Shown: piece after piece, positions 1-64,000 of the stretch
Position numbering within the stretch: the stretch's first letter is position 1
Layout of the letters: each line of letters starts with the position of its first letter
IMG/VR virus record: IMGVR_UViG_3300009703_004110
Coordinates: 248,001-312,000 of that record
Length of the DNA stretch: 64,000 bases
Strand: one strand, 5' to 3'
The notes under the pieces: model-generated
The model's input: the letters and a program-made list of their open reading frames with translations, nothing else
Databases searched by the model: none
What the model was told of the DNA's origin: nothing
Translations under genes and position numbers: made by a program

Positions 1-172
1 CGTCTGATATCTTTGCTCCAAGAGATTTTAAATAGAAAAGCCCCCAGGCATAGCACCCTCCATTTTTGAGAGAGCATGAGTCTGGACATGTTTCGATTGG
101 TGAGTAAGAAGCGATTATCTCGCCTGTCTTCTTATCTTTGGATGCAGACACCCAATGTACTTTTCTAGTCAT
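1..172 (-). CDS. Partial Cys-rich phage protein (TCPDSCSLKNEGCYA), runs off the window, 1-nt frameshift in a G run
   Basis: ATG at 172; CxxxC...CYA motif is restored by adding one G. Confidence 0.4.
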   Translation of the reverse strand, partial: MTRKVHWVSASKDKKTGEIIASYSPIETCPDSCSLKNGGCYAWGLFYLKSLGAKISD

Positions 173-435
173 TATTTCCTTCGGCCTCATAAAGCTCCCT
201 TGCTATCTCATCAGCTTCTGCAACATTTTTGGCATATGATAAATCACCATATCCACTTACTGAATATCCAATAAGTTGTGCAAGCTGAGAACGCTCTTCA
301 TCTGTAAATGGCATTAATGCCAGCATGTTCATATCGAATGGCCCCCGCATCTAATAGAAGACTAATTATTTTATTTTCTTTAAATCGAATAACATCATCT
401 TTGGCTATGTGTATCGGCTGTAATGGAAAATCCAT
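165..435 (-). CDS. Hypothetical phage protein (MDFPLQPI...FKENKII...AQLIGYSVSGY), apparent extra G near 342-346
   Basis: Upstream frame from ATG 435 joins ORF 165..350 if one G is removed. Confidence 0.55.
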
Positions 436-436
436 T

Positions 437-787
437 TTACTCCTTCATAATATAGCAACGCCCATCGTCTCTGAGAAAGACAAGGGACGCATCGTAAACA
501 TTAGAACCATCGGACTTAGAGAACTGCGACATGAGATAAGGATTGTATTTAACTATCTTACTTACGCTGTAAGAGTCAGCGTCCCCATACCGATAAATGG
601 TACCGCGGACAAAAGCGTGTACATTCTTTTTCTTCTCCTGCAAAACTCTTGCTCGGCCAGCTGGCTGAACAATAAATGCAACCCCCTCAACCATTAAACT
701 TTTGGCGTGCTTTGCAATTCTGCCAGTCTTTCTATTTCGTACAGACCAGCACTTTTTATGAAGATTCCAATATACGTCAACATTCAT
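437..787 (-). CDS. Conserved phage hypothetical protein (YWNLHK motif)
   Basis: ORF; VYWNLHKKCWSV and KNVHAFVRG motifs; start overlaps upstream stop. Confidence 0.65.
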   Translation of the reverse strand: MNVDVYWNLHKKCWSVRNRKTGRIAKHAKSLMVEGVAFIVQPAGRARVLQEKKKNVHAFVRGTIYRYGDADSYSVSKIVKYNPYLMSQFSKSDGSNVYDASLVFLRDDGRCYIMKE

Positions 788-1110
788 TCGTCGAGACCGT
801 CTTCTTCCTGTGAAATTTCCCAAAGAAGATCTTCTGCATTATTAAGCGGATTAATGCCGCTTACGTGCGATCCCATGATCTCAGCAAACTTCTTTATAAA
901 ATCCTGGTCATCACTCATGACTGTAATGTTTTTATCTGTTAAGGCTGTTCTTGGTTGCGAGTGCTTACCAAGAGCTTCGTAAAAAAGAATCTCTTTCTTG
1001 CTTTTTATTAAGATTTGAATATTATTCCAATCTTCTTCATCTGTAACAAACAATCCTTCTAGCGTTCCTTGTCGTCCATAATATTCATCAAACTTAACCA
1101 ATCTTAACAT
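784..1110 (-). CDS. Hypothetical phage protein
   Basis: ORF with SD; GR.G.LEGLF / EALGKHS motifs. Confidence 0.7.
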   Translation of the reverse strand: MLRLVKFDEYYGRQGTLEGLFVTDEEDWNNIQILIKSKKEILFYEALGKHSQPRTALTDKNITVMSDDQDFIKKFAEIMGSHVSGINPLNNAEDLLWEISQEEDGLDE

Positions 1111-1160
1111 TTATATCTCCAACTAATTCAACTGCATGTAAGGGTTTTGCCGCCAAAGGT

Positions 1161-1436
1161 TCAGGTCATTTCGTTTAAGTGGTATACCAATTTAAGCCTA
1201 AGTGAATTGGGCAAGTAAGGCTCTACGTTTTCATAAGGTCCAACGTAGCGCCGCCCCTTCGCGTCTAAATTATCACCAATATATTCTTGAACACTCCAAA
1301 TTGGTCTATACCGAAGATCAGTATGCAGAGGGCAAAATACTTGTATGTGTATCCCATAGTAACGAAAACTATAAACCCCGCTGGCCATATGATCTTCCTT
1401 AAAGCCATACTTTAATAATGTATCTTCAAGCGTCAT
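1161..1436 (-). CDS. Hypothetical protein, C-terminal-tag family
   Basis: ATGA overlap with upstream gene; ends LPNSLRLKLVYHLNEMT. Confidence 0.6.
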   Translation of the reverse strand: MTLEDTLLKYGFKEDHMASGVYSFRYYGIHIQVFCPLHTDLRYRPIWSVQEYIGDNLDAKGRRYVGPYENVEPYLPNSLRLKLVYHLNEMT

Positions 1437-2155
1437 AACAAGTCCAGAAAGTATACCATTTCCTCTGTAATATTTGCCGGCAGGTGCGGCTCTATATCGT
1501 AATAGGTTTGGCCGAAATAACATACCGATCTAGGAGTGCTAAGCATCCAGCTCGTCTTTATAGATTCTCGTAATATATCTATTCGAACAAGGCTCCCGTC
1601 AGATAGTGGCGCTATCCAACTAGAACCAGAGCCGTTATATGATTGAAAGCCTATCTTTTTTAAAACCCTTAAGAAAATAACTATAGCTACCGGCTCTACC
1701 ATAAGCTGCACACCTAATAGCTTCTTAGGCAGCGAACCTGCTTGAATAATCTTGCTAAAACCAACCTCTGCAGTTTTTGAAATACCGGCGTCTCTCGGAT
1801 GAACGCCCAAAACTCTTTCCATGTAATCACACATCACATAAAAATGTCTTGCTTCATCATGGACCTGAGAAGTTGCCGCCATTTTGGCATCAAAGTCATC
1901 TAACTCAAAAGCTAAACTTCCAGAGGTCTGCCACGCAGCAAACTCTCCCCATAAAATGAGAGATAAAACTTTTGCTAAAGCTATTTTAACTTCCGGCTCT
2001 AAGGATGGTATGCCATGCTTTTCGATTAGATCATCTAAAACCTGCTTTCCGTCCCAACCATTTCTGTGACCCTTGTGATAGACCGTAGATAAATTTCTAT
2101 AATCATTACTGGAGTTATAGTCATCTACAAATCTATAGTCTATCATAATTTTCAC
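1433..2155 (-). CDS. Truncated ferritin-like (di-iron) domain fused to a C-terminal-tag family segment
   Basis: GEFAA...DEARH...VE ligands present, second ExxH missing; ends LPANITEEMVYFLDLL. Confidence 0.6.
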   Translation of the reverse strand: MKIMIDYRFVDDYNSSNDYRNLSTVYHKGHRNGWDGKQVLDDLIEKHGIPSLEPEVKIALAKVLSLILWGEFAAWQTSGSLAFELDDFDAKMAATSQVHDEARHFYVMCDYMERVLGVHPRDAGISKTAEVGFSKIIQAGSLPKKLLGVQLMVEPVAIVIFLRVLKKIGFQSYNGSGSSWIAPLSDGSLVRIDILRESIKTSWMLSTPRSVCYFGQTYYDIEPHLPANITEEMVYFLDLL

Positions 2156-3177
2156 TCTTCTAATATAACCGTTGTTATCATAGCTGTCATGATTCGATAT
2201 GGGTCCGCATTAGCTCCGGGCCTACGATCTTCAAGATACCCTCTTCCGGCCTCAGAAACATTCCATGGGATTCTTACCGAAGCACTACGATCAGAAACTC
2301 CCCAAGAAAAATTATCATACTTGGCAGTTTCATGATCACCAGTTAAGCGATTTTCATATCCGTCGCCATATGCCTCTAAGTGCCTGTCTATTTGTTCGCC
2401 CAACAGTACGCACCCACGCTCTATTGCTTCCATTCCACCAGCAGACCTCATAGCGTGCGTACTAAAGTTGGTATGCATACCACTTCCATTCCAGTTGCCA
2501 TCAACTGGTTTTTGCTCTAATGAAATATAGTATCCGCTCTCTGTTTGTCTATGCAAAAGATATCGAGATACCCACAGATCATCACACGCCTTTAGAGCGC
2601 CGACCTTAACTCCGCCAATTTGATATTCCCACTGGCCTGGAGCAACTTCAGCATTAATTCCGCAAAGGGAGATTCCCGCATCAAGACACTGTTCTGCATG
2701 AGCATCAACTAACGCTCGTCCATGCGCGTTAGTGCCGCCAACACTACAGTAGTATGGTCCCTGAGGCTCTGGCTCCCCATCCGTATAAGGAAATCCCAAA
2801 GGACGCTTGTCACCTTCTCGCATAATAAAGTATTCTTGCTCAAAACCAACCCTTGGTAATGAAGCCTCTACTTCTTCTAAGACTGCAAGTTTTGATAATG
2901 CATTGCGAGTATTAGACTTATGCGGTGTACCGTCAACATTGAAAACTTCACACATAACAAGATAGCCATTCGTGTATCTGCTGTCTTTATACTGTCTTAC
3001 TGGTCTGAGAATAATGTCGGTGATCTCACCTGGGCCGGCCTTCGCCTGACCGGTTGAAGAACCATCCGCAATCCACTCTTCTTCCATTCCTTTCTTAGAC
3101 AGTAAAAATTTTGTTTTACCTCTAAGCTGGGCGGTTGGCTTTGACCCGTCCAACCAAATATATTCACAACGTATCAT
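2152..3177 (-). CDS. glnII: Glutamine synthetase type II
   Basis: EYIWLDG, DGSSTGQA, GFEQEY, NAEVAPGQWEYQ, WNGSGMHTNFS, YLEDRRP; 341 aa. Confidence 0.95.
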   Translation of the reverse strand: MIRCEYIWLDGSKPTAQLRGKTKFLLSKKGMEEEWIADGSSTGQAKAGPGEITDIILRPVRQYKDSRYTNGYLVMCEVFNVDGTPHKSNTRNALSKLAVLEEVEASLPRVGFEQEYFIMREGDKRPLGFPYTDGEPEPQGPYYCSVGGTNAHGRALVDAHAEQCLDAGISLCGINAEVAPGQWEYQIGGVKVGALKACDDLWVSRYLLHRQTESGYYISLEQKPVDGNWNGSGMHTNFSTHAMRSAGGMEAIERGCVLLGEQIDRHLEAYGDGYENRLTGDHETAKYDNFSWGVSDRSASVRIPWNVSEAGRGYLEDRRPGANADPYRIMTAMITTVILEE

Positions 3178-3184
3178 TTCATCC

Positions 3185-3457
3185 TCAAAACAATTCTATA
3201 TTAAAAAGAATTGTGTTCTGAATATCCTTCGGAAGCTCTGATAAAGCCTCATCAACAGTGGATGGGCGCCAGCGTCGAAACACTCTTTTTCCCCAATAAA
3301 AATTACCAGTTTTAGATATACCAAGTTTCGAATCAAAGATTTCATTCCCATATGGAAAATACTCAAAACTTGTACCTGTCAATTTTAATCTGCCGTGACC
3401 TTTCTCTTTAAAGATATTCAGTTCTAAAAGTTTTTTATATTTTGCTTCCGTCATCAT
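3185..3457 (-). CDS. Hypothetical protein, C-terminal-tag family
   Basis: Ends LPKDIQNTILFNIELF. Confidence 0.65.
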   Translation of the reverse strand: MMTEAKYKKLLELNIFKEKGHGRLKLTGTSFEYFPYGNEIFDSKLGISKTGNFYWGKRVFRRWRPSTVDEALSELPKDIQNTILFNIELF

Positions 3458-3704
3458 TTAGCCTTCCAACATACTTTGTATCCAGCCAATTCTCTACTTC
3501 TTCTACACTTCTGAGATATGTTACCAGAATCTCTACGCTTCTTCCCCATTTTCTTTGGGCATCAAGCTGGCAATATCGAGACTTGGGGTAGCTTCCCCCT
3601 ATGCTCTCTATATGCTTATCACCTGCGTATAGATCTACGGTCCACAAACCTCGTTCATCCAGTCTGGTGACTGCAACTAATTCAGCGTTATCCAACATTT
3701 TCAA
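3435..3704 (-). CDS. Hypothetical protein
   Basis: ORF packed in the operon. Confidence 0.55.
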   Translation of the reverse strand: MKMLDNAELVAVTRLDERGLWTVDLYAGDKHIESIGGSYPKSRYCQLDAQRKWGRSVEILVTYLRSVEEVENWLDTKYVGRLNDDGSKI

Positions 3705-3712
3705 CCTCTTAT

Positions 3713-5014
3713 TTAATAAGTGTTTTTAATACCAATGGCACAACGTACTTTCCCAAGCCCGTCTGCATTTTCTGACCAAGCCGTTCCTATGACTTTCATA
3801 TAGTCTTGGAACGATATATCTTGTGGAGATATGGCAGTGCAATAGTGCCTGCCATTTGAAATTAAAAAGTCTCCATCATTAACTTCACCACTAACCATTA
3901 CTTTGATCTGGCCAGAGAAAGAGAATATCTCTCCGATAAAATTCTCCATATCTCCTACCTCATTACCCACAAGAAAGGCGCTTTTGGTAACAACCATTGG
4001 TGTCCCCGGGCCTTCTTTATAAAACTTATTACCTCTGACATAGCAAATATGTCCTTCTGGTAATCCAAAGAATGGAGCCTGCTCTTCTATAAACTTAGCA
4101 TGTGCGTCACTGATGTTCCATTCTTTTATATCGCCTAATTCGATCCACTCTCCATAATCACCACCGCCAGAGGCGTAAACGGCGCTTCCAGAGTCGCCAA
4201 CCGTTCCTCCGCCGTCAGTTCCACCAACAGTTGTATCCGACTGAAAGGTGACAGTTGAATCAGAATCAGAACCACGAATTCGACCTCTGGTTGTTTGACT
4301 CGCATCTGTGCCAGAAGTAAATCTTGCCCAAACATTAGTTGATCCAGGCTCATTGGCCCTTAATCGTATACGTATTCCATCGGCCTGAGTATCGTCCCAA
4401 TCATTAGCCACATCTAAAACATGACTTGTAGCTCCAGACGTGCTATTCGTGCCATATATCGTTACCATAGTAAGTGGGATCAGATTAACCTGGCCATGAG
4501 ACGCAATACTTGTATTGGCAGAAAAAGATGAAATATCTATATTATAATCAGTCAGTTTTATTACAGAAGCTCCACTTCCACTATCAACAGTATTTGTATG
4601 GGTCGTTTTACTATTTATAATCGTACTAGTTTCCGCTTCTAATTTAACACTTCCACCAGAAGAGTCAAGCTCAATATTGCCCGCAGCGTCTACAGAAATA
4701 TTGTCTGCTGAGTCAATATCTACATTGCCATTTGCATTGATAACTATATTTCCGCCACTCGTTGTAGATAAAGTGAGGGTATTTCCTGCGGTCTGTATAG
4801 TAGTAGCACCCGTTCCAGAGTTCAAACTTAAGAGTGAATCATTAGATATAATGTTATTAACAGTTAACTCACCAGTGACAGTAAGGTCTGTCATTGTACC
4901 ACTGGAAAGCGAAACGGTACCTGCAAGTGTAATAGTATCCGCAGTCAATGTAAGTGCGTTACTACCAGCTACTTCTATATTATGACTTTCTTGATATAGG
5001 TTTCTAGTCGCCAT
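3713..5014 (-). CDS. Tail fibre/spike-like structural protein with a C-terminal intramolecular-chaperone-like (peptidase G2-type) domain
   Basis: Thr/Ser/Gly-rich beta-repeat N-terminus; GGDYGEW...GQIKV...GDFLIS...IGTA. Confidence 0.65.
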   Translation of the reverse strand: MATRNLYQESHNIEVAGSNALTLTADTITLAGTVSLSSGTMTDLTVTGELTVNNIISNDSLLSLNSGTGATTIQTAGNTLTLSTTSGGNIVINANGNVDIDSADNISVDAAGNIELDSSGGSVKLEAETSTIINSKTTHTNTVDSGSGASVIKLTDYNIDISSFSANTSIASHGQVNLIPLTMVTIYGTNSTSGATSHVLDVANDWDDTQADGIRIRLRANEPGSTNVWARFTSGTDASQTTRGRIRGSDSDSTVTFQSDTTVGGTDGGGTVGDSGSAVYASGGGDYGEWIELGDIKEWNISDAHAKFIEEQAPFFGLPEGHICYVRGNKFYKEGPGTPMVVTKSAFLVGNEVGDMENFIGEIFSFSGQIKVMVSGEVNDGDFLISNGRHYCTAISPQDISFQDYMKVIGTAWSENADGLGKVRCAIGIKNTY

Positions 5015-5843
5015 TATCTCCCCAACTTATCTGAAACTTATGTTCTAGTATTTCATTAATACCAGAATCATTACCAGATAAGTTGAGGTAATGTATTATA
5101 TCGTCTTTTTGCATCTTTGAGAGGATGTTTCTTACGACCCGGCCCTCTACCCACTTAAGAGACTTCCCGCTCTTAATCTTATTAGCCGCCTCATCTAAAA
5201 TGGGTTTATAATCAATAAGATGTAATGGCGCAGCCAAGATTGCAGAACTTCTAATTTCCATACTTACATCATCAATAAAGTCTGGATAACAATTAGCTAT
5301 ACCAATGCGCTTAATAGCAGACTTTCTTACCGATGCAACAGGGTCATTTAAAAGCTTCTTAGAACTGGATAAAGAGACGTGCTTCACAGAGGCCTTTCTT
5401 ACTCCGCAATCTTTTGAGCGCAAGCCCCTTTTGCTGGCCATAATTAAAGTTGGACCATGAGCGTTTTGTATCAATACTTTTAGCATTAAGCCGCGCCCAT
5501 GCTTGGCAATAAACTTTGCAAACTCTTTATCCATATAAATAAGCCTGCTGATTGCAGAAGTAATTATAGCCCCATACCAATTCCAAGACAATTCTTCACT
5601 TTCATATACGTCTTCTAGCTCCTCTTTGCTTCTAGTGTCTTTATAACTCGGATAGTCTACCCATATTTTATCTGAAATAATACGTCTAAATTCTTCTTGA
5701 CTGATATCTCTAAGATAATTAACAATTGCATTGACCATTTTAGTTCTCGGCGGCCCCCATTGATGCCTATAACTTTGTGCTTCATTTTCAAACAAAACGG
5801 AGAAGAACTTTTTAGTTTCCTTTCTTGATGTAGTTCGCCTCAA
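5004..5843 (-). CDS. HEAT-repeat-like helical protein
   Basis: D..SVRK.A repeats; C-terminus shared with 9756, 28655 and 42050. Confidence 0.6.
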   Translation of the reverse strand: MRRTTSRKETKKFFSVLFENEAQSYRHQWGPPRTKMVNAIVNYLRDISQEEFRRIISDKIWVDYPSYKDTRSKEELEDVYESEELSWNWYGAIITSAISRLIYMDKEFAKFIAKHGRGLMLKVLIQNAHGPTLIMASKRGLRSKDCGVRKASVKHVSLSSSKKLLNDPVASVRKSAIKRIGIANCYPDFIDDVSMEIRSSAILAAPLHLIDYKPILDEAANKIKSGKSLKWVEGRVVRNILSKMQKDDIIHYLNLSGNDSGINEILEHKFQISWGDNGD

Positions 5844-5844
5844 A

Positions 5845-5991
5845 TTACACTCCCCTAAAGGCTCTCAACAGAATTACCACATAAATCATCAGCATAATTA
5901 TCACCCAAGACGTTACTGAGATTCCTACTTCGAGAATCTTATCTGCAACCTTAAATGTTTTTCTTGCCGCATTCTTTAACAGCCTTCTCAT
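5845..5991 (-). CDS. Small membrane protein (48 aa)
   Basis: SD GAGG; hydrophobic VTSWVIIMLMIYVVILL. Confidence 0.5.
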   Translation of the reverse strand: MRRLLKNAARKTFKVADKILEVGISVTSWVIIMLMIYVVILLRAFRGV

Positions 5992-6004
5992 ATTTACCTC
6001 TTTA

Positions 6005-6559
6005 TTACTTACCGGATTTTATTTGTAGCTTAAGCATGTTAGCGCCCATAAACTGGCGACTATATTCTGTAGCAAAAGCTGTTCCGCTCTGGCTTGTATT
6101 CAAACAAAAACCAGGCCCCGGCATCGGGATGAAAACTTCGTCACTATTTATTATAATTTCAATCGGAATACCAGACGTTTCATTTCCTAAAACAATAGAC
6201 GTGTGACGACTAAAGTCAAACTGGTATTCATATAGGCTTTCTGCATCATCAGATATGTCTGCCGATACTAAAGCTGTCTTTGTCCCTCTAACGCTTTGTA
6301 AAAAGTCGAAAGGATTAGGAAACTGCCTAATGTCCACATAGTCATATAAGCTGCCAGATCTCGGGTTCAAATAGCTTCTTGGAGAAACTGAACCAATGAC
6401 ATTAATGTGTGAAAAACCATAACATGCGGCAGTTCTAATTAAGAATGCCAGATTATCATCAAAATCAAAACATATGGTAGTGAAGCTAACAGGTAGGGCT
6501 TGCGCCTTACCCTTCTTCCTGTTGTACCTCTGCCTTCTCGTTTCCTCTCTCATCGCCAT
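6005..6559 (-). CDS. TrmH/SpoU-family RNA 2'-O-methyltransferase
   Basis: NLAFLIRTAACYG, LGNETSGI, IPMPG...CLN. Confidence 0.88.
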   Translation of the reverse strand: MAMREETRRQRYNRKKGKAQALPVSFTTICFDFDDNLAFLIRTAACYGFSHINVIGSVSPRSYLNPRSGSLYDYVDIRQFPNPFDFLQSVRGTKTALVSADISDDAESLYEYQFDFSRHTSIVLGNETSGIPIEIIINSDEVFIPMPGPGFCLNTSQSGTAFATEYSRQFMGANMLKLQIKSGK

Positions 6560-6968
6560 ACTCCACTATTTTATAGCCAAAACCAAACAAGTTAAATGTC
6601 TTTTGATCATTCAAAAATTCGGCTAAGCGATGTAAAAACAAAACTTGTCTTTCTGGCCACTCAGTATCTTCGGCCAATGCTTCTGATGTTTGGTATTTCT
6701 CTAAGAACTTAGGCACTTCAAGACCAGTTAAAGAAACAAAATACTGGTGATAGTCTGCTAAGGTTGTGGCACTTCTTCCCGCACTTCTAGCGGCTATCCT
6801 ATCGTCAACAGATGTACTTTTTGACTTTGATGGATATGTAATTACGATTTGCTTAGTTAAATCAATCGCATCTGCGTGTGCCCAACCGAACTGAATCTTG
6901 GTTCTTCCGATAGTGTAAAACTTATACAGCTTATCTATTCTATGTTTCTTTAAAAAGTCGTCAAGCAC
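6507..6968 (-). CDS. Hypothetical protein
   Basis: 153-aa ORF. Confidence 0.6.
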   Translation of the reverse strand: MLDDFLKKHRIDKLYKFYTIGRTKIQFGWAHADAIDLTKQIVITYPSKSKSTSVDDRIAARSAGRSATTLADYHQYFVSLTGLEVPKFLEKYQTSEALAEDTEWPERQVLFLHRLAEFLNDQKTFNLFGFGYKIVEYGDERGNEKAEVQQEEG

Positions 6969-7871
6969 TTAGAACCTCATATTCATATAATAGCTTGTGA
7001 GATCAAGCACAACATCCTTGGCTAACTTAGCAAGGCTAAAGCGAAGCTTGTCTCCAAACTGACGCGGCGGTGTATACTTAATATGTAAAACTTCGCGCTG
7101 CGAAATTGCGTGCATAATGTAATCTTCACTGGTAAGGACATGATCAACTAGTCCCTTGTCCTTGGCATCTATTCCATGCCAATACTCTCCAGTAGCAACT
7201 TCGTCCATATATAGATTCTGACGGAATCTCTTTACGTGATTCTTAAACAAAGTATGCACACGTTCCAGATCACCTTCAAACTTTTCTTCTGCTTCCTTGG
7301 TAATTGGACCAAGAGGACCAACAGTTCTCTTGTACTTACCAGCAGTATACTGCTGATAGTTAACGCCAAGTCGCCCAAGTAAGTCATTAAAGTTCATAAA
7401 CTCAGACACTACACCAATGGATCCAATAATAGCGTATGGTGCCGAGATAATCTTGTCACCAATACATGCCATCATATATCCACCAGAAGCGGCCACCTTG
7501 TCAACCGCTACAGTCAGCGGAATTCCACGGTCCTTTAGCCTCTGTAATTGCGATGCTGCGTATCCATATGCGTGCGCGGCTCCGCCCGGACTTTCAATCC
7601 TGACCAATACTTCGTCCGTAGTTGGATCGGCATTAGAAAGAACGGCGGTAATCTCTTCTGACAGTGCTGTGGCTTGTGTCGCCATAACATCACCGTTGAA
7701 GTCGATAACAAAAAGTCTTCCAGCGCCGCGATGGACTAGTCGTTTGATTGACTTTAAGTCTATACCTGAGCCGGAGCCTTTCGAAAGAATAGCTCCATAA
7801 GCAGCGAATCGGTTATTCATGTTCGTCACCTGAATCGGTGATCGAGTCTTACTAAATAAGAAGTCAAGCAT
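6969..7871 (-). CDS. sohB: S49-family peptidase (SohB-like)
   Basis: ESPGG, DKVAASGGYMMAC, GSIGV, AGKYK. Confidence 0.9.
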   Translation of the reverse strand: MLDFLFSKTRSPIQVTNMNNRFAAYGAILSKGSGSGIDLKSIKRLVHRGAGRLFVIDFNGDVMATQATALSEEITAVLSNADPTTDEVLVRIESPGGAAHAYGYAASQLQRLKDRGIPLTVAVDKVAASGGYMMACIGDKIISAPYAIIGSIGVVSEFMNFNDLLGRLGVNYQQYTAGKYKRTVGPLGPITKEAEEKFEGDLERVHTLFKNHVKRFRQNLYMDEVATGEYWHGIDAKDKGLVDHVLTSEDYIMHAISQREVLHIKYTPPRQFGDKLRFSLAKLAKDVVLDLTSYYMNMRF

Positions 7872-7954
7872 GTAGTTTGCCCTTGTTACAGTCTAGAGTG
7901 AAGTATATCCATCTGATAGAATAAATATACCGGAGTCTTCAAAAATTTCAACCC

Positions 7955-8656
7955 CTATGGGGCATTTTTCTGAAAATAGTTTAGTGTCGGCTGAGCTACG
8001 ACAGGTTGCCGAGTCCAATGTTGTGTGGTCTGAACGTGATTCTTGCGAACCCATTTACCAACCCCAACCATTTTACGCCCTTCCTTCTCAAGCCTAATGT
8101 CCTTTAGCTCAGCCGTATGTCTGACCACCAGCCCCTCTCGGGTAGGGCCATAAATAGAAGACAGCCCCGAAAGCCCTGTTACAACTTTTTCGAAAATATC
8201 TTTGCCAGGAAAGGCACCTCGCAGTATAACAGGTACAGTGGGTAGTCTTAAAGCTGATGAAGAAAAGTCTTCTACATCATCCCAAGACCACCAAAAGTCC
8301 AGATCATCATCCCTTACTCCGAAAATCATTAGGTGGGATGGTAATATCGAATACTCAATTGAATGGACTGCGTAGACCCACTCACCAAACACAGAGAGAC
8401 CACTCGGAATGGAGTTTTTCAAACGTGAATGTAATGGCTTTAAGGTGTTAAACGATTTATGCGCTGGAGCACCTGCGTGCGAACGCGCGTATACATCCGT
8501 GCGCGTCAGACACACGTTAGAGCCGTCCATCTTTTCTGTTAATACAACTTCCTCACCCAATAGTACATCTAGATCATCTGCGGTCATAAGGCGATCGTCA
8601 GATGTTGTACCTGGGGAGAACGGAAGGTGCATTGTTCTTGGATATTTTGCAGACAT
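7955..8656 (-). CDS. ATP-dependent RNA ligase family protein
   Basis: KYPRT.HLP.SPG, EKMDGSN, GEW, EGLVVR, KWVR. Confidence 0.85.
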   Translation of the reverse strand: MSAKYPRTMHLPFSPGTTSDDRLMTADDLDVLLGEEVVLTEKMDGSNVCLTRTDVYARSHAGAPAHKSFNTLKPLHSRLKNSIPSGLSVFGEWVYAVHSIEYSILPSHLMIFGVRDDDLDFWWSWDDVEDFSSSALRLPTVPVILRGAFPGKDIFEKVVTGLSGLSSIYGPTREGLVVRHTAELKDIRLEKEGRKMVGVGKWVRKNHVQTTQHWTRQPVVAQPTLNYFQKNAP

Positions 8657-8679
8657 GGCAACCTCCTTTAGATAAAAAT

Positions 8680-8714
8680 GAAGCCGGGACAGTTTTTTAC
8701 TTCTGTCCCGGCTT
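8680..8714. terminator. Stem-loop, probable terminator
   Basis: AAGCCGGGACAG / CTGTCCCGGCTT inverted repeat. Confidence 0.55.
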
Positions 8715-8904
8715 AATCGAAAATGAGATTAGTCAGGATTAGTACGTATATTCTTCAACTTTTTCAACCCTCGTTTAAATCCTTTCTAATGCTACATTGT
8801 GAATCTTTTTTTGATTCTTTTGTTTTTTATTTTTTGTCTATTTCAGTGAGCGACCGGGCTGCCGCTCGATGTATCAGACACTTTATTCGAGCTAGTTTTC
8901 AATC

Positions 8905-9105
8905 TTAATCATCAAGATTGTCGACTAGAAAGTCCCGAAGAGCCCTTGCCTGACGAATGGTAAGACGCATAGAAATATCAGAACGTTCACCGTCCATTGA
9001 AATATCTAGTCGGTTGCTTAGTCGTTGCTTGCGCTTGCTACCAGTGGTTAGATCAACGGAAAACCCGGAATAGGCTTTGCTGGTGGTCTGTAATTCTTTA
9101 TTCAT
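8905..9105 (-). CDS. Hypothetical protein
   Basis: ORF with SD AGGAG. Confidence 0.6.
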   Translation of the reverse strand: MNKELQTTSKAYSGFSVDLTTGSKRKQRLSNRLDISMDGERSDISMRLTIRQARALRDFLVDNLDD

Positions 9106-9385
9106 GTGTTATTTCTCCTTTTGGTTTTAACTCTACACTAATACAAATACCATATTTATTTTTACGCTGTTTCCTGCGCTTTTTCTTATTTGATATTGTA
9201 ATTTTTGGTTCTACTTTTGGAATCTCCAATTTATCTTCGGGGATTCCGCTAAGACTTGCTTGCTTTTTTAATTCCTGACACATGCCTTGGGGCACTAACT
9301 TATTTCGAGCATCAACCCAAAATTCAGTTTCATCTTGAATTACAAAAGCATACTCTGCTCCTTCATATTCAACAACTACTGCCAT
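9098..9385 (-). CDS. Hypothetical protein
   Basis: ORF with SD. Confidence 0.6.
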   Translation of the reverse strand: MAVVVEYEGAEYAFVIQDETEFWVDARNKLVPQGMCQELKKQASLSGIPEDKLEIPKVEPKITISNKKKRRKQRKNKYGICISVELKPKGEITHE

Positions 9386-9397
9386 ACTTCTCCCTTC

Positions 9398-9658
9398 CTA
9401 TCGCTCAAGCCACCCTCTTTCTGGAGCTTGTAGGAAGGTTACGTCGTTTAATCTCGCAGGCACGGTTTCGCCGTTGATATCGGTAAGGACAATAGAAATA
9501 GGACGCTTGGTTGTGCCAACCACAATACCCTTCGTCTTTACTCCTGTTCTGCGATTTCTTACAATCACATTGTCGCCTTTACGGAAGTCATTGATATTAA
9601 AACATTGGAATTCATCCCACGCTCCTCTATCATTCCCTCTTCTCTCATATTTTGCCAT
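9398..9658 (-). CDS. Small SH3/KOW-like protein
   Basis: FRKGDNVIV...KGIVVG. Confidence 0.55.
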   Translation of the reverse strand: MAKYERRGNDRGAWDEFQCFNINDFRKGDNVIVRNRRTGVKTKGIVVGTTKRPISIVLTDINGETVPARLNDVTFLQAPERGWLER

Positions 9659-9755
9659 TTTGTTTCCTTACTACAAGGGTTTCAATTGAATAGGCTACTA
9701 CTCTATTACTCTTTAGTTTTTGTTTTTATCTTAAGCTTTAGAACGGTGACGAACC

Positions 9756-10403
9756 TCATGCCAATCGCTGCTCTAAGACCTTTATTGTCTTGGGATCTTT
9801 TGAATTCAGAATATACACAAGATCATTCTTCGGTAGAAGATACGCCAAAGTGTATTGGACCATACTTGCTTTTGAATCTATAAATCTACGAAGCTTATCA
9901 AGCTTCTTTAGTGTCTCCATATACGTTATTTTTGGTCTGCCATAATCATTATCAAAATATGAAGAACGAACAAAGTCAACAATCTCGTTGTCAAAATAAT
10001 TCTTTTGAATAAAATAAGCAACCAAGTATTGTCTATCATTGAGACATACTCTGTGATAAGACTTTAACTCTCCCATATTTAGGATTATCTTCATATAAGA
10101 CTCTCGCCCGTACTCAGCCTCTATCTTCTCTACAAATTTAGTCCAGTGACTAAAGCGTGCCGATAAAGCCACTGCAAGCATGGCTGCGATATCATGGTCT
10201 AAGTTACCGTCTTCGTCTAGCGGTATATTCGGTTCTGATGCCAACATAAAGTCTTCTCGTAGCGACTTTATCTGCTTTGGCAACTGAGAAGAAGCGGTAT
10301 CAAAGCCTTTTCTTTTGGCTTTAGTCCACTTGACTTTCCCGGCCACAATAGCATCGGCCATAAACATGTGAGCTAACGCATGAGTGTCTAATTCGATTAT
10401 CAT
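9756..10403 (-). CDS. Hypothetical helical protein (paralog family)
   Basis: Ends LPKNDLVYILNSKDPKTIKVLEQRLA. Confidence 0.65.
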   Translation of the reverse strand: MIIELDTHALAHMFMADAIVAGKVKWTKAKRKGFDTASSQLPKQIKSLREDFMLASEPNIPLDEDGNLDHDIAAMLAVALSARFSHWTKFVEKIEAEYGRESYMKIILNMGELKSYHRVCLNDRQYLVAYFIQKNYFDNEIVDFVRSSYFDNDYGRPKITYMETLKKLDKLRRFIDSKASMVQYTLAYLLPKNDLVYILNSKDPKTIKVLEQRLA

Positions 10404-10429
10404 TAAATAATCCAGGTTAAAGGTGATAA

Positions 10430-10600
10430 ACTATCAACTGGATTCAAACCAGTCACAACTCAAGAACGTTCAGTTATGTTCGATTGGTACGAACATGCTT
10501 TGTACGATGATCATTCGTACTCATGGAGATACCCTACTTGTCCGCGCTGTCTCGCTCCCGTCCCACGGCAGCGAAGGTGTTAATACACACTCGTGATAGT
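10430..10600 (-). ncRNA. Expanded tRNA-like RNA (about 171 nt)
   Basis: ACUAUCA/UGAUAGU acceptor-like stem, ACUGG-UUUGAAU-CCAGU T arm, several internal hairpins. Confidence 0.6.
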
Positions 10601-10604
10601 TTAA

Positions 10605-10679
10605 TGGTACTCCGTAGGGGAATTGAACCCCTCTTTCCAGGTTGAGAACCTAGCGTCCTAACCGATAGACGAACGGAGC
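10605..10679 (-). tRNA. tRNA-Glu(CTC)
   Basis: Cloverleaf, loop TTCTCAA, encoded CCA. Confidence 0.93.
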
Positions 10680-10686
10680 ATATAAA

Positions 10687-10761
10687 TGGCACTGAGGACG
10701 GGAGTTGAACCCGCACAGCTTTGGGTGAAAACCAAAGAGACTACCATTATCCTACCTCAGC
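10687..10761 (-). tRNA. tRNA-Glu(TTC)
   Basis: Cloverleaf, loop TTTTCAC, CCA. Confidence 0.88.
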
Positions 10762-10800
10762 ATATTAACGTTCTGCCTTCGGCGGCAAAATCTTTGAAAA

Positions 10801-10892
10801 TGGTACACCCGGTAGGATTCGAACCTACGATGAAGGATCTCTCCTTGCCTGGTTAAGAGCCAGGGGCGATCGGCCTCTCCGCTCACGAGTGC
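10801..10892 (-). tRNA. tRNA with Lys anticodon (CTT) and a long variable arm
   Basis: CCTGG-CTCTTAA-CCAGG; V-arm AAGGA-GAGA-TCCTT; 92 nt; CCA. Confidence 0.85.
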
Positions 10893-10899
10893 ATATAAT

Positions 10900-11244
10900 T
10901 TATAAAAATATATTCATATTGAAGATCAAAAGGTCTGCTACACTACCTTTTATTTCGTCCAAAGCTTCTTCAAGACTAATCATACTAGCTAACAATAAAA
11001 TACCCAAGGCATCATTCTCTTTAATTAAATCTGGTATATGATCTAAGACCTTCTTGTCTTTCATTTTAAATATTTTTAATTCGTCAGGCTTGTCTGTAGA
11101 ATTAATCAAAAATAAGAAGTATGGAGAATTATTAACTATAAAAGTTGTTACCAGCTTAGTGCCACCATTCATTATCTTCTCACCAATCTTGGTAACCTCT
11201 CCAGTACCAAGTAAGCCATCGGCAAGTGACTGTACTTTGATCAT
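10900..11244 (-). CDS. Hypothetical protein, C-terminal-tag family
   Basis: Ends VADLLIFNMNIFL. Confidence 0.6.
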   Translation of the reverse strand: MIKVQSLADGLLGTGEVTKIGEKIMNGGTKLVTTFIVNNSPYFLFLINSTDKPDELKIFKMKDKKVLDHIPDLIKENDALGILLLASMISLEEALDEIKGSVADLLIFNMNIFL

Positions 11245-11295
11245 ATTGCCTTCTATTAATTTATATGTTTTGTGTGAACACTTTAGGAGCTTCTC

Positions 11296-11664
11296 ATGGC
11301 GCAAGTAACACACGTAATTAAATCAGTCTTTAGGACCGTAACCACAACAGGTGGCAACGCAGAAACTGTTTTGGATCTGCTCGGAATGAAGTCTGCTGGA
11401 ATTATCAGGCAGGTTCACGTTAGAGCTTCGTCCGGCGGCGGCGCAAACTTTGAAATAAGTATATTTGATAAAGTAGGTGAAGCAACCAACAGTGAGCACA
11501 TCATATACACCGCATCGGGGCAGTCATATGCAACTGACATTGCAGTCACAGGATACTTTGACACCCAAAGTTCCAAAACAGATGCCGACTTGCATATGAC
11601 TTTAACTCCAGCCTCTGACGGGACTTTTGAAGTTAGAATAGACGTCGAAATTCTAATGGGCTAA
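11296..11664 (+). CDS. Beta-rich hypothetical protein, possibly virion-associated
   Basis: SD AGGAG; rare plus-strand gene. Confidence 0.65.
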   Translation: MAQVTHVIKSVFRTVTTTGGNAETVLDLLGMKSAGIIRQVHVRASSGGGANFEISIFDKVGEATNSEHIIYTASGQSYATDIAVTGYFDTQSSKTDADLHMTLTPASDGTFEVRIDVEILMG

Positions 11665-11668
11665 GATT

Positions 11669-11941
11669 TTAACACATGATATGTGGTTGGGCAGTATCAT
11701 AACCTTCGTCATATCGTTCTTGACCATAACGATAAATTGCGTTATCAAGAGTCATAACCTCGTAACGATAATTCTTACCAAGCCCCATAAAGTTGTCTTC
11801 ACGGATCTTCTTCGTTCTAGTTGCTGCTACTTTCTTGGCCTCATCTTCGGAAATATAAATTTCTTCATATTCATAATCATTAGTGGCGCCACTTCTCGTA
11901 AGAACAATGACATATAGATTATATGGAGTATAAGTAGTCAC
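11669..11941 (-). CDS. Hypothetical protein
   Basis: Shares Y..MTLD with 31428..31655. Confidence 0.6.
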   Translation of the reverse strand: MTTYTPYNLYVIVLTRSGATNDYEYEEIYISEDEAKKVAATRTKKIREDNFMGLGKNYRYEVMTLDNAIYRYGQERYDEGYDTAQPHIMC

Positions 11942-11967
11942 TTTTATTATCCTTAATTAAATTATAA

Positions 11968-12053
11968 TGGTGAGGCGTGATGGAGTCGAACCACCCGAGT
12001 CAAAAGACATCTGGTTTACAGCCAGAACCGCTACCCCTACGGTTTAACACCTC
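11968..12053 (-). tRNA. tRNA-Tyr(GTA)
   Basis: Loop CTGTAAA, long V arm, CCA. Confidence 0.9.
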
Positions 12054-12058
12054 TCGTT

Positions 12059-12090
12059 AAGACCAGTTTATACTGGTCTTTTTTATTTTA
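12059..12090. terminator. Intrinsic terminator-like hairpin
   Basis: AAGACCAGT/ACTGGTCTT followed by a T run. Confidence 0.5.
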
Positions 12091-12095
12091 AGCAA

Positions 12096-12752
12096 TTAAA
12101 CTTTGCCCATACTTTGAGTAAAGAAGATTGCTAAAACTCCAACTATCATCATCAAAAAAGAACTCATAAAGAGTCCGCTAATAATAATGCCTAAGCCAAA
12201 CAAAGTTGATATACCTATCGCTATCTGCCGACCCTTTTCTCCGGGCCAAAAGTGATAACAAAAGGACTTTAATATCCTTCCACCATCCATAGGGTATGCT
12301 GGTATTAAATTAAATACACCAAGGATTATATTAATCGCTAAAGCATATGATAATATTGTAATTGTTGCCCCAGAAAGAAGCGGGGAAGTTATAAATAGGA
12401 AACTGGCCAAAATAATAGCACAAATTATATTGAACGCTGGCCCCGCTATTGAAATTAGGGCCTCTTCTTTTGGGGTCCATGAACCTGAATTTATTACTCT
12501 AGCAATACCACCTAATGCCATAATAGTAATGTCTTTTGTTCTATAACCAAACTTCTCTGCTGCAATAGCGTGAGCTATTTCGTGGCCAATCAAAAATACC
12601 ATCACTAAGGCGAATATACCGGCTCCAAAAAGCAATCCAACTAGTGAAAAATTTGGCATCATTATAAGAAGTAGAAATAGAGCACTCCAGTGAAATTTAA
12701 TAGGAATACCAAATAGTTTCATGCAACCCTCATCTGTTGTAATCATCCTCAA
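12096..12752 (-). CDS. Site-2 protease (M50 family)
   Basis: HEIAH, AGP, NLIPAYPMDGG, TM segments. Confidence 0.92.
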   Translation of the reverse strand: MRMITTDEGCMKLFGIPIKFHWSALFLLLIMMPNFSLVGLLFGAGIFALVMVFLIGHEIAHAIAAEKFGYRTKDITIMALGGIARVINSGSWTPKEEALISIAGPAFNIICAIILASFLFITSPLLSGATITILSYALAINIILGVFNLIPAYPMDGGRILKSFCYHFWPGEKGRQIAIGISTLFGLGIIISGLFMSSFLMMIVGVLAIFFTQSMGKV

Positions 12753-13065
12753 GTCGAACTACGTCATCTAATTCTGTAGTCGAAACTTCCATCAACTCCA
12801 CACTAGCCTCATTCGCTATAAAGCGATGCACAGTACCTGGAGAAACGTGAAAATAACTTCCGGGAGTTAACTTCTCCATTTCTCCATCAAGTTCCAAGTA
12901 AAGAATTCCTTTTAAAACATAAAGAGTTTCTTCTTTTATTTTGTGAAGTTGTTTTGATAATCTATGACCTGCATTAATATGAAGTAGTTTGCCAACATAA
13001 TTATCAGTATGTGCCCAGATTAGCTCATAACCCCACGGTTTTTCAATTCGTTTTGCGTCACTCAT
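12730..13065 (-). CDS. Cupin (mannose-6-phosphate isomerase type II-like)
   Basis: KPWG, LSKQLH..KEE, PGTVHR, DVVRLEDDY. Confidence 0.85.
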   Translation of the reverse strand: MSDAKRIEKPWGYELIWAHTDNYVGKLLHINAGHRLSKQLHKIKEETLYVLKGILYLELDGEMEKLTPGSYFHVSPGTVHRFIANEASVELMEVSTTELDDVVRLEDDYNR

Positions 13066-13531
13066 TTTGCTGAGACCTCCACATTGGATCGTCTTTTTTA
13101 ACTTCTAAATAATGTTCATCACAGAGAGTTGAGTACCACGGTATATCTTGCCGTATGCGACCATCTTTACCACAAGCTTCACAGATATGATAGCAATTAT
13201 TTTCGGCTTGTTTAACTATCTGGCGAATACCTTCTTCGTTATCTCCATAAACATAGAGACGTAGACCTCCAAATTTTTCTTTTATTTGAACAATCTGCGG
13301 TTTAGTTCCGGTTTCATTAGCTATAGCTTCAATTTTTTCTATAGCGTTCCAGACCTCATTCCTCCATCCTTTGGGACAGGAAATTCCAACGGCAACGTCT
13401 CTGCATGAAATCGGGAAAGCCTCCAGGAGCGATACTAGCCAGATATAAGACTCCTTCCTATCTGGGTCCGAATCCTCTTCCGCCCACTTTTTATAAAGTG
13501 CTAAGCGCTTTTCCCATATTGATTCAGACAT
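13058..13531 (-). CDS. Conserved phage protein (QIKEKFGGLRLY motif, Zn site)
   Basis: QIKEKFGGLR...CEACG...TLCDEH. Confidence 0.75.
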   Translation of the reverse strand: MSESIWEKRLALYKKWAEEDSDPDRKESYIWLVSLLEAFPISCRDVAVGISCPKGWRNEVWNAIEKIEAIANETGTKPQIVQIKEKFGGLRLYVYGDNEEGIRQIVKQAENNCYHICEACGKDGRIRQDIPWYSTLCDEHYLEVKKDDPMWRSQQNE

Positions 13532-13593
13532 ATAATCTCCGGTTTGGTCTGTACAAAATAATAGAACCTACTTCTACATTACCTTTCCGATTT

Positions 13594-14262
13594 TCATTTT
13601 AAGGTACGGAAGTGATGGCTGTATCCAAAATATTTAAAATCTTTCTCATAAAGGCGTCGAACATTTTGTCGTGCCCAGCCATTAGTATAGTAGCTTTGCC
13701 ACGGCTTATGTTCCGTTTTGTTTACTACTTCTAATATCTGATAATCCATTCCTGTTCTGGCGCAAACTATTTTCCAATTTGCGTCTAGCTCTTCAACTCG
13801 TCCAACAAAGTCCACCAGTATAAAGTCTCCATATCCTATAATGTATTTATACTGTGGTGCAATCATATGATGAGGGCAGGCGACCCCAGTATGGCAATCC
13901 CACTCATATGGCGATTTCAAACTTATAGCGTACGTTAAGAAGTCCATGTCTAAAAATTGTTCAATATGCTCAGGATTACATGGATTGATTTCGGCCTTTC
14001 CACTTCTCCATAAGTCTTGATAATAATGATACCAAGAAACAAGTCTGTCATATGGGTTTCTAACCATAGCAAATTTAAAATATTCATTAAAAGCTGCTGG
14101 CTCTAAATATGCCTGCACATTAAGTATGGACTCATGCTTTTCATACTCAAGAGAGTCTTCTCCCGTCCCTTTGTTTGTTGTCCATAATCTATTTGCTATA
14201 CCGCTTCCTGCGGCTTTTGGTATATGGACAAAGATGGTTTTTAATCCTCTATAGGTAGGCAT
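13594..14262 (-). CDS. Sulfotransferase family 2 protein
   Basis: FVHIPKAAGS, VRNPYDRLVSWY, Y.KDF..FGY. Confidence 0.88.
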   Translation of the reverse strand: MPTYRGLKTIFVHIPKAAGSGIANRLWTTNKGTGEDSLEYEKHESILNVQAYLEPAAFNEYFKFAMVRNPYDRLVSWYHYYQDLWRSGKAEINPCNPEHIEQFLDMDFLTYAISLKSPYEWDCHTGVACPHHMIAPQYKYIIGYGDFILVDFVGRVEELDANWKIVCARTGMDYQILEVVNKTEHKPWQSYYTNGWARQNVRRLYEKDFKYFGYSHHFRTLK

Positions 14263-14277
14263 ATCAAATAACTCTTT

Positions 14278-15504
14278 TTAAAACTGCTCTTCTTCTGTTG
14301 AATTCCCCATTGCAAGTGTAGACGATTTGTTATTAGATATAATGCTTTTAACTGTGTCAAAATAATAAGTTCCTACTTCTCGCTGATGCTTAGTGGCCGT
14401 ATAACCTCTTGCTTCTGCTGCAAACTCACGCTCTTGAAGATCTACATATCCGGTCATAGCTTTTTCATTATAGTCAGATGCCAATTCAAACATTGAAAGG
14501 TTTAAAGAATGGAATCCGGCCAAAGTAACAAACTGAAACTTATAACCCATTGAGTTTAACTCTTGACGATACTTAGCAATAGTTTCATCATCGATATTCT
14601 TCTTCCAATTAAAAGATGGTGAGCAATTATATGCCAATATTTTTCCTGGAAATTTTTCATGTATTGCATTGGCAAATCGCCTTGCTTCTTCTAAATCTGG
14701 TGTAGATGTTTCACACCAGATTAAATCACAATATGGCGCATATGCTAAGCCTCTTGATATAGCCTGTTCAATTCCGCCAGAGATTCTATAGAACCCTTCT
14801 GGTGTTCTTTCTCCTGTCATATAAGGATGATCATAAGGATCTATATCTGTCGTAATTAACCGAGCACTGTCAGCATCTGTTCTGGCAATAAGAATAGTTG
14901 GTACATCCATAACATCTGCTGCCAATCTGGCGGCCTTTAATGTCATAATAAAATGAGAAGTTGGAATTAAGACCTTTCCACCTAGGTGGCCACACTTCTT
15001 TTCTGAAGATAACTGATCTTCAAAGTGGACACCAGAGGCTCCAGCCTCTATCATCCCTTTCATAAGCTCAAATGCATTTAACGGGCCTCCAAAGCCCGCT
15101 TCGGCGTCTGCTATAATTGGAACCATCCAGTCTCGACTAAAGTGTCCTTCTGCGCTCTCGATTTGATCAGCGCGTTGCAAAGCTCTATTTATTCGCTTTA
15201 CCACATGTGGAACACTATCTGCTGGATACAAACTCTGATCGGGATACATATGACCAGATAAATTGGCGTCAGCAGCAACCTGCCATCCAGAAAGATATAT
15301 AGCTGGTAAGCCGGCTCTAACTTGCTGCATGGCCTGATTACCTGTTAGTGCACCAAGCGCATATGTTGGCTCATCAGACTGTAAAAGTTTCCATAACTTT
15401 TCTGAGCCAGTCCTCGCTAACGAGTGTTCTATTTTAAAGTTACCTCTCAACCTGTCTACGTCTTCTATAGTCCAATCCCGTTGAACTCCGTCCCATCGAT
15501 CCAT
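14278..15504 (-). CDS. aceA: Isocitrate lyase
   Basis: [30 protein letters not shown]-terminus. Confidence 0.97.
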
Positions 15505-15517
15505 TGCAAAATCTTCC

Positions 15518-17065
15518 TTATCGAACTCCTACCAGTATGTCATAAGCCGACGTGGTTAAAAATTCATCTGCGTCTGCCTGTAAACACAGCTCTTTAAATA
15601 GCTTTTTCGCATCATCATCTTCTGCAACAGATTCTAGAATACTTACTACAAGTTCTGGTGATACAGGCTCTCCAGTGTCTAGAATAGCATTATGTCGCAA
15701 CCACTGCCATACTTGAATGCGTGATATTTCAGCAGTTGCAGCGTCTTCCATTAAATTATTAAGCGGAACACACCCAGAGCCTGAAAGCCAGGCTTTTATA
15801 TATTTATAACCAATTTTAATATTCTTTTCAAGCATTCTTCTTGTACATACACCAACAGGAAACGTCATTAGATCCTGCTCGGAAATGACTCGATTCATAT
15901 TTTTAGAAGTCGATATTTGATTCGGCTGAGGCATATGTTCATCAAAAATATTACGAGCAATCTTAACCAAACCAGGGTGAGCTACCCATGTTCCATCATG
16001 CCCATCTAATACTTCACGTTCTTTATCAATACGGACCTTAATCATTGCTGCTTTATTTGCAGACTTATTATCTTTGATTGGGATCTGCGCAGCCATTCCA
16101 CCCATCGCATGAGCGCCCCTCTTATGACATGTCTGAATAAGAAGTCTGGCATATGAGCGCATAAAGTGATCACTCATTCCTATGTCGTCACGATCAGGAA
16201 ATGGTTCATACGCTCCTAATCTGGTATTCTTTTCTACACTTTTAATTGTACTAAATATATAATCCCAGCGTCCACAGTTTAAACCAACAGAATGATTTCG
16301 CAAAGCGTAAAGAATTTCATGCATTTGGAATGCCGCTGGCAATGTTTCAATTAAAACCGTCGCCCTTATCGACCCATTTGGAATATTAAAGTAATTTTCT
16401 GATCTTGAAAAAATATCATTCCAAAGTTCCGCTTCTCTATAGTGCTCTAATTTTGGCAAATAGAAATAGGGCCTAGTTCCATTGCTTATAAGTTTACTAA
16501 AGTTGTTAGCAAAGTATACTCCAAAATCAAATAATGATGCCGGAACATAATCGGTAAGACCTGTGTCACTATTTGTGAATGTGACGTGCTTTTCTTTTAG
16601 ATGTAATCCGCGAGGTCTTACAAAAAGCGTGGCGGTCTTTTTCTTTAACTTATAAGACCTGCCTTTTGCGTTTTTAAAAGATATCTTTTTATCTACGGCA
16701 TCTTTCAAATTAACTTGACCATTAATACAATTGATCCATGTTGGAGCGTTTGAATCTTCAAAATCAGACATATAAACTTGTGCGCCTGAGTTTAGCGCAT
16801 TAATAACCATCTTCCTAGAAGGAGGGCCGGTAATCTCTACGCGTCTATCAAGTATATCTTCTGGCACATCAGCTACGGTCCAATCAGATTCACGTATTGA
16901 AGCTGTCGAAGCGTCGAAACCACTTATAATAGAGTTTCGACGCTTCGCCATACATTGCTCAATTCTTTCGGTAAATATAATACACAGAAACTTAAGAAAG
17001 TCTGATACTTCGGGCGACAAAACTTTTGCCTGCTCATCTGTTATAACTTCACTAAATTTCAGCAT
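15518..17065 (-). CDS. aceB: Malate synthase A
   Basis: [46 protein letters not shown]. Confidence 0.97.
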
Positions 17066-17133
17066 AAATATCTACCTCTTACAAATTAAAGGTCATAATA
17101 ATAATAGTTGTAATAAATCTTTTTTAAATTTAC

Positions 17134-18501
17134 TTAGAACTCAAGTGACCCAGGAGACCGTGGATATGGAATTGTATCTCTAATGTTTGAGACACCAGTA
17201 ACAAATTGTACTGCTCGTTCAAATCCAAGACCAAAGCCAGAGTGCGGAACAGAACCATATCGGCGTAAATCAAGATACCACCAATATTCTTTTGGGTCTA
17301 ATCCAGCAGCTTCCATTCTTTCTACTAACACATTATAGCGATCTTCTCTTTGGCTTCCACCAACAAGTTCACCGACCTCAGGAATAAGAAGGTCCATCGC
17401 TGCAACGGTTTTTTGGTCGTCGTTCAGATACATATAAAAAGCTTTAATATCCCTTGGATAATCTCTGACCACAACCGGGCCACCAATTACCTTGGTCAAA
17501 TGCTTTTCATGTTCTGATTGTAAATCAATTCCCCAAGAAACAGGAAACTGGAAGTCAACAGAAGCGCTCTTTAATATCTCAATAGCGTCGGTATAAGATA
17601 TAATTGGAATATCCCCAAAAACAATCTTCCGAAGTCTTGAGGCTAATGGCTTGCCACTGACATCTGATAGGTACGCCAATTCGTCTTTGCACTCCTTAAG
17701 AGCTTTTGCAAAAATAAACTGGATATAATCAGACGCCAGATGAGCAATGTCATCTATCTCGGCGAAAGCTACCTCGGGCTCAATCATCCAGAATTCAGAA
17801 AGATGCCTTGAAGTGTTGCTCTTTTCCGCTCTAAAGGTAGGACCAAAGGTATAAACCTTAGACATAGACATTGCATATGGCTCAACACTAAGTTGACCAG
17901 ATACAGTTAAGGCCGCCTCTTTGCCAAAGAACTCCTGTGCTCCTTGAATAGAAAACATTTCTCCTGCGCCTTCACAGTCACTATCTGTAATGATAGGTGT
18001 ATGAATCCAAAAGAAGCCTCGCTCATGAAAAAATTCATGAGTTGCCATAGCTAAGACGTGCCTTACTCTCATAACAGAAGAAAACATCATGCTTCTAGGT
18101 CTTAGATGCGCGTGCTCTCTTAAGTATTCTGGTGAGTGATCCTTAGGCTGTATAGGATAGGTTAAAGGATCTTCAACCCAGCCAACAACCTTAACGGAAC
18201 TGGCCTTAACTTCGTAATCCTGTCCTCTACCTTGGGACTCAATAAAAGTACCTATGACTTCAATTGAGCAGCCAGAAGTTAATTTAAGAACCCCTGACTC
18301 ATAACCTTCAACAGATTTAGGGACTACTACTTGAAATGGCTTGAAACAGCTTCCGTCATAAACGTGAATAAATGACAGACCTGCTTTAGAATCGCGCTTT
18401 GTTTTGACCCAACCACGGACCATAACTTCGGTACCAAATGGCACCGGCGCTTCGTGTAATGCTTTCACGCCATAGTGGCGTGAATCTTTTAATGTGGACA
18501 T
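17134..18501 (-). CDS. asnS: Asparaginyl-tRNA synthetase
   Basis: LTVSGQL, FGPTFRAEKSNTSRHL.EFWM, GGSQRE, PHSGFGLGFER. Confidence 0.96.
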   Translation of the reverse strand: MSTLKDSRHYGVKALHEAPVPFGTEVMVRGWVKTKRDSKAGLSFIHVYDGSCFKPFQVVVPKSVEGYESGVLKLTSGCSIEVIGTFIESQGRGQDYEVKASSVKVVGWVEDPLTYPIQPKDHSPEYLREHAHLRPRSMMFSSVMRVRHVLAMATHEFFHERGFFWIHTPIITDSDCEGAGEMFSIQGAQEFFGKEAALTVSGQLSVEPYAMSMSKVYTFGPTFRAEKSNTSRHLSEFWMIEPEVAFAEIDDIAHLASDYIQFIFAKALKECKDELAYLSDVSGKPLASRLRKIVFGDIPIISYTDAIEILKSASVDFQFPVSWGIDLQSEHEKHLTKVIGGPVVVRDYPRDIKAFYMYLNDDQKTVAAMDLLIPEVGELVGGSQREDRYNVLVERMEAAGLDPKEYWWYLDLRRYGSVPHSGFGLGFERAVQFVTGVSNIRDTIPYPRSPGSLEF

Positions 18502-18692
18502 TATGTCTCCAGAAATATATTCAACTCATGTAAGAGTTGCTCTTGTACAGTTTTTGGTGAATTATCAAATACGGTTTGAAACGGGACAATATCCCAAGGA
18601 CGGGATGACCGACCCTTCGTATTTGAATTCATAACTGCTCTTCTGGTAATAAATATCGTCTCCTGCCTCAAAAGCAGGCGTGTAAATACCAT
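18501..18692 (-). CDS. Hypothetical protein, C-terminal-tag family
   Basis: Ends SPKTVQEQLLHELNIFLET; start uncertain. Confidence 0.5.
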   Translation of the reverse strand: MVFTRLLLRQETIFITRRAVMNSNTKGRSSRPWDIVPFQTVFDNSPKTVQEQLLHELNIFLET

Positions 18693-18719
18693 ACCTTGAT
18701 ATTTACTTAAAAATGTTAT

Positions 18720-18908
18720 TTACATTTCTTCCCATAAATCAGCAGCTTCTAATGACTGCTGAAAACTTTCTACTAAGTTTATTGCTTCGTAAAGTTTATC
18801 TATTTGATCTTGGTCAGATAAAACCTCTTCCGGCCGCAACGTATCCGCCGTCAAATAATCCATACCAAAATCCATCGGAGCAGGAAAGAGGCTCCGCATC
18901 TTTTTCAA
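18720..18908 (-). CDS. Hypothetical protein
   Basis: Small ORF. Confidence 0.45.
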   Translation of the reverse strand: MKKMRSLFPAPMDFGMDYLTADTLRPEEVLSDQDQIDKLYEAINLVESFQQSLEAADLWEEM

Positions 18909-19082
18909 ATTTCCAATCCATTATTTTCTCCAATGGTATAACCAAACAGATTCGAACTGTTAACTCCCGGCCTTCCACCCGACGTTTTACCAAGATAGAT
19001 CATGAATCCCATAATCACCATCCTTAAACTACAGTTATAAAAATGAGCATTATACTTTGCAGTGTAGTATAATATACTTGCA

Positions 19083-19161
19083 TGGTGGAGCCTATGAGAA
19101 TCGAACTCATCTGATTTTCTCGGTGCAAGCGAGACGACCACCCCATGCAGTCCCAGGCCCC
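19083..19161 (-). tRNA. tRNA-Ala(TGC)
   Basis: G3:U70, loop CTTGCAC, CCA. Confidence 0.9.
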
Positions 19162-19178
19162 ATATTTAGGAGTTTTAA

Positions 19179-19686
19179 ATGTCAAAGTCAAGATCAATTA
19201 AAAAACCATGCTCAATATGTAATACCATATTCGATGCAGAAATTAAAGAAATTAACAGAGGAAATGCAAAATTTTGTGGAAGACGGTGCTTCCATGAATG
19301 GCGAAGATAAAATCCAAAAGCTAAAGAGCCTAATTGTAAATGTGCACAGTGTGGAAATAAACTATATAGAACTGCCTCCAAATTAAAAGCATCTAAAAGC
19401 GGCTTAGTATTTTGCAACAGGATATAGTAAAGAGCTTGCCCAAAGAATTGGCGGAATTAAATCAATTCAGCCTTCACATTATACAGACAGTAGAAAGAAC
19501 TATCGTAAAACTGCTAAAATGCACCTGCCCCACAAATGCACCCATTGTGATTACACTAAGCATCCTGAAGTATTACAAGTACATCACATTGACCGTGATA
19601 GAAGTAATAACGATCTAACCAACCTTGTTATCTTGTGTCCAACCTGCCATGAGGTTGGTCACTTCTTAAATAACGATGGAAAGTGA
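19179..19686 (+). pseudogene. HNH homing endonuclease pseudogene
   Basis: MSKSRSIKKPCSICN...; internal TAA and a frameshift; ends LQVHHIDRDRSNNDLTNLVILCPTCHEVGH. Confidence 0.8.
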
Positions 19687-19695
19687 TCTTGGCCA

Positions 19696-19986
19696 TTACC
19701 AATCACCAGCAATATAATGCGTAAACGACGCATACATTGTAACAGTACTCCCGCAATCATTGCAATGTTCGTATTTACAAGGATACGTCTTTCTTACTTC
19801 ATCTGAAGACATTTTGCTTGCCTTTTCTTCATCAAATTTTGGAATTGGCACTTGGGGGTGCTGGCAGGAACCAGAATCTTTTCGATCTAATAATGCATCC
19901 AACTCATCAAATATGCCATCAAGCCAGGAGTCGTCCCAATCTGCTTCCATCACTACAGGTATATCTAATACAGATTTACCATTCAT
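19696..19986 (-). CDS. Hypothetical Zn-binding protein
   Basis: Likely start MNGKSV; C..C...YASF.HYIAGDW. Confidence 0.55.
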   Translation of the reverse strand: MNGKSVLDIPVVMEADWDDSWLDGIFDELDALLDRKDSGSCQHPQVPIPKFDEEKASKMSSDEVRKTYPCKYEHCNDCGSTVTMYASFTHYIAGDW

Positions 19987-20400
19987 CAGTTTGTCCAACC
20001 CAATCTTTGAACTTTTCTTCTCCGCCACGAATCCCCCCAATCAGAATCTACCGTTAATTTGGAGCTTATTCCACCCCCGTGGATTAAAGGTCATAACAAT
20101 TCTTAGTCTGTCTGGCTCATATACATTCATCATATCATCAAAGACAACATTAATTAAGCGCTCATAAGAAAGAACCTTATCTCTAAACTGATAAAAGTAT
20201 TCTTTCATTGATTTCAACTCTATCACCTTGTCTTTTGGATAAATTGTAATATACATATTGGCAAAGTCTGGTTGACCTCTTACGCCAAGAAATGTTACTT
20301 CTGGATTCTTAATCTTAATCTCATAGCCCATAGAAGATGGGTTTCTTATTGCCTTAAGAATACCTGGGTCGCTCCACACTCTTTTCTTTTTTGCCGTCAT
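19976..20400 (-). CDS. queF: QueF-like T-fold protein with two apparent extra G in G runs
   Basis: GQPDF, ELKSMKEY, SYE, NPRG(G)ISS; corrected C-terminus DSDWGIRGGEEKFKDWVGQTDEW. Confidence 0.75.
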
Positions 20401-20839
20401 CTGACCTCCGCTCTTCTTGATTATACAATCTTCTATAGCGAATAGTCAAAACATTTTTAATATGAGTTCTTACCTTCTCTGATACATCGATCTTATCAAT
20501 GATATCCCAAAAATCATTCTTGGTCAATCCCATCACGTATCGGCGCGTTTTATTACTTTCCATCTTTTCCAATTCAACCATTAAATTGTTAAATCGGTTT
20601 ATCAAACGCCCAGCTTTATTTGCTAAATACGGATCATTTATTTCATTTAGAATTCTAGCTAAATTAACTTCTGCTCTTGCATTACCAAAAGTATAGTCCT
20701 CAAGACTTACTCTGTCCTGATCTAGGCTTTCTAATTCTTGCAAGCAGTCCTCGCAGGAAATAGCCGATTCTATATCGGTCCATTTCCCACGAACATGAGT
20801 TGCTCCGCAGAGTATCCTCCCCTGTATTACATAATGCAT
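20354..20839 (-). CDS. Hypothetical protein
   Basis: ORF with N-terminal H/C Zn-like motif. Confidence 0.55.
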   Translation of the reverse strand: MHYVIQGRILCGATHVRGKWTDIESAISCEDCLQELESLDQDRVSLEDYTFGNARAEVNLARILNEINDPYLANKAGRLINRFNNLMVELEKMESNKTRRYVMGLTKNDFWDIIDKIDVSEKVRTHIKNVLTIRYRRLYNQEERRSDDGKKEKSVERPRYS

Positions 20840-20992
20840 TAAACCTTTCCTTAGAGCTTAATAGAGCATACAAACAATCGCCGCATAACTCGCAATCCTT
20901 ATACTTCCATAAGTCTCTGGTTCTATAGACACAAGGACTGCCGCCTATATTAATCGAGCAAAACATGGGTATAGGGCTATCAGGATCTTCTG

Positions 20993-21018
20993 ATATATAT
21001 ATATATATATATATATAT
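20993..21018. repeat. (AT)13 dinucleotide run
   Basis: Read directly; lies in the 5' end of ORF 20700..21023. Confidence 0.9.
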
Positions 21019-21039
21019 GCCATATACCGTTATAGCCCT

Positions 21040-23724
21040 TTACCCATCCAAAGTTGAAAGACAACGCTTGCATGTTCCATCCGAAAGATCAGAGTATCTC
21101 CAGCACTTGTCACACTTCTCACCTTGATGCCTGCCTACCTTTACTGAGAACTCATGCGAAGCTCCGCCCCAAACATTGATACCCGAAACAATAAAAGCTT
21201 CTGTTAAATCTACATGCTTGGAATAAACAGCTTTTTCGATTTCGCAAGGAGGATCGTTAACCGGAAGGTATAGTGTTACATCCGCCTCTAGAGACTTATT
21301 AAGAACTCCATTAGCTCGTGCCTTTTCAACTTCTTTATTAACAACTTCTCTCATTTCAAAGATTGCATTCCACCTTGGCACAAGTGCCGCATCAAGGTGA
21401 GTATCTTCAGCCTCAGCCCATCCCGCCTGGAACACAGAGTCCCCAAGAAACATCGAACCAAACGTATCCATTTCTGCCCAAACTTCTTCAGATAGATACG
21501 AACATACTGGCGCGATCATTCTAACCATATCCTGTAGGTAATAACAAAATACAGTCTGGACAGATCTACGCGCTACACTATCTGATCTTTCGACATACAA
21601 CCTGTCTTTTGTGATATCCAGATAGAAGGCAGATAGTTTTTGGCGAATAAAATCCATAAGATCACGGTATGCACCATAGAAGTCATATTCGTCATAAGCC
21701 TGGTTAAAGCGTACTTTCAACTCTTCCAACTCATGAAGCATATATCTATCAACTTCATGCATATCTTCTAATGCAACGGAATCTGTTTCGAAATTGAAAT
21801 CGGATAAGTTACCAAGAAAGAACCTGAATGTATTACGAAGTCTTCTATAATTTTCATTAACCTGATTTAGAATTTCATCAGAGATTCTTACGTCAGTTTT
21901 GTAATCTACAGATACTGTCCATAATCTAAGTACGTCTTTATTGTACCTGCTAACAACATCGTCTGGAGAGACCACATTCCCAAGAGACTTACTCATCTTA
22001 CGACCCTTACCATCAACAACAAATCCATGAGTTACAACGGCCTTGTATGGAAGCTCACTATCGCTTGCTACCGCAGTTAGTAAGGAGGTTTGGAACCAGC
22101 CACGATATTGATCGTGACCTTCTAGATATAAGTCTGCATTTGATTTGCCAACTGCTCGGTGTGATACACCAGAGTCGAACCAAACGTCCATGATATCCGT
22201 CTCTTTTTTGAGTGAATCTACAAGTGGGTTACCACGTAGATCATACTCTAAACCAAGGGATAATCTTTCTCCAAGTAATTCTCTTGGTGACCAAGTAAAC
22301 CATACCTCTGTGCCATACTCTTCAAATACTTCGAGCAATCGCGCAAAGATTCTTTGATTATAAAGAGGCTGACCATCGTGATAAAAGACAGGGATTGGTA
22401 CGCCCCAAGCTCTTTGTCGAGAGATACACCAGTCCGGTCTACCAAGAATCATCCCGATCATCTTATCTCTGCCATGGGGCGGATAAAATTCAACTTCTTT
22501 AAGCGAAGCCAATGCCATCACTTCTAAAGTATCTTCTACCTTAACAAACCACTGATTGGTAACTCGAAAAACGATTGGCTTCTTCGTTCTCCAATCATGT
22601 GGATATGAGTGAGTAAAGTCTTCTTCATAGAGGACCGCATTTAGAGACGCACGCACGCGCTTGTCTGCCTTCATATAGAAGTCGCCAGCATATACTCCGG
22701 CGAGATCATTATAGTGACCTCTTTCATCTAAGATGCAATCACTTCCTAATCCGTGTTCTTGTCCGATCCAATAGTCATCTTCACCGTGTCCGGGAGCGAT
22801 ATGAACCAATCCGGTCCCCATTGAGTCGGTAACATGATGCCCAACTACAACAGGACATAGTTCGTTAGAGAATGGATGATAGTATTCTAAGCCTTCAAAG
22901 TCAGTAAATGGCTTTGTACGATAAGAATCTATTTCAAGCTTATCTACAAACTCTGTATAAAGGGCCCTCGCCAATACGTAACTTCTTCCATCATCCAATG
23001 TAAGCAATACGTATGGAACGTCTTTGCCATAAGCAACCGCTCTATTGGCCGGAAGAGTCCATGGTGTTGTAGTCCAGATTACCAGCTTAACTCTTGCAGT
23101 AGTTTCCAACTCGACATAAACCGCCTTAGCGGTCACGTCCTTATATTCAAGCTCTGCTTCAGCTAATGCCGTTTCAGAAGATGGCGACCAATAAACAGGA
23201 CGCTTACCTCTGTAAACATATCCGTTACGAAACATTTCATTAAAAACTCTAAGCTGCTCTCGCTTATATTCTTCATCTAATGTTTCGTATCTATGATCCC
23301 AATCAGCATGGATACCTAAGCTTTGAAACTGACGCTCTTGTTCGTCAACCCACTTACGAGCATACTTCCGGCAAGCAGCACGGACACTACTTCCGCTACT
23401 ATCTGTGGCCTCTTCCGATGCCTTTAGTTCGATTGGAAGTCCGTGAGTATCCCACCCAGGAACAAACGGTGCATTATAACCCTGCATTCTCTTTCGCTTT
23501 AAGATTGCGTCCTTAAGAACCTTATTTAAAGCGTGGCCGATATGGATATTTCCATTGGCATATGGAGGGCCGTCATGTAGGATAAATGACTCCCCGTCTT
23601 TGTTTAATGAGAGATCATAAACTTCTTGTTCGCCCCATAACTCTTCGGTATCAGAAAAGCTCTGATCGCTTGGACGCATCCCAAAGTCTGTCTTAGGAAG
23701 ATTTAGTTTGTGCTTCTTTGACAT
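21040..23724 (-). CDS. ileS: Isoleucyl-tRNA synthetase (type 1)
   Basis: DGPPYANGNIHIGH, WTTTPWTLPAN, DWCISRQR, KMSKS, C-terminal Zn finger. Confidence 0.97.
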   Translation of the reverse strand: MSKKHKLNLPKTDFGMRPSDQSFSDTEELWGEQEVYDLSLNKDGESFILHDGPPYANGNIHIGHALNKVLKDAILKRKRMQGYNAPFVPGWDTHGLPIELKASEEATDSSGSSVRAACRKYARKWVDEQERQFQSLGIHADWDHRYETLDEEYKREQLRVFNEMFRNGYVYRGKRPVYWSPSSETALAEAELEYKDVTAKAVYVELETTARVKLVIWTTTPWTLPANRAVAYGKDVPYVLLTLDDGRSYVLARALYTEFVDKLEIDSYRTKPFTDFEGLEYYHPFSNELCPVVVGHHVTDSMGTGLVHIAPGHGEDDYWIGQEHGLGSDCILDERGHYNDLAGVYAGDFYMKADKRVRASLNAVLYEEDFTHSYPHDWRTKKPIVFRVTNQWFVKVEDTLEVMALASLKEVEFYPPHGRDKMIGMILGRPDWCISRQRAWGVPIPVFYHDGQPLYNQRIFARLLEVFEEYGTEVWFTWSPRELLGERLSLGLEYDLRGNPLVDSLKKETDIMDVWFDSGVSHRAVGKSNADLYLEGHDQYRGWFQTSLLTAVASDSELPYKAVVTHGFVVDGKGRKMSKSLGNVVSPDDVVSRYNKDVLRLWTVSVDYKTDVRISDEILNQVNENYRRLRNTFRFFLGNLSDFNFETDSVALEDMHEVDRYMLHELEELKVRFNQAYDEYDFYGAYRDLMDFIRQKLSAFYLDITKDRLYVERSDSVARRSVQTVFCYYLQDMVRMIAPVCSYLSEEVWAEMDTFGSMFLGDSVFQAGWAEAEDTHLDAALVPRWNAIFEMREVVNKEVEKARANGVLNKSLEADVTLYLPVNDPPCEIEKAVYSKHVDLTEAFIVSGINVWGGASHEFSVKVGRHQGEKCDKCWRYSDLSDGTCKRCLSTLDG

Positions 23725-24244
23725 GCTTTCTCTCTTTTACTTTCTTTCGTTTTAATTTTCCGAGAGCCGATTTATTAGGAACAGATATCATCTGTTCTTC
23801 ATCAATCTGGTCACCAAAAGAATAGTCTGCTGGTATAGCATTACACCAACTTACTTCTTTCTCGGCAATGCGATTCCATCTTTTGACCTTTATTAAGTCG
23901 CCATGTTCTGCACCACGTACTTGCTCTATGTTTTCGAAAAGTCTGGTAATTCTATCTGAATTTAATGCAAATATAGGATCATTCAAAATTACCACGGAGG
24001 CGTTTGTACCCTCTCTGACCATATGCTTTGAGCCGTACCACCCATTATATGTAACAGTGTGAACACAATGCGAATAGTTCGAGCCGGCACCCTTGGTGAT
24101 AGAGGTGACAACGCCGACATACATATTTCGCTCGCCCTGCCCCGCCTTGCTATAGGCAATTACCTGTCCTCTGACAAGCTCATTCCCCATTATATCAAGT
24201 ACAGGTTTCTCTGAGTTTACTAGTTCATATATTTCATCACTCAT
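23693..24244 (-). CDS. Hypothetical protein, SH3-like N-terminus
   Basis: DIMGNELVRGQVIAY; similar to 29445..29792. Confidence 0.6.
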   Translation of the reverse strand: MSDEIYELVNSEKPVLDIMGNELVRGQVIAYSKAGQGERNMYVGVVTSITKGAGSNYSHCVHTVTYNGWYGSKHMVREGTNASVVILNDPIFALNSDRITRLFENIEQVRGAEHGDLIKVKRWNRIAEKEVSWCNAIPADYSFGDQIDEEQMISVPNKSALGKLKRKKVKERKHVKEAQTKSS

Positions 24245-24295
24245 TTATATATTACCCTCAGCTTTTTCTTTTTATGTCAGGTTTATATTCTCAAA

Positions 24296-24477
24296 TGGTA
24301 GGGGTTAGAAGACTCGAACTTCTTTGCGCCATAATAGTCCAACTCCAACTTCATGTTGCATATCGATCGCTTTGCAACTTCCATTCTTGCTGAAAACGAG
24401 CCGCCACATCACCCGTTCCTAGGTTGGGTATTGCGCACACTCTTATGGTTCGTTTTACACATATAAACTAAACCCCT
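24296..24477 (-). ncRNA. tRNA-like RNA with an insert of about 100 nt replacing the anticodon loop
   Basis: AGGGGUU/AACCCCU-A-CCA, D stem GUUU/AAAC, T arm AGAAG-UUCGAGU-CUUCU, CCAUAA/UUAUGG stem. Confidence 0.75.
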
Positions 24478-24480
24478 CAA

Positions 24481-24555
24481 TGGAGCGGATAACTGGATTC
24501 GAACCAGCGACATTTACGTTGGCAACGTAATGCTCTACCACTGAGCTATATCCGC
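24481..24555 (-). tRNA. tRNA-Gly(GCC)
   Basis: Canonical cloverleaf, U73, CCA. Confidence 0.95.
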
Positions 24556-24841
24556 AAATGGGCCAGTCCTCATTTCTTTTTAAGTCTGACTCACCGCCTT
24601 CTTAAAATACCAGATTAGCAGTATTCTAAGCAATTTGTTCTGGCCGCAACCCAGAACACCGCCTTTAGTAATAATTTGTCCACTCCTGATCAAATTGGTG
24701 GGACACCGCCTTTTAAATTACAATACATATGTGAGGAAGATGTATCATGCGATTGGTTCATCGACAACGCTTTTTTAGCTGGCCTTGAACACACCGTCTA
24801 TAAAAATATTAGCTTATCACATGACACACCTTCCTGTTTTA

Positions 24842-26020
24842 TTACTCTACAATACTGGTAACGTAACCGGCGCCGACAGTCTTGCCTCCCTCACGAATGG
24901 CAAAACGCATCTGCTCTTCCATACCAACAGGCTTCTGTAGACGGAAAGTAATATCCGCACGATCACCTGGGTTTACGATACCCACCTCTCCTACATCAAT
25001 AGTACCAGTTACATCAGTAGTTCCGAAGAAAAACTGAGGACTGTAACCAGTTCCGAATGGACGGTGACGGCCGCCCTCGTCCTTAGTAAGAACAAGAACG
25101 TGAGCAGTTGCCTCAATGTGAGGAACAATAGCACCAGGAGCAGTAATTACCTGACCTCTCTGGACGCCATCACGCTTCACACCACGAAGTAATAGACCAA
25201 CGTTCATACCAGCTACTGCTGCATCAACATCCTTGTGGAAAGCCTGAGTACCAGTTACCACAGTGTCTTCGCCTTCGCTGTCAAGACCAACGATCTCAAC
25301 CTTATCACCAACCCGTAGGGTTCCTCTTTCTACCTTGCCAGTAACTACGGTTCCACGACCCTTGATGTTAAATACATCTTCAATAGGCATCATGAAAGGA
25401 GAGTCATAGTCACGAGTAGGCTCAGGAATAGCATCCAAAGCTGTTACCAACTCTGTAATACAATTCAAAGCCTCGGCCTCGGCGTCTCCGGCGAGTGCGG
25501 CATTAAGAGCTTGTAGAGCGCTACCAAAGATAAAGGCCACATTGGTGTAACCATTGGACTCCAGTTGCTCTTCCACTTCCATCTCAACTAACTCAAGTAA
25601 CTCAGGATCAGCTACGTCACACTTGTTAACGAAAACAACCATGTGCTCAACGCCGACCTGACGAGCCAATAGAATGTGCTCAACGGTCTGCTTCTGTGGT
25701 CCTTGAGAACCATCGACAAGCAAGATTGCTCCATCCATCTGAGACGCGCCAGTAATCATGTTCTTGATATAGTCAGCGTGACCCGGACAGTCAATGTGTG
25801 CATAGTGACGAGTGTCACTCTCGTATTCTACGTGAGAGGTATTAATGGTAATACCACGCTCCCTCTCTTCTTTGGCATTGTCAATCTCATCAAAAGACTT
25901 AGCCTTGCTTCCCTGCAATACTGCCTGTACCTGAGTAATAGCAGCAGTTAGAGTAGTCTTACCATGATCAACGTGGCCGATGGTTCCTACATTTATATGG
26001 CACTTAGATTCTGTACTCAT
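24842..26020 (-). CDS. tuf: Elongation factor Tu (divergent)
   Basis: [37 protein letters not shown]; SD-supported start MSTESK. Confidence 0.96.
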
Positions 26021-26586
26021 TTTATTTTCCCTCTTTCTATTGTTGTATATGAAATAATTTTTTTCATATGTTGAATCCACTCATCAAATGAATGAGAGCG
26101 CTTCATATAGTTGCAAGTTTTGCAACATATTTTAATATTGCTTAATACATACCCAACATCATTATTGGGTCTGTCAAGCCCTATTGTATCTATTTTTGAA
26201 CCACAATATTCGCATGGTTTTTGCCACAAAGATTTAAACTCAATAAAAGATATACCAAATTTATATCCACGTCTTTCAGCTTCGTTTTTATAAATAGTGT
26301 ATTTACTGACCGGCGAATATCTGTGCCTATCTTTGCACGGTTTACAGTTGGGGTGATACCCATCCTTTCTGCTTGCTAATTTGTGATATTCAGCAATCGG
26401 TTTTTTAACATTACAATGCCCACAAACTTTTTCTGTTATAGCGGGCTTTGCCTTTGTTTTCATTTCTGATTGAATTTTCTTTACGCAGTCCTTACATCTG
26501 GCCATCACACCCAATCGGCAAGTCTTGTTTTTATAAAACTCTGAAAGCTCTTTCACCTTACTACACTTAGTACATGTTTTCGTCAT
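26017..26586 (-). CDS. His-Me finger (HNH-like) homing endonuclease
   Basis: Repeated CxxC motifs; CEYCG...[10 protein letters not shown]...N...CC.TCN. Confidence 0.85.
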
Positions 26587-26628
26587 AATATATTCTCCTA
26601 TAACGATTGTACCAAATAACTTTAGGAA

Positions 26629-26898
26629 CTATTGATTAATTTTAATCCCAAAATCTTGATCATTCTCTGAGGCTTTTAAGATCTCTATGAATGCATCAAT
26701 ATCTTCTTTACTAGGTGTATAGTCATCGCTACCAATATTTACAACAGTCACAGAAGATAAGTCCATAAGTGCGGCTAGTAAAATTTTTTCTCTAAGTGGG
26801 ACACCATTACCATCTGTGTACGGTGAAGCTCTAGACCAGATGCGATCACCTGTCGCATCAAGCCTTCTGCTGATTTCACATACATTCCGGTCTAACAC
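26629..26898 (-). CDS. Hypothetical protein
   Basis: ORF; start uncertain. Confidence 0.45.
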   Translation of the reverse strand: MLDRNVCEISRRLDATGDRIWSRASPYTDGNGVPLREKILLAALMDLSSVTVVNIGSDDYTPSKEDIDAFIEILKASENDQDFGIKINQ

Positions 26899-27033
26899 GT
26901 CAGAATATATTAGATATAGAATTGTTAGTGACGACTATTCGTGCAGGCATATCATTGACCTGCCCTTCCCAGATAACTTTCGGATATTCGCTCATTATCT
27001 CTCCATATAAATAATCCTAACATAGCTTTTTAA

Positions 27034-27115
27034 GACTACATCAGGACATTGAATCAAGACCTCTCCATTACTAGATAGACAACGCTAACCAACTCAGCGC
27101 AAAAGAGTGTAAGTC
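27034..27115 (-). pseudogene. Degenerate tRNA remnant (Thr-AGT-like)
   Basis: GCTGAGTTGGTTAGC D arm, CTAGTAA loop, eroded T arm. Confidence 0.3.
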
Positions 27116-27142
27116 TATAGTGGGTATTTCTACCGTCTTGAA

Positions 27143-27254
27143 TGAAGTCACCAAAGGGACTCGAACCCTCGATCTCAAACGGGGGAGGTCCACCCATCGA
27201 TCGCGCCCAACCAATAGCCCCTTCCTCTCAGGACTAAAGACACCTGCTGATGAC
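27143..27254 (-). ncRNA. Expanded tRNA-like RNA (about 112 nt)
   Basis: GUCAUCA/UGGUGAC stem, GAGGG-UUCGAGU-CCCUU T arm, long G/C-rich arm; ends UCA. Confidence 0.55.
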
Positions 27255-27262
27255 ATAAAAAT

Positions 27263-27389
27263 AGGGTGCGTTTTGTTGTAACGGTGTCCTACCATTAGAC
27301 GATCACCCCATAAGATGGTGGGGCGAGTGGGATTCGAACCACACATTACCGGCTTTTCATGCTTAACTTTGGATTGCTGTTTACACCCT
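27263..27389 (-). ncRNA. Circularly permuted tRNA-like RNA (YrlA-type Y RNA-like)
   Basis: Order T arm, 3' acceptor strand, CCA, 6-nt linker, 5' acceptor strand, D arm; closed by AGGGUGU/GCACCCU. Confidence 0.75.
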
Positions 27390-27391
27390 TA

Positions 27392-27467
27392 TGGCGGACT
27401 GTGGGGGTTACGATCCCCGTACTTCAGCGTGACAGGCCGATGTGTTACCAATTACACCACACAGTCC
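27392..27467 (-). tRNA. tRNA-Asp(GTC), 8/4 fold
   Basis: 8-bp acceptor GGACTGTG/CACAGTCC, 4-bp T stem, T loop ATCGTAA, G73. Confidence 0.85.
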
Positions 27468-27684
27468 ATATTATCTTGCGCCTATTAATTTTTCAATACA
27501 GGCTTCTAACTCTTCTTCTTTCATCTTTTTAATGCCATGTTGTGTTCCTTGGGAGTATCTCCCAAGCGACGATCCCATTTGCAATGAGCCATATCACAAC
27601 CATGATAACAAAAGCTATCAGAGCATGGTCCCATCCACTTATCTCGTTCTTCTGAGACTATCTTATATTGTTCAGATGGGAACT

Positions 27685-28050
27685 TCATATGTTCTCCTTA
27701 ATTTGAAATAATGCATTTATCCATTCCGGTGTAATACCCCTAGAGAATACTACCCATCCTATGACATTATCTTCATCAATTAAAGCTCTCGCTTCTTCCA
27801 TTGATTTACCAGTTGTTAAAACATCATCAACTATTAAAAAAGGCAACTTTGAATTTTCAGGTATAACATGAGCCTTTGCTAATGGTGTACCACCAGTTGG
27901 TACCCCATATACGCCTCTAAAGTTTTGATACTCGGAAATCATATATGCCAAAGTTTTCCAATCTTCATCAGTTAGGGCATCACACTCTATCTTCCAGCCA
28001 GCTAAACGTCCGGCATATGTAGTAAACTTTTTTCTTTCAAAGAGCGGCAT
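27685..28050 (-). CDS. Type I phosphoribosyltransferase (orotate PRT-like)
   Basis: WKIECDAL, GVPTGG, LIVDDVLTTGKSM. Confidence 0.85.
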   Translation of the reverse strand: MPLFERKKFTTYAGRLAGWKIECDALTDEDWKTLAYMISEYQNFRGVYGVPTGGTPLAKAHVIPENSKLPFLIVDDVLTTGKSMEEARALIDEDNVIGWVVFSRGITPEWINALFQIKENI

Positions 28051-28348
28051 TTAGTCTTTCTCTCCAACCAACTACAAATTCTTCTCCGTATGTATCACGA
28101 ATAATAAACTCCAATTTATTGATTGTTCGATCAAGCTTCCAATTATGCTTAGTAGCATTTTTCAGAAAATGAATCCAGTCTGGCATCATACCGTGTTCTT
28201 TTAGGGACCATACAATTGTTTCGAGATCAATCCCTTTCTCGCTTACAAATCTAAATGCGCCTCTTACAATCTTTATACCGTCGTCAGTTTCGCCCACAAT
28301 TTCAAAATGAGGCTTTGTCTTTTTCTTTCTACCCATGACGACCCCCAA
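28037..28348 (-). CDS. Hypothetical protein resembling an AlaRS helical subdomain
   Basis: AFRFVSEKGIDLE resembles AF.L....G.P.D. Confidence 0.45.
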   Translation of the reverse strand: MGVVMGRKKKTKPHFEIVGETDDGIKIVRGAFRFVSEKGIDLETIVWSLKEHGMMPDWIHFLKNATKHNWKLDRTINKLEFIIRDTYGEEFVVGWRERLNAAL

Positions 28349-28412
28349 GGATCGTACTTTGGATAGAGGTTAGGCTGCTTCCCGCTGTGTCATAACTTCT
28401 CCCTATCTAAAA

Positions 28413-28530
28413 TTTTAGTCGCCAAAAACTCCCGGGCTTCTGTCGTGGCGGTCGATGCTGGGTCTCTCACCCATCCAATTGAATCCCTTAATTTACCCCG
28501 GTAATGAGCACCTGCTTTCGCAGACTAAAA
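28413..28530 (-). ncRNA. Unclassified structured RNA candidate
   Basis: 8-bp closing stem, UGC-GAAA-GCA, UGGGUGAGAGACCCA T-loop-like hairpin. Confidence 0.45.
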
Positions 28531-28605
28531 TGGTAGCCGATGACGGATTCGAACCGCCGACCTTCGCTTTGTAAAAGCGACACTCTCCCGCTGAGTTAAT
28601 CGGCC
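28531..28605 (-). tRNA. tRNA-Val(TAC)
   Basis: Loop TTTACAA, CCA. Confidence 0.9.
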
Positions 28606-28654
28606 AGATACCATGATTTCTATTTCTACTAATAATACCAAAAGAAAGCAATTT

Positions 28655-29410
28655 TTAATTATCTATTTTTTCTTGGCCCCAATACCATGTGCTATGCGAC
28701 TCTGCCTTGAACCGCTCTTTGCTTTTGCTATTTATATGATTAATTCTTTCGTTGTATAGATATTCTAAGTAACCCTTTGGATCTCTTCGACTATTATAAC
28801 TTCTACCGGTAGTAGAAACTTTAGTAATGCCGCCTAGAACCATTGGCAAAACATTTTCTGGACAATTATTTATTGTATAGGTTATTACCTCTACGTTTTT
28901 TGATCTTGCAATAATATCCCATGCGCTGCCAGGAAGGTTGCCGGCTGCTAAGTTTCTATGAACCCAATCGCCATTACTTCCTGATGTAGCGTACGTCTTT
29001 ATATAATATAGCTTACCCGAATCTGGTAGCAAATCTTTATCTAACGCCCTTATTGCAACACCCTTTCTAAACTCGGAAGAAAAGCCAAAGCCTCTCTTCT
29101 TTGCCGCAAGGAATAGCTTATCCAAATAAGCCCTACAAACATCGGGATGAGAATCTAGCATTCTTGAGAACATATCTAAGAATAGCCGCGAAGCACCATA
29201 GTGACCAGTGTCAGCTAGTAAGCCCTTGCGAATTAGAAAGTCTACACCAGGATCTTCTGGAACTTTCCAATCATGCTTTAAGCTAATTTCCTTAGGAAAA
29301 GAATCAGTTAGTATCTTTGCGTCTTTCATCTCTCTAATGCCGATCATTAAGACCGCATTTATATTATCTAACTGATCTTGCGTTAATTCAATAGATATTT
29401 TATCAGACAT
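28655..29410 (-). CDS. Hypothetical helical protein (paralog family)
   Basis: CPENVLPMVLG motif. Confidence 0.65.
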   Translation of the reverse strand: MSDKISIELTQDQLDNINAVLMIGIREMKDAKILTDSFPKEISLKHDWKVPEDPGVDFLIRKGLLADTGHYGASRLFLDMFSRMLDSHPDVCRAYLDKLFLAAKKRGFGFSSEFRKGVAIRALDKDLLPDSGKLYYIKTYATSGSNGDWVHRNLAAGNLPGSAWDIIARSKNVEVITYTINNCPENVLPMVLGGITKVSTTGRSYNSRRDPKGYLEYLYNERINHINSKSKERFKAESHSTWYWGQEKIDN

Positions 29411-29444
29411 TCTTCCTCTTGTTATTCGGCTAATATGCCGAGCC

Positions 29445-29792
29445 TTACAATGCTTTGCATATGAATCCTGACGGCATCTTTTCGTTTTTTAATGCAAACT
29501 TTAAAATTGCAATTATAGAGGCACGGAAAGAAGCGTGAGAACCTTTTGGTATTTCATCTATTATATAGAGCTGTTGCTCCGATCGTTTTAAATTATGAGC
29601 CCTTCCGCTTTCAAAAATAAAGGTATTATTTATGTAATCGTATTTACCTGTTGCGGTGATGACTCTTAATGACTTTGCATTTATTTTGGTAATTATAGCT
29701 GGATGATATGAGCAATTAGTTCTGCCCATAGCACCTTCAAGGTATAAGACTATATCACCTACTTGGATTTCTCTTCCAGTTACATCAGTCAT
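29445..29792 (-). CDS. Hypothetical SH3-like protein
   Basis: DVTGREIQVGDIVLY. Confidence 0.6.
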   Translation of the reverse strand: MTDVTGREIQVGDIVLYLEGAMGRTNCSYHPAIITKINAKSLRVITATGKYDYINNTFIFESGRAHNLKRSEQQLYIIDEIPKGSHASFRASIIAILKFALKNEKMPSGFICKAL

Positions 29793-29803
29793 GCTACTTC
29801 CTA

Positions 29804-29900
29804 TGGAGGCAGGCTGGGAGTCGAACCACGAGCAGCATAGGGTATGAACCTAGCCAGCCCAATCCCGAAGGATAACCGGGGCTATTAAGCTTTTCCTGCA
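29804..29900 (-). tRNA. Atypical tRNA(CAT)-like gene with an enlarged D arm
   Basis: TAGG-TTCATAC-CCTA, TTCGACT T loop, CCA; D region is a long hairpin with cUUCGg. Confidence 0.55.
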
Positions 29901-29926
29901 TGGAAGCGGGTGCCAGAATTGAACTG
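29901..29926 (-). pseudogene. tRNA 3' fragment
   Basis: CAGTTCAATTCTGGCACCCGCTTCCA only. Confidence 0.5.
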
Positions 29927-29941
29927 ATTCACCCACTATAA

Positions 29942-30553
29942 CTATTTAAAATTATACTTAGCCTTAATCTCCAAATCAAGAGACGGTATACGAATATGCT
30001 GAATCATTCCGTGACTCTTTGCTTCTTCAGGAGTCAGCCACCAATCTGCGTGACCGCGATTGTGAGTCTCGGTTAGAAAATGCTCTTCATCTTTGCCACA
30101 GTTTCTTGCCATTCTTCTGTATACAAGCTGGTTAAGTCTTTCGGTTTCTGCGGCACCAGCTTTTATTTCCTCAACCTTACCCCATTCCATACTTGAAACA
30201 TCATGAATTAAGACAGTACTATTGGGTCCGGCAAAACGCATACCATCCTGCCCACAAGTCAAGAGGATAGCTCCACAACTCATAGCCTTACCTTCAACAA
30301 TTGTTGCTACAGGCAAAGAGGCTGACTTAATACAATCCATCATAGCAAGCAAAGAATATACTTGGCCGCCATATGAGTCAATTACAATTGGGATAACAGG
30401 CTGCCCTGTGCCATGAGCCTCTTCCATACTTTCAGTAAATTTCTTAACCGCATCTTCATTAAATTTATTAACGCGGATAATTACCGGAGGTATAACCAAA
30501 TCTTTTGGCTTACGTACAGTTAAAAGAGGGTCAATCTTGCAGGTCGCTCTCAT
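29942..30553 (-). CDS. clpP: ClpP-like protease subunit
   Basis: IDSYGG, GKAMSCGA, VLIHD, WLTPEEA. Confidence 0.88.
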   Translation of the reverse strand: MRATCKIDPLLTVRKPKDLVIPPVIIRVNKFNEDAVKKFTESMEEAHGTGQPVIPIVIDSYGGQVYSLLAMMDCIKSASLPVATIVEGKAMSCGAILLTCGQDGMRFAGPNSTVLIHDVSSMEWGKVEEIKAGAAETERLNQLVYRRMARNCGKDEEHFLTETHNRGHADWWLTPEEAKSHGMIQHIRIPSLDLEIKAKYNFK

Positions 30554-31435
30554 CGCTTTCTCCCTTTGTATTTTCTGTCAAAGCTTGCTAATTTTTGCAA
30601 GTCAATATTGGCAGGAGAATTCCTCATCTTCCCGCCATCAATAAATAAGTCTAATGCCTGATCTCTAGTGATAATAGCCGTAGACTTATCATCTTTGCGC
30701 GGGCCCCATCCTAAGCGTAGAAGGAAGTTTAGCATAGCACCTGGATCGACTCCAGAGTCCATGTAACTAATCATAGATGCAGCACCGTCCCGTTTTACTT
30801 AACTTCTTCTTATCTTTAAACAGAAGGCCGGTATGGGCGTATTGCGGGACTTTAATTCCTGACATTGGAATAGTGCTCAAAAAATAATAAAGCACAATCT
30901 GCTTACCAGTATTCTTCTGGTGGTCAACACCGCGAATAACATAATTTACACCAATATCAAAGTCGATATCGTCACAGACATTGGCAAAGTTATATGTTGG
31001 CGATCCATTAGACTTAATTAAAACCATATTTGAAATATAATCAAAGTCTGATTGTCCAATCTTAATATCTCCAGCAATATTATCATGCCATGATTTGCAA
31101 GGAAAGTTGTCCCAATCCTGGAAATCTAAAACTACTGCTCCATCGTCTAATCGCTTTGCGAAACCGCCATCAATCAGACACTCTGCTACGTGCTGATAAA
31201 GATCGAATCGGTTACTCTGATAAACGAGCATATCATAGTCAAGACTGAGCCAGTCCATAACTTTTAAAATATCATCAACTTTGCTTTGATCATTTCTTGC
31301 AATATCTGTATCATCAATTCTTAAGATGAATTTTCCGTCTGTAGCCCGAGCTGCCAACCAATTAAAGTAAGCGGTACGAGCCGTCCCCATATGCATATCA
31401 CCCGTGGGGCTCGGTGCTATTCTTGTATTAAACAT
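30550..31435 (-). CDS. gltX: Catalytic-domain-only glutamyl-tRNA synthetase (GluQ-RS-like), split by one extra A at KLSK
   Basis: RIAPSPTG.MHMG, LRIDDTD, IRGVDH; reads KKLSK-RDGAAS if one A is removed. Confidence 0.85.
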
Positions 31436-31655
31436 GCCTACACTCATAATGAAAGTCATCCAAAGTCATAGCCTTATATTCTGTGAACTCCGAATCTTTA
31501 TTTAATTTATGTGCAGCCAATACAGCGGTATCTTCTTTAAAGGAAGGACCAGCAGTAATGCTCCATAAACCAGGGTCATTACTATAAGGATTGCGAGACC
31601 AGCTTGCTACAACCCATAGATCGTAAACGCTTACGTCAGCTTCAGGTATTTCCAT
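31428..31655 (-). CDS. Hypothetical protein
   Basis: ORF with SD. Confidence 0.55.
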   Translation of the reverse strand: MEIPEADVSVYDLWVVASWSRNPYSNDPGLWSITAGPSFKEDTAVLAAHKLNKDSEFTEYKAMTLDDFHYECRHV

Positions 31656-31844
31656 TACCGCCTCTCTATCTGAGTGTTATAGATCTGTTTTTATTTGAAT
31701 TAATTCCCATCTAGAGGCTCACGTCCTCTTACTCTTGCCTCTCACTGTGATCAAACAGTCCCGGGTGCTTTACTTCTATTAGATACGTCAGTCGGCATCT
31801 AAAGACCTTAAGCCGCTGGTAGCACCGAGGTTCGGTAATCAAAC

Positions 31845-31973
31845 ATGAATAAATATATTACAAAAAAATGTTTAAATTGTCAAAACGATTTTGACGCATT
31901 ATTAGAAATACTTTGTCCTACTTGCCATGACGAAGAACACTATCTGAAACAAGACGGCAGATTTAATAGATGA
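31845..31973 (+). pseudogene. Internally deleted HNH endonuclease remnant
   Basis: MNKYITKKCLNCQNDFDAL joined to LEILCPTCHDEEHY; matches both termini of the 19179 element. Confidence 0.65.
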
Positions 31974-31975
31974 TA

Positions 31976-32051
31976 TGGTAGCTCTGGTGGGAGTCGAACC
32001 CACACTGTAGCGGTTTTAAGCCGCTTGTCTCTGCCGTTGGACTACAGAGCC
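31976..32051 (-). tRNA. tRNA-Leu(TAA) with a short variable loop
   Basis: AGCGG-CTTAAAA-CCGCT; 76 nt; CCA. Confidence 0.88.
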
Positions 32052-32198
32052 ATAACGTACTTCTTACGTTACGAATAGATAAAAATCAAATTTCTACTCT
32101 ATTCATTACCTTCTTGTTTTTATTTTTAAGTTAAGGCGTAACTCATACTGAATTATACGGTAAGCCAAGGTTTTGCCGCCGAAGCGGCTGCGGAGAAC

Positions 32199-33548
32199 CT
32201 AAAGGGTCTTTAGCAGGCTATCAGACTCAGTGGCTTCCGCCACATCATTATCATCAAGCCTTTCAAAATCCGCATCAGGTACTTCTACATATCCCTGACC
32301 GATCATGCTTCTAGAAACTAGATCAATCTCCATTTCTCCGCCGCACCATTCGCAAGCCCTCTCTCCCGAGACATAATGGCTGCCGGTACTTTTCTGGCAG
32401 ACTTCACAGATGGTCGCATAAGCAAGAAGCTGATCATCACCGTTATTATCCATTGGCTCAGGATCAACTAAGGTAAGTTGTGAGCCACTGGACTTTGTAG
32501 TAGTAATTGAAGACTTAGACCACTTCTCTCTATTCTCCTTATTGATTTCTGTTTCAATCTGGCGAAGACTCTTTCCATCTCCATCCTTAATCAACCAGAA
32601 GTCTGGAGTACTAGAGCCAGGATATTCCCTATACTTAGGTAGCACTAACGGCTTATTGTAAGTAATAAGCTCTTGTCGATCCATCTTAATAGACATATGC
32701 CAGCCATCGGCACTCATCTTGGATCTTGGACCAAAGTAGTTTGAGCCGCCATTGTGACCAACTGAGGTCATACCAAACTGACGCATAGTAACGGCGCCCT
32801 TTAGAGGCTCATCAGCGCACTCAAATCTCCACATTGAAAACATTTTTTCACGCATTTCATCGCGCTTGCTTTCATCAGGAAACATCTTCTCCAGAGCTTC
32901 TTCGTTAGTAGTAGATCCGTCCACTAAGAAAAATGGGTTGCAGCCCAGAGAGGCAATAAACGGATGATAATCTTCAAAGCGCCTTGTGTTTCTTGGAACT
33001 AGAATCCTGCTAATTCCGAGTCCATAAGGTTCGATTAATTGATGTAATACAGTAAATGTATACTGCTGTTGCAATCCATCTTTGGTGCACATATCATTTA
33101 ACTTATACCACTCTCGGTCGTCTCTGTCCAGCTTCATTCCAAGCCAATGCTGCATATAATCATTGGTTGCATTATACGCACAACAGGCAACAGTTCTGTT
33201 CTTAGTAATTCTATGTGGAATGTCATTAATATCCATAGCGATGGCAGGAATATACCCTTTTCCGTGAGCATATTTCCATACCTCATCCTTCGGAGATAAC
33301 GTAACTTTCCAGTGGTCAAAATTACCACGTTCAAAAATCTCACCCATTTTATATTCGCTGAGAATCTTTATCTCTTCGAAATCGGGATCAGTTCTGTCCG
33401 TCATAACAATAGCGGCATATCCAGTCTTCTTTGGCGGGACATACTTCTTTGGCCTCGGTGTGTTACGAGAGGTGTTGCCATAATAGCCACCATACCCTCC
33501 ATATCCTCCGCCTGAGCTACCTTGTGATCTACCGTTATTCATCTTCAC
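32199..33548 (-). CDS. Hypothetical protein, possible papain-like Cys peptidase plus Zn ribbon
   Basis: VACCAYNA...VGH; CEVC/CEWC; Gly/Tyr-rich N-terminus. Confidence 0.5.
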   Translation of the reverse strand: MKMNNGRSQGSSGGGYGGYGGYYGNTSRNTPRPKKYVPPKKTGYAAIVMTDRTDPDFEEIKILSEYKMGEIFERGNFDHWKVTLSPKDEVWKYAHGKGYIPAIAMDINDIPHRITKNRTVACCAYNATNDYMQHWLGMKLDRDDREWYKLNDMCTKDGLQQQYTFTVLHQLIEPYGLGISRILVPRNTRRFEDYHPFIASLGCNPFFLVDGSTTNEEALEKMFPDESKRDEMREKMFSMWRFECADEPLKGAVTMRQFGMTSVGHNGGSNYFGPRSKMSADGWHMSIKMDRQELITYNKPLVLPKYREYPGSSTPDFWLIKDGDGKSLRQIETEINKENREKWSKSSITTTKSSGSQLTLVDPEPMDNNGDDQLLAYATICEVCQKSTGSHYVSGERACEWCGGEMEIDLVSRSMIGQGYVEVPDADFERLDDNDVAEATESDSLLKTL

Positions 33549-34266
33549 TCCCTACATGAACAGGAAAGAAATCATCATGGAGGAACATATCATCCATTTG
33601 CAACTGGCAACCATTAATGTCTATATTCCAACATGTCATAGTTCCTTCGTCCTCTGCGCCTTCAAGAATATTCCAAGGATCAAGTCCGAAAAAGAATCCA
33701 GCAGCCTTTGCAATACCCTGGACCAGCATAACTCCCGCAGTACGGTACTTATACATTTCACACGGAGGCTCTTTAATATCCTGCTCCTTCAAGGTACGTC
33801 CACCAACAACATCCGGTCGGAATGGAAAGGTATCAAAGTTGGGAGAGGCCCAATTGATAATTCCCTGTCCTTGCCTTGAGATACCTGTATGCATACAAGG
33901 TCCAGAAACTCCAGCTAATGCGAAGCCCCAAAGTAACTGACGAGTAGGAATGTTATCTACACAGTCAATAATCAGATCAGCGTCACTAAGCAGTTGCTTT
34001 GCATTAAAGGCCGTTAGCTTTTCAGTAACTGCCTCAGAAGTAATGCCAGGGTATGAACTGGCATAACGGGCACAAGTCTCAGCCTTCATAATTCCATCTT
34101 CTGCTTCAACGCCATCTACGTTTTGATTGGCCGCGTTTCTTCCTTCCCAGGTATCAAAATCAACGAACCTAAAGTTAGCTGATACGTCCTGAGAATAAAG
34201 AAGCTTCGGAATTTCATCAGCAACATGACTTCCAATGAAGCCACAACCAATTACTACAATATTCAT
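33535..34266 (-). CDS. ThiF/E1-like adenylyltransferase
   Basis: IGCGFIGS, VDFD...RN..NQ, KAE, DLIIDCVDN..TR, candidate catalytic Cys in EPPCE. Confidence 0.9.
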   Translation of the reverse strand: MNIVVIGCGFIGSHVADEIPKLLYSQDVSANFRFVDFDTWEGRNAANQNVDGVEAEDGIMKAETCARYASSYPGITSEAVTEKLTAFNAKQLLSDADLIIDCVDNIPTRQLLWGFALAGVSGPCMHTGISRQGQGIINWASPNFDTFPFRPDVVGGRTLKEQDIKEPPCEMYKYRTAGVMLVQGIAKAAGFFFGLDPWNILEGAEDEGTMTCWNIDINGCQLQMDDMFLHDDFFPVHVGSEDE

Positions 34267-34286
34267 TTATTTGCCTTGGTTAAATG

Positions 34287-35867
34287 TTATCGGCCCTGCA
34301 TGGCGCGCATCTTATTCAGAACTGCTGCCTTGCGGTCCTTCTTCTTTGACTTATTACCAAAGAATACAATTGGAGCTTCGGTGATCTGTAGATTGCATCG
34401 CTCTGCAAATGGTCCGGCAAGCCAATCCTCTAGTAACCAGTCGCCATTCTTCTGGTCGACTCTTCCTGTAGCCTTGGTCCACTTTGAAACTCTCTGACAC
34501 CAAGCGGACTGCTGCATACGCATATTACCATCCTCATCTTCGAACACTACAACGTATCCTCGCTGAGAACCTCTTACTCCAACAATGTTAGAGCCGTGAT
34601 ATGAAATAGCAATATTGAAATGAGTCCCCATCTTTCCGACACCGTAGGAATTCTTGTCCTTAACCCAGTCATGAATCTGGGCAGAGTCCTTAAATCTAAT
34701 TCCTACAGCCTCTGTGATCTTAAATCCAGGGAATCCTCGTGCAGCAAGATAGTCGTTAATCTTGCGCTTGAATACAGGACCAGCCTCTTTGGACAGAAGC
34801 TCTCTTGTGTGCGCATTATACGCCTTCTTGTTTTCTACAAGGCGTGCCTGCATTAGAGTGTGTGCTTCTTCGGCTAATTGATCAGAGCGTACAAAGGCCC
34901 CTGTCTCAATATCATAAGCGAGAATATGAAGAACGGCCTCGTAGGATCCAGTGTGATTATCTTTCATAAATGACGGCCTACCAACAGCAAACATCGAATG
35001 ACTATGAGACTCCAAATGGATAAATAGATTTACAGCCAATTGGTCCGAACCCTTGATTGCAGGTAGCACAAACTTAGTTGCACTTACAAGCTTTCGGTTA
35101 GCACCAAGATAATAAATATAATTCTTCTGACTACCCCAATCGCCAGAAGTGACGCTGTACGCTTGAACGATAACTGGAATATATCGATTGTGCAAAACAG
35201 TATACTTAGCGTACTTATCATCTGCCTTCTCAGGTGCAGCCTCAAGAACTTTCCTGCCCTTCTTTACAGCCCTCTTTGGTAGCTCAATAAAGTCAAAGTT
35301 CTTAATTTCTTTCTGGATAGCCTTAAAGGCCGCAGACTTCTTGATTTCGGCTTCTGTCTCAACACCGTAAGGCATTACCTTCTTAAACTCAGACTGCATA
35401 ATTGTAGCAAGTTCCGAATTATCAGTTGTCACATGAGCATTCTCTTGATCGATCTTAGGGCAGCTAAGAAGCTTGGGCAATCTGTCCATATAGATGCCTT
35501 TGCCGATAAACTTCTGACCGGTTCCTCGCATATACTTATAGATTCTTACCAAAGAGAACTTGCCAGCTTCAGGAAAGAATACGTATCTAAAGTTCTTTGC
35601 AGACTTCTTAATCATACTTGGAAGCTCATAAATACCGGGCTCATCAACTACGATACTCATACCCTCTCTAGAGGCGTCGCCAGGAAGACTTCCAAATGCC
35701 GCCGTGATTGGTGCGGGCATATAATAATAGCTATACCCACCTACATCAACATGCTGATAAGCATGAGCGTAGTGATTTGAATATCCATATCGATTCCTAC
35801 GTCGACGAACCGAATTAATATCTTCAAGTGAGGTTTGTAAAGACGCAATTACTTCTACCGTGTGCAT
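34287..35867 (-). CDS. Large hypothetical protein ending Gly-Arg
   Basis: 526-aa ORF; HSH motif. Confidence 0.75.
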   Translation of the reverse strand: MHTVEVIASLQTSLEDINSVRRRRNRYGYSNHYAHAYQHVDVGGYSYYYMPAPITAAFGSLPGDASREGMSIVVDEPGIYELPSMIKKSAKNFRYVFFPEAGKFSLVRIYKYMRGTGQKFIGKGIYMDRLPKLLSCPKIDQENAHVTTDNSELATIMQSEFKKVMPYGVETEAEIKKSAAFKAIQKEIKNFDFIELPKRAVKKGRKVLEAAPEKADDKYAKYTVLHNRYIPVIVQAYSVTSGDWGSQKNYIYYLGANRKLVSATKFVLPAIKGSDQLAVNLFIHLESHSHSMFAVGRPSFMKDNHTGSYEAVLHILAYDIETGAFVRSDQLAEEAHTLMQARLVENKKAYNAHTRELLSKEAGPVFKRKINDYLAARGFPGFKITEAVGIRFKDSAQIHDWVKDKNSYGVGKMGTHFNIAISYHGSNIVGVRGSQRGYVVVFEDEDGNMRMQQSAWCQRVSKWTKATGRVDQKNGDWLLEDWLAGPFAERCNLQITEAPIVFFGNKSKKKDRKAAVLNKMRAMQGR

Positions 35868-35909
35868 TATATACTCTCCTAAGTCTTAATTTAGTATCAT
35901 GCAAACATG

Positions 35910-35943
35910 AAACAGCGCAGGCTAACTAAAGTCTGCGCTGTTT
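35910..35943. terminator. Stem-loop downstream of the Ubl-like gene
   Basis: AAACAGCGCAG / CTGCGCTGTTT. Confidence 0.5.
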
Positions 35944-35978
35944 AAACAAAGTCCTGCTAAGTCGTTCTAAGGATCGGT

Positions 35979-36434
35979 TTATCGGCCCCAGGTACCCACG
36001 GCAGTAACGCGCCAGAAACGCTCGTCACCAACTTCCATAGGACCAGCGATGTTGATCGCATCCTGAGAGATAACGTAACCGTCACCCTGATCGGTGGTGT
36101 TGTAGACGTGACCCTTCGGGCGAGTATCTAGAACCCAACGAACAACAGACTCAGCTAGAGCTTCCGCAGGAGGAACCTGACCAGAGGCCAGATATTCAGC
36201 GGTAGCATCAGCGAAAGCACCCTGCATTCTTAGTGCAGCCTCCGGATCGCTTTCCAGCAACTTAGTAAAAGCAGCGGTATCAAACTCCGGTGCCGCAACC
36301 TTAACGCCACCTTTGACACCAAGATCCGCAACGGAAACCTGCTCATTAAGCTCCACGGTGGAGAGAGAATCCCTGCCGCGAAGTGTCAAACGAATAAGAA
36401 CCTTATCGGTATCAAGTACATGTAATTCAGCCAT
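35979..36434 (-). CDS. Putative ubiquitin-like (beta-grasp) protein with an insertion, C-terminus GTWG-R
   Basis: N-terminal IRLTL...VELNEQVSVADL; C-terminal PMEVGD...VTAVGTWGR; near the E1. Confidence 0.5.
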   Translation of the reverse strand: MAELHVLDTDKVLIRLTLRGRDSLSTVELNEQVSVADLGVKGGVKVAAPEFDTAAFTKLLESDPEAALRMQGAFADATAEYLASGQVPPAEALAESVVRWVLDTRPKGHVYNTTDQGDGYVISQDAINIAGPMEVGDERFWRVTAVGTWGR

Positions 36435-36466
36435 TTATTCTATCTCCTGATTGTTAATTAGACCGC

Positions 36467-36925
36467 TTATCGGCCCTTGTTTCGTCTCATTCTACGAGAC
36501 TCAAACTCTCTAAGTTTGCGCTCATATCGCGCCTCAAACATACTATTCCATGCCGCAGAAATCCTACTAAGAAATCCAACCGGCTCTGTCATATCAACGT
36601 CAAGATTTTCGGAACGTTCCATCCATCTATCAATTAATTTCTGGTCTGATGCCGACACCTCCTCTTCTACCGTATCAGGTAGACTTTCCGAAGCTGTCAT
36701 CCATCTTTCAATATCTGCCATATCAGACTGAGAAAGACCGGCCATTGGGTCCGTCTTAAGTCCTTCGTAATAAGCAAGAGTGTGCTCAGAACCATCGCCT
36801 AAAGCATCAGCTCTACTATTCAGTTCCTCACTGTACGAACCACTTGAGTTGGTTACGAACCTGTCGTATCTACTATATACGCTGTCCATAAGCCCGCGAA
36901 AACTGCCGCGTCCTTCCTCTTTCAT
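36467..36925 (-). CDS. Hypothetical protein ending Gly-Arg
   Basis: SD GAGG; internal DIERWM/LIDRWM repeat. Confidence 0.7.
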   Translation of the reverse strand: MKEEGRGSFRGLMDSVYSRYDRFVTNSSGSYSEELNSRADALGDGSEHTLAYYEGLKTDPMAGLSQSDMADIERWMTASESLPDTVEEEVSASDQKLIDRWMERSENLDVDMTEPVGFLSRISAAWNSMFEARYERKLREFESRRMRRNKGR

Positions 36926-37019
36926 TATTACCTCGCTTTATAATCGGTCGGCCTTTTCAACCTATTACCTACCGATTTTTCTTTTTATGACAAGCAATAC
37001 TCATGCTAATGAGTCTAGG

Positions 37020-37439
37020 CTATACTCTGTCGATGGTAACTGGTACATTACTTTTCTTGGCGATATTGATCGTCATATATGTTCCAGAGTACCTTGTCTT
37101 TCCGGTCCAAAAAGCGTGCATCTTATCTACTGATGAAACTATAAGTTCATTTCTAACCCTATAGTCATTCTTACCCTCAGAGCCTTTTGGGGCGTTTATT
37201 CTAACATCGCTGTTCTTGATTGATTCCCAATCAACAGCCTTCCTATTGTATGGTACAACTGCAATAACATACAGTCCGCTCTCTTTAGCTTTCTTGGCGA
37301 CCAAAGCATCGGCGCCTTCACATGCTCCGTGATATACAATAGCGTTATCCGGCAGAGACCTAATCCATGCCGTAATGGCATCATCTAATAACGGTGTGAC
37401 TGTTCTTGTTCCGGTCATACCAAACTTAGGCCGTATCAT
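37020..37439 (-). CDS. SLOG-superfamily (DprA/YspA-like) protein
   Basis: GMTGTR, HGACEGAD, YRVRNELIV, SGTYMTI. Confidence 0.8.
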   Translation of the reverse strand: MIRPKFGMTGTRTVTPLLDDAITAWIRSLPDNAIVYHGACEGADALVAKKAKESGLYVIAVVPYNRKAVDWESIKNSDVRINAPKGSEGKNDYRVRNELIVSSVDKMHAFWTGKTRYSGTYMTINIAKKSNVPVTIDRV

Positions 37440-37867
37440 AATACATCCAAATGATACACAAGCTCTTCCTGTAGCTTTTTTGGAATATTCGCATGGAATA
37501 TATCTTCTATCGGAATTTCTTCAAACCCAGGGGTTGACAGAGTATGTCCAGAAAATACAATTCCACTATTCTTCTTTTCTCTTAAGAGGTGTATTTTATC
37601 TGCTATATGATTATGGGCCAGCCACACTGACGTTCCTTTGATTTTGTATAAGCTTAACTTTAGAACCTGGTTTGGAAGTGCCCTATGTACTCTATGTATT
37701 TCCATAGGCTCACCCCAATTGGCATATCCGAAATCTTCTGAAACCTCATCAAACATATGTTTAATTATCTTTTGTTTTTCAAGGTTATTCAGAAGCTTCA
37801 ATTTATATCTCCAGTGGCAACCGCCCAGGGAACCGAATCCCCGCAGCCCCAGGGTTTGGAATCCCAA
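37436..37867 (-). CDS. Hypothetical protein, C-terminal-tag family
   Basis: Ends IPKKLQEELVYHLDVL. Confidence 0.65.
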   Translation of the reverse strand: MGFQTLGLRGFGSLGGCHWRYKLKLLNNLEKQKIIKHMFDEVSEDFGYANWGEPMEIHRVHRALPNQVLKLSLYKIKGTSVWLAHNHIADKIHLLREKKNSGIVFSGHTLSTPGFEEIPIEDIFHANIPKKLQEELVYHLDVL

Positions 37868-37897
37868 GTGTGTCCCAAAGCACAGCGGCTATATGCT

Positions 37898-38284
37898 TTA
37901 TACGAAGAGATCTAAATTAAACAGAAAAGTTTCTTTATCTTTTTCATCAATAATTTGCTCAAGAATATCCTGAGCATCTAATGATCCTTCCCTTAGCCCG
38001 CAGTCCTGCTCAACTATTACGTGATACCACCGAATTCGTCCACCTTCTCGAACCTCTATCCAAATAGAGGGATCGCTTTTAAGCTCAATAGAGAACTTTG
38101 TCAGATGCATATAGAACTCATATACAAGATCGTTTTCTGACATTAATTCATAATCAAGTTCTGTTTTCACTTTACTAGTGGAAACTCTGATACTTTTCGG
38201 ATTGAATAAGCCGGTATCAAAATACCGGCTTATCTTTTTAATCTTGCCACAGGCACTATGAAACTTGGCGTCCCATAGCATCAT
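37898..38284 (-). CDS. Hypothetical protein, C-terminal-tag family
   Basis: Ends KETFLFNLDLFV. Confidence 0.65.
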   Translation of the reverse strand: MMLWDAKFHSACGKIKKISRYFDTGLFNPKSIRVSTSKVKTELDYELMSENDLVYEFYMHLTKFSIELKSDPSIWIEVREGGRIRWYHVIVEQDCGLREGSLDAQDILEQIIDEKDKETFLFNLDLFV

Positions 38285-38790
38285 CGAGGGACGAAAGTTA
38301 ATGTCATAAAGCGTCCGCTCATTCTTGGCGGCTGGTCTACAACGGCAACGTCTTCCACTAACGCGATAAGATCATTGCATCTTTCACGTCCAATATCAAT
38401 GTGACGCATATCCGCACCCTTAAACTTCATAGCAACCTTAACTTGGTTTCCTTTGCTAATGAAGTTCTTAATTTGGTTAGCTCGGACGTTTAAGTCTCCG
38501 TCAGCTATCCTCGGACTCATGCGAACTTCTTTCATCTTAACCCTTGTTGAAGATGCCTTTGTTGCCTTTTGCTTCTTCTTTCGGTCATAGACGTGCTTGC
38601 CCCAATCCATAAGCTTGCACACCGGGACTTGTGCATCTGATACTCTTACCAAATCTAAGCTTCTATCTGCTGCTAATTTAATAGCATCATCACGTAGAAA
38701 CTCTCCCATCTTTTTTCCGTGCTCATCAATTACGAGCACCCTTCTTGCTTTAATGTTGTAATTGATTTGCTGAACATTTTTCTTGATCAA
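38281..38790 (-). CDS. infC: Translation initiation factor IF-3
   Basis: LDLVRVS...PVCKLMDWGK, KEVRMSP.I...D; probable TTG start after GGAG. Confidence 0.92.
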   Translation of the reverse strand: MIKKNVQQINYNIKARRVLVIDEHGKKMGEFLRDDAIKLAADRSLDLVRVSDAQVPVCKLMDWGKHVYDRKKKQKATKASSTRVKMKEVRMSPRIADGDLNVRANQIKNFISKGNQVKVAMKFKGADMRHIDIGRERCNDLIALVEDVAVVDQPPRMSGRFMTLTFVPR

Positions 38791-39275
38791 ACTGGATTCT
38801 CCCTGAGAATTGTTGAAATTGTTATGGCATACTGAGTGCCATCTTTCATTGGATACATACAATACTTTGGGCCCATTGAATATCCATTTGTACACTGTTG
38901 AACAATGATATCTCCCGGCCTAATTTCTTCTACCGTCTCATCAAATTTATATTGACAAGATTCGAAGTTTCCCATAACTAATGTTACGGACTCTCCGACA
39001 GTATTTCTTGAATCAATATGTGGTATTACATAGTCTCCAACCTCAAGCTTCCTGATTGTTACAGTATTAAAATTCTGCTCTATTTCTAAGATATCAATTA
39101 TAGCTGTGACAGCTTTGAAAACAAGTGGGTTAATATCTTCGTTGTCTTCATTATATCTAATAGCAGTATGTCTACCTTCCCAGCTTACACCAGTATATGT
39201 CAGGTCTTCTATTTTGGATATAACGTAATTTTGCTGTCTTGTGTTTAATTTGCTTCTTATAATTCTGTGCTTCAT
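38787..39275 (-). CDS. 2OG-Fe(II) oxygenase-like (DSBH) protein
   Basis: GDYVIPHID; second His not evident. Confidence 0.5.
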   Translation of the reverse strand: MKHRIIRSKLNTRQQNYVISKIEDLTYTGVSWEGRHTAIRYNEDNEDINPLVFKAVTAIIDILEIEQNFNTVTIRKLEVGDYVIPHIDSRNTVGESVTLVMGNFESCQYKFDETVEEIRPGDIIVQQCTNGYSMGPKYCMYPMKDGTQYAITISTILRENPV

Positions 39276-39406
39276 AAAATGTCCATTTGTATAATATTAG
39301 ATGTTAATTTTGCAGACCGATACATCGTATCCACTATGAATATTATACGTTTTTGAGAACACTTTTCCAATCCCACAACAGGATATTACCTTCCCGATTT
39401 TCTTTC

Positions 39407-40360
39407 TTACTCGGCCTGCCATTCCCACTTGTAGCGGGTTTGATGGCTGCGGTAGTAACTGTATTCACCATAGTGATTATTGTTACCGCGAGCCACCAAG
39501 TCTTCAAACGCCTGCTTGTCATCACGGTGGTCTCTGTAAAGCTCCACGAACATCATAACCATATGACATAGATGATGTTGATTAGCAGGATTCGGCAACC
39601 AAGCCTGAGTGTACTGCCCACGATAGTTTTTGCTATAGTGTTTACCATCACCCCTTATACTTACGGGCCGCCCATGTCTGTAGAAATCTAAAAACTTTTC
39701 TACGTTATGCACGCCAAGCAAAAGCTCTAGCTCGCCAGTTTTATGATACGGTACATACTTCATAGCAGAAGTAGATTCGCCATATAGCTTATGGGTTACT
39801 ACTTCTTCGTAGACATACCAAGTAACGTACTTCTTGTGACGCTTTAGCATATCGTTTAGTTTACGATGTGCCCAGGAGTCTTCAAGTATTTCCTGCATTA
39901 CTTTGCGAATATCGGCGGCGGCAAAAACTTCTCTTGTATCTCTATGGCGGTAACTGTATCTCCAGCTATACGGGTTCTTATCGAAACCGTCTATCCACTC
40001 TAAATGAGAATAGGCGTGCTCAATAATTACGCCCTTACCTTTAATGACGCCTTTGATGTAGTCCATCTTTTCGCCATCGGGAATGTCTTTTGCCTTTACT
40101 TCTGCCCAATGACAGAAGTGATTGGTCTTATCAGCGCCACGTCTATCTGCAACGATCCAGCTTCTTTCGTGCTCGCCATCGTCCCAAAAATCAGTGTCGT
40201 CGTCCAACCAATCTTCTTCGCTTCTAATTTCACTCAATGCTTGACGTGCGTTTCTACGCAATCGTCTGTTTAATTTGGCCTTTCCTAAGCGGGCGGATCT
40301 GCGCCTACTGGAAGGTAAGATGCTTCTTACCATTTGACGTACTTTTTCGTCGCCGTACAT
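39407..40360 (-). CDS. Hypothetical protein with a highly basic N-terminus
   Basis: SD GGAGG then ATG; MVRSILPSSRRRSAR. Confidence 0.75.
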   Translation of the reverse strand: MYGDEKVRQMVRSILPSSRRRSARLGKAKLNRRLRRNARQALSEIRSEEDWLDDDTDFWDDGEHERSWIVADRRGADKTNHFCHWAEVKAKDIPDGEKMDYIKGVIKGKGVIIEHAYSHLEWIDGFDKNPYSWRYSYRHRDTREVFAAADIRKVMQEILEDSWAHRKLNDMLKRHKKYVTWYVYEEVVTHKLYGESTSAMKYVPYHKTGELELLLGVHNVEKFLDFYRHGRPVSIRGDGKHYSKNYRGQYTQAWLPNPANQHHLCHMVMMFVELYRDHRDDKQAFEDLVARGNNNHYGEYSYYRSHQTRYKWEWQAE

Positions 40361-40431
40361 ACGATCCTCCAATCGTTCGTTCTCTTGGAGGAATTTCAGA
40401 TATTATTTTATATCCAAGAGAACTTAATCAT
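40361..40431 (-). promoter_or_regulatory. Candidate leader-peptide translational attenuator
   Basis: Leader MIKFSWI*; alternative stems involve the SD. Confidence 0.45.
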
Positions 40432-40490
40432 AATGCACACTAGTATTTAGTGTGTTAATCTTTGTCGTCTTAGATAGGTGTAAGCGCATC

Positions 40491-40733
40491 TTACTCTCCG
40501 TAAATTAGGATCTCATCGAAATCCTTATGAAACATTACGAGCCTGACTCCATCATACTTAATTACATAATGTACGCCAGATTCTTCATCTGGATCAGGAT
40601 CGATAGAATGTATTGGTAATTTTTCTGGCATTATAGCCAATAGATTGGGTATCTTAGAAGCGGTAAACTCAAGCATACTTAGCCACACTTTTAATTTAGG
40701 GACTAAGTATCCTAAAACTACATCTTCTTTCAT
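40491..40733 (-). CDS. Hypothetical protein
   Basis: Start trimmed to avoid the tRNA overlap. Confidence 0.5.
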   Translation of the reverse strand: MKEDVVLGYLVPKLKVWLSMLEFTASKIPNLLAIMPEKLPIHSIDPDPDEESGVHYVIKYDGVRLVMFHKDFDEILIYGE

Positions 40734-40771
40734 AGATTCCTCTGGTGGCTTTATAGCTGCAATTTTAAAAA

Positions 40772-40848
40772 TGGTAGCTCCGGTGAGATTCGAACTCACG
40801 ATACACAGGATATGAACCTGCTGCCTTAGACCTCTTGGCTACGGAGCT
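40772..40848 (-). tRNA. tRNA-Met or Ile2 (CAT)
   Basis: Loop TTCATAT, CCA. Confidence 0.88.
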
Positions 40849-40884
40849 ATATATATCCAATAGTACTAAGGATGCGAAAGGGAA

Positions 40885-41190
40885 TCAACCCCAAGTTGCT
40901 GATACAAGATAATGTCCAGGTTCAAGGTGCCCCTTTTTAATCAAGGCCATTATCATCATATTTAAACTTACAGTTCCGTCAGAATAGTCCGTCATTTCGG
41001 TGACAGCTTCGTCTACCCACTTCTGACGTGATTTAATTATATCACTCGTACAATCGAACAGAGTTTCTCCGCCGCTATCGTGCCCAGCAATTTCATCTTC
41101 ATATGGTTCACATGTGAATCCGAAATGCTCCTTGGCTAATGATAGAATATCTTCTATATCCGTCCAATATACTTCTAGTCTCTTTATCAT
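40885..41190 (-). CDS. Hypothetical protein
   Basis: ATGA overlap with the RF gene. Confidence 0.6.
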   Translation of the reverse strand: MIKRLEVYWTDIEDILSLAKEHFGFTCEPYEDEIAGHDSGGETLFDCTSDIIKSRQKWVDEAVTEMTDYSDGTVSLNMMIMALIKKGHLEPGHYLVSATWG

Positions 41191-41873
41191 TTGTTTAATT
41201 CCCCAAGCTGGCCTCTAGAGTAAGCTTTGTACGTAATAGTTTTATCATTGATGTGATCATAAACTTTGCCAGCTTGAACTCTAATGGTTCTAATCTTTTC
41301 TTCGCCTCTGCCTCCAGAACCAACTTGTTGCTTACGCTTACTTCTTCTGTTCAAATAAGCCTCTCTGTCAGCTATGGCTTGTAACTTTGCAGAAATAACG
41401 CTGAGTGCATTTTCTTTATTCTGCTTTTGACTACGTTCAGATTCGCATCGCACAATAATCCCTGTTGGCTTATGCTTAATCTGAACAGCAGAGTCAGTCA
41501 CATTTCTATGTTGTCCGCCAGCACCAGAACCTCGGGCAGTCTTTATTTCAAGCTCATCCTTTCTAAAGGATAATTGTTCAGCCTTTTGAGATTCTGGCAG
41601 CACGGCGACAGTAATCGTAGAGGTGTGCACCCTTCCTTTACGTTCAGTAGGCGGGACCCTTTGCCACCTTATAATTCCCGATTCTTTCTGAAATAACTTA
41701 CCGGCATTTTTTCCGATAACTTTAAATATAATAATTCCATCCCTACATGTAATCAAATCTATATCTAACTTATTTCTTTTTGCATACTTACAATAAATTT
41801 TGAATTGAATCTTCACTAGATCTTTTGAATCTGATCCGCCTTCGCCCGCTCTTATTTCTATAATTAATGTCAT
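41187..41873 (-). CDS. prfA: Class I peptide chain release factor, RF1-like, lacking domain 1
   Basis: EIRAGEGG, QRVPPTE (PxT), RVHTST, GAGGQHRN. Confidence 0.9.
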   Translation of the reverse strand: MTLIIEIRAGEGGSDSKDLVKIQFKIYCKYAKRNKLDIDLITCRDGIIIFKVIGKNAGKLFQKESGIIRWQRVPPTERKGRVHTSTITVAVLPESQKAEQLSFRKDELEIKTARGSGAGGQHRNVTDSAVQIKHKPTGIIVRCESERSQKQNKENALSVISAKLQAIADREAYLNRRSKRKQQVGSGGRGEEKIRTIRVQAGKVYDHINDKTITYKAYSRGQLGELNK

Positions 41874-41932
41874 AATAATTCCTATGTAGTTGAAAATCTA
41901 TTTTTATTTCTACAATATATAAAGGAGTTATT

Positions 41933-42070
41933 ATGAAACTAACTGAACGCCAAACTAAAATTATCAATGGATTGATGCTTGGCGATGGAAATATCACTAA
42001 GCGTGGAAATGGGAATGGAAGACTTAGAATAAATCGTAGTTTCTCAACTTTATTTACTTATACTATATAG
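41933..42070 (+). pseudogene. LAGLIDADG endonuclease N-terminal remnant
   Basis: SD AGGAG; MKLTERQTKIINGLMLGDGNI. Confidence 0.65.
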
Positions 42071-42775
42071 CTTCTTCTCAAGCAAGGCCAAAAGTTTCTT
42101 ATTCTTTGTCCCAAGTAAGAAAGGTAATTTATCCAGCGGAGCCCTTTCTATCAACATTTTTTGAACAACTATAGCTCTTGACTTCCAAAATATCTCTAAC
42201 TTATCCAATTCCTCATCTGCAATTAATGCCTCCATTACTTGGACCTTTTCTTTGCCAGAAAAATACCCTCTAAGAAACAGCTTAATTACATCTTCATCTT
42301 TGTGAAGATCGTTTTCTATGACCCAACCAATTAAGCCAAATCTACAATTGGTGTTGAGATTGCCTCTATTAGTTTTAAACTCCTTTGAAGTAACCAGGCC
42401 TAGTAAGTCTTTTATTGATTCGTGCTTTAAAGCAATATCGAATATTTCATCGAATACTTTTACTCTCTCTCCTTTTCCGTACCAGTCATATCTACCTTTT
42501 GCTTCCGTTCGATGCTTTCCCCATCCATAACCACCTTGATAATAATGTCGCTGGTTATCAATGTCAAGAGATAGAATAAGAAGTCTTTCGGTAGCTCTAT
42601 CAATATTGAATACGCCATCAGGAGCTAGGAACTCCTCAAGGCCGTCCACTGTTGGTATGGAGTAGCAACGCAACAAATGACCCAAGTCTTCCGGAAGCCA
42701 CCCTTGACCATGATTATAATTTATTCGTCGTGCTAACTGGATGATGTGCTCTTCTGATAGAGTAAATTCTGTCAT
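42050..42775 (-). CDS. Hypothetical helical protein (paralog family)
   Basis: Ends APLDKLPFLLGTKNKKLLALLEKKL. Confidence 0.65.
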   Translation of the reverse strand: MTEFTLSEEHIIQLARRINYNHGQGWLPEDLGHLLRCYSIPTVDGLEEFLAPDGVFNIDRATERLLILSLDIDNQRHYYQGGYGWGKHRTEAKGRYDWYGKGERVKVFDEIFDIALKHESIKDLLGLVTSKEFKTNRGNLNTNCRFGLIGWVIENDLHKDEDVIKLFLRGYFSGKEKVQVMEALIADEELDKLEIFWKSRAIVVQKMLIERAPLDKLPFLLGTKNKKLLALLEKKLYSISK

Positions 42776-43086
42776 ACTATATAATGATCCGTTACAAAGT
42801 TCTCAAGACCTTGAGAGCCTGCGTGTCGCCCAACCTCTACTCCGTCCCTAAAGGCAATGATAGTTGGAATACTACGTATCCCTGCTTCTTTTGCAGTCTT
42901 TCTTGACACGCCAGTATCTGCCTTCAAGAAAGTTGCCTCTTCATATACTTCAGATAGCTCTTCATATTGTGGCGCTAATGCTTTGCACGGCCCACACCAT
43001 TCGGCCCAAAAGTCTACAAATACTAGACCTTTTGATTTCGTTACTTTTACTTCAAAGGTTTTATCCGTTACTGCTTCTACTGACAT
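42772..43086 (-). CDS. trxA: Thioredoxin
   Basis: DFWAEWCGPCK, IRSIPT. Confidence 0.95.
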   Translation of the reverse strand: MSVEAVTDKTFEVKVTKSKGLVFVDFWAEWCGPCKALAPQYEELSEVYEEATFLKADTGVSRKTAKEAGIRSIPTIIAFRDGVEVGRHAGSQGLENFVTDHYIV

Positions 43087-43097
43087 TAATTTCCCTC

Positions 43098-43694
43098 TTA
43101 TTGCTTGACGTTTTTATTTTGCCTGCAAAAAGTTGATGTTTGGCTATGGCAATTCGGACAAAGCAATCTTAAGTTACTTATTTCATTATTGTTTGGTATT
43201 CCATCTATATGGTCTAATTGCAATACTAATTTTTTATTCTGCCATTTGCTAATATTACACACTGAGCAGTTATATTTTAAAAGACCTGCCGTTAAAAGCC
43301 TTTTCTTCAAAGAGTCGCGACTTTTGTATGGGCTATCTTTGACCAAAATTTCACTTAAATTATACTTATATGTTATACGATTCTTTTGCCAACTACCAAA
43401 ATGCGATATATCGATATTTAGCTCGCTAATATAGCGATCTATTGTTTGAAAATTTCCAGACGCATTAGGGCTTAGTCCCAATTTTTTAATTACATCAGTT
43501 TTAGTTACAGATGCTTTCACTGCTTCGATTAAGTCATCATCAGTCCATGTTCTTTGCGCCCCACGCTTATCTCCGCTCATTCCGTATTTTTTCAAATAAA
43601 ATCTAACCGTAGAGTATCCCGCCCCCATTTTTTCGGCAATTTCTTTTATAGTCTTACATTCTTTCCTATATTTCATCAAAGCTTGCTTGTCCAT
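43098..43694 (-). CDS. HNH homing endonuclease
   Basis: HTH-like N-terminus; LQLDHIDG..NNN.ISNLRLLCPNCHSQT. Confidence 0.9.
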   Translation of the reverse strand: MDKQALMKYRKECKTIKEIAEKMGAGYSTVRFYLKKYGMSGDKRGAQRTWTDDDLIEAVKASVTKTDVIKKLGLSPNASGNFQTIDRYISELNIDISHFGSWQKNRITYKYNLSEILVKDSPYKSRDSLKKRLLTAGLLKYNCSVCNISKWQNKKLVLQLDHIDGIPNNNEISNLRLLCPNCHSQTSTFCRQNKNVKQ

Positions 43695-43739
43695 ATTAGC
43701 TCTCCCTATATTAGCTAATATATTAATAGACGGGATATA

Positions 43740-43815
43740 TGGTGGACTGAGACGGAATCGAACCGCCGACGCGAGGATCTTCAATCCTCCGCTCTACCGA
43801 CTGAGCTATCAATCC
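43740..43815 (-). tRNA. tRNA-Phe(GAA)
   Basis: Canonical, CCA. Confidence 0.95.
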
Positions 43816-43845
43816 ATACAAATTGTATTATTAACGGAGATTGAT

Positions 43846-44385
43846 ATGATTAGAGACTTTGAATTTATCGGCCTTGAGTTTGGCTGCGGAAATACTCCAG
43901 CTAAGCCAGAATATTACGGAGTTGATATCAGAGGCTTTGAAAGTGTTAAGTATGTATGTAACGCCTGGGATATAACAGACCACGTTGAGCCTGAATCAAT
44001 AGACGATATATATAGCAAACATTTTCTCGAGCATCTAACTTTTTATGATGCTAACCGAACTCTCGAAAGTTGGTATAAGATTTTAAAAAAGAAAGGTACT
44101 CTTCATGTTATTGTTCCTGACTTAATATATCATATAAATCAATTTTTAGATCCAAATAGAACCAGACGAATGAAAGTCAAGAAAGGAATCTGGACCGTCG
44201 AAGATATGGCTGGATTTGGATTTTGGGGATTTCAAAGACAAGCTGAACTTGGAGAGACTTGGGATATACACAAGTCTGGTTATGACTTTGACCTTCTAAA
44301 AAGAAAGCTTATAGAGCATGGGTTTCATAAAGTCACGCGACTTGAAGCCGGAAGGGAACACCTCTCTGTTATCGCATATAAATAA
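43846..44385 (+). CDS. Class I SAM-dependent methyltransferase
   Basis: LEFGCG, HFLEHL, VIVPD. Confidence 0.85.
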   Translation: MIRDFEFIGLEFGCGNTPAKPEYYGVDIRGFESVKYVCNAWDITDHVEPESIDDIYSKHFLEHLTFYDANRTLESWYKILKKKGTLHVIVPDLIYHINQFLDPNRTRRMKVKKGIWTVEDMAGFGFWGFQRQAELGETWDIHKSGYDFDLLKRKLIEHGFHKVTRLEAGREHLSVIAYK

Positions 44386-44463
44386 TGGTCCGAGCGGCAG
44401 GAGTTGAACCTGCAATAAGCCTGCTTCCAAAGCAGGTAACCGCGCCACATGGATCGCGCCCGG
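44386..44463 (-). tRNA. tRNA-Pro(TGG)
   Basis: CCTGC-TTTGGAA-GCAGG, CCA; atypical D arm. Confidence 0.8.
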
Positions 44464-44720
44464 ATATGGGTGCGAAGTCGTCCTATTTCACTTTTGTCTT
44501 AAGGCAGGGGAAAGTGTTCCTTTCCCGAGAGGGCGACTCCTCACCTAATAAATCGCTCGCTGCTCGGGAAAGGTGCAAACTTAGCACTATGCGCCACATA
44601 CTCTGCCTCGTATTTGATTCCGTTATTTATGATGTAATGCAACATAGTTGTTCTCCATTGAGGCATAAGCCTGCTTTCACTTTCTATCTTACGCCCTCGA
44701 ATTAAGAGGGTCAAGGGAAA

Positions 44721-45185
44721 TTATGATAATTTTTTAATCAGTCTATCTACTAGGTCTTTCTGTCCCACAATTAATCTGAACTTAGCTACCTCTGCTGATA
44801 CAAATTCACCACGATCAATTTCTGGCACTTGAATCATTGTACCAGAGCCACGCGGCCATTCTATTGTAGTTAAATTAGAAACGATGATTGGGTCATCTGG
44901 TGCTAAGTATCTAGCTCCCCACGCAAACACGTCTTTACGACTTTGTCTGGCTACACCAAGATTTATCAGATTGTCGTAATTTAAATCACTAATGCCCGTC
45001 TCTTCAAGAAGCTCTCTCTTGGCCGCCTCTAATTGATCCTCACCAGCCTCAATCTTTCCTTTCGGAATTGACCAGCGGTCTTTGTCGGGGCCTCTACCGT
45101 ATGGTCCGCCAACATGACAGACTAAGAATTCTAAATTGTCATCCCTAAAACGATACAGAAGAATTCCGGCGCTTTTAGCTCTCAT
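44721..45185 (-). CDS. Nudix hydrolase
   Basis: PKGKIEAGEDQLEAAKRELLEETG. Confidence 0.92.
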   Translation of the reverse strand: MRAKSAGILLYRFRDDNLEFLVCHVGGPYGRGPDKDRWSIPKGKIEAGEDQLEAAKRELLEETGISDLNYDNLINLGVARQSRKDVFAWGARYLAPDDPIIVSNLTTIEWPRGSGTMIQVPEIDRGEFVSAEVAKFRLIVGQKDLVDRLIKKLS

Positions 45186-45651
45186 TGAATTTCTCCATAT
45201 TGAATAAGATTGTATCTACTAAGGCAGAGTTCTTGGTATTATTTAGAACCTCATCTGGTTCTATTTCATAACATATATAATACAACTTATCAGAATGGAG
45301 AATAAAGTTAGGACTCTGAGCAAGAATACTGTCCAAAGCTTTAGAAACTTCTGCGGCTTTTTTCTCAGCCTTCTCTCTTCTTCCAATTGCCTTATGATGA
45401 TTCTTCTTTTTTCTTTTACCATTTAGGTTGCGAACATTACGTAAAGCTTTCTCATGAGCTTTGCGTACTTCAGTTATTTTATGAGTATATCTATCTGCCC
45501 ATTCACGATATGCTTCATGATTTCTGAAGATGCGCTTTTCAATTCTAACCCAATTAATCTCAAATAACTTATGCCAGTAATAAGATTTCGTGTTGGCGAT
45601 AATTATTCCGTGTTCATTAAAAAACTCGCATCCCTGCACGAACGATGGCAT
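45175..45651 (-). CDS. Hypothetical protein, C-terminal-tag family
   Basis: Ends TILFNMEKFNES; start uncertain. Confidence 0.6.
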   Translation of the reverse strand: MPSFVQGCEFFNEHGIIIANTKSYYWHKLFEINWVRIEKRIFRNHEAYREWADRYTHKITEVRKAHEKALRNVRNLNGKRKKKNHHKAIGRREKAEKKAAEVSKALDSILAQSPNFILHSDKLYYICYEIEPDEVLNNTKNSALVDTILFNMEKFNES

Positions 45652-45723
45652 CCATAAGCTAGTCTTACCCCCTTATGAGGCTCTCCAGGTAGCTTTAAAT
45701 GCTTTTCATGCCAACCGTTGTCC

Positions 45724-46209
45724 TTAAGAAGCTGAGTGAATTCCTGAATTGATATCATTTTTAACTCGCGTTAGAACTTCACCAAGCCAATTCTTTCCCT
45801 GCCAGGTGCTACGGCTTTGTGCTCGCTTATCATCCTTAGCTAATCCAATTCCCCAAATTTTATCATAAGGGCTGGCTTCAACCAAAATTTTATCACCTGT
45901 TGCCAATAGAATCTCTTTAAGCTTTTCATCCTGTGTAAATTTCGCCATGCTAGCACGATAAACAATATCTTTAGCAGCGCTCTGCCACTTGCCCACATTA
46001 AAGTTTTTAACTTTGCGGCCAAGGGCCTTTTGTTCTCTTGGACTATTTGTCTTCATAATCTTACGAAGAGATTTAGCGTCCTTGAACATTCTGGCCTTCT
46101 CTGCCATCATATATTGTTCTGCGCAATTATACTTAACACCGTTAATTACAAAAGAAGATGGATGCCATTGACTAAACGGTCCGCTCCAAAAGAATTCAAA
46201 TTCTTCCAT
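45724..46209 (-). CDS. NADAR (YbiA-like) protein
   Basis: FSQW, AEQYMMAEKA, LVEASPYDKIWGIG, G.NWLG. Confidence 0.93.
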   Translation of the reverse strand: MEEFEFFWSGPFSQWHPSSFVINGVKYNCAEQYMMAEKARMFKDAKSLRKIMKTNSPREQKALGRKVKNFNVGKWQSAAKDIVYRASMAKFTQDEKLKEILLATGDKILVEASPYDKIWGIGLAKDDKRAQSRSTWQGKNWLGEVLTRVKNDINSGIHSAS

Positions 46210-46218
46210 TTTAAATCC

Positions 46219-46701
46219 CTATATAAATTTGTCAAGATTGTAAACTATTGATTCCCCAGCCCTCTTTGGTATTACCCCGAGAACATCTTCAATTGGAACC
46301 TCTACAATAAAGTCGTTGCCCTTATCGAAAGACATTTGGACAAAGACTCTTTTCTTTTCTTGTCTATTAGGATCTCTTTCTATTATATACAAAAAGTCTG
46401 TGCCACGTATATAATAAGCTTCTGTTCCGTTTAGAAATCCAATCAGTGGCATAAAACAATTAATATCTTCTGCTAATGGGTATTCTTTTTTAATTCGCTC
46501 TTTAACACGCGGATTGGCATAGGATAGGTAAAGATCATAATATGCCAGAGTTCTAATTAGAATGGTTATAAAACGTCTAATCGTTCGCTTTTGTAATTTA
46601 TACATTAGCTCGTTTTTGTTCATTCTTTTAGTGGCCCTCTTATTGTGGGTTCTTATCACCTGAATCAGAATCCATAAGATATTATATACATTAACTTTCA
46701 T
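46219..46701 (-). CDS. Hypothetical protein, C-terminal-tag family
   Basis: Ends IPKRAGESIVYNLDKFI. Confidence 0.65.
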   Translation of the reverse strand: MKVNVYNILWILIQVIRTHNKRATKRMNKNELMYKLQKRTIRRFITILIRTLAYYDLYLSYANPRVKERIKKEYPLAEDINCFMPLIGFLNGTEAYYIRGTDFLYIIERDPNRQEKKRVFVQMSFDKGNDFIVEVPIEDVLGVIPKRAGESIVYNLDKFI

Positions 46702-46720
46702 ACTATCTCATAGGAGCTTA

Positions 46721-46795
46721 TGGATGGGGTATTAGGACTCGAACCTAAAGTAGCAGGTCCAGAGCCCACTGTGTTGCCAATTACACCATACCCCA
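46721..46795 (-). tRNA. tRNA-Gln(CTG)
   Basis: U1:A72, loop CTCTGGA, CCA. Confidence 0.9.
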
Positions 46796-46829
46796 ATAGC
46801 ATCTTTACTTATTACTGATTTGTTATAGT

Positions 46830-47144
46830 TTAAACAAACAGGTCAAAGTGAAAGATCACTTGTGATTTTATATTTGGTGGAAGCATTTCGAAGAATTGCT
46901 CAATAGGAATTTCTACCCTGTCGCTATAAGCTTGTCCAAAATAATATCTTACTAAAGGACTCCCATCAGAATTTATTCCGCATATTTCAATTAGTAAGTG
47001 TGTTCCATTGACTTTATAAAAGCCGCGATATATCTGAGAAAGAAAGGGCAAATGATGGGCTTCTTCGGCCCCATCAACTACGCCATATCTATTCGGTATA
47101 TTCCTATAGCTCACCTTGCTATAAGCCTCTCTAAGTATTCCCAC
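46830..47144 (-). CDS. Hypothetical protein, C-terminal-tag family
   Basis: Ends LPPNIKSQVIFHFDLFV. Confidence 0.65.
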   Translation of the reverse strand: MGILREAYSKVSYRNIPNRYGVVDGAEEAHHLPFLSQIYRGFYKVNGTHLLIEICGINSDGSPLVRYYFGQAYSDRVEIPIEQFFEMLPPNIKSQVIFHFDLFV

Positions 47145-47659
47145 ATTTCTGCGGGAGCATTAGTTGAGCCTTGCAGCTTTGCCTTAAAGGCAGACCATTC
47201 CTTACGATACATGCCAAGGAGATTCTTTTTCTTAGTATGACAATGCTCTATGTTGGCAATTCGATCTGCTAACTTTAGAATGATTGCATCTTTAATCTCT
47301 ATAATCTTGCCATGACTTTTGGCATGACGCTCCCTACGGTTCTTACCAGGCTCATTAGAGACGGCATAAACAAGTAATGCCACGTCATCACCGAAGACTT
47401 CCGCAACCTCTTCTCTAGTCACATGAGTATCCTCAATAACATCATGAAGAATTGCGGCAAGAATCAGCCTTCTTGATCTGGCACGTTCATAGTCGTCTTC
47501 TAACCAGGGGCCAAATCCATAACGAACCAGCACTTGAGACACTTGTACAAGATGCATAACATAAGGCACATTGCCATACATTTGATCGCCATGAGCATCA
47601 ACAGCAAACTCAATTGCTTTTTGGTATTCACTATCAAACTCTTTAATACCAAACAACAT
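47111..47659 (-). CDS. HD-domain (p)ppGpp-hydrolase-like protein (SAH/Mesh1 type)
   Basis: AH.DQ...PY..H, AAILHDVIEDT, LKLADRIAN. Confidence 0.85.
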   Translation of the reverse strand: MLFGIKEFDSEYQKAIEFAVDAHGDQMYGNVPYVMHLVQVSQVLVRYGFGPWLEDDYERARSRRLILAAILHDVIEDTHVTREEVAEVFGDDVALLVYAVSNEPGKNRRERHAKSHGKIIEIKDAIILKLADRIANIEHCHTKKKNLLGMYRKEWSAFKAKLQGSTNAPAEMWEYLERLIAR

Positions 47660-47706
47660 AATACACCTCGACTATATTCTATTACCTGTCAGCTTTTCTT
47701 TCTAAG

Positions 47707-49176
47707 TTAGCCGCTAGTTCTCATGGTTGGAAATAAGATTACATCCCGGATAGAGGTTCGATTTGTTAAAATCATAACCAGCCGGTCAATACCGATACCT
47801 TCGCCAGCCGTTGGTGGCATACCGAAAGTTAAAGCTCTAACGTAATCTTCATCAAAATACATTGCCTCATCATCGCCGGCATTCTTCCTCACTACCTGAG
47901 CAGCAAAGCGATCAGCTTGATCCATCGGATCATTAAGTTCGGAAAAGGCATTTGCAATTTCCATACCAGCAACAAATAACTCAAACCTATCGGTCACCCG
48001 TGGGTCGTCATCATTACGTCTAGCAAGCGGGCTGATCTCTGTTGGATAGTGAGTTACAAACGTTGGATTAATCAACTGATCTTCAATGTATGTATCAAAG
48101 ATTAATGTAAACATTTCTCCAATAGAGTCTGGTAGCTCACTCTCATAAGCTGGATTAGCTGACTGCCAAAATTCGTGCAAGTTTTGAATCGAATAAGGAT
48201 CGCCCTCAACACCAACCTTTGTTAGCAACTCATCAAACCTGGCTTCGCCCCATTGGCCGAAGTCAATTTCAGTATCACCATACGGTCTAACTAAATTACT
48301 ATAGCCAAACAAATCTCCAACCAACTCAGTAATCATATTCTGAGTCATCTTCATTAGATCACGATAAGTAGAGTGAGCCGCATAGAATTCAACAGTAGTG
48401 AATTCAGGATTGTGCTTGGTGGAAATCCCCTCATTTCTGAAATTCTTTCCAATCTCATATACACGATCTAGCCCGCCAACAATTAATCTCTTAAGATAAA
48501 GCTCTGGAGCAATTCTCATAAAGAGATCCATATCTAAAGCATTATGGTGCGTTACGAATGGCTTAGCTGACGCTCCGCCAGGAATCGGCTGTAAGGTCGG
48601 GGTCTCTACCTCTAAAAAACCTCGATCTTCTAAGTGCCGACGTACTCCGCTAACAATCTTAGATCTTGTAATAAAGACTTGCCTACTGTCATCATTGACT
48701 GCCATGTCTAAGTAACGCATTCGAGAACGTGTCTCTTGGTTAGTTAGACCGACATGCCTATCTGGCATACCCGCAATATTCTTGGAATACAAATGAATCT
48801 CTGCTACATTTACAGTCAACTCACCCATGCGCGTGCGCATCATGGTTCCAGCGAACCAGACCCAATCACCAATATCCATCGCCTTCCATTCGGCAAACTG
48901 TTCTGCACCAACAGTCTTCTTTGATACCATAATCTGAATGGCAGCATCTTGACCATTTACGCGGCCAAACCCAAGCTTACCAAGCTCATTCTTAAATCGC
49001 AATCTTCCAGCGGATGATACGGTCATATCATTCATGGCCGCAATAGAGTGCTCACTATAAGCAGTAACAATGCTCTCAACGCTGGTGTCAAATGGTATAT
49101 CATTCGGATATGGCTCGATTCCTTCTGCCCTGAGGCGTAGCGCCTTGTCTCTCATTTCTTCATTAAACTGAAACAT
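47707..49176 (-). CDS. lysS: Lysyl-tRNA synthetase (class II)
   Basis: GGASAKPF.THHN, RIAPELYLKRL, FRNEG, HNPEF, GMPPTAGEGIGIDRL. Confidence 0.97.
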   Translation of the reverse strand: MFQFNEEMRDKALRLRAEGIEPYPNDIPFDTSVESIVTAYSEHSIAAMNDMTVSSAGRLRFKNELGKLGFGRVNGQDAAIQIMVSKKTVGAEQFAEWKAMDIGDWVWFAGTMMRTRMGELTVNVAEIHLYSKNIAGMPDRHVGLTNQETRSRMRYLDMAVNDDSRQVFITRSKIVSGVRRHLEDRGFLEVETPTLQPIPGGASAKPFVTHHNALDMDLFMRIAPELYLKRLIVGGLDRVYEIGKNFRNEGISTKHNPEFTTVEFYAAHSTYRDLMKMTQNMITELVGDLFGYSNLVRPYGDTEIDFGQWGEARFDELLTKVGVEGDPYSIQNLHEFWQSANPAYESELPDSIGEMFTLIFDTYIEDQLINPTFVTHYPTEISPLARRNDDDPRVTDRFELFVAGMEIANAFSELNDPMDQADRFAAQVVRKNAGDDEAMYFDEDYVRALTFGMPPTAGEGIGIDRLVMILTNRTSIRDVILFPTMRTSG

Positions 49177-49519
49177 CTGAGGCTCCGGCGTTTAAAATAT
49201 CTTCTACTTCAACCATCATTCTGCCATAAGCATCATATGTGCCAGGCAACATCATCATGGTTTCGGCGGTAAAAAGATTATCTGCTGCACTTTCGTGAAC
49301 ACCGGACAGGTGATCCAAAGCTTCCTCTGTATCCATTCCGGTAATTGATTCAAGTAATTGTTCGTGAGCCTCTGCATATAAAGATCTGTATTCAGACGGA
49401 TCTTCCGCAGAGTCATCAACAACCTTCTGTAATGTTTGTCTAAACCTATCAAGCTTTTCTTCCGCAGTATTTCCGCGAACACGCCCTGGTCTAAAAAATT
49501 CTAATGGGTTATCCTGCAT
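49163..49519 (-). CDS. Hypothetical protein
   Basis: Overlapping-operon ORF. Confidence 0.6.
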   Translation of the reverse strand: MQDNPLEFFRPGRVRGNTAEEKLDRFRQTLQKVVDDSAEDPSEYRSLYAEAHEQLLESITGMDTEEALDHLSGVHESAADNLFTAETMMMLPGTYDAYGRMMVEVEDILNAGASDVSV

Positions 49520-50078
49520 TTGCTCTCTCCATAAGCCTTTTGCTAATCTTCTTCAACTTCTTATTAAAACGACTTCGTTTAAGACTGCTAGCGTGCTTAA
49601 GGAGAGTGATTCCATCTAAATGGTCAATCTCATGTTGGATAATAACTGCAACAAACCCTGTGAAAATTTCTTCTACAAAGTCGCCGGTCACTGTTTGATA
49701 TCTGACAGATACTTCATCTGGCCTTGATACTTTGACGGCCATTGAGGGCAAGGATAAGCATCCTTCTTCTGACGTGATCTCTGTTTCTGATGCTTCAAGA
49801 ATTACTGGATTGACGAGCTTTAATGCTCCTGAGGCATATCCTCCACCATAAGCTGATGCCGGAGAATAGTCTCCAACATGCCCTGTATCAATCACAATTA
49901 ATCTGCGACTATCACCAACTTGTGGCGCAGCTAATCCCACACCATTGTTGCCGTACATAGTTATCAGCATTTCAGACATATATGCGTCCAGATCATCTCC
50001 GAACTCATCTTCGGTTACATCACGAGCAACCTGATTCAAAATTGTACTGCCTGGAAATCCAGGAATTAAAATTCTCAT
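49509..50078 (-). CDS. def: Peptide deformylase
   Basis: GVGLAAPQVG, EGCLS, QHEIDHLDG. Confidence 0.96.
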   Translation of the reverse strand: MRILIPGFPGSTILNQVARDVTEDEFGDDLDAYMSEMLITMYGNNGVGLAAPQVGDSRRLIVIDTGHVGDYSPASAYGGGYASGALKLVNPVILEASETEITSEEGCLSLPSMAVKVSRPDEVSVRYQTVTGDFVEEIFTGFVAVIIQHEIDHLDGITLLKHASSLKRSRFNKKLKKISKRLMERANAG

Positions 50079-50107
50079 AATTACTTTCCTTTATCCAATT
50101 TCTTTTA

Positions 50108-50194
50108 TGGCGGAGAGTACAGGATTCGAACCTGTGAGGCTGTTACGCCGACGAGTTAGCAACCCGTTCCCTTAAACCGCTCGGGCAACTCTCC
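50108..50194 (-). tRNA. tRNA-Ser(GCT)
   Basis: Loop TTGCTAA, long V arm, G73, CCA. Confidence 0.93.
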
Positions 50195-50199
50195 ATACT

Positions 50200-50493
50200 T
50201 TATTCTATATATTCAAATATGATATATTCACGAGACCATTCAGGAAAAGCTCTGCGTATCAGTTCTTTGACTTTAAATTCTTTATTAGATTGCTGCTTAT
50301 AGCTTTTAAACTTCTTACGCAATTTAACAGGAATAGTTAATCGCAATTGCTGGCCGCCACCTTCTGGGCAGACATAATATTCTAATCTAATGCGTTGACC
50401 AAATCGACTATAGCCGTTCATTACTTCGTGAGCAATTGATTCAATACGAGGCAGATAGTCTAAAACAATGTCGTGCGCTTTACTAGCTGTCAT
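50200..50493 (-). CDS. Hypothetical protein
   Basis: Likely start MTASKA. Confidence 0.5.
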   Translation of the reverse strand: MTASKAHDIVLDYLPRIESIAHEVMNGYSRFGQRIRLEYYVCPEGGGQQLRLTIPVKLRKKFKSYKQQSNKEFKVKELIRRAFPEWSREYIIFEYIE

Positions 50494-50686
50494 CAGATAC
50501 CTGCTTCTCAGCAATATCTTCCGGCATACTTTCAAGTCGCTTTAGCTCTAGCAGCCTATCATGCAGATACTTTAGTCCGGTAAGTCTCTCCATGTGAAGC
50601 AGGTAAGGCACATTTTGCGAGACAACTAGTTGCTCTAAATCGCCCAACACAAGTTCCGCTTTTTCAAATTCTGTTTCAGCACTCAT
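50483..50686 (-). CDS. Hypothetical protein
   Basis: SD GGAG then MSAETE. Confidence 0.55.
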   Translation of the reverse strand: MSAETEFEKAELVLGDLEQLVVSQNVPYLLHMERLTGLKYLHDRLLELKRLESMPEDIAEKQVSDDS

Positions 50687-50812
50687 AATATTCTCCAAAT
50701 AGGTGCGGCAAAGATTAGGGATCCAAACCCCTTGAAAACAACCTAATCTTTGCCTACCTCTTTGAATAGTACCATGCAGAGTAACTTCGTTCAGAAAAAT
50801 ATTCTGTCTTTC

Positions 50813-52483
50813 TTACTCGTATGCATTCATGCTGCCACTTTCAATCTTGGCTGCTTCGACTTCCAACTTCTCTCGCATCAGTGGGCTTAGAATATCACAC
50901 TTAGCAGGACGCTTTGCCCAATCAGCATTAAGACGCTCACGCATTTGATCGAAGTCTTCGAAGACATAATCAACAGGTCCACAGTCCCAGATGACCTCAA
51001 GCAAGTCTGTCTCCATACGATAATCTTCCCAGCTTGTTCCTGTTGCAGGATATACCTTCAACTCAGAACCAACGGAATTAACGATGGTAAGTCCGGGCAG
51101 GCTCATCTTGCTAAGGTCACGACTCGGCTTCTTCATAACATCACGAACCGTTCCGTCCGCATACTCGATACGACAAAGCTTGGTTGCACACTTTAGTGTG
51201 TCACGGTTCTGCTTCTGTAGCAAACCACCGCCCATACCAAAGGCGACATTCTGAGCACTATAACCAGCATTCAAAACGGCACGGAGAATAGCGGCAAGGA
51301 TGCGAGCATCAATACCGTCTCCCTGGATTACAGCCGCTCCGTTAAGAACCTTGTAACCCTTGCTGTTAACTGTCACACCGAATGCTGCCTCGCAAGCTTC
51401 CAGTCCATCTAGAACACATCTAACAGGATCGCCAGAGTCAGGACGTACTACGAATAGAATTCCCTGCTTCTGCGCCAGTGGTGCAATCTGAGGAAGAATC
51501 GTCCAAAGGAACGATGCTCGATCAGGATTATTATAGTTATAAGAATCAGCAACACAGCTAAGGATTGCTCCCTCAGGAGTGATTCCAATAAGATGCTCAA
51601 CTGCGGCCATTTCCTTAGGCCAAGCTGTCATCACACTGTGCTCAGATGCAAGTACCGATTCACCAACCGGACGACCTTCGTTCCACTTAGTTGCAAGCCA
51701 ACCAGCAGTCATGGTATCAGTACCTTCAAAACTTAGAAGGTGACCGGCACCAGTAGTCATCGCAGTTTCTGCGCTCGATACTCCACGCGAACCAAAATCA
51801 TGCAAACGGCTGGGAAGCAAGAAGTCAAGCTCTGCTTCAACAGACTCATCAAATGCGGCACGAATCAGACGCCAAACATGACGGCTCTTAGTAGCAGTAA
51901 CGGACGGGCTCCACAGACGCATCAACGCAGTCTCAAGCCAAGTCACCAGATACACAAACTCATCGTCTGTTAGATTATCTGTGCTTGCCGTAATTGTAAA
52001 GCAAGGAACATTCGGATAAACCACTGTTCCATCACGTAGCGCCTTAATCTTGATGGGAATATATCCACCATTATCTACGACCTTCTGCCATAGATGCTTG
52101 GGCCAACTCATCGGAGTCTTTGCGACACCATGAGTCTTTAGATAGGTCTCTGCTTCATCTACTTCAAACTGCTCAATTCGATGAGAGATAACAGTTTCAA
52201 ATAGGTAGCGCATACCAAAGAAAACGATTCGCTCGTCCTCTGCTGTGAGTGGGCCACGGAATGTAAAGTACGCAGTCATTGACTTTGCGTCAGGATACAT
52301 CTGCCAGTGTCCAGTCTTATAAGTATCCGTGTCCAGTAGGAACGGGATACGTCGAGGGTCGCTTTTTAGAATGTCAATCTTAAGCTGTTCCATCAGATCC
52401 GCTAAGGCATCTGATCCTGCTGCGCCGTGTATCTGTAAGATATTACATTCTGCTTCTCTAATAATATCATTTATATTTCTCAT
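50813..52483 (-). CDS. nadV: Nicotinamide phosphoribosyltransferase
   Basis: TDTYK..H..MYP, LHDFGSRG, ASEHS, VRPDSGDP, IQGDG, FGMGGGLLQ. Confidence 0.95.
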   Translation of the reverse strand: MRNINDIIREAECNILQIHGAAGSDALADLMEQLKIDILKSDPRRIPFLLDTDTYKTGHWQMYPDAKSMTAYFTFRGPLTAEDERIVFFGMRYLFETVISHRIEQFEVDEAETYLKTHGVAKTPMSWPKHLWQKVVDNGGYIPIKIKALRDGTVVYPNVPCFTITASTDNLTDDEFVYLVTWLETALMRLWSPSVTATKSRHVWRLIRAAFDESVEAELDFLLPSRLHDFGSRGVSSAETAMTTGAGHLLSFEGTDTMTAGWLATKWNEGRPVGESVLASEHSVMTAWPKEMAAVEHLIGITPEGAILSCVADSYNYNNPDRASFLWTILPQIAPLAQKQGILFVVRPDSGDPVRCVLDGLEACEAAFGVTVNSKGYKVLNGAAVIQGDGIDARILAAILRAVLNAGYSAQNVAFGMGGGLLQKQNRDTLKCATKLCRIEYADGTVRDVMKKPSRDLSKMSLPGLTIVNSVGSELKVYPATGTSWEDYRMETDLLEVIWDCGPVDYVFEDFDQMRERLNADWAKRPAKCDILSPLMREKLEVEAAKIESGSMNAYE

Positions 52484-52513
52484 GAGTCTATTCTCCTATT
52501 TGTTTTGCGGGAT

Positions 52514-52723
52514 CTATTCCCTAATTATGATGATGGTTCTCTTTCCATCTTTAATGCCCCTTCCCTTAACAGGCTTGGCATTTGTTGGGTTATCATAGTA
52601 ACCGCCTCTTCCATCGTCTATCCACTCGCCTCTATTACAGTTGCAAGTCAATACAGGTCCGTCTCCGCATCTACCATCATAGAGTGCTCCGGCACCACAT
52701 ACACTACACTTATAGTCTCTCAT
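52514..52723 (-). CDS. Small Zn-ribbon protein
   Basis: CSVC...C..C. Confidence 0.5.
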   Translation of the reverse strand: MRDYKCSVCGAGALYDGRCGDGPVLTCNCNRGEWIDDGRGGYYDNPTNAKPVKGRGIKDGKRTIIIIRE

Positions 52724-52747
52724 ACTCCTTTTCCTTCGGGTCTATTC

Positions 52748-53881
52748 CTAGTATGCCATGCTTTCGATAATATCAAGGTGATCCTCAAACAAAAGGTGTG
52801 GCATATCATTAATGACTTCGCTTAGAGCGAACCATTGTACTCTGGTTACTTCCCTCTCAAATCCACGCTCGGGCTTAAGTTGGGGAATCTTAAACCATGA
52901 AGGAACATCCCATCGAAACGCATGTGTGAGCACACGCCCACGCTGGCTTCTCTTTGGGTGATCGAAACGGTCTTCCTTAGTCAACCATTCGTCACGTACC
53001 TTCATTCGTGTCTCTTCCTGTAGCTCGCGCTTTGCGCCAGCAACAGCCGTCTCATCCGCCTCAAGGAATCCTCCTGGCAGAGCCCACAGTCCCTTGCCGG
53101 GATGTGAGCGACGACGAACAAGTAGAATGTTACCCTGATGGATAACTACATTATCTGTCGTCATAAACTGTAGCTTATGACCAGCGGGGCTAATTTGCCT
53201 AATCCTTTCTCCGGACTCATCAATGATCCAGAGATACTGATCTTTTGGCAACCCTTCTAATGGGTCATACTTGCTTCGATACTTTAGAATATGCTTATGT
53301 CCAGCGGCCATGTTCTTGCCGTGCTCTGTGCCTATCCATTGGGACAGGAGCTCTGAAGTAGATGAGGCAACAAGGCTCATCCAGTCATTGGACTCGTTCA
53401 TATAAAGTCCGTGCATAATTTCTGCATATCGGCTTTCAATATCTTCAATAACCTCTACCTCAGAATTCCATCGAGGGAAGCTATTTAAATAGTCAGTTTC
53501 TTCATGCCTTCTATCTACACCATACAAAGTGATATTGCAATCACTTAGTCGGTGATCTGGCCCATAGGCTGACTTAATTCCTTCTGAGACAGCCTCTTGA
53601 ACCTTAGTAAGAAAACGTGTCTTATTATACCAGTAATCACGAGCCCTTCTGTATTCGACCTTGTGATAATCTAAACCGTAATCTGCAAGGGCCTCATCAA
53701 TCATGTTTGATCGTTCTGCCGCTACAAAGGGGTCTCTGGAGTCACGGGCTGTATCAGATGAGCCAAGGATAACTACTACAATGTTATTATCACTAATGGC
53801 CGGGCTGAATAGCCGCTCAATTTGTTCTAGGGTCACAGGCTGAAATCGCCCAATGATTACGCCTACATTTGGATTCTGCAT
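52748..53881 (-). CDS. NMN adenylyltransferase-like/Nudix bifunctional protein (NadM-Nudix), HxGH motif degenerate
   Basis: IGRFQP, GS...RDPF..AER; GLWALPGGF...RELQEET; FEDH. Confidence 0.88.
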   Translation of the reverse strand: MQNPNVGVIIGRFQPVTLEQIERLFSPAISDNNIVVVILGSSDTARDSRDPFVAAERSNMIDEALADYGLDYHKVEYRRARDYWYNKTRFLTKVQEAVSEGIKSAYGPDHRLSDCNITLYGVDRRHEETDYLNSFPRWNSEVEVIEDIESRYAEIMHGLYMNESNDWMSLVASSTSELLSQWIGTEHGKNMAAGHKHILKYRSKYDPLEGLPKDQYLWIIDESGERIRQISPAGHKLQFMTTDNVVIHQGNILLVRRRSHPGKGLWALPGGFLEADETAVAGAKRELQEETRMKVRDEWLTKEDRFDHPKRSQRGRVLTHAFRWDVPSWFKIPQLKPERGFEREVTRVQWFALSEVINDMPHLLFEDHLDIIESMAY

Positions 53882-53958
53882 AAGAGTCTATCTCCTAATT
53901 ATATTATTTACCACTTAACTACGACGTCGTCTCCCGAGTCGTTATCTCTCTGATCTGA

Positions 53959-54180
53959 CTAAGTACTTCTGCTGACAGTAAAGCCGTTCTCTTCAAGGGC
54001 CGCTTTGATGCCCAAATAAACACGGCCTCTATAGCTGTAGTCTATTTTCATTAGCGACACGCTTACACTTGTTCTGCCGCTTGCGGCCGCCCGCCTAATC
54101 TTTTCGTAAATAGACTCGGGATCTAGCTGCTGTGTTGCCGCATATTTATCGTTTAATTCTTTTGCCTCACTGGCTTTCAT
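53959..54180 (-). CDS. Hypothetical protein
   Basis: Small ORF. Confidence 0.55.
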   Translation of the reverse strand: MKASEAKELNDKYAATQQLDPESIYEKIRRAAASGRTSVSVSLMKIDYSYRGRVYLGIKAALEENGFTVSRST

Positions 54181-54217
54181 TTTATTCTCTCTTCGGCGTC
54201 TGTCGCCTATTTTTATC

Positions 54218-54526
54218 TTACTTTTTTGCGGAAAGAATATCTAAATAAAATAATATCTCCAAGTCATCGTCGCCAAGACCTGACATGAATTCTTCCCCAT
54301 CGATTGTAGTCGCACAGCCTGTGTGATTAATTTTAACAAAAGTGACTTTGCCGTGATCTGATACAAAACCAACCTTATCAGAATCCATAATAACAACATT
54401 CATACGCCTTGGCGACGTAACTCTAACTTTTCGACTATTGATTAACGAAATATAAACGAGCATGGCCCGGCTCTTTTTCTTAGCACAATATTCTATAAAA
54501 GAAAGCTTCCGCCCAATCTTTATCAT
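54218..54526 (-). CDS. Hypothetical protein, C-terminal-tag family
   Basis: Ends LEILFYLDILSAKK. Confidence 0.55.
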   Translation of the reverse strand: MIKIGRKLSFIEYCAKKKSRAMLVYISLINSRKVRVTSPRRMNVVIMDSDKVGFVSDHGKVTFVKINHTGCATTIDGEEFMSGLGDDDLEILFYLDILSAKK

Positions 54527-54984
54527 AGCAAAGGAAGGTGGCCGGTAATCCTATCAACATCTTCAACAAAACCTGGGCCAATTGCAACGGCTGTCTTTGT
54601 CGGAACACCATCAAACTCAGTGAATCCAGCGTCGGTGATTAAAGAGCACGGAAGATTAGCGGCCTTAGCCGCCTCATATAACTCCACTAACTCTTCTTCA
54701 CTATCAACACTAACACAGATCTTAGCAAACCTTCCGGCAATCCAAGCACAGACACCCTGTAGCTTTCTGATATAACTCTTAAGCCCCCTTGGACCGAAAT
54801 GTAAATCTACTACCCCGTAAATCCCGCCTTCTTCCCAAAGACCTATATCACCACTACCCCAATCAATTAGATCTAATAGTACAGCGCAAGAAGCATGAGC
54901 GCCTTGCGACACCATCTTACCTTTCCTCATATTAAGATCTTTTCTTATTATGATTACCTGCTTTGCTTTATAATTTTTGGTCAT
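54523..54984 (-). CDS. pth2: Peptidyl-tRNA hydrolase type 2
   Basis: KQVIIIRKDLNMRKGKMVSQGAHA, DAGFTE, TAVAIGP, ITGHLPLL. Confidence 0.93.
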   Translation of the reverse strand: MTKNYKAKQVIIIRKDLNMRKGKMVSQGAHASCAVLLDLIDWGSGDIGLWEEGGIYGVVDLHFGPRGLKSYIRKLQGVCAWIAGRFAKICVSVDSEEELVELYEAAKAANLPCSLITDAGFTEFDGVPTKTAVAIGPGFVEDVDRITGHLPLL

Positions 54985-55559
54985 ATATTCCTCGGTGGCT
55001 TTACGGCCTCAACATTTAAACTAACCAAAGTTCCTTTGTGCCATATTTCATCTGGCAGCTCATTACCATCCTCATCATGCCTTGGAACATAATCCCTGCT
55101 CCAGTCTCTTACATTAGCATGTGAAGTTGTAAATGGATCATATCGTTTGATATTGACAAATCCCATTTCAGACAAATCTTTTTGAAGCTGGTTGAAATCC
55201 CATCCCCAACAGTGATAGTCGTAAGGATTTCTTTGGCCACCGAACATGGTGCCTCTTATCTCAGATAGATCACCAGTCTCATTGTAGTGACGAATCAGCC
55301 CTTCAAAATCAGGAACCGAAATCCTTAGCATTCCGCCCGGTGCTAACAAATCAAGTAAGGTTGATAGAACATCTTTGTACTCGTGTCGTGAGAAGTGTTC
55401 TAAAACATGGCAAGCATAGATGTAATCAACACTGTTCTTTTCAAACTTTGTATGCAAATCTTTTATATCACATATCAAATCAGTAGCGTCAGTTTCATAA
55501 ATATCTATGTTTACAAAGCCTTCTATCTTTTTTGGTCCGCATCCTAAATGTAATTTCAT
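54981..55559 (-). CDS. Class I SAM-dependent methyltransferase
   Basis: LHLGCG, HVLEH, GGMLRISVPDF, SLNVEA. Confidence 0.88.
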   Translation of the reverse strand: MKLHLGCGPKKIEGFVNIDIYETDATDLICDIKDLHTKFEKNSVDYIYACHVLEHFSRHEYKDVLSTLLDLLAPGGMLRISVPDFEGLIRHYNETGDLSEIRGTMFGGQRNPYDYHCWGWDFNQLQKDLSEMGFVNIKRYDPFTTSHANVRDWSRDYVPRHDEDGNELPDEIWHKGTLVSLNVEAVKPPRNI

Positions 55560-55575
55560 TTTCCCTTCAATTTTA

Positions 55576-55651
55576 TGGCACGCTGTAAGGGATTCGAACC
55601 CTTGACGCGGAGGTCTAGAATCTCCCGCTCTGACCGCTGAGCTAACAGCGC
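55576..55651 (-). tRNA. Amber suppressor tRNA (anticodon CTA)
   Basis: 76-nt cloverleaf; GGAGA-TTCTAGA-CCTCC (A31/C39 mismatch), G73, CCA. Confidence 0.8.
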
Positions 55652-55730
55652 AAAATGAAATAGAAAGCTTAGGCCGAAGCCTTTGTGTCCTCTCTATTTC
55701 ATTACCCTTTGAATTTTGTTTTTAGCTTGC

Positions 55731-56105
55731 TTACTGAAGGCTTGCCGCATACAGCGCTGTCTTGGCTGAGTAGTTGCTGTTTGAAAGTGCCCAACTTCTC
55801 ATCCAATCCCAATCACCCATCACATAGGCAGAGAATTGAGTTTCAGAAAGGTCAATCTCTGTGTCTACAGACATTTCCTGCATTCGGATAATTCTATCGA
55901 AGGTTTTGACATGTGATTGCAGTTCTGCTAAGCTAAATTGCATATTAACTTTTTCGCCATTCTCTAGTTGGCGCAGCTTCTTCATTAAAATTCTCTTGGA
56001 CTCTCGACGATAGCCCTCCATCACCTCTTCATACATTTCGATGTGCTCTTCTCGGTTAGTTCTTAGCGCCTCAAGAACATCTTTTCTTAATACTGTTACA
56101 TTCAT
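55731..56105 (-). CDS. Conserved phage hypothetical protein
   Basis: NREEH...F..YV...W.W motif. Confidence 0.7.
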   Translation of the reverse strand: MNVTVLRKDVLEALRTNREEHIEMYEEVMEGYRRESKRILMKKLRQLENGEKVNMQFSLAELQSHVKTFDRIIRMQEMSVDTEIDLSETQFSAYVMGDWDWMRSWALSNSNYSAKTALYAASLQ

Positions 56106-56132
56106 TTCGTCACGGCTTCCCCTTATATTTCC

Positions 56133-56426
56133 TCACTTTGCATATACCTCGTTCAGAGGCCAGAATCCATATCCTGTACGGATCCCTTTGATTAATCTTC
56201 TTAAGATTGCAGCTTCCTCATTAGAAACTACACGAGACCAAAAGTGTCTTAAGAAATCTTCTCTATCTTCATAGTCAAGATATTGGTTTGAACCAAATCC
56301 ATAATGAAGTGGCTGATTAGATGGAATTTTGCTTTGTGCGTTATTCCACTCTTCTTCCTCCATTAATGCTACTCCGCCAAGATTAAACTCATCAGCCCAA
56401 TTATCATTAAAGTAAATTAACAACAA
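56133..56426 (-). CDS. Hypothetical protein
   Basis: DNWADEF, FGSNQ. Confidence 0.65.
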   Translation of the reverse strand: MLLIYFNDNWADEFNLGGVALMEEEEWNNAQSKIPSNQPLHYGFGSNQYLDYEDREDFLRHFWSRVVSNEEAAILRRLIKGIRTGYGFWPLNEVYAK

Positions 56427-56427
56427 T

Positions 56428-56655
56428 TCAATCTCCTTTGTTATTCAAAAATGAAATGAACACTCCAGAACGTTCATCCCACCATGTAAATTCAACATAA
56501 ATACTTGAAATAACATTTGCTGCACTACTTTTTTCAGTTACTCTCAGCCAAACTCCACCGGGCAAATTCATGGCTGATGTAACAATGTCACCACTACCAT
56601 AGCCACCATAAGATTTATCTACTCTTAACCACTTGCCCATTATGGGGTCGCTCAT
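56428..56655 (-). CDS. Hypothetical protein
   Basis: Small ORF. Confidence 0.55.
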   Translation of the reverse strand: MSDPIMGKWLRVDKSYGGYGSGDIVTSAMNLPGGVWLRVTEKSSAANVISSIYVEFTWWDERSGVFISFLNNKGD

Positions 56656-56658
56656 AAT

Positions 56659-57597
56659 TTAACCATTAAAAAGATGTTTACAAATAGCTCGACCTCTGCG
56701 ATCGATCTGCTTCCACTTAATCTTAAAACTATCAGATTCTCTTCCGCCAAATATCTTGGCATTACTATGAACCTCAGATAAGCCTGCAAGTAACAAAGTA
56801 ATTGCAACGATCTTATTTCTACAGAACTCTTCAGCTTCTGATGCTTTGATAGTATGAATCTCCATATCTCTCAGAATAAGCTCTCCAATAATTGGGTCGC
56901 CATTAATTTTATTCCAAGTCTGATATGATATCTTTGCGTGATCAGGAAAATGAACACGGCCTTCTTCATCCATTTCTTTACAGTAAGGCTTGCCACAATC
57001 ATGCATGGTAGCGTACTGCTGAATGATATCCGATGATAACAAACTATTTTTGATATCCTCTCTGTACCCTTCAAACCAAGAAGGCAGTTTCCAGTCTAGT
57101 CGCAACTCTTGTCCGTCCAGATAATGAAGCAAATCTTCATAATGCTTCCAGACGGATAGTCCGTGCTCGTAAATTGTTTGCCCTTTGGTCTGCTCTATAT
57201 GCTTCATATCTCGTACCACTTTTTGGTACGGCGTCTCTGGCTGACTAAATTCTTTTAGTGCCAGCGGAAGCGAGCCACAGAATCTTCGACCTTTATCTCC
57301 AGGCTCAATTGCAAGTGCAGTAATCTGATTGTTAATGTCGGGCTCTCGAAAAACAGAAAATCTAATCTTCTTCTTTTCGGCTCGTGCAATCAGCTTGATT
57401 AGCTCGTCTTCATCCTTCGCAGATAGAATTGCGATATGATTAGAAGACTGATACCATTCCGATTCGATCTCAGAATGCTCTGAAATGAATTCACGAAATG
57501 CGTGAAGTGCCTGTGCAATTTGTGTGCCAGGATCTAAATCCTTGCGAGTAATAATATATAGCTTGTCAGTTGGACAGAGGCCCTAAGTGTGTTCCAT
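56659..57597 (-). CDS. Pth2-like domain plus HD domain fusion, in-frame TAG at codon 5 (312 aa if read through)
   Basis: SD AGGAGAGG; ATG GAA CAC ACT TAG; KLYIITRKDL.PG.QIAQALHA...FREPDI...TALAI...LPLA; MHDCGKP...HFPDH. Confidence 0.85.
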
Positions 57598-57606
57598 TTC
57601 CCTCTC

Positions 57607-58014
57607 CTATAAGGTCTGTTGTATGCTATCCATATCTTCTATCTCTATTTCATCAAAGCCAAAGTCGGCTTGAAATGTGCGGACGCTAGTGCTATCTGTT
57701 TCATCAGAATGAATTGAGTGCCAATACTGCCCATCATATTCTGCGTTATTTACAAGATGCACATGATGCACATGATAGACTCTTCCATTAATTTCTTTAC
57801 TTAACCAAGTAGATAAAAGACGCTTATTCTTTCCCGATTCTCCAGCTTCGCCAGTAATATACCAGCCATGCCCAAATAATGAATCGGTGTTTCCAATGCC
57901 CCACTCATCAGAAGTTAAGTTATTATAAAGATGATTCATTCTATCTCTGTAGAAATCCCATTCTCCAATCCATAGAACATTATAACCAACATCTGAATAA
58001 GTATTCCTGCCCAT
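57607..58014 (-). CDS. Hypothetical protein
   Basis: SD GGGAG. Confidence 0.6.
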   Translation of the reverse strand: MGRNTYSDVGYNVLWIGEWDFYRDRMNHLYNNLTSDEWGIGNTDSLFGHGWYITGEAGESGKNKRLLSTWLSKEINGRVYHVHHVHLVNNAEYDGQYWHSIHSDETDSTSVRTFQADFGFDEIEIEDMDSIQQTL

Positions 58015-58066
58015 CTTAATTCTCCCATGTGATATGCAGGCCGGTAGGCGGCAAAATCTTTATAGT

Positions 58067-58297
58067 CTATTCACTCTCGTCAGCTTTCTCTTTCACTAAT
58101 TTAATATAAGCAGTATAAGCAACTTGACTATATGCCATGTTAATTGAGGCGGACATTACTACCAGTGATATACCAAAGATTGCTTCTTCATCTGTGCCAT
58201 GCATCATATCATAAATGATATAAGCAAATTCCTCTGGTGTGTTTTGTTCAATTAATTTCTTACAAAACCGGGCTGGGTCGATTGACTCTAATAACAT
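58067..58297 (-). CDS. Hypothetical protein
   Basis: SD GAGG. Confidence 0.55.
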   Translation of the reverse strand: MLLESIDPARFCKKLIEQNTPEEFAYIIYDMMHGTDEEAIFGISLVVMSASINMAYSQVAYTAYIKLVKEKADESE

Positions 58298-58313
58298 GGT
58301 TTCCTCGTAATTA

Positions 58314-58390
58314 TGGAGGCGACGGCAGGATTCGAACCTGCGAATAGACGAGTTGCAGTCGCCTCCCTTAAGCCTCTTGGGTACGTCGCC
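58314..58390 (-). tRNA. tRNA-Cys(GCA)
   Basis: Loop CTGCAAC, U73, CCA. Confidence 0.92.
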
Positions 58391-58420
58391 ATTATGGGGA
58401 GATTTCTCTCCCCAATTAGA

Positions 58421-58783
58421 TCAGTTCAAAAGTTCCTTCACACGTTCCAACGTCCAGTCCTTCCTTTCGGAATAACCTACGTGAGACTTAATGATGCTCA
58501 AAACCTCTTCCGCGTCAGGCGCCTCCTTGCAACTTGCTTCAATCTTACGATAAGCCATACCCCTAATGAGGCCATTGGCTACGTTAAGACTGCGAGCATA
58601 AGATGCCCGGTCAACACGAAGTGATGCTGCCGCATACGTAGTGTTGCCCCAATGCTTAGTCTCCTGAGAGTCTATCATCTTCTGCGCTGTTTGAAATAAA
58701 GTTCTGGCTCTTGCCTTCACCATACGGCGATGGTAAGCGGTTGACTTAAGTTCTGCTCTAAGTAGTTCACGATACATATTCAT
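58421..58783 (-). CDS. Basic helical hypothetical protein downstream of the amber-RGPP leader
   Basis: SD AAGGA; ARSLNVANGLIRGMAYRKIE. Confidence 0.75.
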   Translation of the reverse strand: MNMYRELLRAELKSTAYHRRMVKARARTLFQTAQKMIDSQETKHWGNTTYAAASLRVDRASYARSLNVANGLIRGMAYRKIEASCKEAPDAEEVLSIIKSHVGYSERKDWTLERVKELLN

Positions 58784-58799
58784 TTTGTTTTATCCTTTT

Positions 58800-58919
58800 T
58801 TAGTTTTTTTGAATTGCTGCCATCACAGCCGACTTTGTGTGGCACGATTTAAACGCTGTTATATCAACTCCAAAACTAAAAGGTGGACCTCTTGCATAAG
58901 TCTAACAATATTCTCGCAT
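58800..58919 (-). promoter_or_regulatory. Leader peptide MREYC-amber-TYARGPP (stop-readthrough/arrest attenuator)
   Basis: SD GGAG; TAG at 58904-58902; RGPP at 58892-58881; anti-SD pairing with 58794-58816. Confidence 0.75.
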
Positions 58920-58937
58920 AACTATCTCCATATTAAC

Positions 58938-58966
58938 AATATACCGAAGTGTACATTGTCGTTCAA
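58938..58966 (-). promoter_or_regulatory. Sigma70-type promoter
   Basis: TTGAAC-N17-TATATT with an AT-rich upstream element. Confidence 0.65.
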
Positions 58967-58984
58967 AAAAATTTAATTAGTTTC

Positions 58985-59752
58985 TTACAGAAACCTACTA
59001 ACGTACTCTCTATCTTCTTTAAAGAGAGGAATCTCCCAGTCGATAGTCCATCTATTACGTTTGGCTATCACAGTTTCTTTAGCCCCATGCTTCATAAAAG
59101 TCACAGGTTCTTCAAAGCTTTTACGAGTTACAGTAAATCCTTTTTGAAAATGACTTGGGACGTCTTCCCACGGAGTACCATTATTTCTCAACATTTCTTT
59201 CATCTGCAAAACAGTTCTACCATTACATTCTTTATGAGAAAAATAATGCCTTGCATACATTGAAACAGAATTGCGCAAAGCGTCTTGCTGTCTCCATACA
59301 AAAGCATTAACAACTTCATGCTCAGGAAGATTCCAGAACCTAGAATCAAATTTTGGTCTAGAGTCTGCAAGGCTTGGATCGCTCATAACTAATGCTGCAT
59401 AAAACTCAACTGCTACAGCAGAAGCAATAACGCTATTCATCTTTCTGGTTTTATAACCAAAATAAGGCTGAGTCTGCTCTGATTCAGTATCAGTTATTAG
59501 AAAGGATATTTCATCAGACTGGACGTAAGCCATCTTACAACCTTGGATTTCTTGGCACCCAACAATGGCACCTACAGCCATAGCCAAAACAAATTTTTCA
59601 TTCCAAGGAGAATTAGCTTCTTTCTTTAGACTCTTAGTAAATTTACTAAAATTCTTTCCATCTACTCGGCCAATAACAGGAACGCCACTAACTAGCTTAA
59701 AGTTAGTTTGCTTCTCGTAACCCTTCATCCTATTTTCTAATGTATCAAACAT
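58985..59752 (-). CDS. tRNA(His) guanylyltransferase Thg1-like protein
   Basis: RMK.YE, RVDGKNFSKFT, YVQSDEIS, FDSR, WRQQDA.RNS. Confidence 0.93.
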   Translation of the reverse strand: MFDTLENRMKGYEKQTNFKLVSGVPVIGRVDGKNFSKFTKSLKKEANSPWNEKFVLAMAVGAIVGCQEIQGCKMAYVQSDEISFLITDTESEQTQPYFGYKTRKMNSVIASAVAVEFYAALVMSDPSLADSRPKFDSRFWNLPEHEVVNAFVWRQQDALRNSVSMYARHYFSHKECNGRTVLQMKEMLRNNGTPWEDVPSHFQKGFTVTRKSFEEPVTFMKHGAKETVIAKRNRWTIDWEIPLFKEDREYVSRFL

Positions 59753-60182
59753 CGGGAGCCTCTCCGCTCTTAGTTATCTGCTCAGCTGCCGCAATACCCG
59801 CCAGCTTATCAACCACTTCGTTATATTCATTTCCAGCATGACCCTTAACCCATTTAATATCAAGGTTTGGACAGTTTTCTAATTTTTCTCTTATTGTTTT
59901 AACACGCTCGGTATTCTTCCTAGCAATCCAGTTCTTAGTAAAAAGTCCCACACAGTAACTTGAGTCGGTATATATAACGGCCTCTTCCCAATTCCTGCCT
60001 TCTCTTATTAGATAATCTATGGCATACTCTATTCCGCTCATTTCAGCAACATTATTTGTCTCGACTCCAATGTGGCCGGCACAATAGTGTATTACCTTAT
60101 CATCTTCTAAAACTATAACGCCATATCCTGCTGGACCTGGATTGGTTGGCTTGCATGAGCCATCCGTATATATTGAGATCAT
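59745..60182 (-). CDS. rnhA: Ribonuclease HI
   Basis: YTDGSC..NPGP, TNNVAE, TDSSY, WVKGHAG...NE.VD.LA. Confidence 0.94.
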   Translation of the reverse strand: MISIYTDGSCKPTNPGPAGYGVIVLEDDKVIHYCAGHIGVETNNVAEMSGIEYAIDYLIREGRNWEEAVIYTDSSYCVGLFTKNWIARKNTERVKTIREKLENCPNLDIKWVKGHAGNEYNEVVDKLAGIAAAEQITKSGEAPDV

Positions 60183-60202
60183 CTGTTATTAGACTCCTTA
60201 GG

Positions 60203-60814
60203 TTATGCTAGCTCCTCGTAAAGAGCCTCGTCATTTCTGCATCTTTTACGTAGTTCAGTATACCAAGCTTGATTCTTAACTTTGAACATTAAGACGCCAG
60301 GCTTCTTTGGATGCTTGGCTTTGCATACTACGCCTTCGAATGTCATCCCCGGTAACGTACCGTTTCTAACTTGCTCTAAGAACGTGGCATTCGGCTTACC
60401 TCTATAGAGCATAGGTGCTATATCTAAATGTCCAAACAGCTTTAAGAATTCTTTGGGCGGAACCATTCCGCTCTTAAATAGATTGGCATCAAACAAGACT
60501 ATTTGATGCTCTTCGGTATTGTCGTGCCATCCAAAAGATGAACTCTCTCCAAAGAATTCAAAGAACAATACGACTTTATCGAGCCGTTGTTTTCTCATGA
60601 TCTTGGAAACATCATCTTCGTACTTATTTCGGATAAGACCTATGGCTTCACCAAAGGTTTCGTCGTCTGCACCAAGCATTCTCTTGCGAGTGCCAAACTT
60701 ATAGAAGCCACGCTTCTTTGACCATTCGGCTCTGATGTTGGAACCATCTAATTTGTCAAAGGCATAAACATCAAGATTAGATATCTCGCCTGTTATTGAT
60801 GGATACTGTTTCAT
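60203..60814 (-). CDS. RNA-ligase-like nucleotidyltransferase
   Basis: KLDGSN, EFFG, LFD, EGVVCK, FKVK. Confidence 0.75.
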   Translation of the reverse strand: MKQYPSITGEISNLDVYAFDKLDGSNIRAEWSKKRGFYKFGTRKRMLGADDETFGEAIGLIRNKYEDDVSKIMRKQRLDKVVLFFEFFGESSSFGWHDNTEEHQIVLFDANLFKSGMVPPKEFLKLFGHLDIAPMLYRGKPNATFLEQVRNGTLPGMTFEGVVCKAKHPKKPGVLMFKVKNQAWYTELRKRCRNDEALYEELA

Positions 60815-60815
60815 T

Positions 60816-61106
60816 TTATTTCCAGATGATTACCCTGTTCTCTCTTGAGTCTATAACATAAGAAAAATAAACCGCGCCCTCTTTGGCAGGGTCTATTTTT
60901 TCATATACTTCTATAGCCGGACCAGTACTGTAATCAATAAAGTTTACTCTTTTAAGGTTGACAATACCTGCCTCATAAAACATATCACTATAATCGTATG
61001 CCTCTACCGGAACCAGCAAGAAGCCGTTCATAATTGTTCCAGCAACCTCTTGGTAGGCGCGCTCCTCGTTATCTTCATCTACATATTTTCTTGTATTCAT
61101 ATGCAA
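60816..61106 (-). CDS. Hypothetical protein
   Basis: ORF with SD. Confidence 0.55.
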   Translation of the reverse strand: MHMNTRKYVDEDNEERAYQEVAGTIMNGFLLVPVEAYDYSDMFYEAGIVNLKRVNFIDYSTGPAIEVYEKIDPAKEGAVYFSYVIDSRENRVIIWK

Positions 61107-61121
61107 CCTCAGCTTATTTTA

Positions 61122-61198
61122 TGGTAGCCCCATCAGGAGTCGAACCTGAAACCTTTCGCCTATCAAGCGACTGCTCTAGCCAATTGAGCTATGGAGCC
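61122..61198 (-). tRNA. tRNA-Ile(GAT)
   Basis: Loop TTGATAG, CCA. Confidence 0.88.
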
Positions 61199-61278
61199 AC
61201 ATTCATAATAAGTGGTCGTGTGGTTGCCCGCAGTCCCACACGACCTTACCCTAGGTCGTAACTTTACTTATTATGAAA

Positions 61279-61356
61279 TGGTAGGGGTAGTTGGATTTGA
61301 ACCAACGGCCTTTCGCTTATCAGGCGGCTGCTCCAACCAAACTGAGCTATACCCCT
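61279..61356 (-). tRNA. tRNA-Ile(GAT), weak anticodon stem
   Basis: Loop CTGATAA, CCA; only 3 bp in the anticodon stem. Confidence 0.75.
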
Positions 61357-61770
61357 AAATACTTTATTGCTTCACGCAATCTATCAACATCATCTTCAAA
61401 CATTCCAAGTCCAGTATTACAGTTGCTACAAAGCAGACCTCTTACTTTTCTAGTAGAATGGCAATGATCAACGTATGGTGTTCCTTTAAAAGTTACTTTA
61501 CAAATCCCACAAGAATTATTCTGAGCAGCTCTCATATCTTTAAAGTCTTCTAATGTAATACCATATTTATACTTCAACTGATATGACTTCTCAGTTGAAT
61601 ATTTATTTTCCTTCTTACTTTTTTGACGAGAAAGATTATAACACTGTGTCGTACAATATTTAGCCTTCCCTCGTCTAACCTTAATAGCTAAAGCAATGAA
61701 GTCTTGATTGCAACCCTGGCAAACTCTCTTAACCTTTTTTCCCGCCTCTACCTTTCGTATTATCTATCAT
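61347..61770 (-). CDS. Endonuclease VII-like homing endonuclease with one extra base near the start
   Basis: KYGIT...Q...CGIC...VDHCH...VRGLLC..CN.GLG; upstream CxxC frame continues to ATG 61770 after a shift. Confidence 0.85.
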
Positions 61771-61931
61771 AGTATCCCCTCTATGTATATAGTAATAGAT
61801 TTTGGACTAGTGCGACAAACCGTATTCGCCTACTCTCCAAATAGAAACCATGTAACCATTGTAATAAAAAATGCAGTGACTGGATCAATTCCCATACACA
61901 TAAATAAAAAGAAAAAGAAGAAAAATGACAC

Positions 61932-63116
61932 CTATACCTCACTTACAATATTCATTCCAAGAAAAGTCATGCCTAGTGCCAAGTCATCTAACATTGGCTG
62001 AAACAAAGCTTGTCCCTCTGGATTATTCTGAATTTTAACATCCATATAAAGTCCGTTAATTTTCTTTGCTAACTTAACCAGAGCCGTTAGTAAAGTCTTT
62101 GGATTAAGATCACTTTGTGATTTAATCAAAGCATAGATAAGCTCCGGAGACTTTAGCGCACCAGACTCTGGCTTTAGCCCGGCACTCTGTAAGCGTGCCA
62201 AAGTATAGCTCAAGTATAGGCCAGAAGATTGTTTCAGAGATTTAATCTGGTCCAAATCTAATTTCTTAGTACTCTTTGGTGAGCTATTCAAAATGAAGCC
62301 AACTAATACATTATACGCCAAATCAGGGTTTGGAAACTCGTCAATCAGTAGATCATAAACCTCTTGGGCCATGACGGTGTTGCCCTCCCTGCTTGACATC
62401 TTCTTCCCTTTAGCGATTACTAGTCCAAGCGGAACATGCGTAATTTCGCCCTCGGGAAATAGCTGTGCCAACTTCTTAAAGTGCGGGCCTTGCTCCGAAC
62501 CCGTTAGATATAACTTACTCTCACCATTCCAGGCTTGAGCTAGAGCGACGTCTTGCCAAAAATAGCTAGTACTTCCATCGCTTTTAATTCCAACAACATA
62601 CTCGTCGTCAGCTATAAAGCCTTTAGTACCTTCATACTTACCATTTCCGCTTACTAAAAGAGAATCGTCATTCAATATCATATCTGATGCAAAGAAGACT
62701 GCACCATTAATATAGTAGTCAGACCACTTAAGCCATTCTTCTAGTTTGCTTAGGGCGTCTTCTTTGGAAACATCACCATCTAATGTGTCCCCAAGGATGG
62801 CCACAAAGTCAAGGCCAATCCCCATGTTTTCAAATGCTTTGGCAATGACAAGGTTTGATAGGTGACCAATATGAAGGTGCTTATTTAGATTCGGACTAAA
62901 CCCATCAACTATCGAATAAGCCTTAGGCTCTACAAACAGATCGTGTAGACTTATACTCTCTGGAATATTAATGTTAGTAAACCTTCCAGACTTAACCAAA
63001 GTTAAGCTATGATAGTCTGCCCACTTACTGATCTCTTCTGATGGTTTGCCAAATACACATAAAGCAAAGTCCATCATCGGCGGCGTTGTAGCTACCTTTC
63101 CAATATCGATTTTCAT
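61932..63116 (-). CDS. argS: Compact arginyl-tRNA synthetase
   Basis: FSPNLNKHLHIGH, KSDG...Y...D, KMSSREG, YLSYT.ARL.S. Confidence 0.88.
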   Translation of the reverse strand: MKIDIGKVATTPPMMDFALCVFGKPSEEISKWADYHSLTLVKSGRFTNINIPESISLHDLFVEPKAYSIVDGFSPNLNKHLHIGHLSNLVIAKAFENMGIGLDFVAILGDTLDGDVSKEDALSKLEEWLKWSDYYINGAVFFASDMILNDDSLLVSGNGKYEGTKGFIADDEYVVGIKSDGSTSYFWQDVALAQAWNGESKLYLTGSEQGPHFKKLAQLFPEGEITHVPLGLVIAKGKKMSSREGNTVMAQEVYDLLIDEFPNPDLAYNVLVGFILNSSPKSTKKLDLDQIKSLKQSSGLYLSYTLARLQSAGLKPESGALKSPELIYALIKSQSDLNPKTLLTALVKLAKKINGLYMDVKIQNNPEGQALFQPMLDDLALGMTFLGMNIVSEV

Positions 63117-63138
63117 AACGACACCTTTGACATTTTAA

Positions 63139-63226
63139 TGGAGGAGGATAGAGGAATCGAACCCCGTGGCTTTTATACACACCCCAAGGGTTCAAGCCTT
63201 GTTTATCTCCGAGTGAGGTATCCTCC
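63139..63226 (-). tRNA. tRNA-Ser(TGA), 8/4 fold, U73
   Basis: GGAGGATA/TATCCTCC acceptor, CAAGG-CTTGAAC-CCTTG, long V arm. Confidence 0.8.
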
Positions 63227-63235
63227 GATTTTATC

Positions 63236-64000
63236 TTACCTGCGTCCGGGATCAAATCCTGGGACCAGCCTTAATGAGTTAGCAATCTCTGTTAGATTAT
63301 CTGGATCAACTTCTATTCCGTAAAAGCCATAATGAGTACCAAACTTTCCAATAGCTAGCTTAACTCCCGCTTCCGTCTTTGTTCCCCACCATCCGTCAAT
63401 ATCTCCGACGGGGATTCCCATTCTATTGCAATGAGACTGGACAGCTCTAACTCTATCACGCCTCTTAAAGTTTACGTCAAGTAACTCAGGCATTTCACAG
63501 TGCGCCTTCATTTCAATATACTTTCTAATGTATTCCCAATTAAATGCAGGACCCGGATCAGACTTTCTGTGAGGTGTAACATGTTCGTGGCCAATTACAT
63601 TCTCTGGAAGAATCTTATATTCCTTCATCCATTGCCATACCTGCCATGATACTGCTTCCATCTGAGGGTCCGGATATTTAGCCCAATACTTGTCATCCCA
63701 ATTACCCCTATGATCGGTAAACTTTGCGCACTCTTGTCTGGTAGCAACTCTGACTTTGCGGCTCCTGTAAGATTCGTCTCGATACCATTCGTCTGGACCC
63801 TGAAATACTTCTGGATCAGACTTTGATCTGTTACGATAAACACCGTGCGGAGAGGGTCCGTCCATCTTTCCATCGGCCCAGCCAAAGTTTACAACTTCTA
63901 TTCCGAAGCTATGATGGTTCATATTGGAGCGGCCACCCCATTGACCATAACCAGCGTGCCATCCTCTATCTCCATCCTTTAGATATCGATACAGTGTTCC
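63236..64000 (-). CDS. N-acetylmuramoyl-L-alanine amidase (endolysin) with a peptidoglycan-binding domain, 5' partial
   Basis: WHAG, SFGIEVVN, IGHEHV...RKSDPGPAF, DGWWG..T. Confidence 0.9.
   Translation of the reverse strand, partial: GTLYRYLKDGDRGWHAGYGQWGGRSNMNHHSFGIEVVNFGWADGKMDGPSPHGVYRNRSKSDPEVFQGPDEWYRDESYRSRKVRVATRQECAKFTDHRGNWDDKYWAKYPDPQMEAVSWQVWQWMKEYKILPENVIGHEHVTPHRKSDPGPAFNWEYIRKYIEMKAHCEMPELLDVNFKRRDRVRAVQSHCNRMGIPVGDIDGWWGTKTEAGVKLAIGKFGTHYGFYGIEVDPDNLTEIANSLRLVPGFDPGRR

Follow-up and report, generated by a model that had tools for sequence, protein, structure and literature searches.

A family of hypervariable small proteins with a conserved, predicted C-terminal helical hairpin in the genome of a large phage

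The window, a 64,000-nt stretch of IMG/VR virus record IMGVR_UViG_3300009703_004110 (positions 248,001 to 312,000), carries 11 small open reading frames (ORFs) with similar C-termini (Table 1). The shared ends described by the earlier note are present as written: the translation of each of the 11 ORFs was reproduced identically, and all of them lie on the − strand. The 11 proteins belong to a single fast-evolving family of ~90-residue proteins, not described before, with 25 members genome-wide, i.e., at least 25 of the 573 coding-strand ORFs in the genome. The member at 10900..11313 sits directly upstream of a tRNA cluster, while the stop of the short member at 18501..18692 overlaps the start of a class-II aminoacyl-tRNA synthetase gene. 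An additional basic helical stretch is found at the N-terminus of the member at 45175..45651. The true start of ORF 1161-1523 is most likely the ATG at 1436, which forms an ATGA overlap with the stop of the upstream gene. Two ORFs probably have shorter starts than listed; public gene calls give 121 aa for 37436-37867 and 94 aa for 46830-47144. The phage is uncultured and comes from a subsurface metagenome. In the source run, the stretch lay in one contig, and a second subsurface sample contained identical fragments at low depth; a search for RNA runs gave none.

Table 1 Coordinates and features of the family members described individually in the window.
Feature	Position in window	Strand	Details
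Family member, ~91 aa	1161..1436	-	HMM E=1.6e-6; module ~1173-1247; longer ORF reaches 1523
Chimeric 240-aa ORF	1433..2155	-	last ~80 aa = family domain; module 1436-1519
Family member, 90 aa	3185..3457	-	E=4.6e-9; module 3188-3271; AlphaFold2 pLDDT 81
Family member, up to 137 aa	10900..11313	-	E=1.8e-6; module 10906-10980
Short family member, 63 aa	18501..18692	-	E=2e-9; module 18513-18596
Family member, 121-143 aa	37436..37867	-	E=9.5e-7; module 37439-37516; G-T hairpin motif
Family member, 128 aa	37898..38284	-	E=2.1e-5; module 37904-37972
Family member, 158 aa	45175..45651	-	E=2.2e-6; module 45187-45270, then 3 residues
Family member, up to 160 aa	46219..46701	-	E=3.2e-7; module 46225-46302; G-T hairpin; TAG stop
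Family member P0007, 94-104 aa	46830..47144	-	E=6.6e-9; module 46836-46916; G-T hairpin
Family member, 102 aa	54218..54526	-	E=1.7e-5; module 54233-54316, then 4 residues

One window member is a chimera. Residues 1-158 of the ORF at 1433..2155 correspond to the N-terminal half of an AurF-like ferritin-type protein and are 86% identical to P0064, an intact 281-aa homolog in a TARA relative. The homology ends at window position ~1672, and a search of window 1-5000 did not find the 3' half of the ferritin gene. The chimera has the appearance of an accidental deletion next to a variable region.

The shared C-termini are far from what chance would produce. A regular expression trained on the 11 window C-termini, [LIVMF][LIVMF][FYH][NHYFE][LIMF][DNE][LIVMKE][FLM], had 22 matches in the whole 332,270-bp genome, 22/22 of them on the coding (−) strand and 19/22 at most 6 residues from a C-terminus; the 1,539 ORFs of the opposite (+) strand gave 0 matches. 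The earlier note had named a lack of enrichment over shuffled C-termini as grounds for giving up its idea. When each of the 573 − strand ORFs was shuffled 1000 times, the mean number of C-terminal matches was 0.03 (max 2) versus the 19 observed, indicating that the motif is highly non-random. Outside the window, and thus independent of the training set, 8 C-terminal matches were observed versus 0.02 expected. A profile HMM was also built from the last 28-32 residues, as the earlier note had proposed, and iterated over the ORFs of the genome with a threshold of E<1e-4. It recovered 25 members, of which those in the window are exactly the same 11, and the best match in the reversed-sequence control had E=0.1.

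The conserved unit, hereafter the module, is ~30 residues long with the consensus ISFEEVFEELPEEIKEELIFNLDLF. It is predicted to consist, in order, of the last β-strand, a helix, a Pro turn and a second helix; the [LI]P seen ahead of several tails is real as well, Pro being found in 69% of 115 aligned members. Five polar or charged positions (E9, K/Q/R20, E/D21, N/H26, and D28) are among the most informative columns, and the module is acidic, with a median net charge of −4. Among 89 non-redundant members, which have a median length of ~100 aa (most 77-125 aa), 0-3 residues follow the module in ~70%. One subfamily has a C-terminal extension of 20-64 residues beyond the module, which implies that a free C-terminus is not required.

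The family extends well beyond this genome. The module profile gave 61 matches at E<=1e-3 against 1.84 billion representatives, ~40 of which are small external proteins that almost always carry the module at their very C-terminus. A profile of the external members, searched against 5.8 billion sequences, found 73 proteins, every one 49-125 aa long and none named. Large-phage contigs from metagenomes encode over 100 more small proteins (49-125 aa) with the module at the same place. Long repetitive profile matches (P0003, P0012, P0024, P0039, and P0053) were rejected as false positives, being nSTAND NTPases or low-complexity proteins. Family genes are often found in arrays: they make up ~24 of 33 adjacent genes in large-phage contig L010, and there are ~10 in contig L007, 16 in a 148-kb IMG/VR record and, over stretches of 16 kb each, 14 in a 253-kb contig and 8 in a 104-kb contig. 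Scans of 10, 74, and 34 members against Pfam, PHROGs, and NCBIfam showed no recurrent family, and a profile search of solved structures in the PDB gave no match. A tblastn search of cultured phages with a typical member returned no real match, megablast and tblastn of the window genes found no close cultured relative, and a related-locus search with a 526-aa window protein found none. The member at 3185..3457 is only 31% identical to its syntenic counterpart in the TARA relative, compared with 46-86% for the flanking orthologs.

In contrast to the module, the N-terminal two-thirds vary greatly. The statement that the N-termini differ holds in the sense that no sequence similarity is detectable among them by pairwise BLAST/phmmer, jackhmmer or hhalign. 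After removal of the module, the best BLASTP match among the genome's own members had E=0.06, phmmer and jackhmmer gave links only within small subfamilies, and profile-to-profile hhalign of own versus external N-terminal parts gave E=0.3. A hairpin motif in the variable part, h.h.G[TS].hh, is present in 16/87 members versus 3/655 background ORFs, and full-length alignments have conserved F and W columns. Some members have 60-130 extra N-terminal residues. A HicA-like relationship, suggested by eye from an 'LLxxxGF' helix followed by strands, was dropped because no Pfam match supported it.

AlphaFold2 models of two window members, P0007 and the member at 3185..3457, both rest on a poorly aligned MSA and have pLDDT values of 85 and 81 and pTM values of 0.73 and 0.68, respectively. 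Both models show the same order of elements, namely an N-terminal helix, 5-6 antiparallel strands and a C-terminal helical hairpin. Neither contains a low-confidence linker, the module is the region of highest pLDDT, and the β-strand with which the module opens is predicted to be one of the paired strands in this small domain's sheet. From the confidence values and the lack of a linker, we infer that the hairpin is buried in the predicted fold. A homodimer prediction for P0007 had a score of 0.00 with an uncertain fold and does not bear on binding either way; the model of the window protein in the ESM Atlas itself has a pLDDT of 0.48 and uninformative look-alikes.

The predicted fold has no clear relative. 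Foldseek searches with the first model against the PDB, AlphaFold DB clusters, BFVD, and the ESM Atlas gave best E-values of 0.06-0.4 and TM-scores mostly <0.5 (best 0.51). In wide VIA-align searches, the two models reached best Z-scores of 4.6 and 4.9, short of the tool's noise level of 7-8, and the top matches were inconsistent. The best structural matches, the KA1 domain, PipX, the HIV Vif α/β domain and a restriction-endonuclease-like core, likewise carry helices on one side of an antiparallel sheet, yet their Z-scores of 3-4.9 are under the noise level and they differ between the two models. A PD-(D/E)xK nuclease-like fold was rejected as it had a best Z of 4.9 in one model and was absent for the other, and a search for the PD-(D/E)xK catalytic residues found no conserved acidic or Lys columns in the strands.

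The earlier note had interpreted the ends as a modular tag attached to variable effector domains. This part of its reading does not stand, since the ~30-residue element starts with a strand of the sheet, no linker is predicted and member size is uniform; in the models, the C-termini look like part of a folded domain rather than a detachable tag. What it had seen correctly is a real motif at the protein level, with a constant end beside variable remainders. It had also considered that whole-length homology might reveal a plain paralog family, and this applies to the architecture and the predicted fold but not at the level of sequence. The uniform size, the one enriched hairpin motif that is common to part of the members and the two similar predicted structures without a linker point to a hyperdivergent single-domain paralog family, that is, to common descent of the whole domain.

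Our favored reading, to which we assign a probability of roughly 0.6, is that the members are paralogs of one small, single α+β-domain, cytoplasmic family in which the hairpin has remained constant and the rest has become hypervariable, with the array providing binders or inhibitors. The 'tag' would then be the last strand plus the helix-Pro-helix hairpin, the sole constant part of a domain whose first two-thirds may have diverged past sequence recognition. The constant acidic hairpin would contribute the fold's hydrophobic core and, probably, a shared face for interaction formed by the conserved E, K/Q/R, E/D, N/H, and D, while the hypervariable helix and sheet surface would give each copy a different specificity. 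The array might thereby supply a set of small binders or inhibitors for host takeover or counter-defence. The functional part of this reading is drawn from genomic behavior: tandem genes, turnover between related phages and faster evolution than the neighbors are the signature of accessory host-interaction genes. Family membership, the reach of the conservation, copy number, distribution and rapid divergence are observed, whereas the common fold is predicted. Our best guess is that the members act in the cytoplasm as accessory binders whose C-terminal face is constant and acidic.

Alternatively, the constant C-terminal hairpin may dock all members on one hub, such as a host protease, a chaperone, a polymerase or a phage assembly, leaving the variable parts to recruit or block different targets, so that the array would act as adaptors like the viral F-box/PRANC families. 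The extremely lopsided conservation, with ~30 constant residues next to a hypervariable remainder, speaks for such docking; the five conserved polar or charged positions exceed the needs of a hydrophobic core, the module is acidic and is kept at the very C-terminus in most members, and the in-frame chimera fuses it to half a ferritin-like protein. However, the opening β-strand of the module belongs to the sheet with no predicted linker, the conserved polar residues could serve as intramolecular caps or salt bridges, the extended subfamily makes a free C-terminus unnecessary, no candidate hub was identified and the chimera resembles an accident of deletion. We regard docking as rather unlikely on balance, and its more specific form, in which the acidic helix-Pro-helix end plugs 25 hypervariable paralogs into one host or phage machine (protease, chaperone, replisome component), as slightly less likely again.

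The best analogy for a hub-docking family comes from eukaryotic systems. Poxvirus PRANC proteins are families with C-terminal F-box-like adaptors, and UBM is a helix-Leu-Pro-helix motif that binds ubiquitin. These likewise combine a constant C-terminal helix-(L)P-helix 'LPxxIxxE..' with variable parts. The Pfam F-box model matched 1/74 members insignificantly (E=0.16, 12.4 bits versus a cut-off of 20.5), the Pfam UBM model matched 2/74 with a best E of 0.01, below its cut-off, and the PDB UBM chain 2kwv versus the family profile gave E=2.1. As the host is presumably a bacterium, neither an SCF nor a ubiquitin system is to be expected.

A capsid-loading signal, by which the module would target proteins into the prohead for injection, is very unlikely. 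The T4 internal proteins provide the model for it: their capsid targeting sequence comprises ~10 N-terminal residues, is unstructured and is cleaved by the prohead protease. They are likewise otherwise dissimilar small proteins, a hypervariable set from a variable locus with only one short conserved terminal element in common, and the head maturation protease gene (6969-7871) has three members of the present family within a few kb. In contrast, most members have tRNA, aminoacyl-tRNA synthetase and metabolic genes as neighbors or belong to arrays made up purely of small genes, away from structural modules; the element here is C-terminal, ~30 residues long and predicted to be folded, and no conserved protease site is evident.

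The loose likeness of the tail to sliding-clamp motifs, pointed out in the earlier note, does not stand up to testing, and it is highly improbable that a terminal [NH]-L-D-L-F binds a beta or gp45-type clamp. The C-terminal position and the short hydrophobic L-D-L-F-like string do resemble β-clamp- and gp45-binding peptides (QL[SD]LF; T4 C-terminal tails), and the phage encodes a DnaE-type Pol III alpha. A search of the phage genome for clamps found no match to DNA_pol3_beta_3 (the DnaN C-terminal domain) or gp45-slide_C; with the polymerase present, the host clamp may be used. However, the first motif position is N in 52%, H in 37% and Y in 3% of members, and Q, essentially absent at this key position, is outside the five commonest residues. 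The motif is moreover predicted to be helical (pLDDT 79-92) and continuous with the preceding helix, within a 30-residue fold element, rather than an extended free tail, and we know of no genome with 25 clamp binders, which also counts against this reading. Finally, a DNA-level signal, in which the conserved 3' ends would serve the gene downstream as promoters, terminators or recombination sites and the likeness of the peptides would be a by-product, fits the tight gene packing with the motif always adjoining the next gene but is refuted by the synonymous codons that vary freely among copies at conserved residues (Leu TTA/CTG/TTG/CTT, Asp GAC/GAT, Phe TTT/TTC), showing that conservation acts on protein and not on DNA, and by an amino-acid profile that is conserved across phages whose family genes are not alignable by blastn while flanking genes are ~70% identical in DNA.

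Large DNA viruses and phages have lineage-specific small accessory multigene families, for example in T4-like hyperplastic regions and in large eukaryotic viruses. The family described here shares with them tandem arrays, many paralogs, fast divergence, gain and loss between close relatives, and the lack of an enzymatic signature. It differs in that the divergence is unusually lopsided, leaving only the last ~30 residues recognizable, in that the copy number (25 per genome here and ~24 of 33 adjacent genes elsewhere) is high for a phage, and in that it is absent from Pfam, PHROGs, NCBIfam and any cultured phage searched.

Huge phages contain hundreds of genes without a known function, part of which is now organized by one recognizable family that makes up the majority of genes in some of the arrays that related phages carry. 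Its simple 25-residue signature is usable as a domain model for annotation. If the constant end does dock a common partner, the family would represent phage adaptors of a new type, the counterpart in bacterial viruses of the F-box/PRANC adaptors of eukaryotic viruses, on a fold without a recognizable relative. A structure would be informative, since nothing clearly related to the predicted fold is at hand. The arms-race behavior of the family, with tandem expansion, turnover and faster divergence than its neighbors, makes it a candidate set for host-takeover or counter-defence proteins.

The shared C-termini are real and lie far above chance. Each of the 11 open reading frames listed in the earlier note ends exactly as written there, and a regular expression fitted to these tails and run over the whole genome gave 22 matches, all on the coding strand, of which 19 are six residues or fewer from a stop codon; the 1,539 opposite-strand ORFs gave no match. 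The sharing also stands against shuffled proteins, with 19 C-terminal matches observed and 0.03 expected when each protein was shuffled 1,000 times, and outside the window, where the pattern had not been trained, 8 matches were observed against 0.02 expected. At E<1e-4, an HMM built on the final ~30 residues and iterated over this genome collected 25 proteins, namely the same 11 with no further ones in the window and 14 elsewhere in the genome, and its best match in a reversed-sequence control database reached only E=0.1. In genome coordinates the copies are clustered at 155-158 kb (six in tandem), 249-251, 285-286, 293-295 and 314-318 kb. The conserved residues are encoded by synonymous codons that differ freely among the copies, indicating that selection acts on the protein and not on a promoter, terminator or recombination site; a signal at the DNA level is thereby excluded.

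An alignment of 115 proteins showed that the conserved C-terminal module spans ~30 columns, longer than the eight or nine residues first noticed. Its consensus is an aromatic residue followed by [IV]-[SPT]-F-E-E-V-F-E-x-L-P-x-x-I-K-E-x-L-L-F-[NH]-L-D-L-F, usually with one more residue, and the columns of highest information are F/Y25, N/H26, D28, F30, E9, P16, L27, K/Q/R20 and E/D21. The module is acidic (median net charge -4), and the remainder of the protein averages neutral. In the top-scoring family member, which lies outside the window (G000:C1:35195-35704 in phage genome coordinates), the module is internal (residues 78-105 of 169), and the extension past it ends with another F-L-D-L-F string and a tail of acidic residues. 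The N-terminal part of this protein is conserved in three database proteins, P0005, P0018 and P0033 (E 1e-8 to 1e-16), and these carry differing extensions.

The earlier note had read these ends as a tag attached to variable effector domains. Its observation of differing N-termini is correct as far as sequence goes: without the module, the N-terminal parts of the 25 proteins give a best BLASTP E of 0.06 among themselves, phmmer and jackhmmer connect a few subfamilies only, and a profile-profile comparison of the genome's N-terminal parts with external ones was null (E=0.3). A constant end does therefore stand beside variable bodies. The tag itself is not borne out by the rest of the protein. 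The family members are of uniform size (median ~100 residues), F and W columns upstream of the module are conserved in full-length alignments, and the N-terminal parts of 16 of 87 members, three window members among them, contain a further motif, h.h.G[TS].hh, against 3 of 655 background ORFs. AlphaFold2 models of two window proteins, built from family alignments, agree on the succession of elements: one helix, then five or six strands, then a helix-turn-helix (pLDDT 85 and pTM 0.73 for P0007, at 46830-47144; pLDDT 81 and pTM 0.68 for the 3185-3457 protein). In the P0007 model, the G-T motif forms the turn of a hairpin joining strands 32-35 and 40-47, and the start of the module (V-E-I) forms strand 67-69, which leads without a linker into helices 71-77, 80-88 and 90-93. 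Confidence in this model is highest over the module, and the hairpin is probably buried in the domain. On balance, the uniform size, the second motif, the conserved F/W columns and the concordant models argue for a hyperdivergent single-domain family with a constant C-terminal third. A 101-aa ORF outside the window (G000:C1:45549-45854) combines a perfect match to the G-T hairpin motif (YKLLGTDYIFY) with another, basic C-terminus, and could be a divergent relative in which the module was lost or replaced.

The predicted fold has no recognisable relative. Foldseek found no significant match in the PDB, AlphaFold DB clusters, BFVD or the ESM Atlas. Exhaustive VIA-align comparisons reached a best Z of 4.6 (HIV Vif) for one model, followed by PipX (4.1) and KA1 domains (3.8), and a best Z of 4.9, with several restriction-endonuclease-like proteins, for the other. 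We rejected these matches as relatives in that they fall short of the chance level stated for the tool, are not the same for the two models and lack conserved catalytic residues. The arrangement itself, a small two-layer alpha+beta sandwich, is common.

The module profile, searched against 1.84 billion representative proteins at E<=1e-3, gave 61 matches, ~40 of them external; the external proteins are 49-156 residues long and carry the module nearly always at the extreme C-terminus, and five long repetitive matches were discarded as false positives. A second profile, built from the external proteins and run against 5.8 billion proteins, found 73 proteins, all of 49-125 residues, none named and none with a Pfam domain. 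The external contigs resemble large phages, with unidirectional small-gene arrays near RNA ligase, DNA ligase, RNase H, lysozyme and similar genes. Scans of the members with Pfam, PHROGs and NCBIfam gave no recurrent match, a profile search of solved structures and a search of cultured phages gave none to the family, and a literature text search retrieved no paper on the motif.

Features of the window (coordinates 1-64,000) and external loci rich in family members
Feature	Location	Strand
AurF-like ferritin-type gene, cut after ~158 codons, continuing in frame as a nearly complete family domain	1433-2155	-
Isocitrate lyase and malate synthase, adjacent	14278-17065	-
tRNA, anticodon CUA (ARAGORN label 'Pyl')	55576-55651	-
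Isoleucyl-tRNA synthetase and two class-II aminoacyl-tRNA synthetases	window	
EF-Tu	window	
Nicotinamide phosphoribosyltransferase	window	
Adenylyltransferase/Nudix protein	window	
Thg1-like protein (tRNA-His guanylyltransferase type)	window	
Glutamine-synthetase-like protein	window	
Head maturation protease	window	
Family members, ~24 of 33 genes	L010, 12-kb locus	
Family members, ~10	L007, 20-kb locus	
Family members, 16	147.7-kb IMG/VR record (44% complete)	
Family members, 14	16-kb locus of a 253-kb contig	
Family members, 8	16-kb locus of a 104-kb contig	

The gene content encoded in the window identifies the record as a huge phage. It is a single contig of 332,270 bp, of which the window covers bases 248,001-312,000; GC is ~41%, the - strand carries nearly all genes, and the source run is labelled a subsurface metagenome. 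The IMG/VR entry is rated 99% complete and flagged as excised from a longer contig, its class being 'provirus', and for one protein of the record the protein database lists a contig of 420,521 bp; given how many of the genes are cell-like, genuine phage sequence may have been lost in the trimming. The span 10605-63226 is a dense translation-related region with 19 tRNA genes, each of them on the coding strand, as well as the three synthetases, EF-Tu and the Thg1-like gene. The neighbouring isocitrate lyase and malate synthase constitute a glyoxylate shunt pair, reported to occur in a minority of the huge phages (bioRxiv 10.1101/2025.02.27.640493). A DnaE-type Pol III alpha is encoded at G000:C1:194606-195397 (locus L015; open frame 1136 aa), and no family A or family B polymerase match was found in the phage.

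The tRNA with the CUA anticodon is an amber suppressor. TAG still terminates 42 of 311 long coding-strand ORFs and the large genes are intact under table 11, so no alternative genetic code was applied. The family member at 46219-46701 (-) stops with TAG (46219-46221), and the ATG of the next gene (45724-46209, -), whose N-terminus is putatively NADAR/YbiA-like by eye, lies 12 nt past it in the same frame; amber suppression would thus join both proteins. This placement may be a coincidence (1 in 3).

One relative is a 224.6-kb TARA Oceans scaffold, and a search for a cultured relative found none. The two phages are collinear, at 46-86% protein identity, over the genes that run from the head protease up to and including the glutamine-synthetase-like one. 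The family member between these genes (3185-3457 versus 8651-8980 of L013, the relative's locus) is just 31% identical over 68 residues, and blastn gave no alignment. Downstream of the ferritin-like gene, the sets of small genes differ between the phages, family members included. The first 158 codons of the ferritin-type gene are 86% identical to an intact 281-residue homolog in the TARA relative, and its second half, with the second EXXH half, is absent from window positions 1-5000; the truncated enzyme is probably inactive. Based on the intact homolog, the in-frame junction, the missing half and the differing small-gene sets, the 240-residue 'fusion' is most plausibly a deletion chimera bordering a variable region rather than a designed tagging of an enzyme. 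The TARA locus also carries a gene of the precomputed Pfam family Gad2 (anti-Gabija) at 18158-19270, ~6 kb past its nearest family member.

We are highly confident in the description of the family as multi-copy, tandemly arrayed and rapidly diverging small proteins with a constant acidic C-terminal hairpin. Members lie among accessory genes (tRNAs, synthetases, metabolic genes and other small ORFs), with no obvious signal peptide or membrane segment seen. Each copy could be a small cytoplasmic binder or inhibitor, in which the hairpin would be the core of the fold and probably also a common interaction face, and the variable helix and sheet surface would diversify under host pressure, in takeover or counter-defence. 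This functional reading is tentative; together with the identity of the family, it forms the best explanation overall, to which we assign a probability of about 0.6. The main rival, that the constant end would dock every member onto one hub, stays in play through the number of conserved polar positions in the module, and we consider it unlikely. Capsid loading is highly improbable, as the element is at the wrong terminus and is predicted to be folded, and the members are mostly away from structural genes. The resemblance to sliding-clamp motifs drawn in the earlier note fails, and clamp binding is hardly credible: the key position lacks Q, the models make the motif helical, and the phage has no DnaN C-domain or gp45-type match despite its DnaE-type polymerase; it may depend on a host clamp or a very divergent one. 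In summary, these proteins make up a new family that lacks annotation and has expanded among a group of uncultured large phages; it belongs to a known kind, the lineage-specific accessory multigene families, and offers a clear set of experiments.

What the first reader, a model, noticed from the sequence alone, without database searches (positions are those of the whole stretch)
10430..10600. 171-nt multi-hairpin RNA with a tRNA-like acceptor/T-arm frame
It follows tRNA-Glu directly. It has a 7-bp terminal stem stacked on a T arm and a D-like GUGU/ACAC hairpin, then extra arms including GUACGA-AUGAUCA-UCGUAC and AUGUUCG-UACCAAU-CGAACAU (both 7-nt loops). There is no encoded CCA. Inference: a tRNA-processed ncRNA, possibly presenting several anticodon-like loops as decoys for host anticodon nucleases.
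Basis: partly seen in the sequence, partly recalled or inferred. Interest (0 to 1): 0.6.

Follow-up and report, generated by a model that had tools for sequence, protein, structure and literature searches.

The report
Orphan tRNA-shaped RNA ending phage tRNA cluster
A 171-base stretch at the end of a jumbo phage's Lys-Glu-Glu tRNA cluster has a real tRNA-like outer frame but cannot read codons. It is most likely a tRNA-derived non-coding RNA like phage T4's species 1 RNA, but nothing yet shows it is made or conserved.

Summary
On the minus strand of window 10430-10600, 4 nt after the encoded CCA of tRNA-Glu(CUC), lies a 171-nt element. It has an all-Watson-Crick 7-bp terminal stem (10 bp with its flanks) that abuts a 5-bp T arm with loop UUUGAAU. 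A 4-bp D-like hairpin and a 5-bp stem sit at the canonical tRNA positions 11-24 and 27-31. That anticodon-position stem closes a 13-nt capped loop instead of a 7-nt anticodon loop. A 98-nt insertion with two or three hairpins fills the variable region, and no CCA is encoded.

Such a frame next to a tRNA is very unlikely by chance. Rfam, ARAGORN (introns allowed) and every single-deletion variant fail to call it a tRNA.

It is one of four aberrant tRNA-like genes in this 332-kb subsurface jumbo phage. The nearest relative has at least five, including tRNA-like genes with a truncated or expanded anticodon arm.

The closest known analogue is T4 species 1 RNA (rnaC): same position in the cluster and the same T arm plus terminal stem, but no sequence homology.

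No homologue of the element was found, so covariation could not be tested. No RNA run holds the sequence, so expression could not be tested. The anticodon-decoy idea has no support: the two 7-nt loops are not anticodon-like (A33 in one, C37 in the other).

The parts
10430..10600 (-). The whole 171-nt tRNA-frame element (el1). RNA position p corresponds to window coordinate 10601-p.
10594..10600 (-). 5' strand of the acceptor-like stem, ACUAUCA (RNA 1-7). Pairing extends 3 bp further into 10601-10603.
   Evidence: perfect 10-bp inverted repeat I8
10577..10590 (-). D-like hairpin GUGU-GUAUUA-ACAC (RNA 11-24). The loop has no GG.
   Evidence: pair probability 0.78
10551..10575 (-). Hairpin at the anticodon-arm position (RNA 26-50). 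Stem UCGCU/AGCGA sits at canonical 27-31 but closes a capped 13-nt loop (CCGU-GGG-ACGG) with no 7-nt anticodon loop.
   Evidence: 0.87-1.0
10502..10520 (-). Hairpin GUACGA-AUGAUCA-UCGUAC (RNA 81-99). The loop contains the palindrome UGAUCA.
   Evidence: 0.9-0.99
10476..10496 (-). Hairpin AUGUUCG-UACCAAU-CGAACAU (RNA 105-125). It is an alternative to 56-62/106-112.
   Evidence: about 0.48
10454..10478 (-). Variable-arm-like hairpin CAUAACU...AGUUGUG (RNA 123-147) abutting the T arm. It is mutually exclusive with the previous hairpin.
   Evidence: about 0.55
10437..10453 (-). T arm ACUGG-UUUGAAU-CCAGU (RNA 148-164).
   Evidence: 0.92-1.0
10430..10436 (-). 3' strand of the acceptor-like stem, UGAUAGU (RNA 165-171). 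It is followed by U-UAU, with no CCA.
10605..10892 (-). Upstream tRNA cluster, probably co-transcribed: tRNA-Lys(CUU) 10801-10892, tRNA-Glu(UUC) 10687-10761, tRNA-Glu(CUC) 10605-10679. All three encode CCA.
9756..10403 (-). Downstream 215-aa ORF of unknown function. Its start codon lies 26 nt after the element.

Best explanation
The element is a tRNA-derived RNA gene that can no longer decode. It is the last unit of a Lys-Glu-Glu tRNA transcript.

It keeps the parts of a tRNA that the processing machinery reads. The 7-bp acceptor stem stacked on the 5-bp T arm forms the 12-bp minihelix that RNase P measures, and the same minihelix is the substrate for 3' processing enzymes and CCA-adding enzymes.

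The anticodon arm is capped, and the variable region has grown to 98 nt with two or three hairpins.

Inferred steps:
- RNase P cuts at or within a few nucleotides of window 10600.
- An endonuclease, or exonucleolytic trimming, sets the 3' end near 10429 and separates the RNA from the downstream mRNA.
- A CCA-adding enzyme may complete the end. The phage has a class II nucleotidyltransferase head-domain protein of its own.

The product would be a stable RNA of about 172-175 nt, a tRNA mimic of the kind typified by T4 species 1 RNA (rnaC). Its trans function is unknown. I rank occupying tRNA-binding factors through its acceptor/T-arm end, and serving as a processing mark for the downstream mRNA, above display of anticodon decoys.

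Shown: the structure, its placement and its non-randomness. Inferred: transcription, processing and function.
For: - The frame, its spacing and its pair probabilities.
- Same strand as the preceding tRNA and 4 nt after its CCA. The cluster is tightly packed: 7, 39, 7, 4 and 26 nt between successive units.
- No promoter-like site and no convincing terminator between the cluster and the next ORF; the only terminator-like call there is the element's own T arm.
- The frame next to a tRNA is far beyond chance.
- It does not stand alone. Three further aberrant tRNA-like genes lie on the same strand of the window: 24296-24477, 3 nt after tRNA-Gly and with CCA; 18937-19038; and 27147-27254.
- The closest relative has several tRNA-like genes with a truncated or expanded anticodon arm, set in a tRNA array.
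- T4 rnaC folds with a canonical T arm plus a terminal stem and is the last gene of the T4 tRNA cluster, 6 nt after rnaD.
- PMC2330249 states that one primary transcript of about 1.75 kb is the precursor of the eight T4 tRNAs and of species I and II RNAs.
- The phage encodes a PolyA_pol head-domain protein. An RNA ligase gene lies 1.8 kb downstream.
Against: - No homologue was found anywhere: GenBank phages, IMG/VR pattern scan, 27 related jumbo-phage records searched with a covariance model, and metagenome contigs, which returned only the source contig. There is therefore no covariation and no sign of purifying selection.
- The closest relative has the downstream gene but neither this tRNA cluster nor the element at that place.
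- No RNA data exist.
- The z-score of the fold is modest (-2.0).
- The terminal helix runs 3 bp past the acceptor, so position -1 is paired. This could shift or hinder RNase P cleavage.
- C8, U56 and a D loop without GG depart from the tRNA core.
Confidence: 0.5

Rival explanations
1. It is a decaying tRNA relic with no function of its own: a former tRNA, possibly a type-II-like tRNA with anticodon CCA, that took up an insertion of about 81 nt and is drifting.
For: - It is an orphan with no conservation.
- With ARAGORN thresholds lowered to 90%, deleting about RNA 26-105 gives a type-II-like 'tRNA-Trp(CCA)'. The 3' 86 nt alone are also called this way at 80%.
- The genome has no tRNA-Trp.
- The tRNA content of this region turns over quickly between relatives.
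Against: - All helices are perfect: a 10-bp terminal stem, a 5-bp T stem, and 6-, 7- and 10-bp hairpins. Neutral decay should have broken them.
- The putative anticodon loop has A33.
- No deletion variant passes ARAGORN's default threshold.
- The element is retained in a tightly packed cluster.
Confidence: 0.22
2. It acts mainly in cis, as a tRNA-like processing mark. RNase P/Z-type cleavage at its ends separates the tRNA cluster from the downstream mRNA, as plant mitochondrial t-elements do (this comparison rests on my own knowledge). The released RNA would have no further role.
For: - The start codon of the 215-aa ORF lies 26 nt after the element.
- There is no promoter-like site and no convincing terminator in between.
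- The acceptor/T minihelix is intact while the decoding parts are not.
Against: - The tRNA-Glu just upstream would already provide a processing site.
- The 98-nt insert with stable hairpins is unnecessary for that role.
- The relative's orthologous gene has no such element.
Confidence: 0.12
3. One reading: the hairpins with 7-nt loops mimic anticodon stem-loops and act as decoys for host anticodon nucleases.
For: - Two hairpins have 7-nt loops.
- The neighbouring Lys and Glu tRNAs are classic nuclease targets (my own knowledge).
- An RNA ligase gene lies at 7955-8656.
- Phage tRNAs are known to counter tRNA-targeting defences (PMC10264068, PMC11464382, PMC11555353; titles and abstracts seen).
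Against: - Loop UACCAAU has A33 and loop AUGAUCA has C37.
- Neither loop matches any anticodon loop of the phage's 25 tRNAs.
- One hairpin is only about 48% populated.
- The true anticodon-position hairpin is capped.
- None of the papers returned by the paper searches describes a multi-loop decoy RNA.
Confidence: 0.07
4. It is an interrupted but functional tRNA gene, whose insert is removed to give a decoding tRNA.
For: - Other long tRNA-like genes in this phage and its relatives do become callable tRNAs after one deletion. Some keep a helix at the anticodon-stem position enclosing the insert, for example el2, where CCAUAA/UUAUGG encloses 108 nt.
- An RNA ligase is encoded nearby.
Against: - For this element no deletion yields a tRNA at default thresholds.
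- At about 81-98 nt the insert is shorter than any group I intron I know of, and Rfam reports no intron or ribozyme match.
- The phage has no tRNA-splicing endonuclease and no RtcB.
- The inserts of the different long elements share no core.
Confidence: 0.05
5. It is not an RNA gene. Three alternatives: a chance inverted repeat, a small mobile element with 10-bp terminal inverted repeats, or the 57-aa ORF on the plus strand (10423-10596).
For: - A perfect 10-bp inverted repeat lies at the ends.
- An open frame of 57 codons overlaps the element on the other strand.
Against: - There is no second copy in the genome.
- The T arm with a T-loop motif directly abuts the stem, in tRNA register with the D-like and 27-31 stems.
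- The ORF has no family match and lies antisense to all neighbouring genes. A 57-codon open frame is expected by chance in one of six frames about a third of the time.
Confidence: 0.04

Closest known systems
Phage T4 species 1 RNA (rnaC); with rnaD, the 'small stable RNAs' of the T4 tRNA cluster
   Same: - It is the last gene of a phage tRNA cluster, a few nucleotides after the preceding RNA gene and on the same strand.
- It is 139 nt long, against 171 nt here.
- It folds with a canonical T arm (CCGGG-UUCGAAU-CCCGG) directly followed by the 3' strand of a terminal stem, with extra hairpins in between and no anticodon arm.
- It is made from the same primary transcript as the tRNAs (PMC2330249).
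- Its function is still unknown.
   Different: - There is no sequence or covariance-model similarity.
- T4's terminal stem has two U-U mismatches, while this one is perfect.
- This element keeps D-like and 27-31 stems in tRNA register.
- T4 RNA is known to accumulate; for this element nothing is known.
Canonical tRNA (Rfam RF00005), including type II tRNAs with a long variable arm
   Same: - A 7-bp acceptor, a 2-nt linker, a 4-bp D stem, a 5-bp stem at positions 27-31, and a 5-bp T stem with G53-C61 and a 7-nt T loop.
- A hairpin abuts the T arm like a long variable arm.
   Different: - There is no 7-nt anticodon loop at the anticodon position.
- The variable region is 98 nt.
- No CCA is encoded, while all 25 tRNAs of the genome encode it.
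- C8, U56 and a D loop without G18/G19.
- It is not detected by Rfam or ARAGORN.
tRNA-like processing signals: plant mitochondrial t-elements and mascRNA of MALAT1 (named from my own knowledge; the Rfam mascRNA model was scanned)
   Same: An acceptor/T-arm mimic without decoding capacity, placed next to another transcript's end.
   Different: - Those are eukaryotic or organellar and are tRNA-sized or smaller.
- There is no Rfam match to the element itself. The only weak mascRNA hit lies in the T arm of tRNA-Glu.
Bacterial Y RNA (YrlA) tRNA mimics (PMC4201824)
   Same: A non-coding RNA of similar size with a tRNA-like module. Some are phage-encoded.
   Different: - In YrlA the RNA ends lie at the anticodon side and bind Ro (my own knowledge). 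Here the ends form the acceptor stem.
- The genome has no Ro/TROVE gene.
- There is no Rfam hit.
tmRNA
   Same: An acceptor stem plus T arm frames a long insert. Relatives of this phage encode tmRNA.
   Different: - There is no G3-U70 pair.
- The only internal open frame does not end in an LAA-type tag.
- At 171 nt it is far too short.
- Neither ARAGORN nor Rfam calls it.

Membership tests
tRNA (RF00005 / ARAGORN) | Score above the family threshold with a full cloverleaf | tested here: not met
   There is no RF00005 match to 10430-10600 even at E <= 10 in a 351-nt search. ARAGORN does not call it, with or without anticodon-loop introns.
tRNA (RF00005 / ARAGORN) | A 7-nt anticodon loop with U33 and a purine at 37, on a 5-bp stem at positions 27-43 | tested here: not met
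   The stem at 27-31/45-49 closes a 13-nt self-paired loop. The other 7-nt loops have A33 or C37.
tRNA (RF00005 / ARAGORN) | A 7-bp acceptor stacked on a 5-bp T arm with a T-loop motif | tested here: met
   ACUAUCA/UGAUAGU plus ACUGG-UUUGAAU-CCAGU, with pair probabilities mostly 0.9-1.0.
Intron-containing tRNA (group I or bulge-helix-bulge type) | Removing one contiguous insert restores a tRNA | tested here: not met
   No deletion variant is called at default thresholds. The only call is a weak 'Trp(CCA)' with A33 at 90% thresholds.
Intron-containing tRNA (group I or bulge-helix-bulge type) | A splicing apparatus or a self-splicing ribozyme is present | tested here: not met
   There is no Rfam intron or ribozyme match. 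The phage genome has no tRNA_int_endo and no RtcB. Host enzymes are unknown.
T4 rnaC-type stable RNA of phage tRNA clusters | Encoded at the 3' end of a tRNA cluster, same strand, a few nucleotides from the preceding RNA gene | tested here: met
T4 rnaC-type stable RNA of phage tRNA clusters | A T arm plus terminal stem enclosing non-tRNA hairpins | tested here: met
   for the element and for T4 rnaC.
T4 rnaC-type stable RNA of phage tRNA clusters | Sequence or structure homology to rnaC | tested here: not met
   Model R1 gives no match in the T4 tRNA region at E <= 10.
T4 rnaC-type stable RNA of phage tRNA clusters | Accumulates as a discrete RNA processed from the tRNA precursor | not testable with these tools
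   Only two DNA runs hold the sequence and no RNA run does.
tmRNA | G3-U70 in the acceptor, a tag reading frame, pseudoknots, a family score | tested here: not met
   The acceptor pairs are A-U, C-G and U-A. There is no ARAGORN or Rfam tmRNA call.
YrlA / Y RNA | A Ro (TROVE) partner gene and a Ro-binding stem formed by the RNA ends | tested here: not met
   There is no TROVE match in the 332-kb genome, while the control genomes ring. There is no Rfam hit.

The most novel reading that the evidence does not exclude
The element is one member of an undescribed class of phage RNAs. In a clade of subsurface jumbo phages, tRNA genes have been remodelled into non-decoding RNAs that keep the acceptor/T-arm end but delete, cap or greatly expand the anticodon or variable domain. 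These RNAs would be matured by the tRNA machinery and would work in trans, for example by soaking up host tRNA-directed defence or modification enzymes, or by carrying a display domain on a tRNA chassis.
Probability: 0.15. Interest if true: 0.7.

Novelty: new variant of a known kind. Interest (0 to 1): 0.4.

Why it matters
Phage tRNAs are now understood partly as countermeasures to host tRNA-cleaving defences. The tRNA-shaped stable RNAs of T4 have lacked a function for fifty years.

This element, with the other aberrant tRNA-like genes found here in this phage and its relatives, would show that jumbo phages repeatedly turn tRNA genes into non-decoding RNAs that standard tRNA finders miss. That would give new material for asking what such RNAs do.

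As it stands it is a single orphan sequence with no expression or conservation evidence, so its value is as a lead.

Tried and rejected
**Homologue searches, all empty**
- blastn of the element against 50,697 GenBank phages gave only chance-level matches.
- An exact T-arm/acceptor pattern in IMG/VR found nothing.
- The neighbouring 215-aa protein found nothing in IMG/VR. In the metagenome collection it found only the source contig.
- A single-sequence covariance model, R1, found nothing at E <= 1 in 27 related jumbo-phage records reached through the RNA ligase. It also found nothing in the T4 tRNA region or in three 15-20-kb stretches of the closest relative, including its tRNA-like array.
- blastn of all four long elements against the related loci gave noise.

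**Rfam.** No family matches, at gathering scores or at E <= 10.

**Reads.** Only two DNA runs of a subsurface metagenome hold the stretch. Laying them confirmed the assembly and nothing more.

**Interrupted-tRNA test.** All single deletions run through ARAGORN were negative for this element.

**Partner genes.** Ro/TROVE, tRNA-splicing endonuclease and RtcB are absent from the genome.

**Common core among inserts.** Aligning six long elements showed only the T loop conserved.

**Parent tRNA.** No tRNA of the genome stands out as the source.

**Neighbouring proteins.** No Pfam, PHROG or Atlas lead.

**Mini-tmRNA.** An internal 16-codon AUG...UAA frame was considered and rejected: no G3-U70 and no LAA-type ending.

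**Not used.** The large protein searches, structure prediction and complex prediction were not relevant to an RNA element. No alternative genetic code was used.

Full report
**Setting**

The window is bases 248001-312000 of a 332,270-bp IMG/VR virus record with 39.7% G+C. The record was cut from a 391-kb contig of a subsurface metagenome.

ARAGORN finds 25 tRNA genes in the record. All but one lie on the minus strand, and that one overlaps tRNA-Gln(UUG) on the opposite strand. They are scattered among minus-strand ORFs over the last 75 kb, and 24 of them encode CCA (the doubtful antisense call does not).

The record's relatives are jumbo phages of 200-480 kb, some with direct terminal repeats. 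I therefore treat it as a jumbo phage of an unknown bacterial host.

**The observation**

Read on the minus strand, the order of units is as follows:
- the stop codon of a 137-aa ORF at 10900, then 7 nt;
- tRNA-Lys(CUU) at 10892-10801, then 39 nt;
- tRNA-Glu(UUC) at 10761-10687, then 7 nt;
- tRNA-Glu(CUC) at 10679-10605, then 4 nt;
- the element at 10600-10430, then 26 nt;
- the ATG of a 215-aa ORF at 10403.

- Terminal stem: ACUAUCA/UGAUAGU forms seven Watson-Crick pairs.
- T arm: ACUGG-UUUGAAU-CCAGU abuts the stem without a spacer, giving the 12-bp coaxial minihelix of a tRNA.
- D-like hairpin: GUGU/ACAC lies at RNA positions 11-14/21-24.
- Inner hairpins: GUACGA-AUGAUCA-UCGUAC at 81-99 and AUGUUCG-UACCAAU-CGAACAU at 105-125.
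- 3' end: UGAUAGU-U-UAU, with no CCA.

- The 5' part keeps tRNA numbering. After the 7-bp stem come two nucleotides, a 4-bp D stem, one nucleotide, and then a 5-bp stem exactly at positions 27-31 (UCGCU, pairing with AGCGA at 45-49). This stem does not hold a 7-nt anticodon loop. It holds 13 nt that pair with themselves (CCGU-GGG-ACGG).
- The terminal helix is a perfect 10-bp inverted repeat that takes in three flanking nucleotides on each side.
- The second 7-nt-loop hairpin is only about half populated in the predicted ensemble. It competes with a pairing of 56-62 to 106-112 plus a hairpin at 123-147. That hairpin abuts the T arm like the long variable arm of a type II tRNA.

**Is it more than chance?**

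- The fold energy is modestly unusual: z = -2.0, with 5 of 200 shuffles folding as well.
- The frame is more telling. I scanned for a 5-bp T stem with a T-loop motif followed at once by a 7-nt strand whose complement lies 96-260 nt upstream. The scan finds 12 such frames in both strands of the genome, against 5.9 +/- 2.8 in dinucleotide shuffles. With an all-Watson-Crick acceptor it finds 3, against 0.77.
- A frame that begins within 10 nt downstream of one of 25 tRNAs on the same strand is expected about 3e-4 times per genome (my arithmetic).
- A 113-kb contig of the source run covers 8600-12600 without a difference, so this is not an assembly artefact.

**What it is not**

- **Not a known RNA family.** Rfam gives no match, at gathering scores or at E <= 10.
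- **Not a callable tRNA.** ARAGORN does not call it, with or without anticodon-loop introns.
- **Not an interrupted tRNA.** I deleted every contiguous segment that leaves 70-95 nt and ran ARAGORN on each variant. None is called at default thresholds. At 90% of the thresholds, deleting about positions 26-105 gives a type-II-like 'tRNA(CCA)', but its loop UACCAAU has A at position 33.
- **No splicing apparatus.** The phage has no tRNA-splicing endonuclease and no RtcB. The insert is too short for a group I intron.
- **Not a tmRNA.** There is no G3-U70 and no tmRNA call.
- **Not a Y RNA.** The ends are on the wrong side of the fold, and the genome has no Ro gene.
- **Not a repeated element.** There is no second copy in the genome.
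- **Not the plus-strand ORF.** The 57-codon frame over it has no family match and runs against all its neighbours.

**Context that helps: sibling elements**

The same frame scan, ARAGORN with introns allowed, and Rfam reveal three more aberrant tRNA-like genes on the same strand of the window:
- **24296-24477.** This is 178 nt plus ACCA and starts 3 nt after tRNA-Gly(GCC). It has U8, A9, a D arm and a canonical T loop. A helix CCAUAA/UUAUGG at the anticodon-stem position encloses 108 nt and is followed by a 5-nt variable loop.
- **18937-19038.** This is 101 nt plus ACCA. It scores 30.8 bits on the Rfam tRNA model, with a 35-nt insertion in the D loop.
- **27147-27254.** This is 108 nt with no CCA.

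I fetched the closest relative whole. It is a 335-kb record with terminal repeats, and its proteins are 43-63% identical to those here. ARAGORN calls only 9 tRNAs and a tmRNA in it. The Rfam tRNA model finds more tRNA-like genes in an array at 315-319 kb:
- Two are 63-66 nt long, with the anticodon arm cut down to 4-7 nt.
- Two carry 26 or 53 nt in place of the anticodon loop.

My frame scan adds a 153-nt element in the same array. Its 5' part is canonical (U8, A9, a D loop with GG), and neither ARAGORN nor Rfam calls it. It also adds a 181-nt frame at 3569-3749 without CCA.

Two further relatives each have one long tRNA-like gene between tRNAs.

The inserts share no common sequence. So this is a recurring way of remodelling tRNA genes, not one mobile insert.

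The relative has the orthologue of the 215-aa gene but no tRNA cluster before it. The cluster and the element are therefore a recent, lineage-specific acquisition.

**Closest known thing**

In T4 the tRNA cluster ends with two 'small stable RNAs'. These are rnaD (119 nt), 1 nt after tRNA-Arg, and rnaC or species 1 RNA (139 nt), 6 nt after rnaD.

Folded here, rnaC has a canonical T arm (CCGGG-UUCGAAU-CCCGG) followed at once by the 3' strand of a terminal stem. It has long hairpins in between and no anticodon arm.

PMC2330249 states that one primary transcript of about 1.75 kb is the precursor of the eight tRNAs and of species I and II RNAs, and that transcription ends after the species I gene.

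The element here matches rnaC in position, size class and architecture. It does not match in sequence. It works like rnaC as far as anatomy goes, but it is not a homologue.

**How it most likely works**

Shown: the anatomy and the placement.

Inferred from established tRNA biology:
- The acceptor/T minihelix is what RNase P and CCA-adding enzymes recognise. The element should therefore be cut out of the cluster transcript like a tRNA.
- Its 5' end should fall at or near 10600. The paired -1 to -3 positions may shift the cut, as the extra pair does in tRNA-His precursors.
- Its 3' end should fall after the unpaired-discriminator equivalent, near 10429.
- The phage encodes a class II nucleotidyltransferase head-domain protein that could add CCA. 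It also encodes an RNA ligase 1.8 kb downstream.

With no anticodon loop, the product cannot decode.

On what it does in trans I can only rank possibilities:
- a mimic that occupies tRNA-binding factors through its acceptor/T-arm end;
- a processing mark that frees the downstream mRNA;
- a relic.

The loops break the two most conserved rules of anticodon loops (U33 and a purine at 37). They resemble none of the phage's own anticodon loops. One hairpin is not even the dominant fold.

**Limits**

- No RNA run holds the sequence, so accumulation as a discrete RNA is untested.
- The host and its processing enzymes are unknown.
- I used no alternative genetic code. Although a tRNA with anticodon CUA is present, TAG ends 49 of 273 long ORFs, and reading through it gains less than reading through the other stops.

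**Verdict**

- It is a new variant of a known kind: the tRNA-shaped stable RNAs of phage tRNA clusters.
- Interest is moderate. It would rise if the wider set of remodelled tRNA-like genes in these phages proves to be expressed.

Noticed in passing
window 24296-24477 (-): A second long tRNA-like gene starts 3 nt after tRNA-Gly(GCC). It is 178 nt plus an encoded ACCA, with U8, A9, a D arm and T loop UUCGAGU. A helix CCAUAA/UUAUGG at the anticodon-stem position encloses 108 nt. ARAGORN calls it only as 'tRNA-Ile(AAT) with an 89-nt intron'. Rfam does not see it.
   Followed up: partly
window 18937-19038 (-) and 27147-27254 (-): Two more aberrant tRNA-like frames. The first is 101 nt plus ACCA, with a 35-nt insertion in the D loop and an 8-nt anticodon-region loop (Rfam tRNA 30.8 bits). 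The second is 108 nt, G+C-rich, without CCA, and no deletion makes it callable as a tRNA.
   Followed up: partly
window 10801-10892 (-), 31976-32051 (-); G000:318040-318115: The tRNA with anticodon CUU (Lys) has a type II build: 92 nt, a long variable arm and A73. Both tRNAs with Leu anticodons (UAA, UAG) are 76-nt type I molecules. This is the reverse of the bacterial norm and raises the question of which amino acids they carry.
   Followed up: no
window 55576-55651 (-): A suppressor-type tRNA with anticodon CUA is present. Yet TAG ends 49 of 273 long ORFs, and reading through TAG lengthens ORFs less than reading through TGA or TAA, so there is no sign of genome-wide TAG recoding.
   Followed up: partly
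L049:15768-15830 and 16109-16174 (closest relative, G001 315.8-316.2 kb): Two 63-66-nt tRNA-like genes have intact acceptor, D and T arms, but the anticodon arm is reduced to 4-7 nt (Rfam tRNA 37 and 32 bits). They look like paralogues.
   Followed up: no
L049:18041-18154, 18704-18793; L034:3569-3749; L060:4979-5142 (-); L078:8725-8924: Relatives carry tRNA-like genes with 26-120 nt in place of, or next to, the anticodon loop. Most of them lie between or within tRNA arrays. ARAGORN misses them unless introns are allowed. Their inserts share no common core.
   Followed up: partly
L003:9817-10179; G002:165669-166047: Related jumbo phages encode tmRNA, with tags ending LKLAA and LALAA. None is called in this genome.
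   Followed up: no
window 7955-8656 (-); G000:179355-179723 (-): The phage encodes an RNA ligase (PF09414) 1.8 kb downstream of the tRNA cluster. Elsewhere it encodes a 251-aa protein with a PolyA_pol (CCA-adding-type) head domain. Together these form a possible tRNA repair and maturation kit.
   Followed up: partly
window 20965-21047: An 83-nt near-perfect palindrome is centred on a (TA)n run. It gives weak matches to microRNA hairpin models on both strands.
   Followed up: no
window 10610-10680: In the source sample the tRNA-Glu(CUC) stretch also attracts short contigs of other organisms at very high depth (up to about 3500), with 5-10 differences. These could include the host's tRNA-Glu.
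   Followed up: no
G000:317643-317736: ARAGORN calls two overlapping tRNAs on opposite strands: Arg(UCG) on the plus strand and Gln(UUG) on the minus strand. The plus-strand call is probably the mirror image of the Gln gene.
   Followed up: no

Follow-up and report, generated by a model that had tools for sequence, protein, structure and literature searches.

Three consecutive, unrelated minus-strand genes of a 332-kb phage (IMG/VR record IMGVR_UViG_3300009703_004110) end in the same ten bases, and the middle gene belongs to a rare family of candidate ubiquitin-like proteins, whose invariant last glycine is predicted to enter the neighbouring E1 enzyme. This points to an undescribed phage-encoded protein-tagging system. 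The window analysed is a stretch of 64,000 nucleotides (positions 248,001 to 312,000 of the record). The 10-mer GGGCCGATAA is found at window positions 34287–34296, 35979–35988 and 36467–36476, always on the minus strand, and these are the only three copies in the whole 332,270-bp genome (iid expectation 0.34 for both strands). Each copy is the in-frame end of an ORF and comprises the last base of a Gln, Trp or Lys codon, respectively, followed by Gly-Arg-stop: gC (34287–35867, 526 aa, ..MQGR), gB (35979–36434, 151 aa, ..TWGR) and gA (36467–36925, 152 aa, ..NKGR). The three proteins are unrelated by BLASTP, and the next gene downstream encodes a ThiF-family E1 (Pfam PF00899, E 9e-14).

The shared gene end that the preliminary description reported is therefore confirmed. 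Its statement that no other gene ends this way holds for the 10-mer but not for the dipeptide: among 394 crude ORFs six end in GR, and the other three use GGT or GGA followed by AGG. GGGCCGATAA is the only 10-nt gene end shared by three genes. However, as a bare cluster of a 10-mer occurring three times within 2.5 kb, it is one of 29 per strand, against about 5 in Markov-simulated genomes. The significance thus comes from the in-frame position at gene ends and the adjacency of the genes, not from clustering alone. The probability that both neighbours of gB end in GR is about 6e-5, and that both also use the codons of gB about 2.5e-4, and chance was rejected as the explanation. TAA, TGA and TAG are all used as stops, and no other genetic code was invoked.

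gB has only 24 hits (one of them a spurious 614-aa protein) among 1.84 billion representative proteins. In its family (30 sequences seen, 28 aligned) the only invariant features are the start Met, one Pro and the near-terminal Gly (G150). W149 is kept in > 90% of the 28 homologs, and the family ends in [W/F]-Gly. The Gly is also present in two further sequences (loci L019 and L020; 30 of 30). It is encoded by GGC, GGA or GGT and is followed by 0–7 variable residues: nothing, R, E, S, F, Q, H, V, D, Y, VCL, LHQ, AGV, KVG or ITFGANI. The conserved signal is thus the Gly, not Gly-Arg and not the nucleotides. Indeed, L007, another related locus, spells the same TWGR end as GGC CGC, and the relatives L016, L017, L004 and L019 read TGG GGC TGA, so that the extra Arg in the window is explained by a TGA-to-CGA change.

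The structural model of gB (pLDDT 89) has a β-β/three-helix insert/β-β core and a flexible tail, ..VGTWG-R. In an exhaustive structural (VIA) search the hits that span the whole model are almost all ubiquitin-like or β-grasp domains, but at weak Z of only 4–4.8, and Foldseek searches against PDB and AlphaFold clusters gave no significant hit. A prediction of the complex of E1 with gB(1–150) scored 0.78 against a best control of 0.00, a mark that was reached by 58 of 80 solved complexes and 2 of 110 mismatched pairs. In the predicted complex gB residues 144–150 contact E1 residues 7, 9–12, 102–107 and 109–111, which places the tail in the adenylation site. This score may only reflect likeness to solved E1–Ubl complexes, and our own alignments were used in the prediction.

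The E1-like adenylyltransferase (33535–34266, minus strand, 243 aa) has intact ATP/Mg motifs. G7-x-G9-x-x-G12, D36, R43/N44/N47/Q48, K61 and D104/N105/R109 are invariant in 8 orthologs, as is one cysteine, C169 (PPC), which lies 65 residues after D104; its position in the crossover loop is inferred. The protein has no E2 or rhodanese domain and no conserved Zn-binding CxxC pairs. Its best sequence matches in PDB are MoeB and ThiF, and it weakly matches the PADLOC Cap2 ‘E1-E2’ models (E 6e-6).

The gene after the E1, gD (32199–33548, minus strand, 449 aa), is modelled (pLDDT 83) as a probable papain-like cysteine peptidase core (about residues 118–295) with a C-terminal CxxC...CxxC zinc ribbon. 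C123 is invariant and starts helix 123–136, with a His nearby. All of the 50 best hits in the exhaustive structural search are papain-like peptidases, led by C39 double-glycine peptidases, which cut after glycine, and including deubiquitinases. The matches are weak, however (top Z 5.4), and Foldseek against PDB and AlphaFold clusters gave no significant hit. The His, in a GHNGG block, shifts by about three residues in distant members, and the third catalytic residue is not conserved. No JAB domain was found, nor was any E2 match found in Pfam or PADLOC for any cassette protein.

gC is unannotated, with a single invariant Cys (C457 in WCQR) and a basic C-terminal tail. A profile search against PDB sequences gave one marginal hit, to a DUF3992 protein (E 0.011). 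An Atlas look-alike search gave no usable hit for gC or gD, and the Atlas model of gC is poor (pTM 0.24). From the first seven loci gC also appeared to have a conserved, capped Gly, but six closer homologs ended in S, HNL, NNL or AK. The near-terminal Gly (6 of 13) is at background level (P = 0.14) and is not conserved in the family. gA is likewise unannotated and evolves fast; it has a conserved TLAYYE..DP..GLS core and a basic tail ending in ..RRNKGR. A homolog search with gA returned only itself, and its syntenic orthologs end in NNIGQ, AAKAAKR, AAKRNRA and VTTES. None of gA, gB, gC or gD matches Pfam, PHROGs or PADLOC, and family-wide Pfam scans of gB, gC and gD gave no consistent hit.

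The order gB–gC–E1–gD is kept in every related contig long enough to show it (L004, L005, L008, L009, L012, L016 and L017). In the window and in relatives the cassette sits among IF3, RF-like, aaRS and tRNA genes. A blastn search of the region against a phage GenBank collection and a single-protein scan of IMG/VR with gB found no match. A metagenome scan for a close relative, which might have shown whether the gA and gC ends are stable, returned the same phage (L018, identical) and two distant gB genes. In public reads the source sample shows no variants, while the fragments from a second read set miss all three sites and carry no information on polymorphism or editing.

The preliminary description named the E1 correctly and offered two readings: a C-terminal GR tag giving several substrates for one E1, or a DNA/RNA signal such as a processing or recombination site. 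That interpretation is partly supported. The tag reading is supported for gB only, and in altered form, since the tag is the Gly and the Arg is one of many disposable caps. For gA and gC the condition set beforehand as refuting it is fulfilled, because their orthologs do not end in GR and mostly lack a terminal Gly. Three substrates are thus unproven, although the non-random identity of the ends keeps the idea alive for this one lineage.

The nucleic-acid reading is not supported. The 10-mer is absent from the seven related loci searched for it (the same seven contigs that keep the gene order), and none of the other gene ends examined carries it. The sites have no Rfam match at E up to 1, no shared RNA structure (fold z-scores +0.7, +1.1 and −3.5) and no terminator pattern. 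A stable stem-loop followed by UUU does lie in the gB–gC spacer (35911–35942, minus strand; z −2.5) and may be a terminator or attenuator after the gB gene, but it was not called by the pattern scan.

We favour, with moderate confidence, a model where the 10-mers mark the ends of genes in a conserved jumbo-phage cassette of gB (ubiquitin-like protein), gC, a ThiF-type E1 and gD (papain-like cysteine peptidase). In this view gB is made with an optional short cap after its Trp-Gly; in this phage the cap is one Arg, created when the ancestral TGA became CGA and translation ran on to the next TAA. gD would trim the cap and expose the Gly, the E1 would bind gB with the tail in its ATP site and adenylate the Gly carboxylate, and C169 would then take gB as a thioester. 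From there gB would be passed to a target lysine, and we speculate that C457 of gC could take part. The distribution of the motif, the invariant Gly with its varied codons and caps, the gene order and the conserved E1 residues are established by the sequences. The folds of gB and gD and the docking of the gB tail are predictions, whereas trimming, adenylation (from the conserved motifs), thioester formation and conjugation are inferred. In the lineage of the window alone, gA and gC have acquired exactly the same end, most likely by short-patch copying from the end of gB, for example by addition of an in-frame GGCCGA before TAA. The patch was probably kept because a Gly-Arg end can be handled by the same peptidase and E1; this functional step is the least certain.

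Other explanations appear less likely. The ends of gA and gC could be neutral accidents of DNA repair or replication, a short templated patch copied from the end of gB 0.5 and 1.7 kb away and tolerated because the tails are unconstrained, with gB the only E1 substrate. The identity stops exactly at 10 nt with no flanking similarity, and it includes a synonymous third-position G and the rare codons GGC and CGA, which points to copying rather than selection on residues. The gA and gC tails vary freely among orthologs, and removing the in-frame GGCCGA leaves ends of ortholog-like length. However, two independent patches both landed in frame at the stop codons of the two genes flanking gB, and nowhere else in 332 kb, which is hard to get without selection, and no such patch is seen in any relative. 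We consider this possible but unlikely. About as doubtful is a sulfur-carrier system, where gB would be a ThiS/MoaD/TtuB/Urm1-like carrier whose terminal Gly is adenylated and converted to a thiocarboxylate, feeding for example tRNA thiolation; the GR ends of gA and gC would then be irrelevant by-products. The MoeB and ThiF matches of the E1 and the surrounding translation genes would fit, and capped carriers trimmed by a peptidase exist (QbsE/QbsD). Against this, gB ends in Trp-Gly and not Gly-Gly, the E1 lacks the Zn CxxC pairs and any rhodanese domain, no PP-loop thiolase, thiazole or MPT synthase was recognized, and the predicted peptidase is papain-like, with deubiquitinases among its structural matches, and not JAMM.

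A signal tied to translation termination is very unlikely. It could be a rare CGA codon before UAA that stalls ribosomes, or a CGA/UGA switch by mutation or editing that yields Gly-ended proteins. The nucleotide identity goes beyond what the residues need, CGA makes up only 12% of Arg codons here and is one transition away from the TGA of relatives, and there is no phage tRNA-Arg on the coding strand. Besides the evidence against a nucleic-acid signal given above, the available assemblies show no variants at the sites. A bolder reading, also unlikely but not excluded, is that jumbo phages carry their own ubiquitin-like tagging system, made of an unusual β-grasp protein ending in Trp-Gly, a minimal E1, a papain-like peptidase and a Cys-bearing partner, which in this lineage has recruited two unrelated neighbouring proteins as extra substrates by transplanting the Gly-Arg-stop end of the modifier onto them as a 6–10 nt patch. 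One E1 would then serve several unrelated C-termini, and the three gene ends would be an unusually clean natural case of a reactive C-terminal end being copied onto other proteins.

Ubiquitin-like conjugation in bacteria has recently been found to act as an anti-phage defence (Bil, CBASS Cap2), and a phage-encoded Ubl/E1/peptidase set would be the viral counterpart; we found no description of one in the searchable literature. With four conserved genes the cassette is small enough to be tested directly in E. coli. The Bil, Bub and CBASS type II (Cap2/Cap3) operons likewise encode an E1-type adenylating enzyme next to a protein whose C-terminal Gly is the reactive end, with a peptidase that exposes or removes that end, roles that are inferred for the phage proteins. 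As in CBASS, a large non-Ubl protein with a flexible tail (gC) sits beside the E1. The present cassette differs in being encoded by a phage and not by a host defence island, in that no UBC-fold E2 domain was recognized, in its predicted papain-like rather than JAB/JAMM peptidase, and in a candidate Ubl with a three-helix insert that ends in Trp-Gly. The ThiS–ThiF and MoaD–MoeB sulfur-carrier pairs share the stand-alone ThiF-family E1 of about 245 aa and a small partner activated at a terminal Gly, an activation that is inferred for gB, but here the partner ends in WG instead of GG, there are no Zn-binding CxxC pairs or linked cofactor-synthesis genes, and a predicted cysteine peptidase and gC are conserved partners. 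The lambda/T1 tail assembly protein I, with protein K (JAB and NlpC/P60 peptidases), is a phage-encoded ubiquitin-like domain with a conserved C-terminal Gly next to a peptidase that includes a papain-like fold (Iyer, Burroughs and Aravind, 2006; PMC1779556); that system has no E1 and lies in a tail-assembly module, whereas here an E1 is the conserved core and the neighbours are translation genes. The C39 double-glycine leader peptidases (PCAT1, LahT, ComA) are the best structural matches to the gD core (Z 5.3–5.4) and are papain-like enzymes that cut directly after a Gly, but C39 domains are fused to ABC exporters and remove N-terminal leaders, while gD is soluble, carries a zinc ribbon and would cut 0–7 residues from a C-terminus.

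The 10-nt pattern GGGCCGATAA occurs at window positions 34287, 35979 and 36467, in each case on the minus strand, and the 332,270-bp IMG/VR virus record holds only these three copies (expectation 0.34 for both strands under an iid model). Each copy is the in-frame end of an ORF: gA (36467-36925, 152 aa, ending ..NKGR*), gB (35979-36434, 151 aa, ending ..TWGR*) and gC (34287-35867, 526 aa, ending ..MQGR*). The three proteins are unrelated by BLASTP. The next gene on the same strand (33535-34266) encodes a ThiF-family E1 (Pfam, E 9e-14) and is followed by gD (32199-33548). The observation in the preliminary description, that three consecutive unrelated genes just upstream of the E1 end in the identical 10-mer, is thus confirmed. 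In a crude set of 394 ORFs six end in Gly-Arg, the other three using GGT/GGA + AGG, and GGGCCGATAA is the only 10-nt gene end shared by three genes. Bare clustering is not special, since 29 different 10-mers per strand recur three times within 2.5 kb, against about 5 in simulated genomes; what is special is the in-frame position at three adjacent stop codons. Outside the window (which spans bases 248001-312000 of the record), at genome positions 154,500-157,400, several A/T-rich 10-mers (TTTATATGAA, TAGATATGTT, AAATTATATG) recur three or more times within 2.5 kb and three genes end in TTTATATGA, probably reflecting a small family of paralogous genes or repeats.

A profile of gB searched against 1.84 billion representative proteins returned only 24 hits, one of them a spurious 614-aa protein. 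Together with loci from IMG/VR and metagenomes (related loci are designated by L numbers), 30 family members were seen and 28 aligned. In the alignment only M1, P49 and G150 are invariant, and W149 is conserved in more than 90% of sequences. Sixteen of the 28 end exactly at this Gly, whereas the others continue with R, E, S, F, Q, H, V, D, VCL, LHQ, AGV, KVG or ITFGANI; L020, a further family member, adds Y. The Gly is encoded by GGC, GGA or GGT, and the one other TWGR end (L007) uses GGC CGC. Whether the residues or the nucleotides are kept in orthologs had been set beforehand as the test between a protein and a nucleic-acid signal, and for gB the outcome is a protein signal, namely the Gly, with the residue after it free to vary. 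The closest syntenic relatives (L016 and L017, and also L004 and L019) read TGG GGC TGA at this point, and L017 has TAG directly after its TGA. The TGG GGC CGA TAA of the window is therefore most simply a T-to-C change in the old stop codon, with translation running on to an adjacent stop.

The gene order IF3 .. SLOG-like – gA – gB – gC – E1 – gD is the same in L016 and L017. The gA orthologs are 39-41% identical, share a TLAYYE..DP..GLS core and end NNIGQ, AAKAAKR, AAKRNRA and VTTES. Homologs of gC end MRAMQS, MQHNL, MQNNL, LQNNL, ANIAK, NAVG, NALG, RQGLV, HIGV, KKGAKIA and IIEDI. A conserved capped Gly in gC was suggested by the first seven loci but was not borne out by closer homologs: six of 13 have a Gly in the last five residues, against a background of 0.289 (P = 0.14). 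The Gly-Arg ends of gA and gC therefore belong to the lineage of the window only. A search for a close relative by which to date them found none, and the only 100% match, L018, is the same phage in another assembly. The 332-kb record is labelled a ‘provirus’ in IMG/VR, yet identical genes lie on contigs of 391 kb and 420 kb in other assemblies of the same or related samples, and the phage genome may therefore be larger than the record. In the distant relative L011, the metallophosphatase gene upstream of gB (1399-1977) also ends ..HHGR* with GGCCGATAA and is followed (1990-2070) by what looks by eye like a tRNA gene, while gB there ends TWGE; this 9-nt likeness is possibly a coincidence.

Although lineage-specific, the ends of gA and gC are not explained by chance. 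Outside the cassette 3 of 391 ORFs end in Gly-Arg, and the probability that both neighbours of gB do so is about 6e-5. Given Gly-Arg-stop, the probability that both also use GGC CGA TAA is about 2.5e-4, because CGA makes up 12% of Arg codons and GGC 24% of Gly codons; in addition, the preceding synonymous position is G in both CAG and AAG. The identity stops sharply at 10 nt, and removal of an in-frame GGCCGA leaves ..MRAMQ* and ..RRNK*, lengths like those of the orthologs. The nucleotides were therefore most probably copied as a short patch from one end to the others rather than arrived at independently. The reading of the 10-mer as a nucleic-acid signal found no support: the region has no Rfam match at E up to 1, the three sites have no common fold (z of +0.7, +1.1 and –3.5, with only the gA site lying in a hairpin) and no terminator pattern is present at the sites, although a separate stem-loop lies about 40 nt after gB. 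The motif is absent from all seven related loci searched for it, no other gene end examined carries it, and the assemblies show no variants. The interpretation in the preliminary description, either a shared C-terminal Gly-Arg tag giving several substrates for one E1 or a DNA/RNA signal, is thus partly supported, in that a C-terminal protein signal is found for gB, but as the Gly alone.

The order gB – gC – E1 – gD is kept in every related contig long enough to show it (L004, L005, L008, L009, L012, L016 and L017). In L009 an HNH/NUMOD3 homing-endonuclease gene (7602-8249, minus strand) is inserted between gC and the E1 on the opposite strand, so that the cassette is a site of homing-associated DNA exchange in at least one relative. 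Directly upstream of gA, a 139-aa SLOG/DprA-like protein is encoded at 37020-37439 on the minus strand (weak Pfam YAcAr/DNA_processg_A; PHROG 289, E 4e-11), and it is also present at this position in L016. The cassette sits in a block of translation genes (window 30767-31459 and 38281-38895; L016, L017 and L008) that is conserved across relatives and comprises IF3, a class-I aaRS fragment (tRNA-synt_1c in relatives), RF-1-like proteins, SerRS, a MetRS-like protein, a tRNA-binding protein and many tRNAs. Of 19 tRNA genes in the window (25 in the genome), one at 55576-55651 on the minus strand has a CUA anticodon (amber suppressor; labelled tRNA-Pyl by ARAGORN). TAG is still used as a stop in about 18% of crude ORFs, including gD, and late-stage TAG recoding, as in some large phages, is a possibility. 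ARAGORN also calls a tRNA-Arg(TCG) on the plus strand at genome 317643-317736, overlapping a tRNA-Gln(TTG) on the minus strand; since all other tRNAs are on the minus strand, the Arg call is probably a mirror artefact.

The E1 retains GxGxxG, D36, R43/N44/N47/Q48, K61, D104/N105/R109 and one Cys (C169 in PPC) in all eight orthologs and has no E2 or rhodanese domain. Its best PDB sequence matches are MoeB and ThiF, and it weakly matches CBASS Cap2 models. The gB protein models well (pLDDT 89) as two strands, a three-helix insert, two strands and a free tail. Foldseek found no match, whereas in an exhaustive VIA structural search the hits that span the whole model are almost all ubiquitin-like or beta-grasp domains (Get5 UBL, Fubi, ISG15, SUMO1, RA domains, talin F0 and streptokinase); their Z is only 4-4.8 and we treat this as a lead. 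Prediction of a complex of the E1 with gB residues 1-150 gave scores of 0.78, 0.77 and 0.81, against 0.00 for the best of three controls. This mark was reached by 58 of 80 solved complexes and 2 of 110 mismatched pairs, counts that hold only roughly here because our own alignments were used. In the predicted complex gB residues 144-150 contact E1 residues 7, 9-12, 102-107 and 109-111, which are the nucleotide loop and the Mg/adenylation motif. The score may reflect memory of solved E1-Ubl complexes; even so, that shows likeness to them, which is the point at issue.

The gD protein models at pLDDT 83, with the invariant C123 at the start of helix 123-136. All 50 best matches to residues 118-295 in the exhaustive structural search are papain-like cysteine peptidases; the top three are C39 double-glycine peptidases (Z 5.3-5.4), and the list includes Josephin, herpesvirus M48 and UfSP. 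Only 98 chains reached a Z of 2 or more, and Foldseek was not significant. In gC there is one invariant Cys (C457, in WCQR) and no recognisable fold was found.

Taken together, the conserved Gly with variable caps, the conserved gene set and the intact E1 motifs are established by sequence comparison, whereas the placement of the gB tail in the E1 site and the papain-like fold of gD rest on prediction. We infer that gD trims the cap, that the E1 adenylates Gly150 and that C169 forms a thioester. We speculate that gB is transferred through C457 of gC to a target, and that gA and gC may serve as extra substrates in this lineage.

The interest of the system lies mainly in the cassette rather than in the 10-mer itself. 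A survey of 224 jumbo phages describes no E1/Ubl system (PMC7824862), and our other literature searches found none. The known phage Ubl, lambda/T1 tail protein I with protein K, has no E1 (PMC1779556). As proposed, the cassette would work like the bacterial Ubl-E1 operons (Bil, Bub and CBASS Cap2/Cap3) and like ThiS-ThiF pairs. It differs from the former in that no UBC-fold E2 and no JAB peptidase were recognised, and from the latter in that it lacks the GG end and the Zn/rhodanese features.
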